Shown here piece after piece: positions 1 through 64,000 of a stretch of DNA of 64,000 bases. A model generated the notes under the pieces. That model was not told the origin of the DNA, ran no database searches, and worked only from the letters and a program-made list of their open reading frames with translations. Every line of letters begins with the position of its first letter. Within the stretch, counting starts at the first letter, position 1. Location: assembly GCA_965227515.1 (NCBI GenBank), contig CBDDFZ010000002.1, positions 384,001 through 448,000 of the forward strand, in the 5' to 3' direction. The stretch is from Alphaproteobacteria bacterium (lineage in GTDB: Bacteria > Pseudomonadota > Alphaproteobacteria > CALKHQ01). A program made the position numbers and the translations under genes.

Positions 1-102
1 GTTTCCGTTGGATGGACGGTCCGATTGCTTGCCCAATGGCCTGTTGTGAACCATGGCGCGGACCATAGCGCAGTCGGGAGTGCCCTGCTACAACCCGCGG
101 CC

Positions 103-942
103 ATGCCCGAGTTGCCTGAAGTCGAGACCATCTGCCGCGGCCTGGCGGCCCATATCGAGGGGCGCCGGATCGCGGGCGTCGACGTGCGCCGCGGCGACCT
201 GCGCTTCCCGCTGCCGGCCGACTTCGCGCGGCGGCTGGCGGGACGGCAGGTGGAGGCGGTGTCCCGCCGCGCCAAGTACATGCTGTGGCGGCTGGACGAC
301 GGCACCATCGTGGTCGGCCACATGGGCATGTCCGGCCGGATGACGGTTCTGAACGGCGCGCCGCTGCCGGTCGAAACCCACGACCACCTGGTGTTCCGGT
401 TCGACGACGGGCAGGAGGTGCGGTTCCACGACCCGCGCCGGTTCGGCTATTTCGACCTCAGCACCGCCGAGGGCTTGGACGACCACCACTTCTTCCGCGC
501 GCTGGGCCCTGAGCCGCTGGGCAACGCCTTTAACGCCGACGCCCTGCAGGCGGCGCTTACCGGGCGGCGCACGTCGATCAAGGCGGCGCTGCTCGACCAG
601 CGAGTCGTGGCCGGGCTCGGCAACATCTATGTCTGCGAGGCGCTCTATCTGTCGCGGCTGTCGCCGCTGCGACGTTCCGACACGGTGGTGGGGTCGCGGG
701 CGGAGAACCTGGTCGCCGCCATCCGCGAGGTGCTGAACGCCGCCATCGACGCCGGTGGGTCCAGCTTGCGCGACTATGTGCAGGCCTCTGGCGAGCTGGG
801 CTATTTCCAGCACAACTTTTCGGTTTACGGACGCGCGGGCGAGGCCTGTCCCGCCTGTGCCGCTGCGGCCACGCCCTGCGCGATCCGGCGCATCGTCCAG
901 CAGGGGCGGTCGACTTTCTATTGTTCCCGCCGGCAAAGATGA
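103..942 (+). CDS. mutM: Formamidopyrimidine-DNA glycosylase/AP lyase (Fpg)
   Basis: N-terminal MPELPEVET (ATG at 103), RRAKY, H2TH GLGNIY and C-terminal zinc finger CPAC...STFYCSRRQR. Confidence 0.97.
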   Translation: MPELPEVETICRGLAAHIEGRRIAGVDVRRGDLRFPLPADFARRLAGRQVEAVSRRAKYMLWRLDDGTIVVGHMGMSGRMTVLNGAPLPVETHDHLVFRFDDGQEVRFHDPRRFGYFDLSTAEGLDDHHFFRALGPEPLGNAFNADALQAALTGRRTSIKAALLDQRVVAGLGNIYVCEALYLSRLSPLRRSDTVVGSRAENLVAAIREVLNAAIDAGGSSLRDYVQASGELGYFQHNFSVYGRAGEACPACAAAATPCAIRRIVQQGRSTFYCSRRQR

Positions 943-1158
943 TGTATCTGCCCGCCACATCCCCTGGCATCGACCTTCCTGCCGCTATCTGCCCCTGGAA
1001 TGTATGGCCCTGAAATGCATGGCCCGGGGATATGTCGGATATTCGGCCGGTGGGTGCGTGAGACGCAGCGTGTGGCATGCGGGCTGCATTGAACCGGTAA
1101 CGGCACGACGGCGGCCACAATGCCGCCGGTACGCGCCGCAGAAGGAGGGAGTGCAACC

Positions 1159-1935
1159 ATGGCATTCGAATTTATCGAGGTCGAAACCCGCGGCCACGTC
1201 GGGCTGATCCGCTTCAACCGGCCGAAGGCGCTGAACGCGCTGTGCGACGGCCTGGTACGTGAGCTGGCATCGGCCCTGGACGAGATGGAGGCCGACGACA
1301 ACATCGGCGCGATCGTGCTGACCGGCAGCGAGAAGGCATTCTGCGCCGGGGCCGACATCAAGGAGATGCAGGACCAGTCCTACATGGACGCCTATCTCAA
1401 GGACTTCATCACCGATGGCTGGGAGCGGGTGACCACCGTGCGCAAGCCGGTGATCGCCGCGGTGGCGGGCTATGCGCTGGGCGGCGGCTGCGAGGTCGCG
1501 ATGATGTGCGACTTCATCCTGGCCGCGGAGAACGCCAAGTTCGGCCAGCCTGAGATCACCATCGGTGTGTTGCCGGGCGCCGGCGGCAGCCAACGCTTGA
1601 CCCGCTTCGTCGGCAAGTCGAAGGCCATGGAGATGGTGCTGACCGGGCGGATGATGGACGCGGCCGAGGCCGAGCGCTCGGGCCTGGTCAGCCGGGTGGT
1701 GCCGACCGACGACCTGGAGGAGCAGGCGCTGAAGACGGCGGAGACCATCGCCGATATGTCGAGGCCCATCGTGATGATGGCCAAGGAGGCGGTGAACCGC
1801 GCCTACGAGACCACCCTGGCCGAGGGCGTGCGGTTCGAGCGGCGGCTGTTCCAGTCCGCTTTCGCGACCGAGGACCAGAAAGAGGGCATGCAGGCGTTCA
1901 TCGACAAGCGCCAGCCCAACTTCAAGCACCGCTAG
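1159..1935 (+). CDS. Enoyl-CoA hydratase (crotonase family)
   Basis: [27 protein letters not shown] motifs; SD GAAGGAGG upstream of ATG 1159. Confidence 0.93.
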
Positions 1936-1982
1936 GCGGACGCTCCTTGCAGCGGCAGCCTGGTCGGGCTGCCCACAGAACC

Positions 1983-2011
1983 TTGACATCGCCGCCGGTC
2001 AGCGTTATGCA
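1983..2011 (+). promoter_or_regulatory. Putative sigma-70 promoter of rpsT
   Basis: TTGACA at 1983-1988, then 17 nt, then TATGCA; about 40 nt upstream of the rpsT ATG. Confidence 0.45.
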
Positions 2012-2052
2012 CCGCGGCTTCCGTTCAATCCGTACCCTGTTTTGAGGCCCCG

Positions 2053-2319
2053 ATGGCGCATCATAAGTCCGCGCGCAAGCGCATCCGCCGGAACGACCGG
2101 CGCGAGGTGATCAACGGCAACCGCATCAGCCGCATCCGCACCCACCTGCGCAAGGTGGAACGCGCGATCGCCAGCGGCGACCAGGCCGCGGCGATGTCGG
2201 CCTTCCGCGAGGCACAGCCGGAGATGCATCGGGGCGTCAGCAAGGGGGTGCTGCATCGCAACACCGTCGATCGGCGCCTGTCTCGTTTGTCCCGCCGTAT
2301 CAAGGCGATGGGCGCCTAA
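2053..2319 (+). CDS. rpsT: 30S ribosomal protein S20
   Basis: [12 protein letters not shown]...SRIRT...[14 protein letters not shown]; 88 aa, basic; conserved position upstream of dnaA. Confidence 0.97.
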
Positions 2320-2465
2320 ACTTCTCTCTTTCCTGCAAGAGAAGTCCGCTTTCGGACATGGACAATACTGTTGTCCATTTCCGCTTCCGAGCATAGATTC
2401 TTTGTTGTCTTTCAAAGGCTAACCGGCGTGCCCGGCAGATTTTTGTTTTTTTGACAAACCGCCTA

Positions 2466-2494
2466 TTGAATCCCCCAAAGGCCCAAGTTAGTAT
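2466..2494 (+). promoter_or_regulatory. Putative sigma-70 promoter of dnaA overlapped by a GANTC site
   Basis: TTGAAT-N17-TAGTAT in the AT-rich rpsT-dnaA spacer; GAATC at 2468-2472. Confidence 0.55.
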
Positions 2495-2726
2495 TCCTTT
2501 GACGCCTCCGGAGAGAGGTTTCAAAACAAAACGAGGGTCCCCCAAGGTGAAAAAAGTTAATAAACAGTATTCCTTGGTTTGGTGGGTAGAATTCAACTCT
2601 CGTTTTCAGCCTAACAACCGCGCCTAGCGCATTCAATCTTTGTGCATTGTCCGGCATTCGTCGGGCAAACGGGTGCATTTTATCTTGCTCGCATAGAGCT
2701 GGGCAGCCTTTTTGAAGGGTGGTGCG

Positions 2727-4325
2727 ATGGATCCTCTGACGAACCGCGCGACGGTATCGGCCACGCACCGGAGCCAAAACCGACCCCCCAAGACGACTAC
2801 TTCCGGGCCCGACCAGGACGCAGATTTCGCCCGCCAATGGGTGCGGGTGCGGGGTCAGTTACGCTCCGTGTACGGGGAAGCCGAATTCCGTAGCTGGCTG
2901 AAACCCCTGGAGTTCATGGAGGGGGGTGCCCAACACGTCACCCTGGGCGTGCCGACGCGGTTCATGCGCGACTGGATCGTCAACAACTACGGCGACCGCA
3001 TCGCGCAACTCTGGCAGGCCGAAAGCGGCCGGGCCCTGAAGCTGGATATCGTGACCTTGCCGTCGGCGGCCCCCCGCCAGGCCCGCGACAACGGCGCGCG
3101 GCCGAACGGGTCCAGCCCGAATGGATCTAGCGACGAGCAGGGCGGACTGAACGGCCGCGACGCCGCCGCGCTGGATGACGAGGAGGACAGCCACGTGCAT
3201 GGGACCGGACTGGCCGCCGACATGCCCGCGGACTTGGGCGTCAACGGGCACGATGCCGCCGACGCCATCGACCAGGCTCTGGTCGGCCGCCTGGACCCGC
3301 GCTTCCGGTTCGAGAACTTCGTGGTCGGCAAGCCGAACGAGCTGGCCTATGCCGCCGCCCGCCGCATCGCCGGCGCGCCGCCCAACGACGTGCCGTTCAA
3401 CCCGCTGTTCCTCTATGGCGGCGTGGGCCTCGGCAAGACCCACCTGATGCACGCAATTGCCTGGGAGATGCGCACCCGCTTCCCCGACCGCAAGGTGCTC
3501 TACCTCTCGGCCGAGAAGTTCATGTACCAGTTCGTGCGCGCGCTCCGCTTCAAGGACACCGTCGCGTTCAAGGACCAGTTCCGCTCGGTCGACGTGCTGA
3601 TGATCGACGACATCCAGTTCATCAGCGGCAAGGAGTCGACCCAGGAGGAATTCTTCCACACCTTCAACGAGCTGGTGGACCGTAACCGCCAGGTCATTGT
3701 CTCCGCCGACAAGTCGCCGGCCAACCTGACCGATATGGAAGAGCGGATGAAGTCCCGCCTCGGCTGGGGGCTGGTGGCCGACATCCACCCTACCGACTAC
3801 GAGCTCAGGCTCGGCATCCTGCAGGCGATCGTGGAGCGCCACCCGAACGTGGAGGTGCCGCAGAAGGTGCTGGAGTTCCTGGCCCACCGCATCACCGCCA
3901 ACGTGCGCGAGCTGGAGGGCGCGATGATCCGCCTGTTCGCGGACGCCACCCTGGTCGGCCGCCGCATCGACCTGGACTCCACCCAGGATGTGCTGCGCGA
4001 CCTGTTGCGGGCCAACGACCGCCGCCTGACCATCGAGGACATCCAGAAGCGGGTGGCCGAGCATTACAACATCCGCTTCACCGACATGCACTCGGCCCGG
4101 CGGTCCCGCGCCATCGCACGCCCGCGCCAGATCGCGATGTACTTCTGCAAGCAGCTGACCTCGCGTTCGCTGCCGGAAATCGGCCGCAAGTTCGGCGGTC
4201 GCGATCACACCACCGTGATCCACGCGGTCCGGAAAGTGGATGAGTTGCGCGGCACCGACGCCGGCTTCGCGGAGGACCTGGACCTCCTGCGCCGGATGCT
4301 GGAAGTGGGCACCGCGCAGCACTGA
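2727..4325 (+). CDS. dnaA: Chromosomal replication initiator DnaA
   Basis: FENFVVG, NPLFLYGGVGLGKTHL, DDIQF, TQEEFFHTFN, NVRELEGA, GGRDHTTVIHA; start uncertain (2712 or 2727). Confidence 0.98.
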   Translation: MDPLTNRATVSATHRSQNRPPKTTTSGPDQDADFARQWVRVRGQLRSVYGEAEFRSWLKPLEFMEGGAQHVTLGVPTRFMRDWIVNNYGDRIAQLWQAESGRALKLDIVTLPSAAPRQARDNGARPNGSSPNGSSDEQGGLNGRDAAALDDEEDSHVHGTGLAADMPADLGVNGHDAADAIDQALVGRLDPRFRFENFVVGKPNELAYAAARRIAGAPPNDVPFNPLFLYGGVGLGKTHLMHAIAWEMRTRFPDRKVLYLSAEKFMYQFVRALRFKDTVAFKDQFRSVDVLMIDDIQFISGKESTQEEFFHTFNELVDRNRQVIVSADKSPANLTDMEERMKSRLGWGLVADIHPTDYELRLGILQAIVERHPNVEVPQKVLEFLAHRITANVRELEGAMIRLFADATLVGRRIDLDSTQDVLRDLLRANDRRLTIEDIQKRVAEHYNIRFTDMHSARRSRAIARPRQIAMYFCKQLTSRSLPEIGRKFGGRDHTTVIHAVRKVDELRGTDAGFAEDLDLLRRMLEVGTAQH

Positions 4326-4333
4326 CGGCCCTT

Positions 4334-4367
4334 GCGCCATCTCCCACCCGCCGGTGGGGGATGGCGT
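4334..4367 (+). terminator. GC-rich stem-loop just after the dnaA stop
   Basis: GCGCCATCTCCCACC-CGCC-GGTGGGGGATGGCGT, 15-bp stem with G-U pairs; no U-tail, so it may be a stability hairpin instead. Confidence 0.45.
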
Positions 4368-5184
4368 GCCCGATCCCCACCTGATTCTGTCGTCCTCGCC
4401 CCTGTGGCAAGAATTTTTTGTCTGGAATGCCAACAAGACAAGGGTTTCTCGCTGGCCAACTCGACAGTCCACCGGCTCGCATTTTTGCTTATGACGCCCG
4501 GTGCAGGTCTATTGGTCGAATATTCTGGAGTGATTAGCTCGCGCAGATAGCGGTTTCGGCGAATATTCGTGAATTGTTTGTCGATGTAGTGTGGTGGAAG
4601 CTTGGATGACGGCGGACAAGCACCATCGAGGCCGAACACGGCATGGCTGGTGACGGGCCGGTTGGGCGGAGCAGTGGGCAGGCGCCAACCTCATCTCCCG
4701 CTTGTCTTCAAGCAGAGCGTCGACAGCCAACTGCAAATCTAACCGCGAGCGGCAGAAAGAGGACGGTCGCATCGTCCATCCGTCATAGGCGGCGGCAATG
4801 GCGGCCACACCCCCCGAATTCCCCGAAAATGTTTGGGAATCAACCGGTTTGTGCTAGAAAACGGGGGTCTGGACGGGATGATGTTTTGGCGGCTGCCGGG
4901 CGGCTTGTCCGGCGGGCTTTTTGGCCGATTCCGGCCGCCTCGAGTCTCGCTGCACATGGTCGTTTCGCTGCGCCAAGTCGTCCCGCTGCATCACGTGTTG
5001 GCATCGGATTCGGCGCTTCGCCACCAGCCGGCGCACCTGCGGCGGCGGCGGATGCGCAGGGACTACATCTACCCCGGCCGGCATCGACCCCGGCCGCCAT
5101 CGACCGAAGGGCGCCGGAACGGCGCAATCGGCCGGACGGGCCTGGAAGCGCCGAATTGCAAGCTGCGGAACTGGATTGGGAATC

Positions 5185-6312
5185 ATGAAGTTAGTCATCG
5201 AACAAGCGGCATTGTTGAAGTCACTCGGCCACGTGCAGAGCGCGGTCGAGCGGCGCAACACCATCCCGATCCTTTCCAACGTGATGCTGGACGCCAAGGA
5301 CGGCAAGGTCAGCATGACCGCCACCGACATGGACCTGGCCATCGTCGAATCGACCGCGGCGGATGTCGCCACGCCGGGCGCGGTCACCGTGCCGGCGCAC
5401 ACCCTCTATGAGATCGTGCGCAAGCTGCCGGACGGCGCGCAGATCGACATCGAGCGCGCGGCCGACGGCAACCAGGTCAAGATCGTTTCCGGCCGGTCGC
5501 GCTTCTCGCTCGCCTGCCTGCCGATCGAGGACTTCCCGATGCTGTCCAGCGGCGAGCTGGCGCACAGCTTCGCGGTCGGCGCCGGCGACCTGCGCGGCCT
5601 GATCGACCGCACCCGCTTCGCGATCTCCACCGAGGAGACCCGCTATTATTTGAACGGCATCTACCTGCATGCCGCCAAGACCGACGATGTCGACGTGCTG
5701 CGCGCGGTGGCGACCGACGGCCACCGGCTGGCCCGGGTGGAGATGCCGCTGCCGGACGGGGCGGCGGCCATTCCCGGCGTCATCGTGCCGCGCAAGACGG
5801 TGAACGAACTCCGGCGCCTGCTGGAGGACCGGACCGACGAGGTGCAGGTCTCGCTGTCGGAGACCCGCATCCGCTTCGCCTTCGCCGATATCGTGATGAC
5901 GTCGAAGCTGATCGACGGCACGTTTCCGGACTACAACCGCGTCATCCCCAGCGACGACCACAACAACAAGGTGCTGGAGGTCGACCGCGCCGCGTTCGCA
6001 CGCGCCGTCGACCGGGTGGCGACGATCTCGTCGGAGAAGTCGCGCGGCGTGAAGCTCTCCATGTCCAATGCCAATCTGGTGCTGTCGGCGACCAGCCAGG
6101 AGAACGGCACCGCCACCGAGGAGATGGAGGTCCGCTTCGCCGACGACGAGAAGCTGGAGATCGGCTTCAACTCGCGCTACCTGCTCGACATCACCCAGCA
6201 GATCGAGGGCGAGGGCGCGCAGTTCAAGATGGCCGACGGGGCCTCGCCGACCATCGTGCGCGACAGTGCGGATGCCAGCGCGCTCTACGTGCTGATGCCG
6301 ATGCGGGTTTGA
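5185..6312 (+). CDS. dnaN: DNA polymerase III beta sliding clamp
   Basis: VERRNTIPILSN, ETRYYLNG, ATDGHRLA, GTFPDY, IGFNSRY, C-terminal VLMPMRV. Confidence 0.98.
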   Translation: MKLVIEQAALLKSLGHVQSAVERRNTIPILSNVMLDAKDGKVSMTATDMDLAIVESTAADVATPGAVTVPAHTLYEIVRKLPDGAQIDIERAADGNQVKIVSGRSRFSLACLPIEDFPMLSSGELAHSFAVGAGDLRGLIDRTRFAISTEETRYYLNGIYLHAAKTDDVDVLRAVATDGHRLARVEMPLPDGAAAIPGVIVPRKTVNELRRLLEDRTDEVQVSLSETRIRFAFADIVMTSKLIDGTFPDYNRVIPSDDHNNKVLEVDRAAFARAVDRVATISSEKSRGVKLSMSNANLVLSATSQENGTATEEMEVRFADDEKLEIGFNSRYLLDITQQIEGEGAQFKMADGASPTIVRDSADASALYVLMPMRV

Positions 6313-6327
6313 CGGCTGTCCCGGATC

Positions 6328-7551
6328 GTGTCGGCCCCTGCCCACCAGATAAGCAACATCGCGCAGCGACCCAGCCCGGGCAGCACCCCGGTGACGGCGG
6401 TGCGCCGCCTGCGCCTGACCGATTTCCGGAGCTACCGCAGCGTGGCGCTGGACGTGGAGGCCGCTCCCGTGGTGCTGGTCGGCCCCAACGGGGCGGGCAA
6501 GACCAACCTGTTGGAGGCGTTGTCGTTCCTGGCGCCGGGGCGCGGGCTCAGGCGGGCGCGGCTTTCCGCGGTCGGCCACCGGGCCGGCGAAGCGCGGGAG
6601 GACGATGCGCCTGAGAACGACAGTGGAGCCGCCTGGGCGGTCGCCGCCGATATTGCCACCGACGACGGCGTCCCGGTCCGCATCGGCACCGGGCTGGAGC
6701 GCGATGGTGCCGCCGGCAGCGAGCGCCGCGTGGTGCGCATCGACGGCGCCGCCGTGCGCGGGCAGCAGCCGCTGGCCGAGCACCTCGCCGTCGCCTGGCT
6801 GACGCCGGAACTGGACCGCCTGTTCATGGACGGCGCGTCGGGCCGGCGCCGGTTCCTCGACCGGCTGCTCACCGCCTACGACCCGGCGCATACCGGCCGC
6901 ATCGCCGCCTATGAGCATGTGATGCGCGAGCGCAACCGCCTGCTGCAGGCCGGCAATGCCGACCCGGCCTGGCTCGGCGCGCTGGAAGACCGGATGGCCC
7001 AGAACGGCATCGCGATCGCGGTCGCGCGGCGCGATTTCGTCGACCGGCTGGCAGCGGCGCTGGAGGGCGGCAGCGGCCGCTTCCCGGCGCCCGATATCGC
7101 CGTCGACGGCGCGCTGGAGACGTGGCTGGAGGAGGGGTCCGCCCTGCAGGTGGAAGACCGGGTGCGCGAGGCGCTGGCCGCTGGCCGCCGCCGCGACGCA
7201 GAGGTGGGCGGGGCCGCCATCGGCCCGCACCGCAGCGATCTCGCCGCCCGCCAGCGCGGCAGTGCGCGCCCGGCCGCCGAATGTTCAACCGGCGAGCAGA
7301 AGGGCATGGTGCTGGCGCTGACGCTGGCCCACGCCCGCCTGATCGCGGCAGACCGTGGCGCCACCCCGGTGATGCTGTGGGACGAGATCGCGGCGCACCT
7401 GGATGCCGGCCGCCGTGCCGACCTGTTCGATGACATTCTCGCCCTTGGGGGGCAATCGTGGCTGAGCGGCGCGGACCGCGCGCTGTTCGACCCATTGGCC
7501 GGGCGCTGCCAGTTCCTGGCGGTGACACCTGGCGCCGTGACGCGATCCTGA
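6328..7551 (+). CDS. recF: DNA replication/repair protein RecF
   Basis: DFRSY, Walker A GPNGAGKTNLLEA, RRRFLDR, GPHRSD, STGEQK, DEIAAHLD. Confidence 0.96.
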   Translation: MSAPAHQISNIAQRPSPGSTPVTAVRRLRLTDFRSYRSVALDVEAAPVVLVGPNGAGKTNLLEALSFLAPGRGLRRARLSAVGHRAGEAREDDAPENDSGAAWAVAADIATDDGVPVRIGTGLERDGAAGSERRVVRIDGAAVRGQQPLAEHLAVAWLTPELDRLFMDGASGRRRFLDRLLTAYDPAHTGRIAAYEHVMRERNRLLQAGNADPAWLGALEDRMAQNGIAIAVARRDFVDRLAAALEGGSGRFPAPDIAVDGALETWLEEGSALQVEDRVREALAAGRRRDAEVGGAAIGPHRSDLAARQRGSARPAAECSTGEQKGMVLALTLAHARLIAADRGATPVMLWDEIAAHLDAGRRADLFDDILALGGQSWLSGADRALFDPLAGRCQFLAVTPGAVTRS

Positions 7552-7556
7552 CGTGA

Positions 7557-10084
<2,528 letters not shown>

Positions 10085-10098
10085 GGCCGGCGCTTCCA

Positions 10099-10180
10099 GT
10101 TACGGGGACAGTTTACTTGATTCATGCTCGATGGTTGCCACGAGCTGGAAGTTGCGAATTAAGTAAACTGTCCCCGTAAC
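10099..10180. repeat. 82-bp element bounded by 25-bp inverted repeats (REP/MITE-like)
   Basis: GTTACGGGGACAGTTTACTTGATTC ... GAATTAAGTAAACTGTCCCCGTAAC, 24/25 complementary. Confidence 0.85.
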
Positions 10181-10207
10181 CGCAACGCCGCAACCGTGGA
10201 CCGCAAT

Positions 10208-10600
10208 ATGCCTGACGTTGAAACCTCGACACCGCCGGGCACGCCGACACCCATCGGCCCCTACAGCCACATCGCCAAGGTCGGCGACAACATCACCATC
10301 GGCGGCGTTGCCGGGTTCGATCCGGCGACCGGCCAACTGGCGGGCGAGGACGTCTATGCCCAGACGGTCCAGATCCTGCGCTCGTTCGAGGTGATGCTGA
10401 AATCGGTGGGCTCGGACCTCGGCCATGTGGTCCACATCAACATTTTCCTGAAGGATATGGCCGACTTCGAGCGGATGAACGAGGCCTATGCCTCGGTGAT
10501 GGGCGACCACCGGCCGGCGCGTACGGCGTTCGGCGTGGCAGCGTTGCCGAAGCCGGGGCTCAGGCTGACGATGAACCTGACGGCGGTGACCGCCGGGTAG
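10208..10600 (+). CDS. RidA/YjgF/UK114 family protein
   Basis: PIGPYS, QTVQIL, NIFLKDMADF..MNEAY, PART..V..LP. Confidence 0.9.
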   Translation: MPDVETSTPPGTPTPIGPYSHIAKVGDNITIGGVAGFDPATGQLAGEDVYAQTVQILRSFEVMLKSVGSDLGHVVHINIFLKDMADFERMNEAYASVMGDHRPARTAFGVAALPKPGLRLTMNLTAVTAG

Positions 10601-10647
10601 GGATTGGGTTTCGCAGAACGCTCGCCTGGGCAGCGCCCAATCCAAAC

Positions 10648-10760
10648 TGTCACCCTTGGCCGTCAGGCCGAGGGTCCATTCCAGTTATTGCGCGAAACCA
10701 TCCATGGATCCTCGACACGACGCGGCGAACAAGTTCGGACCGCGCCGGTCAAGGATGACA
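10648..10760. repeat. Degenerate GTCA...TGAC palindromic intergenic repeat
   Basis: TGTCACCCTTGGCC...AGGGTCCAT paired with ATGGATCCTCG...GGTCAAGGATGACA; related to copies at 26131, 28956 and 44335. Confidence 0.6.
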
Positions 10761-10780
10761 AAAACGGGAAGTAGCAGCAG

Positions 10781-11270
10781 CTACATCGCCGAGAGCATGT
10801 GCTCCGCGCCGGAGACGGTCATGTCGCTCGGCACCTCTTCCACATTGACCTGCTCCACCACGCCGTTGCGGATCAACAGCGAGAAGCGCGCGCCCGCGGG
10901 TGCCGAGACCGGCGCCGCTGCCGTCGATGGTCAGGGCCCAGCGCCTTGGAGAACTCGCCGTTCCAGTCCGGCAGCATGGTGACCTTGTCGCCGACGTTCA
11001 GCGACTCGCCCCACGCTTTCATGACGAACGGGTCGTTGACCGACAGGCACACGATGGAGTCCACGCCCTTGCCTTTCAGCGCATCGGCATTGTCGCGATA
11101 GCTCGGCACGTGCTTGGCGGTGCATGTCGGCGTGTAGGCGCCGGGCACCGAGAACAGCGCCACGGTCTTGCCGCCGAAGATCTCATCGGTCGTGGCGTCC
11201 GCCAAGCCGTCCGGGCCCCATCGTCCTTGAACGTCATCGACGGAATCTTGTCGCCAACCTGAATAGCCAT
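10781..11270 (-). pseudogene. Peroxiredoxin, Prx5/type II, with frameshifts (probably sequence errors)
   Basis: Fragments MAIQVGDKIP / FSVPGAYTPTCTAKHVP / SVNDPFVMKAW / RFSLLIRNGVVEQVNVE lie in different frames; removing 4 single bases gives 162 codons. Confidence 0.85.
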
Positions 11271-11399
11271 GGGGTGCGTCCTCTCTCTTTTGTCAGTTCG
11301 TTTGCTGTCGGCGAATTTCCGCGAATGCGGGCCGCGTTCACAGCCGTTGACGTAATGCAAGCCGGGGGCAAAGGGAAGGCCCTTCAAGCCCCTGGGTAG

Positions 11400-11915
11400 T
11401 CAGCGCGAGATAACACCACAGGCGATGCGGGCGCCGGCATCGCCGGCCGGCTGGGACTGGTAGTCGTCGGCGCCGGCATGAATGACGACGGCCGACCCGT
11501 CGGCGTCGAACAGGGTGGCCGGGTTGCCGTCCTCCAGGCTGATCGCGTCGACGAAGTACTCGACCACTGTCGGGTCGTCGGCCCCGACATGGATGTTCGG
11601 CAGGTCGCCGGGGTGGGGACCGTGCTCACTGTGCACCCCGTGTTCGCGGTCGAGCGCGAAGTGGCCGCCGGCCGAGGTGAAGTCCTCCGCCGAACAGTCG
11701 CCGGTCTCGTGAATGTGGATCGCGTGCTCGCCGACCGGAATGCCGTCGACGACGATGATGATGTGCACCATGCCGGAGGCGGTGGATGCGAAGTCCACGG
11801 TGCCGACCAAATTGCCGTTCCGGTCGCTGAGTTCGGCGGTGGCGTCGGCGCCAAGGGCGGTAACCGGGGTCGCGGCGAGTAGGGTTGCAGCAAGCATGTT
11901 GCGCATGAACGGCAT
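11400..11915 (-). CDS. sodC: Periplasmic Cu/Zn superoxide dismutase
   Basis: Signal peptide; HAIHIHETGDC, SAGGHF, HPGDLPN, VIHAGADD, GDAGARIACGVI. Confidence 0.93.
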   Translation of the reverse strand: MPFMRNMLAATLLAATPVTALGADATAELSDRNGNLVGTVDFASTASGMVHIIIVVDGIPVGEHAIHIHETGDCSAEDFTSAGGHFALDREHGVHSEHGPHPGDLPNIHVGADDPTVVEYFVDAISLEDGNPATLFDADGSAVVIHAGADDYQSQPAGDAGARIACGVISR

Positions 11916-12016
11916 GGGACGAACCTCGCTGGGGTGAGTCGGGCGGGACAGTTCAACAGCACAATGATCGTGGCGGCAACCGGTTCCCGGACCGTTTTAC
12001 GCGTGCGGTGCCGACG

Positions 12017-13984
<1,968 letters not shown>

Positions 13985-14004
<20 letters not shown>

Positions 14005-15214
14005 CGGTAATCAGCGGGGTGTCGGGTGTCAGGTCGCCGGAGACGATCTCGGTCCAGCGCCCATCGGTGAAGCCGGTGCGCACCTCCAGCGGGACCGGCG
14101 CGCCGCCCTCCAGCACCCACACGCGGCGCATGGCCGGGTCCAGCGGGTCCACCGGCGGCAGGTCGAAGCCCTGGTCCGGCGGCACGAAGCGCAACGCGCC
14201 GTTCGGCACCAGCAGCGCGTCGGCGCGCTCGGCGGTCACGATGTCGGCGGTCGCCGTCATGCCCGGCCGCAACAGCAGGTCCGGGTTGTCGACCGACAGC
14301 AGGGTCTCGTAGCTGACGACGCCCTGGTTCTCCTGCGGCGCATAGCGCACCAGCGTCAGCTCGGCGTCGAACAGCCGGTCGGGATAGGCGTCGACCGTGA
14401 AGGTCGCGGTCTGCTGCGCCCGCACCTGGCCGATGTCGGCCTCGTCGATGTCCAGGTGCAGCTCCATCTGGCTCAAGTCGCCGGCCAGCGTGAACAGCAC
14501 CGGCGCCTGGAAGCTGGCGGCCACGGTCTGCCCGACCTCCACATTGCGGGCGATGACGATGCCGTCGATGGGCGAGCGGATGACCGCCTTGCCCAGGGTT
14601 GTCAGGTCGACCTCCAGCGCGGCGGCGGCCACCTTCACCTGCGCCTCGGCACTGGCGACCGCGGCGGCGGCGCGGGCGGCGGCGGCAACCGCAGTGTCGC
14701 GCTCGTGCTGGGAGGAGATGCCGCGCGCCGCCAGCGTCTCCAGCCGGCGCGCGTTGGCGGCGGCTTCCTCGCGGGTGGCCTCGGCCTCGGCAACGGCGGC
14801 CTCGGCCTGCTCCAGCGCCGCCTGGGCCTGCAGCACCCGTGCCTCGAGCTGCTGGGTGTCGAGCCGCGCCAGCACCTGGCCGGCCACCACCGGGTCGTTG
14901 AAGTCCACCGCGACCTCGACGATCAGGCCAGAGATCTCGGCCCCGACATCGACCTGGTTCAACGGTTGCAAGGTGCCGGTCGCGGTGACCATCACGGTCA
15001 ATGTGCCGATGCGGCTGTCGGTGGTGCGGTATTCGATCGGCGCCGGTGGGCGGAACTGGGTCCAGTAGACGCCGGCCGCCACCGCCAGCAGCACCAGCGC
15101 GAGCAGAACCCAGCGCCACGGGCGCCGCCGGCGCGCCGCGCCGATGCCCAGGGTTTGCGAGATATCCTGGGCGATATCGCTGTCGAGCATCTGGTTCATG
15201 GCCGCTGGCCGCAC
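13985..15214 (-). CDS. MacA-like efflux periplasmic adaptor (membrane fusion protein)
   Basis: N-terminal TM, ATGTLQP..VDVGAEISG, coiled-coil hairpin, IRSPIDG, GQTVAAS, DEADIG, LRPGMTA; start may be 15199. Confidence 0.9.
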
Positions 15215-15301
15215 CTTCCTCGGCGAGACAGGAGCCTACGGGCAAATCATCGAAAGGTGGCGGAAATCTGGCAGGTGCGCGCCCGTGCCGCGCTGCCGGG
15301 C

Positions 15302-16795
15302 TCAGGCGGCGAGGCTGTGCGAGACCGCCCTGATCGGCGCCACATAGGGCCAGGAGAACCGAAATGTCGCGCCGCGCTGACCGGTGGTGGAATCGATCCA
15401 GACCCGGCCGCCTTGCCTCTCGATCAGCTTGCGCACCAGTGCCAGGCCAATTCCCGTGCCTTCGGTTTCGTCCTTGCGCCGCAGCGTCTGGAACATCTCG
15501 AACACACGAGCCTGGTACTGCTCCGAAATGCCGGGACCATCGTCTCGCACGAACAGCTCGCAGCGATCGGTCCCGAACGTGCCGCCGAATGAGATCGTCC
15601 CATGGTCGCGGTCGTGGTGCTTCACGGCATTGGAGAACAGATTGGTCAAGACCTGCTGCAGCGGGATTCGGCAGGTATCGATCACCGGCAGGTCCTGCTC
15701 GATCTTGAAGGCCATACCTTTCGGCGGAGAAATCAGGTCGGCGATCTCAGCCGCCAGTGCGGCGACGTCCACCGGCTCGATCTCGTGGGCGATGCGCCCG
15801 GCCTGCGAAAACGCCAGCAGATCGGCCAACAGGTTCTCCATCCGTCGGATGCGATTCCTGAGCATTGCCAAATGTTGGCGCGCGTCCGACGGCAGTACGC
15901 TGCCGGCATCCTCCTCGATCCACTCCGCCAGTTGGTCGATGCCCCGCAAGGGCGAACGCAAGTCGTGCGAGGCAACATATGCAAACTGCTCGAGATCCTG
16001 GTTCGAGCGCCGCAGATCGTCCGCGATCTGGTTCAGCTCGGAGTCGCGCTTGCGCAACTCGTCCGCCGCCGCGCGTTCCGCGACGATTGACCCGCGCAAT
16101 TCTTGACGCGTCCGGTCGACCTGGCGCGCTAGGTCGCCGATCTCATCGCGTATTGCCGAAGTGATCGGCGTGTCGAGATCGCCCCGGCCCATCTTGTCGA
16201 CCGATCCGGCGAGCCGCAGGACCGGGTAAAGAACGTTGTGATACGACGTCCACACCAGAACGCCGACGGCTGCCACCGACACCACCGCAAGCGCGATCAA
16301 GCATGCCGTCAGCCACCACTCGCTGCTGGCCGCCGCCGCGGTGCGTTCCTGCAGATGCTTGTCGGCCAGCGTCATTGCGGCCGACGCCTCTGCCAGCAGG
16401 CGGGCGGCGAGGATGCGCTGCGCGCGTTGGGTGCCGTCATTCGCGAGCGTGTCAGGCAGGGCGACGAGTTGGTCGTAGGCAATGACCATCTGGGCCAGGC
16501 GCGATTCCAATTCCGTCAGGTGTGGGGCATCGTCGCGAGGAGTCGCGGCGAGCTGGTCGACGAGCGACTGATGGCGGGTGCGCCACTGGCCGACCACGCG
16601 CGCGCTTCGATGTACCAGATACTCGCCGGACAGCGAGTTCAGCTCGAACAGCCCGCGTTGGAGGTCGTATGCCCGGTCACGGCTGGACTCCATCAGCGCG
16701 CGGTCACGAAATGCCAGGGATGCCGCCAATGTGCAGGCGATCAACAGCAGTGCAAAGACCGCCAGGATCAGGCCAACTCTGGTGCCAATGCGCAT
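15302..16795 (-). CDS. Membrane sensor histidine kinase (2 TM, HAMP, HisKA, HATPase)
   Basis: GDL..DEIGDLA HAMP; FAYVASHDLRSPL H-box; NLFSNAVKH, DDGPGI, GTGIGLAL boxes. Confidence 0.93.
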   Translation of the reverse strand: MRIGTRVGLILAVFALLLIACTLAASLAFRDRALMESSRDRAYDLQRGLFELNSLSGEYLVHRSARVVGQWRTRHQSLVDQLAATPRDDAPHLTELESRLAQMVIAYDQLVALPDTLANDGTQRAQRILAARLLAEASAAMTLADKHLQERTAAAASSEWWLTACLIALAVVSVAAVGVLVWTSYHNVLYPVLRLAGSVDKMGRGDLDTPITSAIRDEIGDLARQVDRTRQELRGSIVAERAAADELRKRDSELNQIADDLRRSNQDLEQFAYVASHDLRSPLRGIDQLAEWIEEDAGSVLPSDARQHLAMLRNRIRRMENLLADLLAFSQAGRIAHEIEPVDVAALAAEIADLISPPKGMAFKIEQDLPVIDTCRIPLQQVLTNLFSNAVKHHDRDHGTISFGGTFGTDRCELFVRDDGPGISEQYQARVFEMFQTLRRKDETEGTGIGLALVRKLIERQGGRVWIDSTTGQRGATFRFSWPYVAPIRAVSHSLAA

Positions 16796-16810
16796 GGGGT
16801 CGGCTGGCGC

Positions 16811-17776
16811 CTAGCGGATGATGCCGACGTCAGCCGCACTGACGGCCTCGAGCGGCGCGATGAAAATGGCCTCGATCACGTTTGGAACCTCACCGATATC
16901 GGTCAGGCCTTCGATCATGCGCCAATTTATGCCTTCCTCGATCACGAACAGCAGATCCTGTGGCAGGCTGACCCGCAGGGTATGTTGCGGCCAAAGATGA
17001 CGCATGTAGTCGTCGTCCAGGCCGAACCGCGCCTGATAGATGTCTCGCGCCGCGTCGGGATTGTCGATCGCGAATTCCTCCGCCCGTTTCAGTGCCGCGA
17101 CGATCTCTGTCGAGACATCCAGATTGGCGCTCAACCAGTCGACCCGTCCGACAAGCAGGAAATAGTAGAAGCGGCCATCGTTGCCGGGCACGTCGACGTA
17201 CTCGTCGCCGAGCGCAATTTGAGCGCGGTAGACCGACGGCTCCCAGGTGATCGCCGCATCGATGGTGCCCTCATCGATGGCCGAGACCAGCTCCGACGGG
17301 CTGAGGTCAACGATCTCGACGGTCGCCGGGTCGACCTGGGACAGCACCAAGGCCTGACCGAGAAAATACTGCCCTATGCTGCGGTATGTGACGCCGACAC
17401 GCATTCCCGACAGGTCGGCGATGGTCTGAATGCCGCTGTCCGCCCGGGCGAACAGGCGGCAGGTTCGCGATGCGGACAGCGCGGCCACAACGCGCAGGTC
17501 CCGATCTTGCAGATAGTAGCTGCCGAACGCGAACTCCGAACTGGTGGAGAACTGGATCTCGCCGGCTGCCAGCGCTGCCGCACTGTGTGTGCCGGACTCG
17601 AACTCACGAACCTCGACGCCGCCCTCGATATCGTCGAAATAGCCGAGCTCGTCGGCGATCCAGACCAGGATGCCAGTTGGCGTGGCACCCAGAACCGTAT
17701 CGTTCGCAGTCGCGCTGCCGGTAGCCATGGTCGCGGCCAGCAACGTCGCCGCAACGCCTATGGAAGTGAATTTCAT
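16811..17776 (-). CDS. Periplasmic substrate-binding protein, NitT/TauT/SsuA-like
   Basis: Signal peptide MKFTSIGVAATLLAA; WIADELGYF, SGIQTIADLSGMRVG, GTIDAAITWEP. Confidence 0.8.
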   Translation of the reverse strand: MKFTSIGVAATLLAATMATGSATANDTVLGATPTGILVWIADELGYFDDIEGGVEVREFESGTHSAAALAAGEIQFSTSSEFAFGSYYLQDRDLRVVAALSASRTCRLFARADSGIQTIADLSGMRVGVTYRSIGQYFLGQALVLSQVDPATVEIVDLSPSELVSAIDEGTIDAAITWEPSVYRAQIALGDEYVDVPGNDGRFYYFLLVGRVDWLSANLDVSTEIVAALKRAEEFAIDNPDAARDIYQARFGLDDDYMRHLWPQHTLRVSLPQDLLFVIEEGINWRMIEGLTDIGEVPNVIEAIFIAPLEAVSAADVGIIR

Positions 17777-17932
17777 GCAGAAAGCCCTCCGCATACACCC
17801 CCAATTGGCGAATAAAAACAAATCGGCGCCTGATCTAGCAAACCATTCTTGCAAACACGTTACTGTCGTCCGCCGTCGCGCTGCCCAGGGGCGGCGCGGA
17901 ATGCAGCGCGAGCTGATAATGATTTTGAGCGC

Positions 17933-17962
17933 AAAAAAAGAGCCGGGGACGTGCCCCGGCTC
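17933..17962 (-). terminator. Rho-independent terminator of the cox-like operon
   Basis: GAGCCGGGG-ACGTG-CCCCGGCTC stem next to A7 (U7 tail on the minus strand), 27 nt past the stop at 17990. Confidence 0.85.
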
Positions 17963-17989
17963 CTCGTTCAGAACATTGGTGTCGCGGCG

Positions 17990-18784
17990 CTAGCCGGCGG
18001 CGGCCACCGCACGCTTGGCCATCACGCCGACCAGATGGGCGCGGTAGGCGGCGGTTGCGTGGATGTCGCTGTTCAGGCCATCGGCACCGACGCTGACGCC
18101 ATCCAGCGCGCCGGCCGAGAAGTTGCCCGACAGGGCGCTTTCCATATCGGGCGCGCGGAACACGCTGGGCCCGGCACCGGTCACCGCCACGCGGACGCCG
18201 CCGCCGGTCTGGGCGACGAACACGCCGACCAGGGCGTAGCGCGACGCCGGGTTGGCGAACTTGGCGTAGCCCGCCTTCTGCGCCTTCGGAAAGCTCACCG
18301 ACGTGATGATCTCGCCTTCTTCCAACGCGGTCTCGAACATGCCGGTGAAGAAGTCGTCGGCGGCAATCTCGCGCTGGTTGGTCTTGATCGTGGCGCCGAG
18401 CGCGACCACGGCGGCGGGATAGTCGGCCGCCGGATCGTTGTTGGCGATGGAGCCGCCGATGGTGCCGCGATTGCGCACCGCCGGGTCGCCGATGCCACCG
18501 GCGAGCTTGGCCAGCGCCGGGATCGCCGACTGCACGTCCGACGATGCCGCCACGGCGGCGTGCGTCGTCATCGCGCCGATCTCGACACTGTCGCCGCTAA
18601 CCGAGATGCCGGCGAGGTCGCCGACGCCGCCCAGATCGACCAGATCGGACGGGCTGGCCAGCCGCTGCTTCATGGTCGGGATCAGGGTCATGCCGCCCGC
18701 GACCAGGGTGCCGTCGTCGGCGCTGCCCAGGGCCGCTGCGGCCTCGGCTACCGAAGACGGCCGGTGATATGCGAATTGATACAT
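17990..18784 (-). CDS. Xanthine dehydrogenase/CODH family FAD-binding subunit (CoxM-like)
   Basis: AGGMTLIPTMKQRL, VRNRGTIGGSIANNDPAADY, KFANPASRYA. Confidence 0.92.
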   Translation of the reverse strand: MYQFAYHRPSSVAEAAAALGSADDGTLVAGGMTLIPTMKQRLASPSDLVDLGGVGDLAGISVSGDSVEIGAMTTHAAVAASSDVQSAIPALAKLAGGIGDPAVRNRGTIGGSIANNDPAADYPAAVVALGATIKTNQREIAADDFFTGMFETALEEGEIITSVSFPKAQKAGYAKFANPASRYALVGVFVAQTGGGVRVAVTGAGPSVFRAPDMESALSGNFSAGALDGVSVGADGLNSDIHATAAYRAHLVGVMAKRAVAAAG

Positions 18785-18809
18785 TGGAGTTTCTCCCTAG
18801 TCCTCGGGC

Positions 18810-21181
18810 CTATTCGGCAGCCATCGGCTGCTTGGCGTCCTGAATCGCCTGCCACACCCGCTGCGGGGTGGCCGGCATGGCGATATCGCTGACGCCCAGG
18901 GACGACAGCGCGTCGAGCACGGCATTGATCACCGCCGGCGGCGAACCGATGGCGCCGGTCTCGCCGACACCCTTCACTTCCAGCGGGTTGGACGCGCCCA
19001 GCACCTCGTAGGTCTTGCTGTTGTACGAGGGCAGGTCGTCGGCGCGCGGCATGGTGTAGTCCATGTACGAGCCGGTGACCAACTGGCCGTCGCCATCGAA
19101 CACGCACTCTTCCAGCAACGCCTGGCCGATGCCCTGGGTCAGGCCGCCATGGGTCTGGCCCTCGACGATCATCGGGTTCAGCACCCGGCCGACATCGTCG
19201 ACCGAGGTCAGCGCAACCACATCGACCACGCCGGTGTCGGGATCGACCTCGACCTCGCAGATGTGGCAGCCGCCGGGGAACGAGAAGTTCAGCGGGTCGT
19301 AGAACGCCTTCTCCTCAAGCCCGGGCTCCAACTCCTCGATCGGGTAGTTGTGGGGCACGTAGGCCGCCAGCGACACCTCGCCGAACGCCACAGACTTGTC
19401 GGTGCCGGCAACGGTGAACTGGCCGTCCTTGAACTCGATGTCGGCGACCGCGGCTTCCATCAGGTGGGCCGCGATCTTCTTCGCCTTGTCGACGACCTTG
19501 TCGAGCGCCTTGGCGATGGCCGCACCGCCGACCGGGGCGGAGCGGGAGCCGTAGGTGCCCATGCCGAACTGGATCTCGTCGGTATCGCCGTGGACGATCT
19601 CGACGTTCTCCAGCGGAATGCCCAGCATCTCGTGCACCAACTGCGCGAACACCGTCTCGTGGCCCTGGCCGTGGCTGTGCAGCCCGGTCAGCACCGAGAC
19701 CATGCCGGTCGGATGCACGCGGATGGTCGCCGACTCATAGAGCCCGGCGCGGGCGCCGAGCGAGCCGACCACCGCCGACGGCGCGATGCCGCAGGCCTCG
19801 ACATAGGTCGAGATGCCGATGCCCCGGAGCTTGCCGTTGGCCTCCGACTGCGCGCGCCGTTGGCCGAACTCCGACCACTTGGCTTCCGCGAGCGCCGCGT
19901 CGAACACCGCCGGGTAGTTGCCGACGTCGTACTGCAACGCCACCGGCGTCTGGTACGGGAACTGGTCGGGCTGGATCATGTTCTTCTTGCGCAGCTCGAC
20001 CTGGTCGATCCCGGTCTGCAGCGCGGCCTTGGTGACCAGACGCTCCAGCAGGTAGGTCGCCTCCGGCCGCCCCGCGCCGCGATAGGCATCCACCGGCACC
20101 GTGTGGGTGAACACCGCCTTGACGCCGCAATAGATCAGCGGGGTGGTGTACACGCCGGCCAGCAGCGTGGCGTAGAGGTAGGTCGGAATGCACGGCGCGA
20201 ACGTGGACAGATAGGCGCCCATGTTGGCGAGCGTGTCGACCCGAAGCGCCAGGAACTTGCCGTCGGCATCCAGCGCCAGGTCGGCGTGGGAGATGTGGTC
20301 GCGCCCGTGGGCGTCGGTCATGAACGATTCCGACCGGTCCGCCGTCCACTTGATCGGGCGGCCCACCTTGGCCGACGCCCAGGTGACCAGCGCCTCCTCG
20401 GCGTAGTGGTAGATCTTGGAGCCGAAACCGCCACCCACATCGGGCGCCACCACGCGCAGCTTGTGCTCCGGAATGGAGAGCACGAACGCACCCATCAGCA
20501 GGCGGATGACGTGCGGGTTCTGGCTGGTGGTGTAGAGCGTGTACTTGCCGTTGGAGCTGTCGTACTCGCCGATCGCGGCGCGCGGCTCGATCGCATTCGG
20601 GATCAGCCGGTTCTGCACCAGATCGATGGACACCACGTGGGCGGCACCGTCGAACGCGGCATCCACCTCGGCCTTGTCGCCCAGCTCCCAGTCGTAGCAG
20701 AGGTTGTCGCCCAGGCTGTCGTGCACCTTGGCAGCACCCGCATTCATCGCCTCGCCGAGCGCGGTCGACGACGGCAGGACTTCGTAGTCGATCTCCACCT
20801 GCTCGGCGGCGTCACGGGCGATCTCCCGGGTCTCCGCCACCACCATGGCGACCTGGTCGCCGACATGGCGCACGAAGTCGGCCACCAGCATCGGATGCGG
20901 CGGCTCGTTCATCGGGCTGCCGTCCTTGTTGTTGACCTGCCAACCGCAGGGCAGCCCGCCCAGGCCCTCTACGTCCGCGCCGGTGAACACCTCAAGCACG
21001 CCGTCCATCGCCTTGGCGGCGCTGGTATCGACGCTCTTGATCCGCGCGTGGGCGTGCGGGGAGCGAATGATGTAGGCGTAGGTCTGCCCGGGTCGATTGA
21101 TATCGTCGGTGTAGCGGCCCTTGCCGGTGAGAAAGCGGGGATCCTCGAGCCGGGGAACCCGCGCTCCGATACCCTGGGAGG

Positions 21182-21185
<4 letters not shown>
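18810..21185 (-). CDS. Molybdopterin-binding large subunit, form II CoxL-like
   Basis: [23 protein letters not shown], active-site AYRGAGR, GQGHET, KGVGETG; ATG 21185 overlaps the stop of the small subunit. Confidence 0.93.
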
Positions 21186-21655
<470 letters not shown>

Positions 21656-21929
21656 TCGCTCCTCCCGCTACGCAATCGCCATTCCGTCGGCGAATTTGAA
21701 AAACACGTTTCCCGGCGCGACTGGAATCGCCCCGTTCGGCCCCCGTCGGGCAATGCGCCTACTCTGTCCGGCATGCTCGGCAAGGTCAAGCGGGCGCAAG
21801 GCCGCAGCGCCGGTTTTTGGCGCGATTGCGCGTGGAATCGTTTGCACGCATTCACCGCCGGCGCGCACAAAAACAACCCCCGGCACAATGGCCGGGGGTG
21901 ATGCTAGATTTCGATGCCTGGGGGCGTGC

Positions 21930-22748
21930 CTACCAGTTGCGGTAGGGGCCGGTGTCCAGGTGCACGAAGCCGGAGCCGGGATAGATGCCGATGCCGCCGG
22001 TGCGCATCGAATTGGCCGCCGCGCGGATCGCCTGCGGGCTGCGCCCGGCGATGCGGATATCGGCCGCCTGTCCGACGATGTGGAAGCTGTTGCGCGCCAC
22101 CCGGCTGGAGGTCTGGCGCAGCATGGCGTTGGTCGCCGCCGACCGGTAGCCCGAGATGATCTGGATGGTCTGGCGGGTGTCGAGCACCTTCAGCACCGAA
22201 TACAGGATGTTGATCAGGTTCGGATCGATGCGCCGCACCTCGTTGTTGCGGCGGTCACGGAACAGGTAGTTGATCTGCTGCAGCGAGCTTTGCACGAACC
22301 CGCCGTCGCGGAAGAACACGCCGCTGAAGACGTCGCCGCGCCGGTTGTCGAGCACGATGTAGCGCTCGCCGGCCGAATGCGGGATCAGCCGCGCCGCCGA
22401 CTGCGTCGGATCGAACTGCGGCGCATTGGGGTCCGGGTTCTCGTAGAGCGCATACTCGGCGCGCCGCGCCGCGGATGTGTTCACGGTTTCCGCCTGCTGG
22501 AGCATCATCGACTGACGCCAGTCGAAAATCTCGTCGGTCGGCATGACGCCGAAAGCAGCCGAAGCCGGTCCCGATGTCGCTGCCAGCGCGGCCGCCCCGG
22601 CCCCGGTGGCCGCCGCCTGGGTAAGGAAAGTCCGGCGTGATTTCAATTGGGAGCGATTTCGCTCGACCTTGCCCGAACCGTCCGTGTCGTTCATGCGCGC
22701 AATCCTTTCGCCCATCTGACCCAGATCGGCCTCCGGCGCATTTGCCAT
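21930..22748 (-). CDS. YcbK/DUF882 (peptidase M15-like) Tat-exported protein
   Basis: SRRTFL Tat motif; [42 protein letters not shown]; start uncertain. Confidence 0.85.
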
Positions 22749-22965
22749 GGAGACCGAATCACCCCACCGCGCCAACGTTTACAGCGCCAATGGCCTGTAT
22801 TTCAATTTGAATCTGGTAAGGATTTGTGACGGTTCCCCCGGACCGGTGATGCACATTAGATGCATTCTCAGGACGCTGCAAGCAGCCCGCCACAATTGTT
22901 GCGCAATTGGGGCGCAAACGTCCCTCGGGTGCGCAAAATCAGGGACGACCAGGCAGGAGGTTGCC

Positions 22966-24792
22966 ATGACGCAGCACGACGAATCGCGACACGACGACGT
23001 CATAACGCAGCGACACGGTTCGCAATCCATTCACCAACGCATTCGCGCCGGCGTGGTTGCCGCCATTCTGGCGACCGCCGGCATGTCCGCCAGCATCCCC
23101 GGGGCGGCATGGGCCGACTTCGAGGACGGCATGGCGGCCTACGAAGCGCAGGACTACGCCACTGCCCTTCAGGAATGGGAAGGCCCGGCCGAGGCCGGCG
23201 ATGCCGCGGCGCAGTACTGGCTGGGCCGGCTGTACCAGGAAGGGCTTGGTGTGCCGCGCAGCCTGCCGCGCGCCGCGATGTGGTACCGGCTGGCGGCCGG
23301 CCAGGATCTGGACGGCGCGCAGGACGCGCTGGACGGCGTGCTGACCGCGCTGCGCAACCGCGAGACCGGCGGCAGCGCCCCCAATCCCGCGGGCTCGGGC
23401 GGCGCCAACCCGCCGCAACCGCAAATCGCCGATGCCGATGGCGCCGATCAGCCGGGCATTCCCGGGCAGTCGCCGGACCGGGTTGCGGACGCAGGTGGCG
23501 GACCCGGCGTTTCGCCTGACCGAGTCGGCATCGATGCCGGCGATGTCGGCGTGGCGCCGGACCGGACCGGGGTGCCTGGCGTTGATGGCGTTCCGGGCGT
23601 GGATGTGGACGCCACCGCGGACGTGGACGTGGCCGCCGCGCCGGATCGCGATGGACCGGGCGGGCCTGGTGACGAGGACGGAAACGGCTACGGCGATGGC
23701 CCAGGGAACGGCATCGGCGATGGCCTTGGGGACGGGGTAGGCGACGGATATGGCGACGGCGTTGCCGATGCCACCGGCGTGGGCGACCTGGATGCCGTGG
23801 TCGATGAGCTGGCGGCGGGCGATGTTGATGGCGCGGTCGATGCCGCCCTCGACGCCGTTGCGGACGCGGTGCTGGACGATGTCGACGACATCGAGGTGGC
23901 GGACCTCTCCGACCCCGCCAACGAGGCCAACGAGGACGTGGCGGCAATCGACCCGCTGCTCGATCCGCTGGCCGAGGATACGGTCATCGAAGACCTCGCC
24001 GCGCTCGACGACGACCTCGTTGTCGACGATGTGGCCCTGGATGACGTGGCCGTGGACGATGTTGCGCTCGAGGACGACCTCGTCGTCGACGATGTGGCCC
24101 TGGATGATGTGGCAATCGATGACGTCGTTCTTGACGAGGATCTGGTCGACGACGTGGTCGAGGATGCCATCGGCGACCTCGCCGCCGTCGATCCCGATGC
24201 GCTGGTGGACGATCCTTATGCCGAGGATGTGGTCGAGGACCTGACCGATGAGGCGGTCGAGGACGCAGCCGCCGAGGATGGCGGCTTCGTCGACGACCTG
24301 TTCGGCGAGGACGGGCTGCTGGGCGACGGGTTGTTCGGCGAGGACGGCATCGGCGACGGGCTGTTCGGCGACGCGCCGGCACTGGACGAACTGCTCGAAG
24401 ACGGGGTCATCGACGCCGAGGAAATCGCCGACCTGGCGGAGGCCGGCATCCTGAACGAGGCCATGGTCGACGACATGCTGGCCGACGGTACGCTGACGCC
24501 CGAGGCGCTGGCCGATCTGGTCGACGCCGGGGTGCTGGATGAGGCGGCCCTGGACGAACTGGTCGCGCAGGGCCTGATCGACGAGGGCTTCATCGACGAG
24601 GCGGTCGAGCTTGCCGAGCTGGGCGATGTCGACCCGCAACTCGCCGGGCTGCCGGACGCCCCGGTGCTTGACGGTGCCGATGTCGGCGGCGTGCTGGATG
24701 CCGACGTGGCCGGTGTCGGCCAGGTCGAAGGTGTCGTCGATGCCATTGCGACCGACGAGCCGCCGCGCCGGCTGATCACGGCCCGGCAGTAG
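22966..24792 (+). CDS. Exported Sel1-repeat protein with a long Asp/Glu-rich repetitive tail
   Basis: SD CAGGAGG; signal-peptide-like segment ending AAWA; Sel1 repeat AQYWLGRLYQEGLGVP..AAMWYRLAAGQ; low-complexity acidic repeats. Confidence 0.8.
   Translation: MTQHDESRHDDVITQRHGSQSIHQRIRAGVVAAILATAGMSASIPGAAWADFEDGMAAYEAQDYATALQEWEGPAEAGDAAAQYWLGRLYQEGLGVPRSLPRAAMWYRLAAGQDLDGAQDALDGVLTALRNRETGGSAPNPAGSGGANPPQPQIADADGADQPGIPGQSPDRVADAGGGPGVSPDRVGIDAGDVGVAPDRTGVPGVDGVPGVDVDATADVDVAAAPDRDGPGGPGDEDGNGYGDGPGNGIGDGLGDGVGDGYGDGVADATGVGDLDAVVDELAAGDVDGAVDAALDAVADAVLDDVDDIEVADLSDPANEANEDVAAIDPLLDPLAEDTVIEDLAALDDDLVVDDVALDDVAVDDVALEDDLVVDDVALDDVAIDDVVLDEDLVDDVVEDAIGDLAAVDPDALVDDPYAEDVVEDLTDEAVEDAAAEDGGFVDDLFGEDGLLGDGLFGEDGIGDGLFGDAPALDELLEDGVIDAEEIADLAEAGILNEAMVDDMLADGTLTPEALADLVDAGVLDEAALDELVAQGLIDEGFIDEAVELAELGDVDPQLAGLPDAPVLDGADVGGVLDADVAGVGQVEGVVDAIATDEPPRRLITARQ
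24001..24126 (+). repeat. 63-bp (21-aa) tandem duplication inside the acidic protein
   Basis: ALDDDLVVDDVALDDVAVDDV followed by ALEDDLVVDDVALDDVAIDDV, near-identical at DNA level. Confidence 0.85.
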
Positions 24793-24885
24793 ATACGGGT
24801 GGCACTCGGGCGGAGGTTTGCTACGCCCGGGTGCCCCTGGAAACAGGCAATTCCCATCGCCGGGGCGCCCTGATACCTATGGGCG

Positions 24886-26058
24886 ATGAGCGCGACTCAC
24901 CACCCGGCGGCGCCGGCAAATCTCAGCCCCGCCCGCAGGGTGGTTGCGCTGTCGTTCTTCGTGCTCGGCGCCGGCTTCGGCAGCTTCGCGCCGCACATCC
25001 CGACCATCAAGGACCTGCACGGCCTGGACGAGGCTGAGCTGGGGCTGATCCTGTTCTGCCTTGCCGGCGGCGCGGTGCTGGCGATGAAGACCGTGGGCAA
25101 GCTGGTGGACGCCCACGGCAGCCGCATCGTCGTGCTCCTGTCCACCATCGGCTATCTGGCGGCGCTGAACGGCCCGCTCCTGATGCCGGACGTCGTCACT
25201 CTGTGCATATCACTGGCCCTGGTCGGCGTGATGGCCGGCGCGCTAGACGTTTCGGCCAACGTCCACGCGGTGGGTGTGGAGGCGCTGCACGGCCGCCCGC
25301 TGCTGTCGCGCATGCACGGCTTCTATTCCGTCGGCGCGTTCGCCGGTGCGGCGTTCAGCTCGCTGATGCTGTCGCTGGAGGCCACGCCGTCCCAGATCGT
25401 GCTGATCGCATCGGCGGCACTGGTCCTGGTGGCGGTGCTGCAATGGCGCGATCTGTTGCCGGCCAGTGCGGACCGGGTCAGCGCCGACAATTCGGTGCCC
25501 GCCGCCGGCCGGCGCAACTGGTTCCTGATCGTGCTCGGGCTGCTCGGCGCGGTCGCGATGATGGCTGAGGGCGCGATGTTCGACTGGAGCGCCATCTACA
25601 TGCGCGACCTCGTCGAGGCGCCGGCCGACCGCGTCGGCTGGCCGTTCGCCGCGTTCAGCATCACCATGGCGCTCGGCCGGTTTGCCGGCGACTACCTGGC
25701 CCACAAATGGGGCCCAACGCTGCTGCTGCGGATTTGCACCTTCACCAGCGTGGCCGGCATTGCGGTGATGATCGCCTTCCCCGAAGCGTGGCCGGTCATC
25801 CTGGGCGGCGCGCTGCTCGGCTTCGGCCTCGCCAACTGCGTGCCGCTGGTGTTCAGCGCCGGTGCGCGGGTCTCCGGCGTCAGCAAGGGCGCCGGGCTCG
25901 CGACCGTGGCCGGCTTTGCCTATATGGGCTTCGTCGCCGGGCCGCCGCTGGTCGGCATCGTGGCCGGTTTCTCCAGCCTGCCGGTGGCGTTCGCCGTGCT
26001 CGCAGTCATGCTGCTGCCGATGCTGCTGGTCCGCCTGCCGAAGGGCGGCGAGAAGTAG
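24886..26058 (+). CDS. MFS transporter
   Basis: About 12 hydrophobic segments; GKLVDAHGSR and GRFAGDYLAHKWG loop motifs; LSRMHGFYSVG; EGAMFDWSAIY. Confidence 0.9.
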   Translation: MSATHHPAAPANLSPARRVVALSFFVLGAGFGSFAPHIPTIKDLHGLDEAELGLILFCLAGGAVLAMKTVGKLVDAHGSRIVVLLSTIGYLAALNGPLLMPDVVTLCISLALVGVMAGALDVSANVHAVGVEALHGRPLLSRMHGFYSVGAFAGAAFSSLMLSLEATPSQIVLIASAALVLVAVLQWRDLLPASADRVSADNSVPAAGRRNWFLIVLGLLGAVAMMAEGAMFDWSAIYMRDLVEAPADRVGWPFAAFSITMALGRFAGDYLAHKWGPTLLLRICTFTSVAGIAVMIAFPEAWPVILGGALLGFGLANCVPLVFSAGARVSGVSKGAGLATVAGFAYMGFVAGPPLVGIVAGFSSLPVAFAVLAVMLLPMLLVRLPKGGEK

Positions 26059-26130
26059 CGCCTGGGCAAACAAACCTTCGTCGCCCTCGCCCTTGCGCCT
26101 ACGAGGGTCACTCATCTTACCCATACACAA

Positions 26131-26310
26131 TTGTCATCCTCGCCCTTGTGGCGAGGATCCATTTTTGTCCAATACGCCAATATGTTACGAGTTCAAAGGG
26201 CGCGAGGTGGCGAAACTGCGGCTGATCGCACGGCGCTTGGCTTTCAGTCCTCTGGCCAGCGACCGCGCCGTTGCTGCCATGGGTCCTCGCCACAAGGGCG
26301 AGGACGACAA
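26131..26310. repeat. REP/MITE-like element with 32-bp self-palindromic inverted repeats
   Basis: TTGTCATCCTCGCCCTTGTGGCGAGGATCCAT ... ATGGGTCCTCGCCACAAGGGCGAGGACGACAA (30/32). Confidence 0.85.
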
Positions 26311-26336
26311 ACTATCTTGGAAATTGAGGTGCTCCT

Positions 26337-27809
26337 CTAAGCGAAAGCTGCGAGCTCCTGCAGCCGGATCGGGCGGCCGGGGCGGGCACCGGTGGCCGCG
26401 CCTTCGGCCCATACCGGGCGCCCGGCCACCATCACCATGTCGATGCCCGCGGCGGGCTTGATCGGCGCGGTGAACGTCGCGGTGTCGGCGATGGTCGCCG
26501 GGTCGAACAGCACCAGGTCCGCGAAGTAGCCCTCCTTCAGCAGGCCGCGCTCCGGAATGCCGAAGCGCGCGCACGGCAGGCCGGTCATCTTGCGCACCGC
26601 CTCTTCCAGCGAGAACAGGCCCTCGTCGCGCGCGTAGTGCCCCAGCACGCGCGGGAAGGTGCCCCACAGCCGCGGGTGCGGGTGCTCGTCGTGGGGCAGG
26701 CCGTCGGAGCCGACCATGGTGTGCGGATAGGCCATGATCCGGCGCACGTCGGCCTCGTCCATCATGAAGAAGATGCCGCCGGCCGGGTTCAGCGCCTCCA
26801 CCGCGCCGACCCTGTCGGTACCAAGTTCGGCCGCGACGTCGTCCAGATCGCGGCCGGCGAATTCCGGATGCGGATCGCACCAGGTGACCAGCACCTTGGC
26901 GGCCAGCACGGCAACGTCGGCGCCGAGCATGCTGGAGCCGGCGACATAGGGGTAGCAGTCGAGCGAGACCGGCTGGCCGCTGCCGATGACCTTGTCGAAC
27001 AGCGCCAGCGTCTCCGGCGAACGGCCGTGGTTGCGGGTGCCGGCGCACTTGTGGTGGGAGAACACCACGGGCACGTCGATCTCGCGGCCGATGGAAAAGC
27101 CCTCCTCCAGCGCATCGGCGATGCCGTCGAACTCGTCGCGGATGTGGGTGGTGTGGATGGCGCGGTGCGACGTCAGCCCGCGCGCGATCTCGATCACCTC
27201 TTCGGTCGGCGCATTGATCGCCGGCGGATAGAAAAGGCCGGTGCTGAAGCCGATGGCGCCGGCGTCCAGCGACGTCTCCAGTTGGCCGCGCATCGCCTTG
27301 ATCTCGTCGGCGGTCGCGGGCCGGGTCAGGCTGTCCATGGCGCCGACCCGCAGGCTGGAATGGCCGACCTGGGCCAGCACGTTCAGCGCTGGCGGGTCGT
27401 CATCGAGCGCGGTCAGATAGTCGGCGAAATTGGAGAAGAAGCGCTCCGGCTCCGGGCAGATCAGGTCGATGGGGGCGGGCGGCCGCGCGGCGGTCTCCAG
27501 CGGTGCCAGGCTGACGCCGCAATTGCCGACCACCACGGCCGTCACGCCCTGGCTGATCTTGCAGTCCATGGTCGGGTTCACGATGACCGCGCGGTCGTCG
27601 TGGGTGTGCACGTCGACGAAGCCCGGCGCCACCGCATGGCCGCCGGCATCGATCTCGCGCCCCGCCCGCCAGTGCGACAGGTCGCCCAGCGCCGCGATGC
27701 GCTCCCCGGTCACCGCGATATCGCCCGATACCGACGGCGCCCCTGTGCCGTCGATCAGCCGCGCGCCACGGATGATCAGGTCGGCGTTCTCACCTGCGGT
27801 TTCGGCCAT
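26337..27809 (-). CDS. N-acyl-D-amino-acid deacylase (D-aminoacylase, amidohydrolase superfamily)
   Basis: APGFVDVHTHDD, QGVTAVVVGNCG, THIRDE, SHHK, GSDG, HPRLWGTFPRVLG, GYFADLVLFDP. Confidence 0.92.
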   Translation of the reverse strand: MAETAGENADLIIRGARLIDGTGAPSVSGDIAVTGERIAALGDLSHWRAGREIDAGGHAVAPGFVDVHTHDDRAVIVNPTMDCKISQGVTAVVVGNCGVSLAPLETAARPPAPIDLICPEPERFFSNFADYLTALDDDPPALNVLAQVGHSSLRVGAMDSLTRPATADEIKAMRGQLETSLDAGAIGFSTGLFYPPAINAPTEEVIEIARGLTSHRAIHTTHIRDEFDGIADALEEGFSIGREIDVPVVFSHHKCAGTRNHGRSPETLALFDKVIGSGQPVSLDCYPYVAGSSMLGADVAVLAAKVLVTWCDPHPEFAGRDLDDVAAELGTDRVGAVEALNPAGGIFFMMDEADVRRIMAYPHTMVGSDGLPHDEHPHPRLWGTFPRVLGHYARDEGLFSLEEAVRKMTGLPCARFGIPERGLLKEGYFADLVLFDPATIADTATFTAPIKPAAGIDMVMVAGRPVWAEGAATGARPGRPIRLQELAAFA

Positions 27810-27926
27810 TCCCGGTTTCCCCCAATGCTGATGCCCGATGCTGATGCCCAATACGGACGGATGTCCTATGATCGGCGCTGCATGGCGAGGTGTCGAGCGT
27901 TCAAACCAACAGGATGAGGGATATCG

Positions 27927-28925
27927 ATGGACGGTGCAGACCCATCCCCCGAATACCGCGAGCTGGAAGCGAATTTCCGCTACGACTTCGAGCGCTTCGC
28001 TCGCGCGTCGTTCGTCTACGGGCCGCGCGACCGCGAGAACCAGCGCGCGATGCTGCACATCCTGTTCCATTCCATCGAGCATGGGCTCTCGCTGAGCGAA
28101 CCGCGGCCCGGCTACGGCAAGGACAAGATCGTCTCGCTGCTGAGCAAGACGCGCAGCTACGTGGCCGACTTCGGGCTCGACGGCTCGGCCGCCTCGGCGT
28201 TGAAGGTGCTCGACGCCTATATCGCCTTCAACCGGCGCGTCGGTGTCGACGTCGACGACATTGCCGCCGAGCTCGATGCCATCGACGCCGACACCGGCTA
28301 TCGCGGCGCGAACGTCCATGGCGGCACCGAGGAGGTGACGGCCGACGAGATCAAGGCGCTGGGCTTCGACTTCAACGCCTTCATGGACGCCCGCCACAGC
28401 GTGCGCCAGTACGCCGACAAGCCGGTCGACCCGGCGATCATCGAGCGCGCGGTGCGCGCCGCCCAGCAGGTCCCCTCGGTCTGCAACCGCCAGACCTGCC
28501 GCGTCTATGCCTTCACCGAGAAGGACGACAAGGCGCGGGTGCTCTCTTACCAGTCCGGCAACCGCGGCTTCGGCCATGAGATCGGCGTGGTCATGGTGAT
28601 CACCGCCAACATGGCGCACATGAACCTGATCGGAGAGCGCTACCAGCACTGGATCGACGGCGGCCTTTTCGCCATGGCGCTGGCGCTGAGCTACCACGCC
28701 CAGGGGCTGGGCGCCTGCATGCTGAACTGGAGCGTGACCAAGGAGGTCGACCAGGCGATGCGGGCCTGCGTCGGCATTCCCGACAACGAGGCCGTCATCA
28801 CCATGATGGGCGCGGGCCACCTGAAGGAGCGGTTCCGGGTGCCGTGCTCGCAGCGCAAGCCGCTGGACGACGTGTTGAAGCTCAACCCGGCGATCGACCA
28901 CGCCGCCCCGACGGTGGAGCGGTAA
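27927..28925 (+). CDS. Nitroreductase family protein with N-terminal helical extension
   Basis: RHSVRQY, PSVCNRQ, DGGLFAMALALSYHAQGLGACMLNW. Confidence 0.85.
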   Translation: MDGADPSPEYRELEANFRYDFERFARASFVYGPRDRENQRAMLHILFHSIEHGLSLSEPRPGYGKDKIVSLLSKTRSYVADFGLDGSAASALKVLDAYIAFNRRVGVDVDDIAAELDAIDADTGYRGANVHGGTEEVTADEIKALGFDFNAFMDARHSVRQYADKPVDPAIIERAVRAAQQVPSVCNRQTCRVYAFTEKDDKARVLSYQSGNRGFGHEIGVVMVITANMAHMNLIGERYQHWIDGGLFAMALALSYHAQGLGACMLNWSVTKEVDQAMRACVGIPDNEAVITMMGAGHLKERFRVPCSQRKPLDDVLKLNPAIDHAAPTVER

Positions 28926-28955
28926 GGGCGCGCGGACCGCGCCAACAAACTAATC

Positions 28956-29060
28956 CGTCATCCTCGGGCTTGTCCCGAGGATCCACAAGAAGGCCGCCCC
29001 CGATAATCCAATTGGGCCGCCTATTAGACGTGGATGCCCGCAACAAGTGCGGGCATGGCG
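28956..29060. repeat. CGTCAT-family palindromic repeat
   Basis: CGTCATCCTCGGGCTTGTCCCGAGGATCCAC ... GTGGATGCCCGCAACAAGTGCGGGCATGGCG. Confidence 0.8.
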
Positions 29061-29108
29061 ACTGGGGTGGTCGGCCGAGACGCTGCCCTACCCCAGAATC
29101 GTAGAATT

Positions 29109-29194
29109 GTAGCCCGGGTGGAACGAAGTGAAACCCGGGGACATCGAACCGCCGGCGCCTGAACCCGGGTTCCGCTGCGCTCCACCCAGGTTAC
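29109..29194. repeat. GTAG-family REP doublet
   Basis: GTAGCCCGGGTGGAACGAAGTGAAACCCGGG ... CCCGGGTTCCGCTGCGCTCCACCCAGGTTAC; copies at 33163 and 55850. Confidence 0.85.
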
Positions 29195-29252
29195 TGAGCC
29201 GCAACAATGTCATGCCACACGGTCAGGGACGACACGCAGGGAAGGGCGCTCC

Positions 29253-30347
29253 CTACGCCAACGCCTCCACCGGGGTGAAATCCATGTCGAGGCCGAACGG
29301 GCGCGGGCCGAACACCGCCAGTGCCTCCGGCGTGCGCATGATCGGCGGCACGCTCACCCCCATCACCGCGACCCGCTGGCCATAGCGCAGGTACTCCGTC
29401 GTGATCGCCTCGCCGGTCTCTGCGTCCAGCACGCAGATCAGGTCGGGCACCATGGCCTTCGCCGCGCCGTCGATGGTGGCGAGCAGGTTTTCGTTCTGGA
29501 ACCGGATCAGCATTTCGCCCGACCAGTCGTCGAGGCCGGCGATCCGCGCCTCGCCAATGGCGAACCCGTGCCTGGTCGCGCGGTCGACGTCGACCAGCTT
29601 GCCGCGAAACAGCACCCGGGCGTGGGCGTAGTGGGTGCGCGAAAAGGCGTCGATCATGGCGGCGAACACGTCCTCGTGCGCCGTGCGTGCCTCGCGCATG
29701 CGCCGCCCGAGGCCAAGCGTTAGGCTGACGGTGTTCGGCACCGAGACCCGGCGGGCGGTGGCGCCGTCCATGGCGTATTCGGCAATCGAGGTCTGGCCGC
29801 CCATGCGGATGGTGACCCCGCGCGCAATCCATTCCGCCATTTGCGCGCGGTCGGACTCCACGACGACGCTGTCGCCCCATTCGTTGACGATGACGACGGG
29901 CGCCGCCGGTACGCCATAGACGTTGAAGGTCTCCATCTGGAGCTCGGGGAAGGCGCGGCCCATGCCGTCGGCATCCACCACCGGCAGACCGCGCTGGGCG
30001 GCGATCAGCAGCGGCAGGGTGGAGTTCACCCCGCCGGCCTCGAACGGGATGATGGCGTCGACCTCGCGGCCGAGCTCGCGCTCCAGCACCGCCAGCGCCT
30101 TGGCCGGCTCGGTGCCGTTGGGGATCTTCTCGATCAGCACCGTCGGCGCGCCCATGTTGCCGACCGTGACGATCAGCGCATCGTCGGCCAGTTCGTCGAG
30201 GCCGATCAGGTCGATGCCGCCGCTCTCGCGCATCGCCTCGGTCGCCAGCAGGCGGCCGACATAGGGGTCGCCGCCGCCGCCGGTGCCGAGCACCGCGGCA
30301 CCGCGGCACAGGTCCTCCAGATCGTCGACGGTGATGCGGGTGGGCAT
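29253..30347 (-). CDS. DUF917 family protein (copy 1)
   Basis: GAAVLGTGGGGDP, GAPTVLIEK, PFEAGGVNS, DADGMGRAFPELQM, FQNENL, PDLICVLD, LRYGQRV. Confidence 0.9.
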   Translation of the reverse strand: MPTRITVDDLEDLCRGAAVLGTGGGGDPYVGRLLATEAMRESGGIDLIGLDELADDALIVTVGNMGAPTVLIEKIPNGTEPAKALAVLERELGREVDAIIPFEAGGVNSTLPLLIAAQRGLPVVDADGMGRAFPELQMETFNVYGVPAAPVVIVNEWGDSVVVESDRAQMAEWIARGVTIRMGGQTSIAEYAMDGATARRVSVPNTVSLTLGLGRRMREARTAHEDVFAAMIDAFSRTHYAHARVLFRGKLVDVDRATRHGFAIGEARIAGLDDWSGEMLIRFQNENLLATIDGAAKAMVPDLICVLDAETGEAITTEYLRYGQRVAVMGVSVPPIMRTPEALAVFGPRPFGLDMDFTPVEALA

Positions 30348-30359
30348 TCAGTTACCAAC

Positions 30360-30446
30360 CGTCATGGTCGGGCTTGTCCCGACCATCCACGACTTTCGTC
30401 AGCCGTTGCCAAGACGTGGATGCCCGCAACGAGTGCGGGCATGACG
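30360..30446. repeat. CGTCATG-family palindromic repeat between two DUF917 genes
   Basis: CGTCATGGTCGGGCTTGTCCCGACCATCCACG ... CGTGGATGCCCGCAACGAGTGCGGGCATGACG. Confidence 0.85.
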
Positions 30447-30479
30447 AAGGAGGTTTAGCCGCAAAACGATGAGCGACCA

Positions 30480-31571
30480 TCACCCCATCTGCTCGATGGG
30501 GGTGAACAGTGCGTCGATGCCGAAGCCGACCGGGCCGAAGATCGCCAGCGCCTCGGGCGTGCGCATAATAGGCGGCACCGCGACACCCATCACCGTGACG
30601 CGCTGGCCGTAGCGCAGGGTCTCGGTGGTGATCGGCTCGGCGGTCTCGGAATCCATGATGCAGATCAGGTCGGGCACGATGGCCTTCAGCTCGCCGTCGA
30701 CCCGGGCCGTCAGGTTCTCGTTCTGGATCTCGATCTCCATGATGCCCGGCCACTCGTCCAGGCCCTGGATCTTGCACAGCCCGGCGGCGAACCCGGCGCG
30801 CGTCTCGCGGAAGATGTCGACGATCTTGCCGCGATAGATGATCTTGCCGAACGAGTAGGGCGTCTGCGGCAGCAGGTCGAGCAATGCCTGGAACGGGTTG
30901 ATGTGGCCCTGCCGTGCCTCGCGGATGCAGCGCCCGATCTTCAGCGCCAGGGTCAGCGTGTTGGGCACCGACGTGCGCCGTACTTCCTCGCCGGTCATCG
31001 CGTACTCGGCGATGTAGGCGGCACCGCCCATGCGGATGGCGACCCCGCGCGCGATCCATTCCATCATCTTGTTGTCGCGGGTCTCGACCAGCGTGCAGTC
31101 GCCATACTCGTTGGTGATCGCCATCGGCGTGCCAGAGACGCCGTAGACCGCGAAGGTCTCCATCTGCAGTTCCGGGAAGGCGCGGCCCATGCCGTCGGCA
31201 TCAACCACCGGCAGGCCCAGGCGGGCGCCGACCACCAGCGGCATGGTCGAATTGATGCCGCCGATCTCGATCGGCATGGTGGCGAACGCCTTCTTGCCCA
31301 GGTGGCGCTCCAGGCGCTGCAACGACTTCACCGCCTCGTCGCCGCGCGGAATCTTTTCCACCAGCACGGTCGGCGCGCCCATCATCGCGGTCGGCAGCAC
31401 CAGCGCGTCCTCCGGCACCTCCGACGGGTCGATGATGGTGACCGGCCCGGACTCGTCCATGGCGTGCTCCACCATCAGCCGGCCGATATAAGGGTCGCCG
31501 CCGCCGCCGGTGCCCAGGAACGCCGCCCCGCGGCACAGGTCTTTCAGGTCTTCGCGATCAAGTTCGAACAT
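30480..31571 (-). CDS. DUF917 family protein (copy 2)
   Basis: GAAFLGTGGGGDP, PIEIGGINS, DADGMGRAFPELQM, QNENL, LRYGQRV. Confidence 0.9.
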   Translation of the reverse strand: MFELDREDLKDLCRGAAFLGTGGGGDPYIGRLMVEHAMDESGPVTIIDPSEVPEDALVLPTAMMGAPTVLVEKIPRGDEAVKSLQRLERHLGKKAFATMPIEIGGINSTMPLVVGARLGLPVVDADGMGRAFPELQMETFAVYGVSGTPMAITNEYGDCTLVETRDNKMMEWIARGVAIRMGGAAYIAEYAMTGEEVRRTSVPNTLTLALKIGRCIREARQGHINPFQALLDLLPQTPYSFGKIIYRGKIVDIFRETRAGFAAGLCKIQGLDEWPGIMEIEIQNENLTARVDGELKAIVPDLICIMDSETAEPITTETLRYGQRVTVMGVAVPPIMRTPEALAIFGPVGFGIDALFTPIEQMG

Positions 31572-31589
31572 GCTGCTTGCCTCCCTGAC

Positions 31590-33131
31590 CTAGTTCATCG
31601 CCAGGTCGCCGACCGCCTTCACCCGGATGCGGGTGGCGGACGACGGCAGGTAGGCGAGCGGCACTTCCTCGATGTCGACGATCTGCACGCTGTCGGCGAT
31701 CGCGCCGGCCTCCACCGCCTTTTCGGTGGCCTCCTGCTTGGCCTGGCCGAGCGCCTGGTCGCGGCCGAGGCCTTCCAGCGAGAAGATGCGGTCGACCTCG
31801 CCGCCGACCTGGGCGATGGCGGCCCCGATGGCGTTGGCGACCGAGGCGTGGTCGGGCTTGACGATCTCCGACGCCGCCGGCAGGTCGCGCGAGACCAGGA
31901 TCGAGCCGCCGCCGACCAGGATGACGGGCAGGGCCTCCGCACTGGTCTTCATCCGGTCGACCGCCTCGTCGACCATGCGGTGCATGGTGGCGATGGCGGT
32001 TTCGACCACATCCGCCTTGAGGTGAGCCACGCGGCTGCGGTCGCCGATGTCCTCCAGCCCCGCAGCCACCACGATATCGGTGGTGGTCAGTATGTCGCCG
32101 CCGAACACCAGCGCCTTTTCGGTCAGCTCGTAGCCCACCGAATCCGGGCCGATGCGGGCCCCGTCGTCGCGCACCAGGCTGCCGCCGCCGAGCCCTATCG
32201 CCAGCACGTCGGGCATGCGGAAATTGGTCCGCACCCCGCCGATGTCGACCGCGACCGCGCTTTCGCGCGGGAAGCCGTGCAGCAGCATGCCGACGTCGGA
32301 CGTCGTGCCGCCGATATCGACCACCATTGCCTCCTTCGCCTTGGCCAGGAAGGCGGCACCGCGCATGGAATTGGTCGGCCCGGACGCGAAGGTCAGCACC
32401 GGGTAGCGCGCCACGTGGTCGGCGGTCATCAGGGTGCCGTCGTTCTGGCTGATGTAGAAGGGTGCCGTGATCTTCAACTGGTCGAGGGCGGAGCGGAAGC
32501 TGTCGACCACCCGGCTCGCCAGGTCGGCCAGGCAGGCGTTCATGATGGTGGCGTTCTCGCGCTCCAGGAAGCCGACGCGGCCGATCTCGTGGCTGACCGA
32601 AATGGCGATGTCCGGCAGCTCCTGCTGCAGGATCTCGGCCGCCCGTTGCTCCATCTCGTTCTTCACCGGCGAGAACACGGAGGTGACGGCGGCGGCGCGC
32701 AGCCCCTTCGCCTTGATATCCTTTGCCGCGTCCTTCAGCGCCTGCTCGTCGAGCGGCGCGATCTCGCGGCCGTCGAACTCGTTGCCGCCGTGGATCAGAT
32801 AGCGATGGCGGCCCAGCGTGTCGGCGAGGTCGGCCGGCCAGTCGACCATCGGCGGCAGGCCCTTGGTCGCCGGCAGGCCGAGCCGCACCGCCGCCACCTC
32901 CAGCAGGCGCCGCCGCTCCACCACCGCGTTGGTGAAATGGGTGGTGCCGATCATCACCGCCTGGATGTCGGCCGGCGCGACGCTGCTTTCGTCAAGGACG
33001 GTCTTCAGGGCCGCCATGATGCCGCCCGACACGTCCGCCGTCGTCGGTGTCTTGTGAGCCGCGACGACCGTCAGCCCATCCATCAGCACGGCGTCGGTGT
33101 TGGTGCCGCCGACGTCAATTCCCACGCGCAT
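31590..33131 (-). CDS. Hydantoinase/oxoprolinase A-type protein, short form (copy 1)
   Basis: MRVGIDVGGTNTDAV, IGTTHFTNA, ERENATIMNA, QNDGT, SGPTNSMRGA, DIGGTTSDVG, ANAIGAA; 513 aa. Confidence 0.92.
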   Translation of the reverse strand: MRVGIDVGGTNTDAVLMDGLTVVAAHKTPTTADVSGGIMAALKTVLDESSVAPADIQAVMIGTTHFTNAVVERRRLLEVAAVRLGLPATKGLPPMVDWPADLADTLGRHRYLIHGGNEFDGREIAPLDEQALKDAAKDIKAKGLRAAAVTSVFSPVKNEMEQRAAEILQQELPDIAISVSHEIGRVGFLERENATIMNACLADLASRVVDSFRSALDQLKITAPFYISQNDGTLMTADHVARYPVLTFASGPTNSMRGAAFLAKAKEAMVVDIGGTTSDVGMLLHGFPRESAVAVDIGGVRTNFRMPDVLAIGLGGGSLVRDDGARIGPDSVGYELTEKALVFGGDILTTTDIVVAAGLEDIGDRSRVAHLKADVVETAIATMHRMVDEAVDRMKTSAEALPVILVGGGSILVSRDLPAASEIVKPDHASVANAIGAAIAQVGGEVDRIFSLEGLGRDQALGQAKQEATEKAVEAGAIADSVQIVDIEEVPLAYLPSSATRIRVKAVGDLAMN

Positions 33132-33162
33132 GTTCGTTCCGCTTGTTTGGTGTGAAGAAGGC

Positions 33163-33248
33163 GTAGCCCGGGTGAAACGTAGTGGAACCCGGGGATGACA
33201 AGATTGCGATGGTCGATCCCGGGTTCCGCTGTGCTCCACCCGGGCTAC
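33163..33248. repeat. GTAG-family REP doublet
   Basis: GTAGCCCGGGTGAAACGTAGTGGAACCCGGG ... CCCGGGTTCCGCTGTGCTCCACCCGGGCTAC. Confidence 0.85.
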
Positions 33249-33263
33249 AATTCCGTGACGGCA

Positions 33264-34337
33264 TCACTCGACCAGCAGGGCAGTGCCGTCGGCCGGCCAG
33301 GCGACCGCGACCTCGGTGCCGTCGGCCAGCACCGCGCGGTCGGAGCGGTTGGGCGTCTCGGCGACCAGGGTCTGGCCGTCGATATCGAACCGGTAGCGGA
33401 TGACCGCCCCCTGATAGGTGTGGTCCATCACCCGCGCGGTGATGCGGTTGGCGCCAGTAGCCGCATCCGCCTCGACGCCGACGAGCACGCGCTCGGGGCG
33501 GATCACCAGCGCCACCGCCGCGCCGGGGCCGAGGCCGTCCTGGTGCATGGCGCCGATGGTGTGGCCGCCGATGGCGAGCTGGCAGTCGGCGCCGTCGACG
33601 GCCTGGACGGTGGCGTTCAGGATGTTGGACTCACCGATGAACTCGGTGACGAACCGGCTGGCCGGGTGCTCGTAGATCTCCTGCGGCGAGCCGATCTGCG
33701 CCACCGCGCCCTTGTTCATCACCGCGATCCGGTCGGACATGGTCAGCGCCTCGCCCTGGTCGTGGGTGACGTAAAGGGTGGTGATCTTCAGTTCGCGCTG
33801 CAGGTTCTTGATCCAGTACTTCATCTCCTCGCGCAGCTTCTTGTCGAGCGCGCTCAGGGGCTCGTCGAGCAACAGGATCTTCGGCTCGGTGATCAGCACG
33901 CGCGCCAACGCCACGCGCTGCTGCTCGCCGCCGGAAAGCTCGCGCTGGTAGCGGCGCTCGTAGCCGGCCAGGCCGACCTGTTCCAGCGCCGCCGCAACCC
34001 GCCTGGCGATCTCCGGCGCAGGCGCGCGGCGCAGCTTCAGCCCGAAGGCGATGTTGTCGAACACGTTCATGTGCGGGAAGATCGCGTAGTTCTGGAACAC
34101 GATCCCGATGCCGCGCTTTTCCGGCGGCATGAACGTCAGGTCGGTGCCGCCGATTAGGATCGCGCCCGTCGTCGGCTGCACGAAGCCCGCGATCATGCGC
34201 AAGGTGGTGGTCTTGCCGCAGCCGGACGGGCCGAGCAGCGAGAAGAACTCGCCCTCCTCAACGCGCAGGCTGGTCGGCGTCAGGGCGACATTGTCGCCGT
34301 AGGTCTTCGACAGCTCGACGATTTCGACGTCAGACAA
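33264..34337 (-). CDS. PotA-like ABC ATP-binding protein
   Basis: GPSGCGKTT, VFQNYAIFPHM, LSGGEQQRVALAR, DEPLSALD, TOBE-like C-terminus. Confidence 0.93.
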   Translation of the reverse strand: MSDVEIVELSKTYGDNVALTPTSLRVEEGEFFSLLGPSGCGKTTTLRMIAGFVQPTTGAILIGGTDLTFMPPEKRGIGIVFQNYAIFPHMNVFDNIAFGLKLRRAPAPEIARRVAAALEQVGLAGYERRYQRELSGGEQQRVALARVLITEPKILLLDEPLSALDKKLREEMKYWIKNLQRELKITTLYVTHDQGEALTMSDRIAVMNKGAVAQIGSPQEIYEHPASRFVTEFIGESNILNATVQAVDGADCQLAIGGHTIGAMHQDGLGPGAAVALVIRPERVLVGVEADAATGANRITARVMDHTYQGAVIRYRFDIDGQTLVAETPNRSDRAVLADGTEVAVAWPADGTALLVE

Positions 34338-34399
34338 GTTTCATGCCTCGACTACCCATATTGCGGCCCTCTCGCGCGGCCGTTCATCGTAACCACCAC

Positions 34400-34490
34400 C
34401 GTCATGCCCGCACTTGTTGCGGGCATCCACGTCTTGTTGGCGGCCTAAGCCGCCATCTCGTGGATGGTCGGGACAAGCCCGACCATGACG
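34400..34490. repeat. CGTCATG-family palindromic repeat downstream of a binding-protein gene
   Basis: CGTCATGCCCGCACTTGTTGCGGGCATCCACG ... CGTGGATGGTCGGGACAAGCCCGACCATGACG (inverted relative to the 30360 copy). Confidence 0.85.
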
Positions 34491-34524
34491 ATTGTGATGG
34501 TGGCAACACTTCGCGTCGTTACGA

Positions 34525-35670
34525 TCACCCGGCGAAGATGTCGTTCACCGTCTCGACGATCTCGTCCTCGTTTTCCAGCCACCAGTTCCAGTCCGGGATC
34601 CACAGGCCCTCGACCGCGTCGGCGGTGTTCTCCACGCCGTGCGGCACCAGGTTCTCGTGCACCGCGGCCTCGCTGTGGGTCGGGCGCAGGTAGAACACGC
34701 CGTCGAACTTGGTGATGAACTCCGGATCCAGGCGCCGGTTCAACAACGCCATCGCCAGCCGCTTCTGCATCGGGTCGGAATACCGGCTCAGCGTCTGGGT
34801 CTGGGTCAGGATCGGCTTGTACTGCGACCACATATACGGTGCCACCGGCACGCCGGCCTCCTGCTGCATGTAGACCTCACCGTCCACGTGCACGCCGATG
34901 GTGGCCTCGCCACGCTCGATCAGGGTCGACATATTGCCGGTGAAGTCGGAGATCTTCATCGGCATCGCGCGTTCCATCGCGTCCAGGCCGGCCGCCATGT
35001 CCTGCTGGCTCTCGCCGAAGACGGCGTTGGCGGTCATGAAGAAGGCCATGAACAGCGTGTTGGAGGTGATGTAGGTGGCGCGCTTGTCGGCGTACTGGTC
35101 CTGCCAGAAATCCTCGAACGAGGTCGGCGCCGGGTCGGCCAGGTCGGTGCGGTAGGAATAGCAATAGCGGCCGAACGCCCAGGTGATGCCGACGCCGTTG
35201 TCCAGCGCGAACGGCCACACGCCGCCGGCGTTGGGCACGTTGGCGATCACCTCTTCCTGCGACAGGAAATAGTCGCCCGCGCCCGCGGTCTTGTACATCT
35301 CCGGCAGGTTCCAGTTGGTCGACGCATAGGGCGGGTCTTCCGGCCCGCCGGCGACGAATTTCGGGAACCACGGCCACGTGCTGTCGTATTCGACCGTGCA
35401 GTTGAAGTCGCGCTCGAAGTCGTTGATCAGCAGCTCGCGGATGTTCTCTTCCCAGAAGCCGCCCCACTCGGCGATCGGCAGGGTCGCGCCCTCGGCGTCG
35501 AACACCTCGCCGTCGTAGTGGACGTCCTGGCTCCAGGCGTGGTTGATGTTGAACAGATGCACGCCGGCCGCCGCGGCGCCCGCACCCGCCAGCACATTAC
35601 GACGGCTGACGCCCTTGGTCGTTCCAGGCAGGATCAACCCGCTGTCTCCGATACCTTTCTTTTTGGCCAT
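34525..35670 (-). CDS. PotD/PotF-like extracellular solute-binding protein with Tat signal
   Basis: SRRNVL Tat motif; WGG..E, YRTD...PTSFEDFW; position within an ABC operon. Confidence 0.85.
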   Translation of the reverse strand: MAKKKGIGDSGLILPGTTKGVSRRNVLAGAGAAAAGVHLFNINHAWSQDVHYDGEVFDAEGATLPIAEWGGFWEENIRELLINDFERDFNCTVEYDSTWPWFPKFVAGGPEDPPYASTNWNLPEMYKTAGAGDYFLSQEEVIANVPNAGGVWPFALDNGVGITWAFGRYCYSYRTDLADPAPTSFEDFWQDQYADKRATYITSNTLFMAFFMTANAVFGESQQDMAAGLDAMERAMPMKISDFTGNMSTLIERGEATIGVHVDGEVYMQQEAGVPVAPYMWSQYKPILTQTQTLSRYSDPMQKRLAMALLNRRLDPEFITKFDGVFYLRPTHSEAAVHENLVPHGVENTADAVEGLWIPDWNWWLENEDEIVETVNDIFAG

Positions 35671-35742
35671 GTGTCGAACTCCCTCTGGGTTGCGGTTGGC
35701 GCACGGACCGGCCGCGACGTGCGGCGGCCCCAAATCGGGTCG

Positions 35743-36597
35743 TCAGCTGAACTTGATTCCCCCGAATTTCCGAATGTTGACGAGCTTGGCGGTGATCAGC
35801 ATCGAGATCACCACCAGCGCGATGGCGAAGATGCCGGCGGCGGCGGCCGTCGGCTCGAACTTGTAGCGAAGCGACACATACAGCGCGATCGGCAGCGGCT
35901 CCAGGTTCGGCGTGCTGAGGAACAGCGACACCTCGAACTGGCCGAACGACACGATGAACGCGAAGATCGACCCGGCCATGATGCCGGCCGAAATGTTGGG
36001 CAGCGTGACCTTGCGGAACGCGGTCCAGGGGCCGGCGCCCAGGCTGCGCGCAGCCTCCTCCAGCGAGGTGTCGAAGGTGACGAGTGCCGCCGACACGGTG
36101 CCGATGACGTAGGGGGTGGTCACCAGCACGTGGCCGATCACCAGCCCCGGTAGCGTGCGCGCCAGCCCGATGCCGGAGGAGACATAGAACACGTAGAGCG
36201 CCAGCCCCAGCACCACGCCGGGCAGGATCAGCGGCGACAGGAAATAGGCGCGCAACAGGTCGCGGCCGCGGAAGCGCGCGCGGGCCAGCACGATGGCGGC
36301 CATGGTGCCGAGGACGGTGGAGATCACCATGGTGATCAGCGCCAGCAGCAGGCTGAAAAGATAGGCGCCCATCCAGGTGTCGGAGGACAGGAACTCCTCC
36401 ACCCAGCGCAGCGACAGCCCGTCGGGCGGGAAGCTGAGATACTCGCCGGAGTTCAGCCCGGCCAGCACCACGATCACCACCGGCAGCAGCAGCACGATCA
36501 GCGCGATGACGGCGCCAATCTTCAGCGCCAGCGGCACCTGCGCTTCCGACCACTTGCGCGCGCCATTGCGCTGCAGGGTAGATGCCAGGTTAGCCAT
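35743..36597 (-). CDS. PotC-like ABC permease
   Basis: FPPDGLSLRW, SPLILPGVV, LEEAARSLGA, FAFIVSFGQF. Confidence 0.92.
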   Translation of the reverse strand: MANLASTLQRNGARKWSEAQVPLALKIGAVIALIVLLLPVVIVVLAGLNSGEYLSFPPDGLSLRWVEEFLSSDTWMGAYLFSLLLALITMVISTVLGTMAAIVLARARFRGRDLLRAYFLSPLILPGVVLGLALYVFYVSSGIGLARTLPGLVIGHVLVTTPYVIGTVSAALVTFDTSLEEAARSLGAGPWTAFRKVTLPNISAGIMAGSIFAFIVSFGQFEVSLFLSTPNLEPLPIALYVSLRYKFEPTAAAAGIFAIALVVISMLITAKLVNIRKFGGIKFS

Positions 36598-37512
36598 CTA
36601 CGTGCGCCCCCCTGCGGTGCTGGCGGCATAGCGCTGGTAGATCACCACCGCGACCACGCTGGTGGCGAACAGCACCACCGCGATGGCGGCGCCGAACTGC
36701 CATTTCCCCAGCTCGGCGATCTGCTGGTAGATGTGGATCGGCATCAGCACCACCTTCCAGCCGCCCATCAGCGCCGGCACCACGTATGAGCTGATGGAGA
36801 TCGCGAACACCAGCAGCGATCCGGCCAGGATGCCCGGCATCGACAGCGGAAAGACGATGCGCCAGAACGCGGTCCAGCGGTTGGCGCCCAGGCTGCGCGC
36901 CGCTTCCTCCAGCGACGGGTTGATCGAGCGGATGACGCCGATTAGCGACAGCACCATGAACGGCAGGGTGAACTGCACCAGGCCGACCACCACGCCGAAG
37001 AAGTTGTACATCAGCGGCATCGGCTCCTCGATCAGGCCGATGTCCTGGAGGGCGACGTTGATGATGCCGTTGTCGCCCATCAGCACCATCAGGCCGTAGA
37101 GCCGGATCACCATGTCGAGCTGCATCGCGCACAGCACCAGGATCATCAGGAAGGTGTTGCGCCCCGGGTGCTCGGTCTTGGCGATCAGGAACGCCAGCGG
37201 ATAGCCGAGGATGAGGGTGACGATGGCGACCAGGCTGGCCATGCCGATGGAGCGCACCGCCGCCCAGTAGTAGGTGCCGCGCGAGAAGAAGCGGGCGAAA
37301 TTGTCGAGCGAGAAATCGCCCTGCGGCGCCACCACGCCGGTGGCGGGCTTGTCGATCGAGATCAGGAACAGCGACAGCACCGGCAGGATGAAGAAGATCA
37401 GGAAGAACACGAACGCCGGCAGCACCAGCCAGAACGACCTGTTGCCGCCCATGAAGGTGCGCATGCCGCGCCCGAAGCCGCCCAGCGCCACCCTGTCGGT
37501 CGCCGCGGTCAC
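36598..37512 (-). CDS. PotB-like ABC permease
   Basis: LGYPLAF, GIIN..L, LPFMVL, LEEAARSLGA, PALMGG. Confidence 0.92.
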   Translation of the reverse strand: MTAATDRVALGGFGRGMRTFMGGNRSFWLVLPAFVFFLIFFILPVLSLFLISIDKPATGVVAPQGDFSLDNFARFFSRGTYYWAAVRSIGMASLVAIVTLILGYPLAFLIAKTEHPGRNTFLMILVLCAMQLDMVIRLYGLMVLMGDNGIINVALQDIGLIEEPMPLMYNFFGVVVGLVQFTLPFMVLSLIGVIRSINPSLEEAARSLGANRWTAFWRIVFPLSMPGILAGSLLVFAISISSYVVPALMGGWKVVLMPIHIYQQIAELGKWQFGAAIAVVLFATSVVAVVIYQRYAASTAGGRT

Positions 37513-37557
37513 CGGTTGTTGGCTCCTGGCGCTGCGATTGGGGCCGTGCCCAGCAAG

Positions 37558-38322
37558 CTATTCGGCCGCCTGGCGCGCTGGCGTCAGCGCGGGCATGTCA
37601 TAGCCGACCACCGGCTTCGGCGGCGGCGGCTGGAACGCGATGCGGCTGTGGCTGAGCCCGGTGTCGATCAACGCGCCCGCCATGCGCACGGCCGCCGGCA
37701 CCGGATCGATCACCGGAATGTCGTAGCCCCTGGCGAGCAGTCCGTCGCGGACCGCCTCGGCACAGCCCAGCATGCCGGTGCAGCCGAAGATGATGGCGTC
37801 GGCGCCGTCTTCCTCCACCGCCAGCAGGGCCTGCTCGGTCAGCGTGCGCTGGGTGCCCGCGATGTCGTTCTCCAGCGCCAGCACCGGGATGTCGACGGCG
37901 CGGGTCGACGCGTACTTGTCGGCGCAGCCATAGACCTTGGCCTGGTTCTCGATCATCACGTTGATGCGCCGGAGCACGGTGACGACGCTGAACTTGTGGC
38001 CCAGCATCGCGGCCAGGTGCATGGCGGTCTCGCACGGCCCCAGCACCGGGATCGACACGCACTCGCGCCCGGGCTTCAGGCCGGGGTCGCCCATGCAGTC
38101 GATGATCACCGCCTGGGCGCCGTCGCGCTCGGCCTCGATGATCTTGGCCACGGTGTCGGGCACCGCCAGCATCTCGTCGTATTCGCATTCGATGGAGGCG
38201 GGCCCGCGGTCGATCTCGACGTGGCTGATGGTCGTGTCCGGGCCGACCAGACCGTCGAAATCGCTCGCCTTGCGGAACCCATGGGTGGTGATCGGCGTGA
38301 CGACGCGAATGTGCTTGCTCAT
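37558..38322 (-). CDS. Asp/Glu/hydantoin racemase family protein (hydantoin/allantoin racemase-like)
   Basis: GPASIE, AVIIDCMGDPG and AIIFGCTGM (two catalytic Cys), PVIDP. Confidence 0.9.
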   Translation of the reverse strand: MSKHIRVVTPITTHGFRKASDFDGLVGPDTTISHVEIDRGPASIECEYDEMLAVPDTVAKIIEAERDGAQAVIIDCMGDPGLKPGRECVSIPVLGPCETAMHLAAMLGHKFSVVTVLRRINVMIENQAKVYGCADKYASTRAVDIPVLALENDIAGTQRTLTEQALLAVEEDGADAIIFGCTGMLGCAEAVRDGLLARGYDIPVIDPVPAAVRMAGALIDTGLSHSRIAFQPPPPKPVVGYDMPALTPARQAAE

Positions 38323-38446
38323 GGCGTGCTCCCCGAAATCGCTGCCTGGCCAGACAGGTCGCCCAAACATGCGGCGCAAACCCGGCTGGGCGTCTAGCGC
38401 CCGGTCGGTCCACCCCCTGACCCGCACGCATGCAAGTTCAAGTGCA

Positions 38447-38463
38447 CGCAATTGCCATGCCAG
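38447..38463 (-). promoter_or_regulatory. Sigma-54 (-24/-12) promoter
   Basis: Minus strand CTGGCATGGCAATTGCG matches TGGCA-N6-TTGC with exact GG-N10-GC spacing, 125 nt upstream of the racemase ATG. Confidence 0.75.
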
Positions 38464-38582
38464 CAGGTCTGCACCGCCCGCGGCTCAATCGAACGTTAGC
38501 ACCCCGCCGCACCCGCAGCAATTGCTGTGGCGCAACAAGTTTTCCTGCGTGGAAAGAGCGGGGCGGGCGCGACCGCGGCCGA

Positions 38583-39346
<764 letters not shown>

Positions 39347-39350
<4 letters not shown>

Positions 39351-40426
39351 GACTTCATCTTGTAGGCGCGTTGCCGGATGTAGATGTTCAGGATCACCGC
39401 CAGCACCGTCAGCACGCCGATCGCCAGCTTGAACCAGTTGGCGTCGATGCGCGACATGACCAGCCCGTTGTCGATCATGCGGATCAGGAATGCACCGACC
39501 ACCGCGCCGATGATCGAGCCGATACCGCCGGTCAGCGCGGCGCCGCCGATGACGGCGGCGGCGATGGCCTGCAGCTCCAGGCCCTCGCCCACCGAAGGCA
39601 CCGCGGAGCCGAGGCGGAAGGTCTGGATGATGCCTGCCAGCCCGGCCAGCAGCGAGCACATCATGAAGCACGTCATCTTCACCCGGCGGACGTTGATGCC
39701 CATGTCCTGGGCCGCCTGGCGCTGGCCGCCGGTGGCGTAGATCCAGTTGCCGAAATTGGTGCGGTGCAGATAGATGCCGAGCGCCACGGCGAGTGCCGCG
39801 AACCAGATGAACGACGCGCGGAACATGCCGGGCACCAGAACCTCCGCGTTGCGCGGGCTTGGCTCCATCCACAATGGCTCGACGAACAGCCAGGTCGGCA
39901 GCGTGTCAGGGAAGCTCGGCGGAAAGCCGCCGGACAGCACCACGGTCAGGCTGCGGGCGACGAACAGCATGCCGAGCGTGGTGACGAACGACGGAATGCC
40001 GAACGACAGTGTCACCCAGCCGTTGATGGCGCCGATGCCGAGCGCGACCAGCAAGGCGACGACGATGGCCACCCACGGGTTGCCCAGCGTGTAGGCAAGC
40101 CAGTGCGGCAGGTCGATCAAGCCGAACAGGAACGGCACTTCGCCGCCGGCGTCCGCTGCGCCGGCGAAACCGCAGAGCACGATGGTCAGCATCGGCACCA
40201 GCGCGAACACGGAGCCAACCGACAGGTCGAACTCGCCGGAGATCATCAGGATCGTCACGCCGATGGCGACCAGGCCCAATTCGGGCACGATGCTGAAGAT
40301 GCCGGTCAGGTTGGTCGTCGACAGGAACTCCTCGGCGTTCAGCCGGAACCCGACGACGACGATGATCAGCATTACCAGGGCACTGATCTCCGGCCGCGAC
40401 AGCAGGGCCTTCAATATCTTCTGCAT
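39347..40426 (-). CDS. RbsC-like sugar ABC permease
   Basis: ISGEFDLSVGS, IPSFVTTLG, GNWIYATGG, ELQAIAAAVIGG. Confidence 0.92.
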
Positions 40427-40530
40427 TTCAGTCCGTGTTCAAACGAGGTCGAAGTTGGATGGGGCCAGTGTAACGCGACACCGGGCGCCGTTGGCGCCCG
40501 GTGCCATTATCGCAAGGACGGCAAAGCTGC

Positions 40531-41514
40531 CTAGCGCAAGCCCTGCTCGGAGAGCGTGCGCAGCGCCGGCACGTCGCCCGGCACGATCAACGACTTGCCC
40601 GTGTTCACATCCCAGGCGCCAAGCTCATACTTGCTCATCAGGTAGAGCTGCATGATCGGCAGGAAGCCTTGCAGGAACGGCTGCTGGTCGACGGTGACCT
40701 GGATGTAGCCCGACTCCATCTCGTCGAACACCACCGGCAACAGGTCGAAGCCGCCCAGCAGGATCTCGCCCGGGCCATAGCCCAGGTCGCGCAGGCCGAC
40801 GGCCGCACCGGCGTGCCAGTAGCCGGCATCGAAATAGGCGGTCAGGTCCGGGTTGCCCTGCACATAGGCGCTGACACGCTGCTGGGTGAGCGCCAGGTCG
40901 AGGCCGGAATCGATCCGTTCCCAGGTCACTTCGCGGTCTGCGTTCGCCGCCGCGTAGTCCTCCATGAAGCGCGCCACGCCGGCCATCCGCTGTTCCGCCC
41001 AGCTCTGGCCGGGGCCGGAGACGCCGAGTAGCACGGAGATCGGACCGTCGGCGGGGAAGTGCTCGGACAGGCCCTTGGCGAGGTCGTAGCCGGCCTGCTC
41101 CAGGTCCTGGCCGACGAAGCTCAGGCGGCTGTTGCCGTCCTCGCCCATGGTGTCGTCGACGTTGGAACCGAGCACCGGGATGCCCAGGTCGTTGGCGCGC
41201 TGCACCGCCTCGTCGAAGATGTCGTCGTTGACCAGCGTGGTGATGATGCCGTCCGGCTCGTTGGCGATGGTCGCTTCCAGGTTGGCCAACTGCTCGTTCA
41301 GATTGCCGTCCTGGTTCAGGAAGATCATCTGACACTCGGCGTTGATCATCGCACACGCCTCGTCCATGCCGTTCTTGACGGCCTGCCAGAACACGTTACC
41401 GGTCGACGAGTGCATGATGTAGGTGAACTGCAACGGGTCGTCCTGGGCTTGGGCGCCGGTAGCACCCATGGCACTGACAATGGCGACGGTCGCCAACAGC
41501 TTGCTCTTGGACAT
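40531..41514 (-). CDS. Sugar ABC substrate-binding protein (RbsB-like)
   Basis: Signal peptide; FWQAVKNG, PDGII, FVGQD, GGFDL, TVDQQPFLQG. Confidence 0.9.
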   Translation of the reverse strand: MSKSKLLATVAIVSAMGATGAQAQDDPLQFTYIMHSSTGNVFWQAVKNGMDEACAMINAECQMIFLNQDGNLNEQLANLEATIANEPDGIITTLVNDDIFDEAVQRANDLGIPVLGSNVDDTMGEDGNSRLSFVGQDLEQAGYDLAKGLSEHFPADGPISVLLGVSGPGQSWAEQRMAGVARFMEDYAAANADREVTWERIDSGLDLALTQQRVSAYVQGNPDLTAYFDAGYWHAGAAVGLRDLGYGPGEILLGGFDLLPVVFDEMESGYIQVTVDQQPFLQGFLPIMQLYLMSKYELGAWDVNTGKSLIVPGDVPALRTLSEQGLR

Positions 41515-41641
41515 TTGACTTCCTCCCCTGTTTTGGAGCCGGTCGCGGGCACCGCCCGGTGCGATCGCGCCAACCGAACTGCCGCGACCCTAATCGCTAT
41601 GGCGGGCATTGGCAAAACCAAAGCCCGTGCGCAGCCACGCA

Positions 41642-42976
41642 CTAGCGTTTGTGGCCGATCGCCAACGCCACCAGCATCAACACGAGGGCCGGCACGGTCT
41701 TGACCATCGCCCCCAACGGGTCGAGCCACAGAGCGGGCAGCAGGACCAGCGATCCCAGCAGGTAGCCGGCCGACAGCAGGATGCCGGCCATCAGCCCGAG
41801 GCGGCTGGTGCGCTGCCACGCGATGGCAATGCCGATCGCCACGTCGGCCAGGCCGGTGACGACTGTCAGCACCGAGGCGGCGCCAGGGCCGATGCCGGCG
41901 GCTTGCAGCACTTGGGACGCTGCCTCGAACGACACCGTCAGCGCGATAAGACCGCTGACGATCCAGAACAACGACAGGACCACCAGGACCAGCGCCTTGA
42001 GGAGGTAGAGGCGGGCGAACCACTTCTCCTGCACGCCGAACGGCAGCCGCGCCAATGAGGTCGCCAGCGGCGTCGGCGCGATGCCGGTGGCGTCGATCCA
42101 GGGTTGGGGATCGCCGGCGACACCGCGCCGCATCTCGGCCAGCGCCGTGCTGCGGATCGGCGGCGACCAACCGAGGTGGCCCGCCACGTCGCCCGCCCGC
42201 GCGCCCAGCGCCATCAGCGGTCCGGGAAGACGGAAGAGGGGGCGCGGCCCGCCGATCCGCTGCCGCATCGCCGCCAGCACGTCGCCGACGGTGCCGGCCT
42301 CGCGCTCCATCACGTCCCAGGCCACGCGCCAATCGCGGCGGCCGTCCCGCCATGACTTGGCCAGGAAGGCGACCGTGCGCGCCAGGTCGTCGATATCGGT
42401 CGCGGCGAACGGCTGGCCGGCTTCGCGGCGCGGCAAGTCCACCGCCAGCGCCGCCAGCGCGCGCATCAGCGCGCTGCCGCCATAGGCCACCGGCGCTAAT
42501 ACGAACCCGGGCCGCAGGATCGCGTGCGCCACGGGACTTGCCGCGATCGCTGCCTCGGCCGAACGTTTGGTGCGGGCGAAATCGGTGCGGTCCTCGTCGG
42601 GATCGCCGGGGATGGAGACGTGCACCAGCAGGGCATCGCGCGCGCCCAGAGCCTGGACCAGGCGGGCGACGAACGCGTGATGCACGTCCTCCGCGCCGCC
42701 GCCTGGGCCGTCCTGCAACACGCCGAGGCAATTGACCACGATGTCGGCGCGATGGGTGTCGAGGAGCGCGCCCAGGTCGTCGGCGCCCAGGTCTTCGAAG
42801 CCGAGGTCGACGACCGGTGCCTCGACGGCCTCGAAAAGGCCGGCCCGTTGTGCGGCATCGAACCGGCGTGCAATCCCGACCACATCGAACGATTCTTGCG
42901 CCAGCAGGTTGGCCAGCGCGCCGCCGATCAGGCCCGACGCCCCCAGGATGACAATGCGTGGGTCCGCGCCTTCCAT
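41642..42976 (-). CDS. NAD(P)-binding SDR/epimerase-like protein with C-terminal DoxX-like membrane domain
   Basis: ILGASGLIG, VVNCLGVLQD, ILRPGFV; C-terminal TM helices with WLDPLGAMVKT. Confidence 0.8.
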   Translation of the reverse strand: MEGADPRIVILGASGLIGGALANLLAQESFDVVGIARRFDAAQRAGLFEAVEAPVVDLGFEDLGADDLGALLDTHRADIVVNCLGVLQDGPGGGAEDVHHAFVARLVQALGARDALLVHVSIPGDPDEDRTDFARTKRSAEAAIAASPVAHAILRPGFVLAPVAYGGSALMRALAALAVDLPRREAGQPFAATDIDDLARTVAFLAKSWRDGRRDWRVAWDVMEREAGTVGDVLAAMRQRIGGPRPLFRLPGPLMALGARAGDVAGHLGWSPPIRSTALAEMRRGVAGDPQPWIDATGIAPTPLATSLARLPFGVQEKWFARLYLLKALVLVVLSLFWIVSGLIALTVSFEAASQVLQAAGIGPGAASVLTVVTGLADVAIGIAIAWQRTSRLGLMAGILLSAGYLLGSLVLLPALWLDPLGAMVKTVPALVLMLVALAIGHKR

Positions 42977-42983
42977 GCCGGTC

Positions 42984-43454
42984 TCAGAAATAGGGCTTGG
43001 CGACCATCAGCCAGACGATCGCGATGACGGACGAGAAGCCGGGAATGCCGAACAGGAACCACAGGCGAAACAGGCGCCGATAGGCGTCGGGCAGGTCGGT
43101 CCCCGCCGCCACGGCCTGCCGCGCCAGGGTGCGCATGCGCGCCTGCAGCCAGACCACCGGCACCCAGAACACGCCGGCCAGCACATAGAGGCCCAGCGAT
43201 ATCAGAATCCAGTCGTCGGTCAGCGACAGGCCCATCTCGCGCACCAGCAGATAGCCGGTGATCGGCTGGGCGATGACCGATGTGGTGGTGAACAGCCAGT
43301 CGGCCAGCACCACCACCGAGGCGGTGCGCGCGATGAATGCCGGATCGCGGCTGAGGTGGGCCATCAGCATGAAGAAGGCGATGCCGGTGCCGGTGCCCAG
43401 CACGACGATGGCGCCCATGACGTGCAGGAACTTCAGGATCAAGTACGCCGTCAT
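42984..43454 (-). CDS. DUF2269 family integral membrane protein
   Basis: LKFLHVMGA..GTGTGIAFF, ADWLFT, QPITG, WVPVVWLQ, WLMVAKP. Confidence 0.85.
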   Translation of the reverse strand: MTAYLILKFLHVMGAIVVLGTGTGIAFFMLMAHLSRDPAFIARTASVVVLADWLFTTTSVIAQPITGYLLVREMGLSLTDDWILISLGLYVLAGVFWVPVVWLQARMRTLARQAVAAGTDLPDAYRRLFRLWFLFGIPGFSSVIAIVWLMVAKPYF

Positions 43455-43478
43455 GTTCCGGACGTACCCTTGCGGACC

Positions 43479-44225
43479 TTATTTCCGATCCAGGAACGAG
43501 CGGTAGAAGCCGGCGATCTCCTCCACCGCTAGGTCGAACAGCCGCTTGCCGTCCTCCGGTGTCGACATGCCGGGCGCCGAGCCGATGCGCCCGTCGGGGA
43601 AACGGCGGCGATAGTCCTCGGCGTCGGCGAAGCCGTCCATAGGCGCCACTTCCGGGTCGATTGGTGCTGTCTTGATGGCGTCGGGGAAGGCGTATTGCGT
43701 GACCGACACCTCCGATGGCGTGGCGTGCATGCCCTCCTTGCGGCCATAGAGCTGGTTGCGGAGCTGGGTGACCTTGCGCCCCTCCCACCAGTTGACCATC
43801 CGGCACATCACCGGGGCGGCGTTGCCCGGCCCGGCGAGGCTCGATTGGGCATAGACCTCCGAGAAGGCGGCGTTGACGGTGGCGATGTTGCCGCCGTGGC
43901 CATTGACGAAGAAGAAGCGGTCGAAGCCGTTGCGCGACAGCGAGTTGATCCAGTCGCACAGCGCCGCGATCATCGTTGTAGGCCTGAGCGTGATCGAGCC
44001 GGGAAACGCCAGGTGATGCTGGGCCATGCCGACGCTGAAGGTCGGTGCCACCAGCGCGTTCGCCGCCTCGCCGACGCCGCGCGCGATCACCTCCGCGCAC
44101 AGGGCATCTGTGCCGACCAGGCCGTTCGGGCCGTGCTGCTCGGTCGAGCCGATGGGGATGATGATCCCTGTCGACCGCTTCAGATAGTCCTCGACCTCGG
44201 CCCAGGTCTGCATGTGCAATTGCAT
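43479..44225 (-). CDS. Creatininase family amidohydrolase
   Basis: PIGSTEQHGP..GTD, FPGSITL, VNGHGGN, MHA..SE metal ligands; start 44225 or 44234. Confidence 0.9.
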   Translation of the reverse strand: MQLHMQTWAEVEDYLKRSTGIIIPIGSTEQHGPNGLVGTDALCAEVIARGVGEAANALVAPTFSVGMAQHHLAFPGSITLRPTTMIAALCDWINSLSRNGFDRFFFVNGHGGNIATVNAAFSEVYAQSSLAGPGNAAPVMCRMVNWWEGRKVTQLRNQLYGRKEGMHATPSEVSVTQYAFPDAIKTAPIDPEVAPMDGFADAEDYRRRFPDGRIGSAPGMSTPEDGKRLFDLAVEEIAGFYRSFLDRK

Positions 44226-44257
44226 CGCGCTCACTCAATGTTGCCGCAGAAGTAGTT

Positions 44258-44510
44258 TTGTCGTCTTCGCCCTTGTGGCTTCGAGCTTCACACATTTCTC
44301 GAAGGGTGGCTCGATCTCCGAGGCAGAAAGATACTGTCGTCCTCGCCCTTGTGGCGAGGACCCATTGATGGCCAGAGCGTCAATAGGTCATTGCGGAGCG
44401 CTATGCGGGGTGGCAGCCGCCCGGTTTCAAATGGCCAAACATGCCGGCGTCTATTGGCATCGGCCCAGTGTGCCCCGCAAATGGGCCCTCGCGACAAGCG
44501 CGAGGGCGAC
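44258..44510. repeat. REP/MITE-like element (same family as 26131) plus an upstream truncated arm
   Basis: TGTCGTCCTCGCCCTTGTGGCGAGGACCCAT (44335) ... ATGGGCCCTCGCGACAAGCGCGAGGGCGAC; partial arm at 44258-44279. Confidence 0.8.
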
Positions 44511-44537
44511 GAGAGAGCATATGCGGACGCTGCATGA

Positions 44538-45629
44538 TCAACCAAGCTCCTCCAGCGGCACGTAGTCCATGTCGACACCGAACACGCGCGGGCCCCAGAC
44601 CGCCAGCGCCTCGGGCGTGCGCATCACTGGCGGCACACTGATCGCCATCACCTTGACGCGCTGGCCGTAGCGCAGGCCGTCAGTTGTGATCGGCTCGGCG
44701 GTCTCGCGGTCCAGCACGCAGACCAGGTCGGGCGCCATCGCCAGCGTCCGGCCCTCCAGTTGCACGTGCAGATACTCGTTCTGGAATGCGATATCCATCC
44801 GCTGGCCGCCGCCGTCCAGCGCCTCCAGGATCAGCCGGCCGACCGCGAACCCGCGCGTGGTCTCGCGCAGCAGGTCGACCACCTTGCCGTCGAACAGCAC
44901 CCGGCTGTGGCGCGGCGGGTCGGCGGCGGCGAAGAAGCCTTCCAGCGCCGCGAACGGGTCGCCGTGGGCGGCGCGCGCCTGGCCGATCACCTGGCCGATC
45001 TCGATCGCAAGCGAGATGGTGCGGTGCACCGATTTGGTCTTCGCGTCGCGGCCGCGCATGGGATAGAGCGTGATTTCCGCCTTACCGCCCATGCGGATGC
45101 ACACCACGCGGGCCAGCCACTCCGCGGTCTCGTTGTCGACCGCATTGACCACCACCTCATTCAGGTGCTCGTCCTTGATCACCACCGGGCTGCCGGGAAT
45201 GCCGTAGATGCCGAACGTGGTCATCTGCAATTCAGGGAAGGCGCGGCCCATGCCGTCGGCGTCGACCACCGGCAGGTCCATCAGCGCGCCGACGACACAG
45301 GGCAGGGTGGCGTTGATGCCGCCGGCCTCGATCGGCATCACCGCCGCTGCCTTCTCGCCGGCGATTTCCTCGGCCCGGCGCACGGCGGAGACCGCAGCGT
45401 CGCCGCTGGGGAAGCGCTCGACCAGCACCGTGGGCGCGCCCATGTTGGCGACCGGGATGACCAGGGCGTCGTCGTCCAGGTCGTTGGGGTCGATCAGGCG
45501 CACCCGCTTTCCGCCGGCGAGCTGCTGCTGCAGGATCAGGCGGCCGACATAGGGGTCGCCGCCGCCGCCGGTGCCCAGGAAGGCGGCGCCGCGCGCGAAA
45601 TCGTGCAGGCTGTCGAGGGTCAGGTCCAT
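44538..45629 (-). CDS. DUF917 family protein (copy 3)
   Basis: GAAFLGTGGGGDP, PIEAGGINA, DADGMGRAFPELQM, FQNEYL, LRYGQRV. Confidence 0.9.
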   Translation of the reverse strand: MDLTLDSLHDFARGAAFLGTGGGGDPYVGRLILQQQLAGGKRVRLIDPNDLDDDALVIPVANMGAPTVLVERFPSGDAAVSAVRRAEEIAGEKAAAVMPIEAGGINATLPCVVGALMDLPVVDADGMGRAFPELQMTTFGIYGIPGSPVVIKDEHLNEVVVNAVDNETAEWLARVVCIRMGGKAEITLYPMRGRDAKTKSVHRTISLAIEIGQVIGQARAAHGDPFAALEGFFAAADPPRHSRVLFDGKVVDLLRETTRGFAVGRLILEALDGGGQRMDIAFQNEYLHVQLEGRTLAMAPDLVCVLDRETAEPITTDGLRYGQRVKVMAISVPPVMRTPEALAVWGPRVFGVDMDYVPLEELG

Positions 45630-45641
45630 GGCGTTTTCCCC

Positions 45642-47189
45642 CTATTCTGCCGCGCCGGCAAGGTCGCCGACCGCCTTCACCCGCACCCGGACCGCGCCGC
45701 CGGGCAGGTAGGTCAGCGGCACCTCGTCGACCTCGATGATGCGCACCGAGCCGGCGGCCGCACCCGCCGCCACCGCGCGGTCGGTGGCCTCCTGCTTGGC
45801 CTCGTCGAGGGCGGCCTCGCGCCCCTTGGCATCGAACGAGAACACGCGGTCGATCTCGCCGCCGACCTGGGCGATGGCGGCCCCGATGGCATTGGCGACG
45901 CCGGCATGCTCCGGCCGGTCGATGCGCTCGGCGCCGGACAGGTCGCGGTCGACCAGCACGCCGCCACCGCCGACCAGCACCACCGGCACCGGCGCCGCGC
46001 TGGTCTTCATCCGGTCGATGCCTTCCTCCAGCATGGCGTGGATGCGGTCCATGCCGGCCTTCACGGTTGCCGGCTCCAGTCCGCCGACGCGTGTGGCGTC
46101 GCCGATATCCGCCGCGCCGGAGGCGACCGCCAGATCGGTTGCGGTCAGCACGTCGCCGCCAAAGACGCGGGCTTTCTCTGTCAACTCGAAGCCGACGGAG
46201 TCCGGACCGACGCGTGCGCCGTCGTCGCGCACATGGCTGCCGCCGCCGAGCCCGATGGCGAGCACGTCGGGCATGCGGAAATTGGTCTTCACCCCGCCGA
46301 CGTCGACCGCGATGGCGGACTCGCGCGGGAAACCCTGGGTCAGCACGCCGATGTCGGTGGTGGTGCCGCCGATATCGACCACCACCGCCTCCTCCAGCCC
46401 GGAGAGGTAGGCCGCGCCGCGCATGGAATTGGTGGGGCCCGACGCGAACGTCAGCACCGGGAACTTCTCCACGAAGTCGGCGGTCATCAGCGTGCCGTCG
46501 TTCTGGCTGATGAAGAAGGGTGCTGTGACGCCGAGGTCCGTCAGCGCCCCACGGAACGCGCCAACCACCCGCGCCGACAGGTCCATCAGCGAGGCGTTCA
46601 TCACCGCCGCGTTCTCGCGCTCGACCATGCCGATGCGGCCTATCTCGCTCGACAGGGTGACGAACGCATCGGGGATCTCGTTGAGCACGATCTCCTCGAC
46701 CCGCTTTTCCATGTCGTTGTTCATCGGCGCAAACACCGAGCTGACCGCGACCGAGCGCAGGCCGCGCGCCTTGATGTCGGCGACGGCGGCCATGATTTCC
46801 TTCTCGTCGAGCGCGGAGATCTTGCGGCCGTCGAACTCGTAGCCGCCATGGGCCATGATGACGTGGTGGCCGACCTGGGCGACCAAATCCTGCGGCCAGT
46901 CGACCAGGGGCGGCAGGCTGGTGGTCGCCGGCAGCGCCAGCCGGATGATCGCGACCTCGATCAGGCGCCGCCGCTCGACGAAGGCGTTGGTGAACTGGGT
47001 GGTGCCGATCATCACGCTGTCCAGCGTGTCTGCGCCGACGCTCGTGCCGTCCAGCACGTTGCGCACGGCGGCGACGATGCCACCGCCCACGTCGGCGGTG
47101 GTCGGCGCCTTCACCGAGGCGACAACCTTGTCGCCGTCCATCAACACCGCATCGGTGTTGGTGCCGCCGACATCCACCCCGATCCGCAT
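45642..47189 (-). CDS. Hydantoinase/oxoprolinase A-type protein, short form (copy 2)
   Basis: MRIGVDVGGTNTDAV, ERENAA, SGPTNSMRGA, DIGGTTTDIG, ANAIGAA; 515 aa, colinear with copy 1. Confidence 0.92.
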   Translation of the reverse strand: MRIGVDVGGTNTDAVLMDGDKVVASVKAPTTADVGGGIVAAVRNVLDGTSVGADTLDSVMIGTTQFTNAFVERRRLIEVAIIRLALPATTSLPPLVDWPQDLVAQVGHHVIMAHGGYEFDGRKISALDEKEIMAAVADIKARGLRSVAVSSVFAPMNNDMEKRVEEIVLNEIPDAFVTLSSEIGRIGMVERENAAVMNASLMDLSARVVGAFRGALTDLGVTAPFFISQNDGTLMTADFVEKFPVLTFASGPTNSMRGAAYLSGLEEAVVVDIGGTTTDIGVLTQGFPRESAIAVDVGGVKTNFRMPDVLAIGLGGGSHVRDDGARVGPDSVGFELTEKARVFGGDVLTATDLAVASGAADIGDATRVGGLEPATVKAGMDRIHAMLEEGIDRMKTSAAPVPVVLVGGGGVLVDRDLSGAERIDRPEHAGVANAIGAAIAQVGGEIDRVFSFDAKGREAALDEAKQEATDRAVAAGAAAGSVRIIEVDEVPLTYLPGGAVRVRVKAVGDLAGAAE

Positions 47190-47240
47190 TGGCCGTCCCC
47201 CTGCGTTGTGCGCCGGATGCAGGGTAGGCGCAAACCGGGT

Positions 47241-47291
47241 CCGATGCCCAGACCCGATGCCCAGACCTGATGCCCAGACCCGATGGCTCGA

Positions 47292-47304
<13 letters not shown>
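47241..47304. repeat. 13-bp tandem repeat CCGATGCCCAGAC (3 full copies plus degenerate copies)
   Basis: Copies at 47241, 47254 and 47267; the last related unit is the 3' end of the LivF-like gene. Confidence 0.8.
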
Positions 47305-48001
<697 letters not shown>

Positions 48002-48005
<4 letters not shown>

Positions 48006-48904
48006 TTGCTTGATCCCGCGCCTTGCGCGGAGTCTGCGCCAGCCCTCTCCCCCACCCGGCCACCCACACCAGTATCATTGTCGGGTGGCCGGGTGTGGGA
48101 GAGGGCCGGTGCCGATTCCGCGTCAGCGGGAGACGAAGACGTGCTGCCTGTCCCTAGATAGGCAGCAATCACATCCGGGTGGCGGCCGATCTCCTCCGGC
48201 GAGCCCTCGGCCAACAGCTTGCCGAAGCTCATCACCGTGATGCTGTCGCACAGCCCCATGATCGCGTGCATGTCGTGCTCGACCAGCAGCACGGTCATGC
48301 CGGCCTCGCGCAGTTTGCGCATCAGGCCCATCATGGTGTTGGTCTCTTCGGTGTTCATGCCGGCGAACGGCTCGTCGAGCAGCATCACCTTGGGCTGGGC
48401 GGCCAGCGCCACCGCCATGCCCAGCGCGCGCTGGTGGCCGTGGGCGAGGTCGCCGGCGCGGGTATCGGCCAGTCCCTCCAGGTGGAAGAATTCCAGCGCC
48501 TCTGCGGCGGCCGCGCGCATGCTGCGGCGGGCCGGGCCGTCGCGGCCGATCAGCGCCTGCCACAGCCGCGGCGGGTGGATCATGTGGGTGCCCATCTCCA
48601 CGTTCTCCATCACCGTCAGCTCGGCGAACAGGGTGGCGTGCTGGAAGGTGCGGACCACGCCCTGGCGCGCCACCCGGTGCATCGGCTGGCCGGAGAGGCG
48701 TTGGCCGCTGAGCCGCACCTCGCCCTGGTCGGGGCGGTAGAAGCCGGAGATCAGGTTGAAGGTGGTGGTCTTGCCGGCGCCATTGGGGCCGATCAGGCCG
48801 TGGATGGTGCCTTGCGCGACCTGGAAGCTGAGGTCGTTGACCGCGCGCAGGCCGCCGAACGAGCGGCTGAGGCGGTCGACCTCCAGGATCGGTTGCGCGT
48901 TCAC
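48002..48904 (-). CDS. LivG-like ABC ATPase with a palindrome-encoded C-terminal extension
   Basis: FGGLRAV, GPNGAGKTT, RTFQ, LDEPFAG, VEHDM, VIAAYLG then about 49 extra residues; GTG start overlaps the upstream stop. Confidence 0.9.
48026..48122. repeat. 97-bp palindromic element (CCCTCTCCC...GGGAGAGGG type) inside a CDS
   Basis: 40-bp arms 48026-48065 and 48083-48122, 35/40 complementary. Confidence 0.85.
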
Positions 48905-49887
48905 GACGCCACCTCCGCGCTCGCACGTGTGCGCCAGAAGGCGAGTTTCGGCACCAGGCTCTCCAGGCCCTTGGGCAGGAACAGCACGGTCACGATCAGG
49001 ATCGCGCCATAGACCAGCGGCCGGCTCTGGTCGAAGTCCAGTTCGCGCAGCACGATCTCGTCGATCACCGTCAGCACCACGCAGCCCAGGATCGGCCCGT
49101 AGAAGGTGGCGGTGCCGCCGACGATGGCCCAGGTCAGCACGTAGACCATCTGCTCGATGTCGAAGCTGTTCGGGTTGACGGTGCCGATGTAGTGGGCGAG
49201 GAGGGCGCCGGCGAGGCCGGCCACCGCCGAGGCGATGACGAACGCCATGGTGCGGTAGCGGCGCACGTTGACGCCGACAGACGCGGCCAGATTGTCCTGC
49301 CAGTGCACGGCGTGGAAGGTGAGCCCGACGGCCGAGCGTTCCAGCCGCCGCATGCCCCACAGGCACACGATCACCACCAGGCCGGCGAAGTAGTAGTAGT
49401 TGGTCGGCTCGAAGAAATCGAAGAAGTAGATGCCGAGGTCGATGTCGGGCATCGGGTCGATGCGGCTCAGCCCCTGCGGGCCGCCGAACGGCTCGCGGAA
49501 GCGGCGCCAGAGCAGGCGGATGATCTCGCCGGCGGCGAACGAGCCAATCAGGAAGTAGAACCCCTTCATCCGGAACAGCGGGAACGACAGCACCCAGGCG
49601 ACCGCGCCGGCGACCAGGGCGCCGAGCAGCATCGAGATGGGCACCAGCCCGATCTGCTTGGAGATCAGCGCGCTGGCATAGGCGCCGACGCCCATGATGA
49701 CGACATGGCCCAGCGACCACTCGCCGGTCAGCGTCAGCAGGCGGTAGCTGCACACCACCAGGATGTTGATGGTGAGGAAGACCAGGATTTCCTGCTGCGA
49801 GTAGCTCAGCACGTGGGGCAGCGCGATCAGCGCCGCGGCCACCACGGCGCCGACCAGCAGGCGGTTGAGCATGGTGCCGCTAGGCAC
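48901..49887 (-). CDS. LivM-like ABC permease
   Basis: GEWSLGH..MGVGAY, FRMKGFYF, GGPQG, IVGGTATFYGPILG, PKGL. Confidence 0.9.
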   Translation of the reverse strand: MPSGTMLNRLLVGAVVAAALIALPHVLSYSQQEILVFLTINILVVCSYRLLTLTGEWSLGHVVIMGVGAYASALISKQIGLVPISMLLGALVAGAVAWVLSFPLFRMKGFYFLIGSFAAGEIIRLLWRRFREPFGGPQGLSRIDPMPDIDLGIYFFDFFEPTNYYYFAGLVVIVCLWGMRRLERSAVGLTFHAVHWQDNLAASVGVNVRRYRTMAFVIASAVAGLAGALLAHYIGTVNPNSFDIEQMVYVLTWAIVGGTATFYGPILGCVVLTVIDEIVLRELDFDQSRPLVYGAILIVTVLFLPKGLESLVPKLAFWRTRASAEVAS

Positions 49888-50746
49888 GGTCGGCGGTCCC
49901 GAACAGGCCGGTCGGCTTCACCACCAGCACCACCAGCATCAGGGACAGGCCGACGATGTCGGCGGTGACGCCGTCGATGTAGGTGGTGACGAAGGTGTGG
50001 ACCAGCGCATAGAGCACGGCCGCGATCACCGCGCCGCCCAGGCTGCCGACGCCGCCGACGATGATGACGATGAACGCGGTGACGATGACGGTGTGGCCCA
50101 TATGCGGGCTGACGGTGACCAGGGGCGCGGTCAGCGCGCCGGCCACGCCCGCCAGCGCCGCACCGATGAACATGGCGATCCGCGCCGTCGAGCTGATCGA
50201 TATGCCTTGCAGGGCGGCCGCCTCCGGGTCCTGGGCGCTCGCGCGCACCGCCCAGCCGAAGCGGGTGCGGGTCAGGAACAGCCATAGCCCGACGAGCAGC
50301 ACCACGGCCGCGATGATGACATAGAGGCGGGAAACGGCGAGGCTGATCTGGTCGCCGAACACGATGACCTCCTGGGTCACCGGCGGCACGTGCTCCATGC
50401 GCACGCCGAACCCGATGTCGGCCAACGCTTGCAGGATCATAAGGAGTCCGATGGAGGCGACGAGCCCGCCCAGCGGGTTCTCGCGCAACGGCCGGAACAG
50501 CCCGCGTTCCATCGCGATGCCGACCGCGCCGACGAAGATCAGGCCGGCCGCCACCGCCAGGATGAACGGCAGTTCGGCATCGGCGTAGAGCGCCACCACG
50601 CCATAGGCGCCCATCATGTAGAGCTCGCCATGGGCGAAGTTGATGATGCCGACGACGCCGAAGATCAGCACCAGCCCGACGGTCACCAGCGCGATGTAGC
50701 TGGAGGCGTAGACCGCGTTGAGCACGGTTTGCAGGAACAGGTCCAC
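49880..50746 (-). CDS. LivH-like ABC permease
   Basis: GLVLIFGVVGIINFAHGE, TRFGWAVRA, VGGVGSLGGA, KPTGLFG. Confidence 0.92.
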   Translation of the reverse strand: MDLFLQTVLNAVYASSYIALVTVGLVLIFGVVGIINFAHGELYMMGAYGVVALYADAELPFILAVAAGLIFVGAVGIAMERGLFRPLRENPLGGLVASIGLLMILQALADIGFGVRMEHVPPVTQEVIVFGDQISLAVSRLYVIIAAVVLLVGLWLFLTRTRFGWAVRASAQDPEAAALQGISISSTARIAMFIGAALAGVAGALTAPLVTVSPHMGHTVIVTAFIVIIVGGVGSLGGAVIAAVLYALVHTFVTTYIDGVTADIVGLSLMLVVLVVKPTGLFGTADRA

Positions 50747-50766
50747 TGCTACGCCAACCCCTCAGG

Positions 50767-50876
50767 CGTCATGGCCGGACTTGATCCGGCCATCCACGTG
50801 GATGTTGCAGTACGACGGCGTAGCCTGTGCTTCGTCATCGTCTGCGTGGATGCGCGGATCAAGTCCGCGCATGACG
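50767..50876. repeat. CGTCATG-family palindromic repeat downstream of a binding-protein gene
   Basis: CGTCATGGCCGGACTTGATCCGGCCATCCACG ... CGTGGATGCGCGGATCAAGTCCGCGCATGACG. Confidence 0.85.
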
Positions 50877-50900
50877 AGAGAAAGCGTGGAAGTCAGCCGA

Positions 50901-52208
50901 TCAGCCCCGCTGGTAGTACATCTGGCCGTAGGCTTCCATGTGCTTGATCATCAGGTCGCGGTGCTCATTGTACCAGGCCGGGATCGAGCGGAACTCCTCG
51001 ATGGTCGCCTTGCCGTTGCGGATCACCACCACCGGCCAGTTGCCGACCAGCGCATTGTTGATCCCGAACAGGTCCTCGCCCCACCACTCGGCCTCGCCGA
51101 ATGCGTGGCGGCCGGTGCCGCCTTCCTTCATCGCCGCCAGCACGTCGGCGGGCTCGGCCGAGCCGGCGCTTTCCGCCGCCGCCTTCCACAGGTCCATGAT
51201 CGCGGCGTACTCCCACGACACAGCACCCCACTCGCCGGGATGGCGCTCGTTGTAGACCGCGAAGAAGTCGTTCGGGTTCTGGAAGTTCAGGCTCTCGTCG
51301 TTCAGCGCCGGGTCGTCGAAGTCCGGGAACTGGAACACGAAGCCTTCCATGAACTCGACCGAGGTCTTCTCGATCATCTGGTCGTAGAAGTCGGCGGTGC
51401 AGGAGATGATCTGCCCCTGATAGCCCTGCTGGAACAGCTGCTCGGTGATCGGGTGCACGTAGTCGGAATAGCAGGTGTCCAGGCACACGATGTCCGGCCC
51501 GTCAGCGATGAGGCGCGAGACGATGGGCGCGAAGTCGGTGGTTGCCGGGTCGAACAGCAGCGGCTCGGACTGCATCTCGATGCCCGCGGCCTCGAACGCG
51601 GCCAGGTAGGTGGCGACCGAGGGCAGGCCCAACAGGTCGTCCTGGGCGCACATCACCGCGGTCTTCAGGTCGGGCTGGTTCTCCGCCAGCCAGGCGACGC
51701 CGGTGACGTTGTAGATCGGGTGCACCTCGGCCGGTGCCAGCAGGGTCGGCGTGTCGGGCGACAGGTCCGACGGCAGCAAGGTGGAGAACAGCATGCCGGT
51801 GCGGTCGGCCACCGGCTGCACGCCGGGCCAGGTGTCGCCGCCCAGCATCATGATGAACTTGACCCCATCCTCGCGGATCAACTGGGTGGCGCCGGTGCGC
51901 GCGATCGCCGGATCGTACTCGTTGTCGTAGCCGATGAACTCGACCGGGTGCGCGGTGTCGCCGATCTGGATGCCGCCGGCCTCGTTCACCCACTCGGCCC
52001 AGATCTGGCAGCCGTCGAGTCCGGGCCGTCCCCAGGCCGCCACCGGACCGGTCAGCGGCGCCAGGAAACCGATCTTGATCGGCTCGCCCTGTTGCGCGCG
52101 CGCCTTGCGCGGCAGGCCGGATGCGAGCGCGGCACCGCCGGCGACGGTCGCCGACGTGCCCAGGAAACGGCGTCGATTGAGCTTGTTGCGCAGCGGATTG
52201 CGGATCAT
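50901..52208 (-). CDS. LivK-like ABC substrate-binding protein with Tat signal
   Basis: NRRRFLG Tat motif; IKIGFLAPLTGPVAAWG, NEAGGI, TDFAPIV; SD GGGAGG. Confidence 0.9.
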   Translation of the reverse strand: MIRNPLRNKLNRRRFLGTSATVAGGAALASGLPRKARAQQGEPIKIGFLAPLTGPVAAWGRPGLDGCQIWAEWVNEAGGIQIGDTAHPVEFIGYDNEYDPAIARTGATQLIREDGVKFIMMLGGDTWPGVQPVADRTGMLFSTLLPSDLSPDTPTLLAPAEVHPIYNVTGVAWLAENQPDLKTAVMCAQDDLLGLPSVATYLAAFEAAGIEMQSEPLLFDPATTDFAPIVSRLIADGPDIVCLDTCYSDYVHPITEQLFQQGYQGQIISCTADFYDQMIEKTSVEFMEGFVFQFPDFDDPALNDESLNFQNPNDFFAVYNERHPGEWGAVSWEYAAIMDLWKAAAESAGSAEPADVLAAMKEGGTGRHAFGEAEWWGEDLFGINNALVGNWPVVVIRNGKATIEEFRSIPAWYNEHRDLMIKHMEAYGQMYYQRG

Positions 52209-52445
52209 GGATGCCTCCCGTTTCGGCGCGTCGCCCGTGGCTTGCGGCCCCCTCGGCCGGCCCCCTGACCAACCCCAAGACCGGCAATGGCTTGCGCACG
52301 ATATCTGGTCGGCGCGAGTGTGGCGCAAGTTTCCAAATACGTCCACAGGACCAAGAAAGGTTGTCCACCGGTCCAAAGACCGGCAACCTATGTGTGTGCG
52401 TCATGTCGCCGGGTTGAGGCGCCGACTTGTGCACTGTATCGTTTC

Positions 52446-52459
52446 TGTAATCGATTACT
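52446..52459. promoter_or_regulatory. LacI-family-like operator palindrome
   Basis: TGTAATCGATTACT (perfect core GTAATCGATTAC, central CG) in the divergent spacer upstream of a sugar ABC operon. Confidence 0.5.
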
Positions 52460-52559
52460 GGTCAACAGGCCTGCAAGGCCGATGACAATTGACCGGTCCG
52501 TGCGGAGCGCCGCCGCCAGCAAGGCCAAAAACAGAGCGCCAGCACCGGGAGGGATCTTC

Positions 52560-53363
52560 TTGAGCGACGGCTCACCCTACGTCCATGCCATGCGCATGGC
52601 GAACATCCACAAGCGCTTCGGCAATGTCGTGGCGCTCGACGACATTTCCATCGAGGTCGGCCGAAACGAGGTCGTCGGCCTGCTCGGCGACAACGGCGCC
52701 GGCAAGTCGACCCTGATCAAGATCCTGACCGGTGTCGAGCGCCCAACGTCCGGCGAGCTCTACGTGCGCGACCAGCGCGTCGACCTCAACCGGTACTCGG
52801 TACGCCGCGCCCACGAGCTTGGCATCGAGACCGTCTATCAGCAGAAGTCGCTGGGCGAGAAGCTGCCGCTGTGGCGCAACTTCTTCGTCGGCCGCAACAT
52901 CACCAACCGCTGGGGCTTCATCAAGGTCAAGGAACAGAAGGAAATCGCCGAGGAGATCTTGAAGAAGTCCATCGGTTTCCGCGGCGTCGGCATCGGGGTC
53001 GATGCCGAGGTGGCCAGGCTCTCCGGCGGTGAGCGCCAGGGCGTCGCCATCGGGCGTGCCATGCACTTCGACGCCGATCTGATCGTGCTCGACGAGCCGA
53101 CGGTGGCGCTGGCGGTCAAGGAGGTGCGCAAGGTGCTGAACTTCATCGAGGACATTCGCGCCTCCGGCCGCGCCTGCCTCTACATCGAGCACAACCTGGC
53201 GCATGTGCACGAGGTCGCCGACCGCATGGTCATCATCGACCGCGGCCGGGTGGCGGGGGAGGTCAAGCGCGGCGAGATGGATGTGCACCAGCTGACCGAC
53301 TATTTCCTGTCCCTGCAGCATGACAACGCCGCCGCAGACACTATGGCCGAGGAGGTTGCCTGA
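52560..53363 (+). CDS. Sugar-type (CUT2) ABC ATP-binding protein, single domain
   Basis: GDNGAGKSTLIK, GIETVYQ, LSGGERQGVAIGRA, DEPT; TTG start after GGGAGG (alternative ATG 52482). Confidence 0.9.
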   Translation: MSDGSPYVHAMRMANIHKRFGNVVALDDISIEVGRNEVVGLLGDNGAGKSTLIKILTGVERPTSGELYVRDQRVDLNRYSVRRAHELGIETVYQQKSLGEKLPLWRNFFVGRNITNRWGFIKVKEQKEIAEEILKKSIGFRGVGIGVDAEVARLSGGERQGVAIGRAMHFDADLIVLDEPTVALAVKEVRKVLNFIEDIRASGRACLYIEHNLAHVHEVADRMVIIDRGRVAGEVKRGEMDVHQLTDYFLSLQHDNAAADTMAEEVA

Positions 53364-54478
53364 TGGTGCTCGGCAAGGTTGAGGGCCTGCCGGTCGCCAT
53401 CGTGCTGTGCCTCATCGTCGGCGTGTTCATGATCACCGCGCCGAACAGTTTCCTCGGTCCCAACATCTACCTGTCGTTCCTGGCCACGGTGCCGCCGCCG
53501 CTGATGATCGGCCTCGGCCTTACCCTGGTGATCGCGGCCGGCGAGATCGACCTGTCGTTCCCCTCCATCGTCAAGATGTCGGGCATCGTGTTCGCGATCT
53601 GCTTCAAGTTCATCGCGCTGCCGATGGACATCGGCGAGGACAATCTGCCGATGGGCAGCTTGGGGCCGGACCTTCTGATCTGGGTGTTCTTCCTGGCCGC
53701 GATCCTGGTCGGCGCGCTGATCGGGTTCCTGAACGGCATCCTGGTCGCGGTGATCGGCATTCCCTCCATCATCGCCACGCTGGCGATGCTGTTCGTGTTC
53801 GAGGGCGTGTCGATGATCATCGGCCAGGGCCAGCAATATTCGCTGCGCGGCATCGACGACTATTCGATCCACTCGGTGCTGACCGGGCGCTGGTTCGATG
53901 TGCCGTCGCAGGCGCTGTGGGCGCTGGTGGCGACGGTGGGCATCTGGTTCCTGCTCAACCGGCACCGCTTCGGCGAGCACCTGATGTTCATCGGCGACAA
54001 CCAGGAAGTGGCGCGGGTGATGGGCGTCGACGTCAAGCGCCGCAAGATCCTGCTGTTCACGCTGATGGGCGTGATCGCGGCCATCGCCGGCGTGCTGGTG
54101 ACGCTGGAGAACAAGAACTACTACACCACCCAGGGCACCGCCTATCTGCTGATCGTGGTCGCGGCGGTGTTCATCGGCGGCACCTCGATCTCCGGCGGCC
54201 GCGGGCTGATCGTCGGCACCTTCTTCGCCTCCTATGTGGTCGGCTGCATCGAGGCCGGCATCGTCGCCTCCGGCCTTGGCGGGTATTGGACCAGGCTGGT
54301 GGTCGGCCTGATTTTCCTAGGCGCTGTCATTTTCCATTTGGTCGTCGAACAGCCGGCCCGCCTGCGCGAGCTGGTGGGCATGCGCACCGACGGCGCATTG
54401 AGGGCGCGATCGGCGCGCCCGCAACAAACCGGGGACCCGCCTGGGCAACCCGGACAAAGGAGAGGAAGCGATCCATGA
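53363..54478 (+). CDS. RbsC-like sugar ABC permease
   Basis: AGEIDLS, IPSIIATLA, FGEHLMFIGDN, AAVFIGGTSISGG. Confidence 0.92.
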   Translation: MVLGKVEGLPVAIVLCLIVGVFMITAPNSFLGPNIYLSFLATVPPPLMIGLGLTLVIAAGEIDLSFPSIVKMSGIVFAICFKFIALPMDIGEDNLPMGSLGPDLLIWVFFLAAILVGALIGFLNGILVAVIGIPSIIATLAMLFVFEGVSMIIGQGQQYSLRGIDDYSIHSVLTGRWFDVPSQALWALVATVGIWFLLNRHRFGEHLMFIGDNQEVARVMGVDVKRRKILLFTLMGVIAAIAGVLVTLENKNYYTTQGTAYLLIVVAAVFIGGTSISGGRGLIVGTFFASYVVGCIEAGIVASGLGGYWTRLVVGLIFLGAVIFHLVVEQPARLRELVGMRTDGALRARSARPQQTGDPPGQPGQRRGSDP

Positions 54479-55467
54479 CGAAGACACTTGCCACATTGGG
54501 CGGCGTTGCCGCCTGCGCCTTGGCGGTCGGGCTCGGCGCTCAGACGGCCAATGCCCAGGCCATCGGCGAAGGCTTGGTGATGTACTTCCAGATGGGCGGC
54601 TCGCCGGGCGGCGGCGCCACCCTGCCGCGCACCAACGGCGCGCGCGCGGCGGCGGAGGCCTTCGGTATCGAGCTGCGCGAGCAGTATTCCTCCTGGCAGC
54701 CCGAAACGATGCTGAACCAGTTCCGCGAGGCGGTGGCCGGCAACCCGGATTGCATCGAGATCATGGGCCACCCCGGCTATGACGCCTGGGAGAGCCTGGT
54801 TGCCGACGCCAGGAGCCAGGGCATCACCATCACCAGCGGCAACGCCTCGATCCCGCAGCTTGCCGAGACCTATCAGGCGGACGGCTTCGGCTATGTCGGC
54901 GTCGAGCTCTATGCCGGCGGCTGGCTGACCGGCAAGATGATGGTCGAGCACGGCGGGCTTGCCGAGGGCGACAAGGCGGTGGTCTACGGCCACTTCGCCT
55001 CCGGCCGGCGGCAGTCGGCGGACGGTCTGGCCGATGCGTTGCGCGACGCCGGTCTGGAAGTCGACGAACTGGTCATCAGCTCCGAGGTCGACGCCGACTT
55101 CTCGCAGGCGGTGCCGGTGATCGTCGGCTATCTGGACTCCAATCCGGAGGTGAAGGCCATCGGCACCCAGCACGGCGGCGTGACCGGCATCTACGCCCAG
55201 GCGCTACAGGCGGCGGGCAAGGAGCCGGGCGAGATCGTCGCCGGCGGCATCGACCTTGCGCCAGCCACCATCGACGGCCTGCTCGACGGCTATGTCACCG
55301 TGACCCTGGACCAGCAACTCTACCTGCAGGGCTTCCTGCCGGTCGTACAGTGTTTGGTTTCGGCAAAATATGGTATTACGGGGTTCTCGGTGAACACCGG
55401 TGGCGGCGTGGTGACGCCCGACACGATCAATGATCTCATTCCGTTGATCGAGGAAGGCATCCGCTAG
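54475..55467 (+). CDS. Sugar ABC substrate-binding protein
   Basis: Signal peptide MTKTLATL...ANA; GYVG, GGIDL, TLDQQLYLQGFLPV. Confidence 0.88.
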   Translation: MTKTLATLGGVAACALAVGLGAQTANAQAIGEGLVMYFQMGGSPGGGATLPRTNGARAAAEAFGIELREQYSSWQPETMLNQFREAVAGNPDCIEIMGHPGYDAWESLVADARSQGITITSGNASIPQLAETYQADGFGYVGVELYAGGWLTGKMMVEHGGLAEGDKAVVYGHFASGRRQSADGLADALRDAGLEVDELVISSEVDADFSQAVPVIVGYLDSNPEVKAIGTQHGGVTGIYAQALQAAGKEPGEIVAGGIDLAPATIDGLLDGYVTVTLDQQLYLQGFLPVVQCLVSAKYGITGFSVNTGGGVVTPDTINDLIPLIEEGIR

Positions 55468-55522
55468 AGCGCATCGCGCGCGTAGCGGAACGACACTGCG
55501 TCGTTGGCTTTTTCTGCCCCGG

Positions 55523-55650
55523 GTGGTGCTGCGCAAGCGGCACCACCCGGTTCGGTATCTGGGGTGTGGTGCTGCGCAAGCGGCACCACCCGGTTCGGTA
55601 TCTGGGGCGTGGTGCTGCGCAAGCGGCACCACCCGGTTCGGTATCTGGGG
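55523..55650. repeat. 43-bp tandem repeat x3, each unit a GCAA-tetraloop hairpin
   Basis: GTGGTGCTGC-GCAA-GCGGCACCAC-CCGGTTCGGTATCTGGGG[T/C] at 55523, 55566 and 55609. Confidence 0.9.
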
Positions 55651-55651
55651 C

Positions 55652-56195
55652 ACCGCGTCGTCATTGCGAGGCGCGCCAATTCGGCGCGACGCGGCAATCC
55701 AGAGCTTAGTGCCCGATATCGTTGCAATCGCCTGGATTGCTTCGTCGCGTAGCCTGTCCTCGGGCGGGCCTGCGGGCCCGAGCCGTGGGCTTCTCGCAAT
55801 GACGCCAACCTTTTGGGGAGTTGGCCAGCAACGCCGTCGGACTCAGCCTGTAGCCTGGGTGGAGCGCAGCGAAACCCGGGTTCCACTTCGTTCGACCCAG
55901 GCTACGCGCTGGTGCTTTCCAGTTCCACCAGGGACGGCATTCCGAACCGCGTCGTCATTGCGAGGCGCGCCAATTCGGCGCGACGCGGCAATCCAGAACA
56001 ACGTGCCCGATATCGTTGCAATCGCCTGGATTGCTACGTGGAGCCTGTGCCAGCCTTCGGCCGGTCCTGAGGGACCATCCATGACTTTCCGCAGTCGTTG
56101 CCAAGACGTGGATGCCCCCTCGGATCAAGTCCGAGGGCAGGCTCCACAAGTGCGGGCATGACGTTAGTGGGTATTTAGTAAACTGTCACCGAATT
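55652..56195. repeat. Nest of palindromic repeats: two CGTCATTGCGAG elements, a GTAG REP, a CGTCATG-family arm and a half-copy of the 10099 element
   Basis: About 90-bp direct repeat at 55652 and 55946; GTAG...CTAC at 55850-55905; 56076-56163 resembles 30383-30446; AGTAAACTGTCACCG at about 56177. Confidence 0.8.
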
Positions 56196-56199
56196 GGGC

Positions 56200-57705
56200 T
56201 CAGGCGCGGCGCTGCGCGGGGACGTCGCTCACCCAACCGGCCAGTGTCTCGATCTCGCGGTAGAGTGCTGCCGCTTCCGCGTAGAGCTGCTGGTCGTATA
56301 GACCGGTCGGCGACCGGTCCGGCGTCGCGCGGAAGTGGCTCGTGAAATTCACCCGTCCAGGTGCCAGGTCCAGCGCGGCGCAAAGCTGCGTCATGGTCTG
56401 CTGCGGGGCCGCGCGCAGATCGTCCTGCAGCACGAAGATGCAGCGATCGCGGTGGCGCAGGATGTCCCGGAAGGCGTGCACCCAGTAGTCCAGCCAGTAG
56501 TCGTGGGAGTCCGGATCATGGCGCCCGGCCTCGAACCCGGCGAACTGGATCGGCTTGTGGATCAGGCCGAACTCGAAATGCCCGATATCGCGCATGTAGC
56601 GCCGGATGAAGTCGTCCTCGGTCTGCAGTGCGACGAAGTTGCGGTGCTGGCGCAGCAGCGACGCCGCATGGTTCTCCGGCCGCCGGACCGGCACGACGAT
56701 ACGGCAGTCGGGGAAGGCCTCCGCCAGGTAGGGAATGCGCGCGATGTTGGCGTTGTTCTTCGACAGATAGCGCGCGGCCTGGGCTGACTTCGCCTTGTTC
56801 CGGGACAGGCGGGCGCGCACGATCTTCGCCATGTGGCGCTCAAGAAACCGCTCGGCATCGGGCTTCCGGTCAGCGGCCGTCCATGGCGCAATCGACGACG
56901 CGCCATACTTCTCCGGCCAGTACATCTGCCAGACGACCTCCTCGAACGCCTCCGGGCTGTCGAGGTCGATCTCCAGGCCGTCGCCATGGGCGCGGTGGCG
57001 GCGGGCAACGCCACGCCGGTTGCCGCCGGCAAGCCGGTTCCACAGGCTGGGCGCGGTCACGAACGGCATGTCCCGATAGGTATGGGTGGCGACCTCCGGC
57101 AGCTCGTTCAGTGCGTTGAGAAGGGCCGTGGTGCCGCCGCGCGCCAGCGAGGTGACCAAAACCGGCGGCGCGGAAGGTGCGGGTGCGGCCCTCGCCGTCA
57201 GCCGGTCCTCGAGCCACGATGCCGAACGCAGGACGGCCGGGCTGGAGAAGGCGACCATGTGGAAGAAGCGGTCGGCGGTGGAATACAGGCTGGTTTCGGC
57301 AGCTTTCCGGTTGGCGGACGACCGCCGCAACCGCCGCACGACCTCGACGCCGATGCCCGCGACGACGCAGACGATCAGGATGTAGTCCCACCGCATCATC
57401 AGCGTCAGGATCGCGTCCTGCGACGCCAGCGCGAACTTGTCGGCCAGGAAGATCGGCGCCGCCGCGACCGCCAGGGCGGCGAGCGCGCGCCACAGGATGC
57501 TGAAGCTGGCGACGATCAGGCCGAGGCCGGCGCGCCTGACGGCGACCTCCTTGGCGTCGTCGTCCAGCTCGCTGTCCGTCATCGCGGACAGCCCCGCCAT
57601 CATCGTCTTCATGGCGCGGTGGGAGATCGGCACGATGCGCCCCCACCACAGCACCAGGCAGAAGCCGGCGACCGCCAGAAGCGAGATGGCGATCTCCGCG
57701 ATCAT
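56200..57705 (-). CDS. Membrane-anchored sulfotransferase-family (P-loop) protein
   Basis: Three N-terminal hydrophobic segments; PVLVTSLARGGTT (5'-PSB-like), RAHGDG, SPEAFEE, YLSKNN, VPVRRP...SL (3'-PB-like). Confidence 0.8.
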   Translation of the reverse strand: MIAEIAISLLAVAGFCLVLWWGRIVPISHRAMKTMMAGLSAMTDSELDDDAKEVAVRRAGLGLIVASFSILWRALAALAVAAAPIFLADKFALASQDAILTLMMRWDYILIVCVVAGIGVEVVRRLRRSSANRKAAETSLYSTADRFFHMVAFSSPAVLRSASWLEDRLTARAAPAPSAPPVLVTSLARGGTTALLNALNELPEVATHTYRDMPFVTAPSLWNRLAGGNRRGVARRHRAHGDGLEIDLDSPEAFEEVVWQMYWPEKYGASSIAPWTAADRKPDAERFLERHMAKIVRARLSRNKAKSAQAARYLSKNNANIARIPYLAEAFPDCRIVVPVRRPENHAASLLRQHRNFVALQTEDDFIRRYMRDIGHFEFGLIHKPIQFAGFEAGRHDPDSHDYWLDYWVHAFRDILRHRDRCIFVLQDDLRAAPQQTMTQLCAALDLAPGRVNFTSHFRATPDRSPTGLYDQQLYAEAAALYREIETLAGWVSDVPAQRRA

Positions 57706-57938
57706 GCGGGTTCTTGCGAGTTACCGTTGTCTGCATTGCCGCTGGCCTTGGCCTTGCGCATACGCTTCAGCGGGTACCAGAGCAGGCCGACCCCGAGCAG
57801 CAGCACGCCACCGATCAGCGCGACGGTGACCGCGATGGCGCCCAGGCCGGCGCCGGGCCCGATATAGGCCAGCGCGGGGCTGGGCAGCAGCACCGCAACC
57901 GTGGCCAGCATTGCAGCCAGGCGTAGCGAATTCATCAT
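57702..57938 (-). CDS. Small exported membrane protein (AYIGPGAG motif)
   Basis: Signal peptide ending PALA, AYIGPGAGLG, one TM helix, basic WYPLKRMRK; SD GAGGAG; stop overlaps the next start. Confidence 0.75.
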   Translation of the reverse strand: MMNSLRLAAMLATVAVLLPSPALAYIGPGAGLGAIAVTVALIGGVLLLGVGLLWYPLKRMRKAKASGNADNGNSQEPA

Positions 57939-57987
57939 CGTTCTCCTCGCGTCTAGCGCATCCCATCGTCACCGCTGGCGCACGCCC

Positions 57988-59349
57988 TCAGTTCGCGCAA
58001 GCCGTCCACTCGGTGTCGAAATAGTCCGCGGCATAGATCGCCGCGTTGGTGATCTCGCCGACGAAATCGTCGTTGTAGTGGTTGACGTATTCCCAAACGA
58101 CGTTGCGCCCGGCGTCGACTTCCAGCACCCGGCCGGCATCGAACTCTGTGATCAGGATACCGTCGTCCGCCAGCAGCTCGTGATTGCCGCGAATGACCGA
58201 CAACATTTCCTCACCCGGCCGCTCGCCGAACAGCACCTCGGTCTCCCGGGTCACGGGGTCGACCGCCACGATGTTGGTGGTGAACGGCGTGCTCAGCACG
58301 GTTTGGTCGTCGACATAGGCGGTGCGGTAGACATTGTTGTTGAAGATCGACAGCCGGCCGTCGGGGCGAAACTCGGGGTCGTGCTGGCGCAGCCATGGCC
58401 CGGTCTGGTGCCACTTCACCTCGTAAGTGACCGGATCGACCACCATGACAAGGTTGAGCCCGCGCATGGAGATCGCCAGGTCGCCGGCGGCAAACAACGG
58501 AAACGCATCGGCGATGGCCGTCGGCAGCTCCGTCACCTTGTTGGCGTGCACCAGGTCGGTCCGCTCGACGATGTCGTGGCCGAAGTCGTTGCCGTTCGCG
58601 GTCAGGATGGCTTCCATGCCGGCGTCGCGCATCAGCTCGGGGATCGAGGTCTCCGAGATGATGTCGCCGTCCTCGCTGACCCGCAGGATCGTGTCCTCCC
58701 GCATGACCTGCTCGGTCGCCGCCGCGGCAAACGGTGCCAGCCGGGACGGCGCCTCGATGGCCTTCCAGTTGAGCTGGCCGAGCAGCCAGTACCCGCCGGC
58801 CTCCGCCGGGACCAGGGAATGGTGGGTGGGCTGGTCGATGGTCCAGGCCACGCCGCCGCACTGGTCCAGTTTGACGGTGCCGCAATACTCGTAGTTGAAG
58901 ACCAGCTCGCCGCGCGGCGTCACATGGGCGCCGTGGGTGTCGACCAGCAGCGGCGAGGCGAGGTCGCAGACGCGCGCGTCGACGTCCGGGAAGTGGGCGA
59001 AGTAGTCGAGCGACCACTGTTTCACGATGGTCCCGTCGCGCCGGATCAGGCGCACCTGGTTTTCCTCGTCGAAGAACCCGGCCAGCATCACCAGGGCGCC
59101 GTCATCGGGGCCCGCGTTGATCGTCACGCCGTTGCCCTGGCCGCGGGTCGGCTGCAGGTGCTCGTAGAGCGGCGTGTCCATCAGCCCGCCATCGCTGAAG
59201 ATGGTGTCGTAGGCGTCTTTCAGCTGGGGGATCGGCGGCAGGTTGTTGCCGTGCGCCAGCGCGCCGAAAAGAAACACCGACGCCAGGACGGTAAAGGCCA
59301 GGCAGCCGACGAAAATACGTCTTGCAATGTTGTCGACAAGTTTCGACAT
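57988..59349 (-). CDS. Arylsulfotransferase (ASST)-like beta-propeller protein
   Basis: N-terminal TM anchor; THHS, DLVHAN, ISMR, RQHDP, FNN, GRVLEVD..VVWEY. Confidence 0.8.
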   Translation of the reverse strand: MSKLVDNIARRIFVGCLAFTVLASVFLFGALAHGNNLPPIPQLKDAYDTIFSDGGLMDTPLYEHLQPTRGQGNGVTINAGPDDGALVMLAGFFDEENQVRLIRRDGTIVKQWSLDYFAHFPDVDARVCDLASPLLVDTHGAHVTPRGELVFNYEYCGTVKLDQCGGVAWTIDQPTHHSLVPAEAGGYWLLGQLNWKAIEAPSRLAPFAAAATEQVMREDTILRVSEDGDIISETSIPELMRDAGMEAILTANGNDFGHDIVERTDLVHANKVTELPTAIADAFPLFAAGDLAISMRGLNLVMVVDPVTYEVKWHQTGPWLRQHDPEFRPDGRLSIFNNNVYRTAYVDDQTVLSTPFTTNIVAVDPVTRETEVLFGERPGEEMLSVIRGNHELLADDGILITEFDAGRVLEVDAGRNVVWEYVNHYNDDFVGEITNAAIYAADYFDTEWTACAN

Positions 59350-59479
59350 CTCTGCCTCGCACCGAACAAGTGGGCTGATCGATTTCCGTGGTGGAAGTCG
59401 CGCGCGAAAGACCCTATCCCGGTGGGGTTAAAATACGGTTCCGGTGCCCCACGACGCTCATGAAACCGAGGCGAACCCG

Positions 59480-60046
59480 ATGTCCGACAAGAACGAGATT
59501 TTGACCGAGCGCTTGGTATTGCGGCGGGTCGGGCAGGGCGACGTGACCGACATCGTCAGGATGGACGCCGACCCGGTGGTGATGCGGTTCATGGGCGGCC
59601 CGGCGGACCAGACCAGCCGGGAGCGATGGTTCCGTGCCGCCATTCGGCGGGGGTGGCCCGTGGGCGGCGGCCTCTGGGCGGTGCGCGACCGCGCCGACGG
59701 CCGTTTCCTCGGCACCAGCGGCCTGTTCGACATCCCGATGCAGTCGTCGTTCTACGGGCCGCAGCTCTACGAGATCGGCTATCGGTTCTTGCAGCATGCC
59801 TGGGGGCGGGGCATCGCGACCGAGGCGGGACGTGCGGTGCTGGACCACGGGTTTCGGGTCATGGGCCTGGACCCGATCGTCGCGGTCACCAATCCCTTCA
59901 ACTTCAACTCGCAGCGCGTGCTCAGCAAGATCGGCTTCCGCCGCGAAGGCGAACGCGTCGCCTATGATCTGTCGCTGCCGTTCTTCGTCGCCACCCGCAA
60001 GCGCCACGAGGCGATGGCTACGCGCGCCAATGGCAAGGGGCTATAA
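59480..60046 (+). CDS. GNAT N-acetyltransferase (RimJ/RimL-like)
   Basis: TERLVLR, EIGYR, WGRGIATEA, NFNSQRVLSKIGF. Confidence 0.9.
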   Translation: MSDKNEILTERLVLRRVGQGDVTDIVRMDADPVVMRFMGGPADQTSRERWFRAAIRRGWPVGGGLWAVRDRADGRFLGTSGLFDIPMQSSFYGPQLYEIGYRFLQHAWGRGIATEAGRAVLDHGFRVMGLDPIVAVTNPFNFNSQRVLSKIGFRREGERVAYDLSLPFFVATRKRHEAMATRANGKGL

Positions 60047-60077
60047 CGGCGCTTCTTGATCAATAAGGGAAACGGCC

Positions 60078-61007
60078 ATGCCAGTTCGCGAGCTCGACCC
60101 GTGGCGGATGCAGTATTTCGAGAATCTCGACTGCCCGGATGACGTGGTCATCCCGACCGAGGATGGCGACGCCTATATGATGTTTCCCAAGCATCGCTGG
60201 ATCTACAACAAGCTGACGATCTGCGAGAGCCAGGGTATCGCTGGCGCGCCCCATGGCTTCGAGCCCGAGGCCTACCCCGTCTTCTCCAAGCCGATCTACA
60301 ACATGCGCGGCATGGGCGCTGGCTCCCAGGTGTTCGCGTCGCACGACGACTACATGCTCGGCCAGATGCCGGGTCATTTGTGGATGGAGCTGATGAAGGG
60401 CGAGCACGTCAGCACCGATATCGCGGTGGTGGACGGCGAGCCGAAATGGTGGCGCCATGTGACCGGGGTTTCGATCGGCGATGGCGTGTTCGACTATTGG
60501 CACGTGCATGCGGCGCCACGCCCGCAGATCGAGGATTATTGCGGACGCTGGCTGCGCGCGCACTTCACCGGCTACACCGGCATGGTCAATGTGGAGACCA
60601 TCGGCGGCCGCATCATCGAAGGCCATCTGCGCTTCGCCGACCAGTGGCCCGACCTCTATGGCAAGGGCTGGTGCGACGCGCTGGTCGGCCTCTACCGCGA
60701 CGGGGCTTGGAACTTCGACGACGCCGACCGGCGCGACGGCTATAGCGTGGTGCTGTTCGGCGCCCACGGCGTGCCCTACACGCACCCACCCAAGGACCTG
60801 GTCGATGAGCTGCGCGCGCGTCCCGGTGTGTCCAGCATCCAGATCACGTTCCATGACGACCGGCCGCTGGAGGCGCATTCCATGCCGCCCGGCGGCTTCC
60901 GGCTCGCCATCGTCAACTGCCACGACCTCGACCTGGGCCGCGCGATCCGCGACGAACTGGCACTGGCGTTCTGGTCCACGCATACGCTCGGTGCGACGGC
61001 CGGCTAA
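60078..61007 (+). CDS. Hypothetical protein with ATP-grasp-like motifs
   Basis: YNK, YPVFSKP..GMGAGS, WMELMKGEHVSTD, GMVNVE, IIEGHLR in ATP-grasp order. Confidence 0.65.
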   Translation: MPVRELDPWRMQYFENLDCPDDVVIPTEDGDAYMMFPKHRWIYNKLTICESQGIAGAPHGFEPEAYPVFSKPIYNMRGMGAGSQVFASHDDYMLGQMPGHLWMELMKGEHVSTDIAVVDGEPKWWRHVTGVSIGDGVFDYWHVHAAPRPQIEDYCGRWLRAHFTGYTGMVNVETIGGRIIEGHLRFADQWPDLYGKGWCDALVGLYRDGAWNFDDADRRDGYSVVLFGAHGVPYTHPPKDLVDELRARPGVSSIQITFHDDRPLEAHSMPPGGFRLAIVNCHDLDLGRAIRDELALAFWSTHTLGATAG

Positions 61008-61017
61008 GCGCATGTAG

Positions 61018-63051
61018 ATGACAGTCGTTGACGACTTTCCGCACGACATTGAGGAAATAGAGAACACCTGGATCGCGATGCCGGACGGTGTACGGCTGGC
61101 GGCGCGCATATGGCTGCCGAGGGCGGCGCATGACACGCCGGTGCCCGCGATCCTGGAATACCTGCCCTACCGCAAGCGCGACCTGACCCGGCTGCGCGAC
61201 GAACCGATGCACCGCTACTACGCCGGCCACGGCTATGCCGCGGTGCGCGTCGACGTCCGCGGCGCCGGCGACAGCGACGGCGTGCTCGCCGATGAGTATT
61301 CGCGCCAGGAGCACGAGGACGCCCAACACGTCGTTGCCTGGCTGGCGGGCCAGCCCTGGTGCAGCGGTGCGGTCGGCATGGTCGGTATCTCGTGGGGCGG
61401 GTTCAACGCGCTGCAGGTGGCGGCGCTGCGGCCGCCGGCCCTGAAGGCAATCATTACGCTGTGTGCGGCGGATGACCGGTATGCCGACGACGCCCACTAC
61501 ATGGGCGGCTGCCTGATCAACGAGAACCAGCAATGGGGCACGGTGCTGACCGCCTTCAACGCGTTTCCGCCCGACCCGGAGATTTCCGGCGAAGGCTGGC
61601 GCGCGAAGTGGCTGGAGCGGCTGCATCACGCGACCCTGTTCCCGGCGCTCTGGCTGCGCCACCAGCGGCGCGACGACTATTGGCGGCACGGCTCGGTATG
61701 CGAGGCGCCGGACCGGATCGCCTGCCCGGTCCTTGCCATCGGGGGCTGGGCCGACGGCTACTCCAATGCTGTGCCGCGCCTGCTGGCCAGCTTGACCGTG
61801 CCGCGCAAGGGCCTGATCGGACCGTGGGCGCACATGTACCCCCACGACGGTGTGCCCGGCCCCGAGATCGGGTTCCTGCAGGAGGCGGTGCGCTGGTGGG
61901 ATCACTGGCTGAAGGGCATCGACACAGGGACCATGGACGAGCCGATGTACCGGGTCTGGATGCAGGAGAGCGTGCCGCCGCAGCCGAGCTACGACCATCG
62001 GCCGGGCCGCTGGGTGTCGGAAGCCTCCTGGCCGTCGCCGCGCATCGTTGGGCACACGCTGCACCTGGGGCCGGCCGGGCTGGATGCCGCGCCGCAGCCC
62101 GACGCCGAGTTGTCCGTCTCGTCGCCGCAGACGACAGGGTTCCATGGCGGGGTGTGGTGCGCCTTCGGCAGCGAGGGCGAGATGCCCACCGACCAGCGAG
62201 CCGACGACGGCTGCTCGCTGACATTCGACAGTGCGCCGCTGGAGGCCGCTTTGGAAATCCTCGGTGCGCCGGTCGTAACCCTGGAACTGGCGCTTGACCG
62301 GCCCGTCGGCATGATCGCCGTTCGTCTGTGCGATGTCGCACCGGACGGCACGTCGGCCAGGGTGACCTATGGGCTGCTCAACCTGACCCACCGCGACAGC
62401 CATGCGGACCCGGTGTCGCTCGAACCGGGTAAGACCTACACGGTGCGGATCGCCTTGAACGACATCGCCCATGCGTTCCCGGCCGGCAACACGATCCGGT
62501 TGGCGGTTTCCACCAGCTACTGGCCGATCGCCTGGCCGGCGCCGGAGCCGGCGGTGCTGACCGTGTTCACCGCCGGCAGCGCCCTGCAGTTGCCGGTGCG
62601 CCCGCCGGACCCCGCCGACGCGAACCTGCGTCCGTTTTCGCCGCCGGAGCGCGCACCGGGCGAGGAGGTGCAGCCATTGCGCCCGCTGAAGTTCGTGCGC
62701 GAACTCGGCCGCGACCTCACCACCGGCGCCACTGTCTATCGCCTACACAGCGATGCCGGTGAACTGGGCGGGGCGGCGCTCGCCCGCATCGACGCCATCG
62801 ACCTGGAACTCGGCAAGCGGTTCGAGAAGCACTACCGGATCGACGACACCGACCCGCTGAGCGCGCGCTTCGAGGCGAGTTACGCCACCACATTCCGGCG
62901 TGGCGACTGGCGTGTCCGCGTCGACGTCCGCACGCGGCTGACCGCGAGCCGCGACAGCTTCCACGTCGCGGCCACGCTGGAAGCTTATGAGGGCGAAACG
63001 CGTGTCTTCGCCCGCTCCTGGGACGAGGCCATTCCGCGCGATCTGGTGTGA
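61018..63051 (+). CDS. CocE/NonD family serine hydrolase (X-Pro dipeptidyl-peptidase-like)
   Basis: MPDGVRLAARIWLP, EYLPYRKRD, DVRGAGDSDG, nucleophile GISWGG, GGWADGY, GPWAH; no signal peptide. Confidence 0.92.
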   Translation: MTVVDDFPHDIEEIENTWIAMPDGVRLAARIWLPRAAHDTPVPAILEYLPYRKRDLTRLRDEPMHRYYAGHGYAAVRVDVRGAGDSDGVLADEYSRQEHEDAQHVVAWLAGQPWCSGAVGMVGISWGGFNALQVAALRPPALKAIITLCAADDRYADDAHYMGGCLINENQQWGTVLTAFNAFPPDPEISGEGWRAKWLERLHHATLFPALWLRHQRRDDYWRHGSVCEAPDRIACPVLAIGGWADGYSNAVPRLLASLTVPRKGLIGPWAHMYPHDGVPGPEIGFLQEAVRWWDHWLKGIDTGTMDEPMYRVWMQESVPPQPSYDHRPGRWVSEASWPSPRIVGHTLHLGPAGLDAAPQPDAELSVSSPQTTGFHGGVWCAFGSEGEMPTDQRADDGCSLTFDSAPLEAALEILGAPVVTLELALDRPVGMIAVRLCDVAPDGTSARVTYGLLNLTHRDSHADPVSLEPGKTYTVRIALNDIAHAFPAGNTIRLAVSTSYWPIAWPAPEPAVLTVFTAGSALQLPVRPPDPADANLRPFSPPERAPGEEVQPLRPLKFVRELGRDLTTGATVYRLHSDAGELGGAALARIDAIDLELGKRFEKHYRIDDTDPLSARFEASYATTFRRGDWRVRVDVRTRLTASRDSFHVAATLEAYEGETRVFARSWDEAIPRDLV

Positions 63052-63058
63052 TCTTGCG

Positions 63059-64000
63059 TCATCTCCTTCCGAACAGGCGTTCGATATCGGCGAGCTTGAG
63101 TTCGACGTAGGTCGGGCGGCCGTGGTTGCACTGCCCGGAATGCGGGGTCGCCTCCATCTGGCGCAGGAGCGCGTTCATCTCCTCTGCGTTGAGGCGGCGG
63201 CCGGAGCGCACCGAGCCATGGCAGGCCATGGTGCCGCACACGGTCTCCAACTTCTCGCGCAGCGCCAGGTGATCGCCCAGGCTGGCCAGTTCGTCGGCCA
63301 GGTCGCGGACCAGGCCCGCGGCATCGGTCACGCCGAGCAGCGCCGGCATCTCGCGCACCACGACGGCGCCGCTGCCGAACCGCTCCAGCACCACGCCGAG
63401 TTCCGCCAGCTCGTCGGCGCGAGCAGCCAGCCGGTCGGCGTCGGCCTCGTCCATCTCCACGACCTCGGGCAGCAGCAGGGCCTGGCGCGCGATGCCTGTC
63501 TCGGCCAGCGCCGCCTTCATGCGTTCGTAGACCAGGCGCTCGTGGGCGGCATGCTGGTCGACAATGACGATGCCGTCGGCGGTCTGCGCGACGATGTAGG
63601 TCTCGTGCACCTGGGCGCGGGCGGCTCCCAGTGGATGGTCTGCGCCATTGGTTGCGGGGGCGGCCTCGTCATCCGCCTCGACCCGCGCGCCGGGCGCGCC
63701 GCCGCCTGCATCCAGGGGCGCCTGATAGGCGTAGCTCGCCTCGGCAAGACCGCGCGCGACATGGCCGCCAATTTGGCCACCGCTGGAGGGCAGAAACGAA
63801 TATCCGCCTACCGCTGTCACCGGCTGCTGCGCTCCGTTGCCGGCGTGAAGTGCGCCAAGCGCGTCCCCCGCCACGGTGGTCGACGCGCGATGACCCGCCT
63901 GCGCCAGCGCATGCCTGAGCGCGGAGACGATCAGGCCGCGCACCAGGGCGGCATCGCGGAACCGCACCTCAGCCTTTGCCGGGTGGACGTTGACGTCGAC
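63059..64000 (-). CDS. mutL: DNA mismatch repair protein MutL, 3' part (runs off the window)
   Basis: [14 protein letters not shown] at the window edge, [32 protein letters not shown]. Confidence 0.97.

Follow-up and report, generated by a model that had tools for sequence, protein, structure and literature searches.

The window, i.e., the whole 64,000-nucleotide stretch of alphaproteobacterial DNA analysed here, carries two short HyuA-like ASKHA ATPase genes (A1 and A2) and three DUF917 genes (D1, D2, and D3), all five on the minus strand (Table 1). The start of A1 was set at M37 of a 549-aa ORF (31590-33239) by aligning A2 and 63 homologues. An earlier note on this DNA placed each A gene 12-18 nt upstream of a DUF917 gene, and the measured distances agree: 18 nt separate the A1 stop from the D2 ATG, which has GGGAGG upstream, and 12 nt separate the A2 stop from the D3 ATG, which has GGGGGAAAA upstream. 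D1, the third DUF917 gene, follows the A1-D2 pair after a gap of 132 nt.

Table 1. Positions (in the window) of the A and DUF917 genes and of their neighbours.
Feature	Position	Strand	Basis
A1, short HyuA-like ASKHA ATPase	31590-33131	minus	513 aa; PF05378 + PF01968
D2, DUF917 / S-Me-THD-like protein	30480-31571	minus	363 aa; PF06032 + PF20906
D1, second DUF917 paralogue	29253-30347	minus	364 aa; PF06032 + PF20906
A2, short HyuA-like ASKHA ATPase	45642-47189	minus	515 aa; PF05378 + PF01968
D3, DUF917 / S-Me-THD-like protein	44538-45629	minus	363 aa; PF06032 + PF20906
PotABCD-type ABC importer, upstream of A1	33264..37512	minus	family hits
PotABCD-type ATPase	33264-34337	minus	family hits
PotABCD-type binding protein	34525-35733	minus	family hits
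PotABCD-type permeases	35743-36597, 36598-37512	minus	family hits
Asp/Glu/hydantoin racemase family gene	37558..38451	minus	PF01177, E 3.2e-37
Liv/Urt-type ABC importer, upstream of A2	47292..52376	minus	family hits
LivF-like; LivG-like	47292-48005; 48002-48904	minus	family hits
Liv/Urt-type permeases	48901-49887, 49880-50746	minus	family hits
Liv/Urt-type binding protein	50901-52376	minus	family hits
Creatininase-family cyclic amidohydrolase	43479..44234	minus	PF02633, E 3.1e-65
Nitroreductase-family gene, convergent on D1	27927..28925	plus	family hits
Amidohydro_3 metallo-amidohydrolase, downstream on the operon strand	26337..27701 (start approximate)	minus	family hits

Related loci were compared in a set formed by the best 79 of at least 568 relatives, a sample that is biased because it holds the best-scoring relatives, mostly from Actinomycetota and Alphaproteobacteria. 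Within these best 79, homologues of the PotABCD-type binding protein adjoin the A-D cluster in 10 loci and homologues of the PF01177 racemase in nine, and no Amidohydro_3 homologue was found. The PF02633 gene lies about 300 nt downstream of D3, past a terminator-like hairpin, and its family also occurs in the clusters of L045 and L056; in L013 and L016, nitroreductase homologues come directly after D. An NCS1 permease gene is found immediately upstream of A in six of 22 loci scanned (L014, L018, L019, L038, L045, and L046). The nearby transporters, racemase, and amidohydrolases suggest that the substrate is a cyclic amide or ureide.

Short A proteins and the DUF917 family

A1 and A2 share 65% identity and match PF05378 (E 1.5e-42 and 2.4e-38, respectively) and PF01968 (2.3e-30 and 5.3e-28) above the Pfam cut-off, the latter only over profile positions 1-173 of 291; A1 scores 884 bits with the short-A profile. 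Both proteins have the short length and the two motifs, DVGGTNTD and DIGGTT, reported for them earlier. The motifs are largely invariant in a 65-row alignment (D6, G8, G9, T10, T12, D13, D272, G274, and G275 in all 65 short A sequences) and conform to the HyuA-type phosphate-1 (DxGGTxTD) and phosphate-2 (DxGGT) motifs as defined in PMC8453981. D6 and D272 are the equivalents of CapA D11 and D295, mutation of which strongly reduced product formation according to the same paper (PMC8453981). The A2 model (pLDDT 91.4) resembles the HyuA chains 9h03, 5svb, 5l9w, and 6yra (TMq 0.64-0.77) in a fold search, and short A matches 7hk5 with a phmmer E of 3.7e-31.

Full-length HyuA has about 690 aa, C-terminal domain included, and A1 and A2 both fall short of it. 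The mapped deletions remove some 170 residues from the C-terminus as well as a charged tunnel loop, and the adenosine motif GxxPGP, which six long HyuA encoded in this genome have as S/PAGxxPGP, is replaced by SVG(Y/F)ELTEK. Because these elements are missing, the nucleotide handling of short A may differ from that of HyuA.

DUF917 is now covered by the Pfam S-Me-THD-like families PF06032 and PF20906. D1, D2, and D3 match both in N-then-C order, with E values of 3e-57 to 2.8e-64 and scores of 193-216 bits (cut-off 27). The motifs GTGGGG, E-x-GG-x-N, DADGMGRAFPE, and QNE were all found in the three proteins, as previously described, and are largely invariant in a 65-row alignment of DUF917; from sequence conservation, they may be metal or substrate ligands. 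The alignment contains no conserved His or Cys, hence no HyuB-like Asp-His-Asp-His metal site. The sole clear structural match of the D3 model (pLDDT 92.6) is 2O3I (Z 41.2, rmsd 2.3 A over 341 aligned residues, 25% identity; Foldseek E 5.1e-23), and no likeness to HyuB was detectable in structure searches with this model or in the alignment. Judged by the modelled fold, DUF917 is an analogue of HyuB, not a homologue.

In a DUF917 tree, built with FastTree only and with unknown root, D2 clusters with the D gene directly following A in Martelella (L025), and D1 with the second D of A-D-D clusters in L014, L025, L028, L036, and L042. The thiohydantoin desulfurases named by NCBIfam form a stand-alone clade separate from A-linked DUF917 (branch support 97). 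All four NF058529-level proteins (592-603 bits) lack a HyuA-like gene within about 7 kb, whereas the D genes of the window lie next to a short A, and a search of the genome for NF058529 at E 1e-30 gave no match. DUF917 is plausibly the catalytic part, since these desulfurases form a separate clade of stand-alone enzymes with no A gene nearby; their existence backs DUF917 as a catalytic domain and does not refute its pairing with A.

Partnership of A with DUF917

Short A lies on the same strand as DUF917 and within the D cluster in 76 of the 79 loci (the best of at least 568 relatives), and in 69 of these 79 a full-length short A is directly upstream of D on the same strand, with a gap of -20 to 200 nt. 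Layouts in the 76 are ADDD (33, and two more with a split A), AD (18), ADD (12), DA (three), and others (eight). D genes without short A occur as D-D alone in L075 and as D-D followed by a long HyuA in L026 and L031, the last of which also has a HyuB gene thereafter.

Bacteria and archaea have the pairing, and algae and many marine animals have it fused into one chain. PF01968 is also present in 37 of 45 long DUF917 homologues, and the sources of these fusions are algae, cnidarians, molluscs, echinoderms, hemichordates, amphioxus, and metagenomes. A precedes D in 35 of 36 resolved fusions and follows it in one (P0006), and the C-terminal part of short A is kept in all of them. The metagenomic protein P0007 is a full HyuB fused to DUF917, so DUF917 can be associated with classical A/B enzymes too. 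A search with a query directed at the C-terminal part particular to short A matched four of 300 other genomes of the phylum, with one more weak match (9.9e-4) inside a 3416-aa frame; close DUF917 genes adjoin A in all four positive genomes, a count resting on these four positives only. Co-occurrence and fusion profiling, proposed earlier as a check, favours the pair (4/4 positive genomes, 37/45 long homologues).

The A2-D3 complex was predicted with confidence: all three runs gave an ipSAE of 0.80, and the best of three controls gave 0.00. Among solved complexes, 116 of 157 attained this ipSAE mark, as did two of 215 mismatched pairs. The runs share at least 92% of contacts, with pLDDT of the D3 partner at least 88. 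A PDB search found no A-DUF917 complex, so the score does not come from recalling a solved one. E71 of D makes the tightest predicted contact with A; this residue is present in all 92 A-linked sequences and in none of eight stand-alone ones. Clade-specific conserved positions of D at the predicted interface number four of 21, an enrichment that is not significant (hypergeometric p about 0.09). The earlier note named three outcomes that would speak against the pair, namely no complex, a cognate B subunit elsewhere in the genome, and DUF917 fully active without A and ATP; none was encountered, the stand-alone enzymes found being a separate clade without E71.

The absence of a hydantoinase B gene from the window was likewise upheld: the genome has nine PF02538 matches and the window none, and tblastn with a HyuB domain query found nothing there. 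The clusters of the window therefore have no cognate HyuB (PF02538, Asp-His-Asp-His site) beside them, the nearest being C2:345826-347415 on a contig on which the window starts at C2:384001. The partner of short A might instead be a HyuB from another place in the genome, DUF917 being a mere neighbour, and one HyuB (C1:2782972-2784549) indeed has no adjacent HyuA. This is very improbable. The nine HyuB and nine long HyuA make eight adjacent pairs and one orphan of each, so that the orphan long HyuA (C1:2286912-2289011) matches the orphan B in number and no spare B is left for short A; six of 10 further genomes in which A and DUF917 cluster gave no PF02538 match; B-partnered HyuA has a C-terminal domain and a loop that are missing from short A; and adjacency, fusions, and the predicted complex all indicate DUF917. 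The computational evidence shows that A and DUF917 are partners and that the partnership is independent of HyuB.

Proposed enzyme and comparison with known systems

The best explanation, to which we assign a probability of about 0.6, is that short A (A1, A2) and DUF917 (D2/D1, D3) are subunits of one HyuB-independent, ATP-dependent amidohydrolase. The pair is probably an ATP-driven enzyme opening small imported ring-shaped amides. Gene order, fusions, and the predicted complex support the alternative two-component architecture put forward in the earlier note, for which we infer that it uses ATP, that it hydrolyses, and what kind of substrate it takes. The ABC transporter of the operon would bring in a small cyclic amide or ureide, for example a hydantoin, dihydropyrimidine-like, or diketopiperazine-like compound. 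A would bind ATP via its phosphate-1 and phosphate-2 motifs and activate the carbonyl of the ring; the activated form would most likely be an O-phospho-lactim, an intermediate proposed for caprolactamase and oxoprolinase. DUF917 would then add water and open the ring, filling the role of the metal-binding B subunit of HyuA/HyuB enzymes with an unrelated fold. The stand-alone enzymes, thiohydantoin and S-methyl thiohydantoin desulfurases by their NCBIfam names, attack ring carbons already bearing a good leaving group, which ATP would provide in the A-linked clade.

A more tentative proposal is that the A-linked clade carries out an ATP-driven version of thiohydantoin-desulfurase chemistry, in which the O-phospho-lactim made by A is opened by a DUF917 homo- or hetero-oligomer. 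The O-phospho-lactim (phospho-isourea) would be the oxygen counterpart of the S-methyl-isothiourea hydrolysed by stand-alone DUF917 enzymes. A D-alpha/D-beta hetero-oligomer would match the conservation of A-D-D as a layout and the occurrence of D-D fusions. If this holds, the ATP-driven clade is a second, convergent solution to ATP-dependent lactam/ureide hydrolysis, spread from archaea to amphioxus, with hydantoins, diketopiperazines, or nucleobase-derived rings as possible substrates.

A and DUF917 may instead be consecutive, mechanistically separate enzymes of one catabolic pathway with no obligate complex or ATP coupling, e.g., an ASKHA kinase releasing a phosphorylated intermediate for later hydrolysis by DUF917. 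Most ASKHA proteins are kinases, sugar kinases appear below the HyuA chains in the fold search with A, sequential pathway enzymes also show operon adjacency and fusions, and stand-alone DUF917 enzymes exist. We nevertheless regard separate enzymes as unlikely, given the strict co-occurrence and tight spacing, the fusions in both orders, the confident complex (0.80 vs. 0.00 for the best control), and the invariant E71 of the A-linked clade at the predicted contact.

It is more doubtful still that A leaves the substrate untouched and serves as an ATP-dependent activase, chaperone, or reactivase of DUF917 (cofactor or metal loading, repair), after the model of ASKHA-type reactivases of radical enzymes. 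The weak matches of A to PF13941 (MutL) and PF01869 (BcrAD_BadFG), and stand-alone DUF917 clades that work without A, by their NCBIfam names, fit such a role. Both matches are, however, below their cut-offs, and that to PF13941 covers only about 45 residues of the phosphate-2 region (285-331 of the 549-aa A1 ORF, 252-296 of A2); the closest structures to A are all substrate-phosphorylating HyuA subunits, and one-to-one fusion in a single chain across many eukaryotes would be unusual for an activase needed in catalytic amounts. An ATP-dependent carboxylase, or another enzyme that does not hydrolyse and is of the acetone/acetophenone carboxylase type, in which DUF917 would carry out the coupling step, has a low probability: the fold of A is equally near the ATPase subunits of these carboxylases and lactamases, but the characterised DUF917 relatives are hydrolytic, by NCBIfam names, the genes nearby encode importers, a racemase, and amidohydrolases and do not belong to ketone metabolism, and a gamma-type small subunit was not seen.

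The literature search found no paper describing the short A-DUF917 pairing, and no biochemical account of any A-linked DUF917 was found in the literature searched. If the A-DUF917 pair forms an enzyme, it would represent a large piece of nitrogen-heterocycle catabolism and a second evolutionary answer to the chemical problem of HyuA/HyuB. It would give a function to most DUF917 members and to many B-less "hydantoinase/oxoprolinase family protein" annotations, and possibly mild biocatalysts for the hydrolysis of lactams, hydantoins, and diketopiperazines.

Thiohydantoin and S-methyl thiohydantoin desulfurases (NF058529 / NF058532) belong to bacterial ergothioneine breakdown, and the Pfam names S-Me-THD_N and S-Me-THD_C derive from them. 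They share with the DUF917 proteins of the window both Pfam domains and a core comprising the GGGG loop, D123, R129-A130-x-P132, R174, and N284-E285. They differ in being encoded by stand-alone genes and in lacking E71, G104, N106, and M127 of the A-linked clade. D1 and D3, the two of the three window proteins scanned, reach only 88-101 bits (D1 101.5 / 89.6, D3 87.7 / 90.0) against curated cut-offs of 440 and 450, below equivalog-level membership. CV_3147 of Chromobacterium violaceum (2O3I), a structural-genomics DUF917, has the fold of D3 over the whole protein; it is distant by sequence (E 6.3e-19), and the E71 motif is missing from its alignment.

For opening stable lactams and ureides (5-oxoproline, N-methylhydantoin, and caprolactam among them) at the cost of ATP, HyuA/HyuB enzymes are the textbook route. 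Those compared here are CapAB (6YRA), N-methylhydantoinase (7HK5, 9H03), 5-oxoprolinase, and the acetone/acetophenone carboxylases (5SVB, 5L9W). As in these systems, A1 and A2 have the HyuA fold and both phosphate motifs, their genes adjoin that of a second, non-ATPase subunit, and ATP activation is likely followed by hydrolysis. Unlike HyuA, short A is about 175 residues shorter, without GxxPGP, the charged loop, and the C-terminal domain, and in place of HyuB it has DUF917, a protein of unrelated fold that lacks the Asp-His-Asp-His metal site. In A-DUF917, the HyuA-type ATPase half is teamed with a protein family unrelated to HyuB.

Gene content of the two operons and HyuB inventory of the genome

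Two operons of the window each combine a short HyuA-like ATPase of the ASKHA type (A1, A2) with DUF917 proteins (D1–D3). An ORF check agreed with the earlier note on the five genes, all of which are on the minus strand, and on the length of both A proteins. The A1 ORF is listed as 549 aa with a GTG start, and its start was placed at M37 by alignment with A2 and 63 homologues.

Genes of the two operons
Gene	Position (nt)	Strand	Operon	Product (aa)
A1	31590–33131	-	1	513
D2	30480–31571	-	1	363
D1	29253–30347	-	1	364
A2	45642–47189	-	2	515
D3	44538–45629	-	2	363

A1 and A2 are 65% identical and match PF05378 and PF01968 in Pfam, the latter at profile positions 1–173 of 291 only. D1, D2, and D3 all match PF06032 and PF20906 (E 3e-57 to 2.8e-64), the former DUF917, presently named S-Me-THD-like N and C domains; the genome has three DUF917 genes, each inside the window. 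The A1–D2 and A2–D3 spacers have the 18 and 12 nt reported earlier, both with a purine-rich Shine-Dalgarno-like stretch, and the D2–D1 spacer has 132 nt. Every ATPase and DUF917 motif quoted in the earlier note was found in the window proteins and is invariant or nearly so in 65-row homologue alignments, that of DUF917 having no invariant His or Cys.

Several non-coding elements accompany these genes. A 13-nt unit (GGGTCTGGGCATC-like) occurs in 3–4 tandem copies close before the A2 start, in the gap that separates A2 from the LivF-like gene (47190–47291, minus strand). The D2–D1 spacer (30348–30479) has the GC-rich inverted repeats ATGCCCGC...GCGGGCAT and GTCGGG...CCCGAC, and the region after D3 (44235–44537) has the GC-rich inverted repeat GCCCTCGCG...CGCGAGGGC and two copies of a CCACAAGGGCGA(G/A)GACGAC element; both sets look like REP-type or terminator-like elements. 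Elsewhere in the window, long ORFs overlap on opposite strands (22747–24792, plus; 22939–24639, minus) with similar codon-position GC, and the minus-strand ORF (566 aa) has no match in Pfam or NCBIfam.

Hydantoinase, oxoprolinase, and caprolactamase enzymes pair the HyuA ATPase with the metal-binding HyuB. The reported lack of HyuB in the window was upheld by a PF02538 profile search and by tblastn with a HyuB domain, both without a match there. In the 5.5-Mb genome, PF02538 occurs at nine places, outside the window in every case, and PF01968 at 11, of which nine are long (open frames of 689–1231 aa, full profile) and two are A1 and A2. By coordinates, eight of the nine HyuB genes adjoin a long HyuA, one of these eight being a fusion. 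The remaining long HyuA (C1:2286912–2289011) and HyuB (C1:2782972–2784549) lie about 0.5 Mb apart, neither with an adjoining partner. With eight adjoining sets and one orphan of each kind, no B subunit is left over for a short A; a cognate B elsewhere in the genome, named beforehand as evidence against the pairing, was thus not found among nine HyuB and nine long HyuA. PF02538 had no match in six of ten other genomes with A-DUF917 (G304, G305, G306, G307, G309, and G310; completeness not reported), two of these six being metagenome assemblies. The A-DUF917 partnership is shown computationally to be independent of HyuB.

Pairing and fusion in other genomes

A scan of species-representative genomes gave at least 568 DUF917 relatives, of which the best 79 loci (49–86% identity) were kept; these are therefore close relatives and not a broad sample. 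They come mostly from Actinomycetota and Alphaproteobacteria, and also from Chloroflexota, Bacillota, Haloferax, and one Acidilobaceae archaeon. In 69 of these 79 loci, the gene immediately before a DUF917 gene on the same strand is a full-length short A, and a short A occurs within the DUF917 cluster, in any layout, in 76. With A for the short A gene and D for DUF917, the layouts are ADDD (33, and two more with A split over two frames), AD (18), ADD (12), DA (3), and others (8). The loci without a short A are L075, which has D-D only and no A-like gene in its flanks, and L026 and L031, where D-D is followed by a long HyuA and, in L031, also by a HyuB gene (5068–6729). L026 and L031 are Chloroflexota MAGs, and L075 is a Thermomicrobiales MAG.

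Co-occurrence was also followed in 300 other genomes of the phylum, evenly drawn. PF06032 was found in 12 of them. The C-terminus of A2 (residues 360–515), which in its own genome matches only the two short A proteins, matched four of the 300, plus one weak match (9.9e-4) within a 3416-aa frame. In all four positive genomes, a close DUF917 adjoins the short A. The other eight DUF917 loci of the sample belong to distant relatives, and within about 7 kb of them there is no HyuA-like gene. Four of the eight are thiohydantoin desulfurases by the NCBIfam cut-off (592–603 bits vs. 440). One genome of the same class as that of the window (G168) has both kinds, a stand-alone thiohydantoin desulfurase on contig C85 and, on contig C95, two short A genes, each adjoining a DUF917 gene.

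Of the DUF917 homologues, 45 exceed 636 aa, and 37 of these have HyuA domains as well. Fusions come from green algae, sea anemone, corals, molluscs, echinoderms, hemichordates, amphioxus, flatworm, and metagenomes; the Coccomyxa protein P0010 is one example. Fusion of short A to DUF917, an architecture considered in the earlier note, was recognized with our own profiles in 36 proteins that retain the short-A C-terminal part, in the order A-D in 35 and D-A in one (P0006). Since both orders are seen, fusion arose at least twice. The A-DUF917 fusion is already visible in automatic annotations; a literature search that covered few subscription journals found no publication treating short HyuA and DUF917 as an enzyme.

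DUF917-DUF917 tandem proteins (P0001, P0002, and P0003; 689–770 aa) were also found and, together with the common A-D-D layout, suggest association among DUF917 paralogues. In the metagenomic protein P0007 (954 aa), a complete HyuB domain (6–527) is joined to a complete DUF917 (605–946). DUF917 may thus also act together with HyuA/HyuB enzymes of the classical kind, or P0007 may be an artefact of assembly or gene calling; its DUF917 domain is sister to a DUF917 gene of locus L079 that adjoins a short A.

Protein structure, clades, and the predicted A2–D3 complex

The A2 model (pLDDT 91.4) matches, at TMq 0.64–0.77, the HyuA subunits of N-methylhydantoinase (9h03), acetone carboxylase (5svb/5svc/5m45), acetophenone carboxylase (5l9w), and caprolactamase (6yra). 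Aligned with six of the genome's own long HyuA, short A shares both phosphate motifs (1 and 2) and the adenosine loop GGG(G); GxxPGP, the charged loop, and about 170 residues at the C-terminus are missing from it. It has instead its own conserved segments, LPAT..LPP..VDWP and EFDGR, both within the interface predicted below. According to a study of caprolactamase, the charged loop is sited at the tunnel entrance, and D11 and D295 of its A subunit, CapA, are needed (PMC8453981); the residues equivalent to these two are retained in short A.

The D3 model (pLDDT 92.6) has a single fold match, 2O3I (Z 41.2), an unannotated structural-genomics protein. Foldseek against the PDB gave 2o3i and nothing further, the wide VIA-align search gave, beyond 2o3i, no match above Z 5.6, and phmmer of D3 against the PDB, in search of a solved thiohydantoin desulfurase, again had 2o3i as the sole match. 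The weak remaining matches are CobE/CbiG-like (residues 52–197) and OB/Mop-like (C-terminal barrel). Likeness of D3 to HyuB or another hydrolase is unsupported by these searches, an absent match being no proof that folds differ.

In a FastTree phylogeny of 100 DUF917 domains, a branch with SH-like support of 97 parts seven stand-alone sequences and one half of a D-D tandem from the other 92; the tree is unrooted, and nearly all of the 92 adjoin or are fused to A (the A-linked clade). The tandem P0003 is split between the two sides, its N-terminal half grouping with the stand-alone clade and its C-terminal half with the A-linked clade. Common to both sides are the GGGG loop, D123, R129-A130-x-P132, R174, and N284-E285, and residues specific to the A-linked clade include E71, G104, N106, M127, and R255.

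The complex of A with DUF917 proposed earlier was predicted for A2 and D3, each given as one 65-row alignment, with ipSAE 0.80 in all three runs and 0.00 for the best of three controls. Of 157 solved complexes, 116 reach the tool's mark, as do two of 215 mismatched pairs; these counts are only rough here because own alignments were used. The three runs share at least 92% of contacts (partner pLDDT at least 88), and as the PDB has no A-DUF917 complex, the result does not reproduce a structure already solved. The model thus supports binding of A2 to D3. The predicted interface comprises residues 87–97, 118–122, 152–153, 186–189, 292–293, 301, 392–397, and 492–501 of A, and 27–35, 64–77, 112, 154–155, 178–182, 249, and 318–324 of D. 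DUF917 residue E71 is at the tightest predicted contacts with A and is present in 92/92 A-linked sequences vs. 0/8 stand-alone ones. Taken together, the clade-specific conserved DUF917 positions are not significantly enriched at the interface (4/21; p about 0.09).

Genomic neighbours, candidate substrates, and proposed mechanism

Operon 1 comprises, in sequence, a ribose-type ABC system, an Asp/Glu/hydantoin racemase (37558–38451), and a PotABCD-type importer, whose binding protein is encoded at 34525–35733, followed by A1-D2-D1; beyond D1 lie a convergent nitroreductase-family gene and an Amidohydro_3 gene. Operon 2 has a Liv/Urt-type importer, with its binding protein gene at 50901–52376, before A2 and D3 and, past a terminator-like hairpin, a creatininase-family gene. 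The racemase recurs beside A-D in nine of the 79 loci, and homologues of the PotABCD-type binding protein in ten. The 79 loci lack homologues of Amidohydro_3, DUF2269, epimerase/DoxX, and the two binding and permease genes of operon 2, so these window-specific neighbours are probably outside any conserved unit.

Flanks were surveyed in 22 of the 79 loci (80 ORFs scanned, out of 167 picked from 37 loci). Directly upstream of A lie NCS1 cytosine/purine/hydantoin-type permeases in six of the 22, Pot-type ABC systems in five (L013, L016, L025, L028, and L030), and Opp-type ABC systems in two (L021 and L043). PucR or MalT/LuxR regulators, amidohydrolases, amidase, and creatininase are also present in the surveyed loci. 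Similar arrangements appear in published work: permease, DUF917, and hydantoinase are co-regulated in Clostridioides difficile (CDR20291_1615–1617; PMC12915319), and cytosine permease, DUF917, and hydantoinase/oxoprolinase have consecutive accessions in Lacticaseibacillus rhamnosus (PMC7513527). The importers, permeases, racemase, and amidohydrolase neighbours point to a small imported cyclic amide or ureide as the likely substrate class, and the substrates of the two operons probably differ.

In a preprint on cyclodipeptide oxidases, DUF917 is termed uncharacterised, and the surroundings of CDO-like genes are enriched in DUF917, hydantoin racemases (PF01177), and AroM (10.1101/2023.09.25.559410). 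This CDO link of DUF917 is a lead taken from that preprint. The nitroreductase-family protein of the window (27927–28925, plus strand, 332 aa) has its domain in the C-terminal half only (152–320), the N-terminal half being unassigned, and its homologues directly follow DUF917 genes in L013 and L016. As it has no PF19585 (CDOB) match even at E 10, it cannot be classed as cyclodipeptide-oxidase-like.

The partnership of short A and DUF917 is shown computationally, and a mechanism may be proposed for it. Short A would phosphorylate the imported ring amide or ureide in its lactim form; DUF917 would then open the ring by adding water. The stand-alone relatives are named thiohydantoin and S-methyl thiohydantoin desulfurases by NCBIfam; going by these names, water replaces in them a sulfur leaving group on a hydantoin ring carbon. 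The O-phospho-lactim proposed for the A-linked clade would be the oxygen counterpart of the desulfurase substrate, and as it would supply a leaving group analogous to sulfur, an ATPase would be needed in this clade only. Short A and DUF917 would then make up an ATP-dependent enzyme of HyuA type, with B replaced by a catalytic partner unrelated to it.
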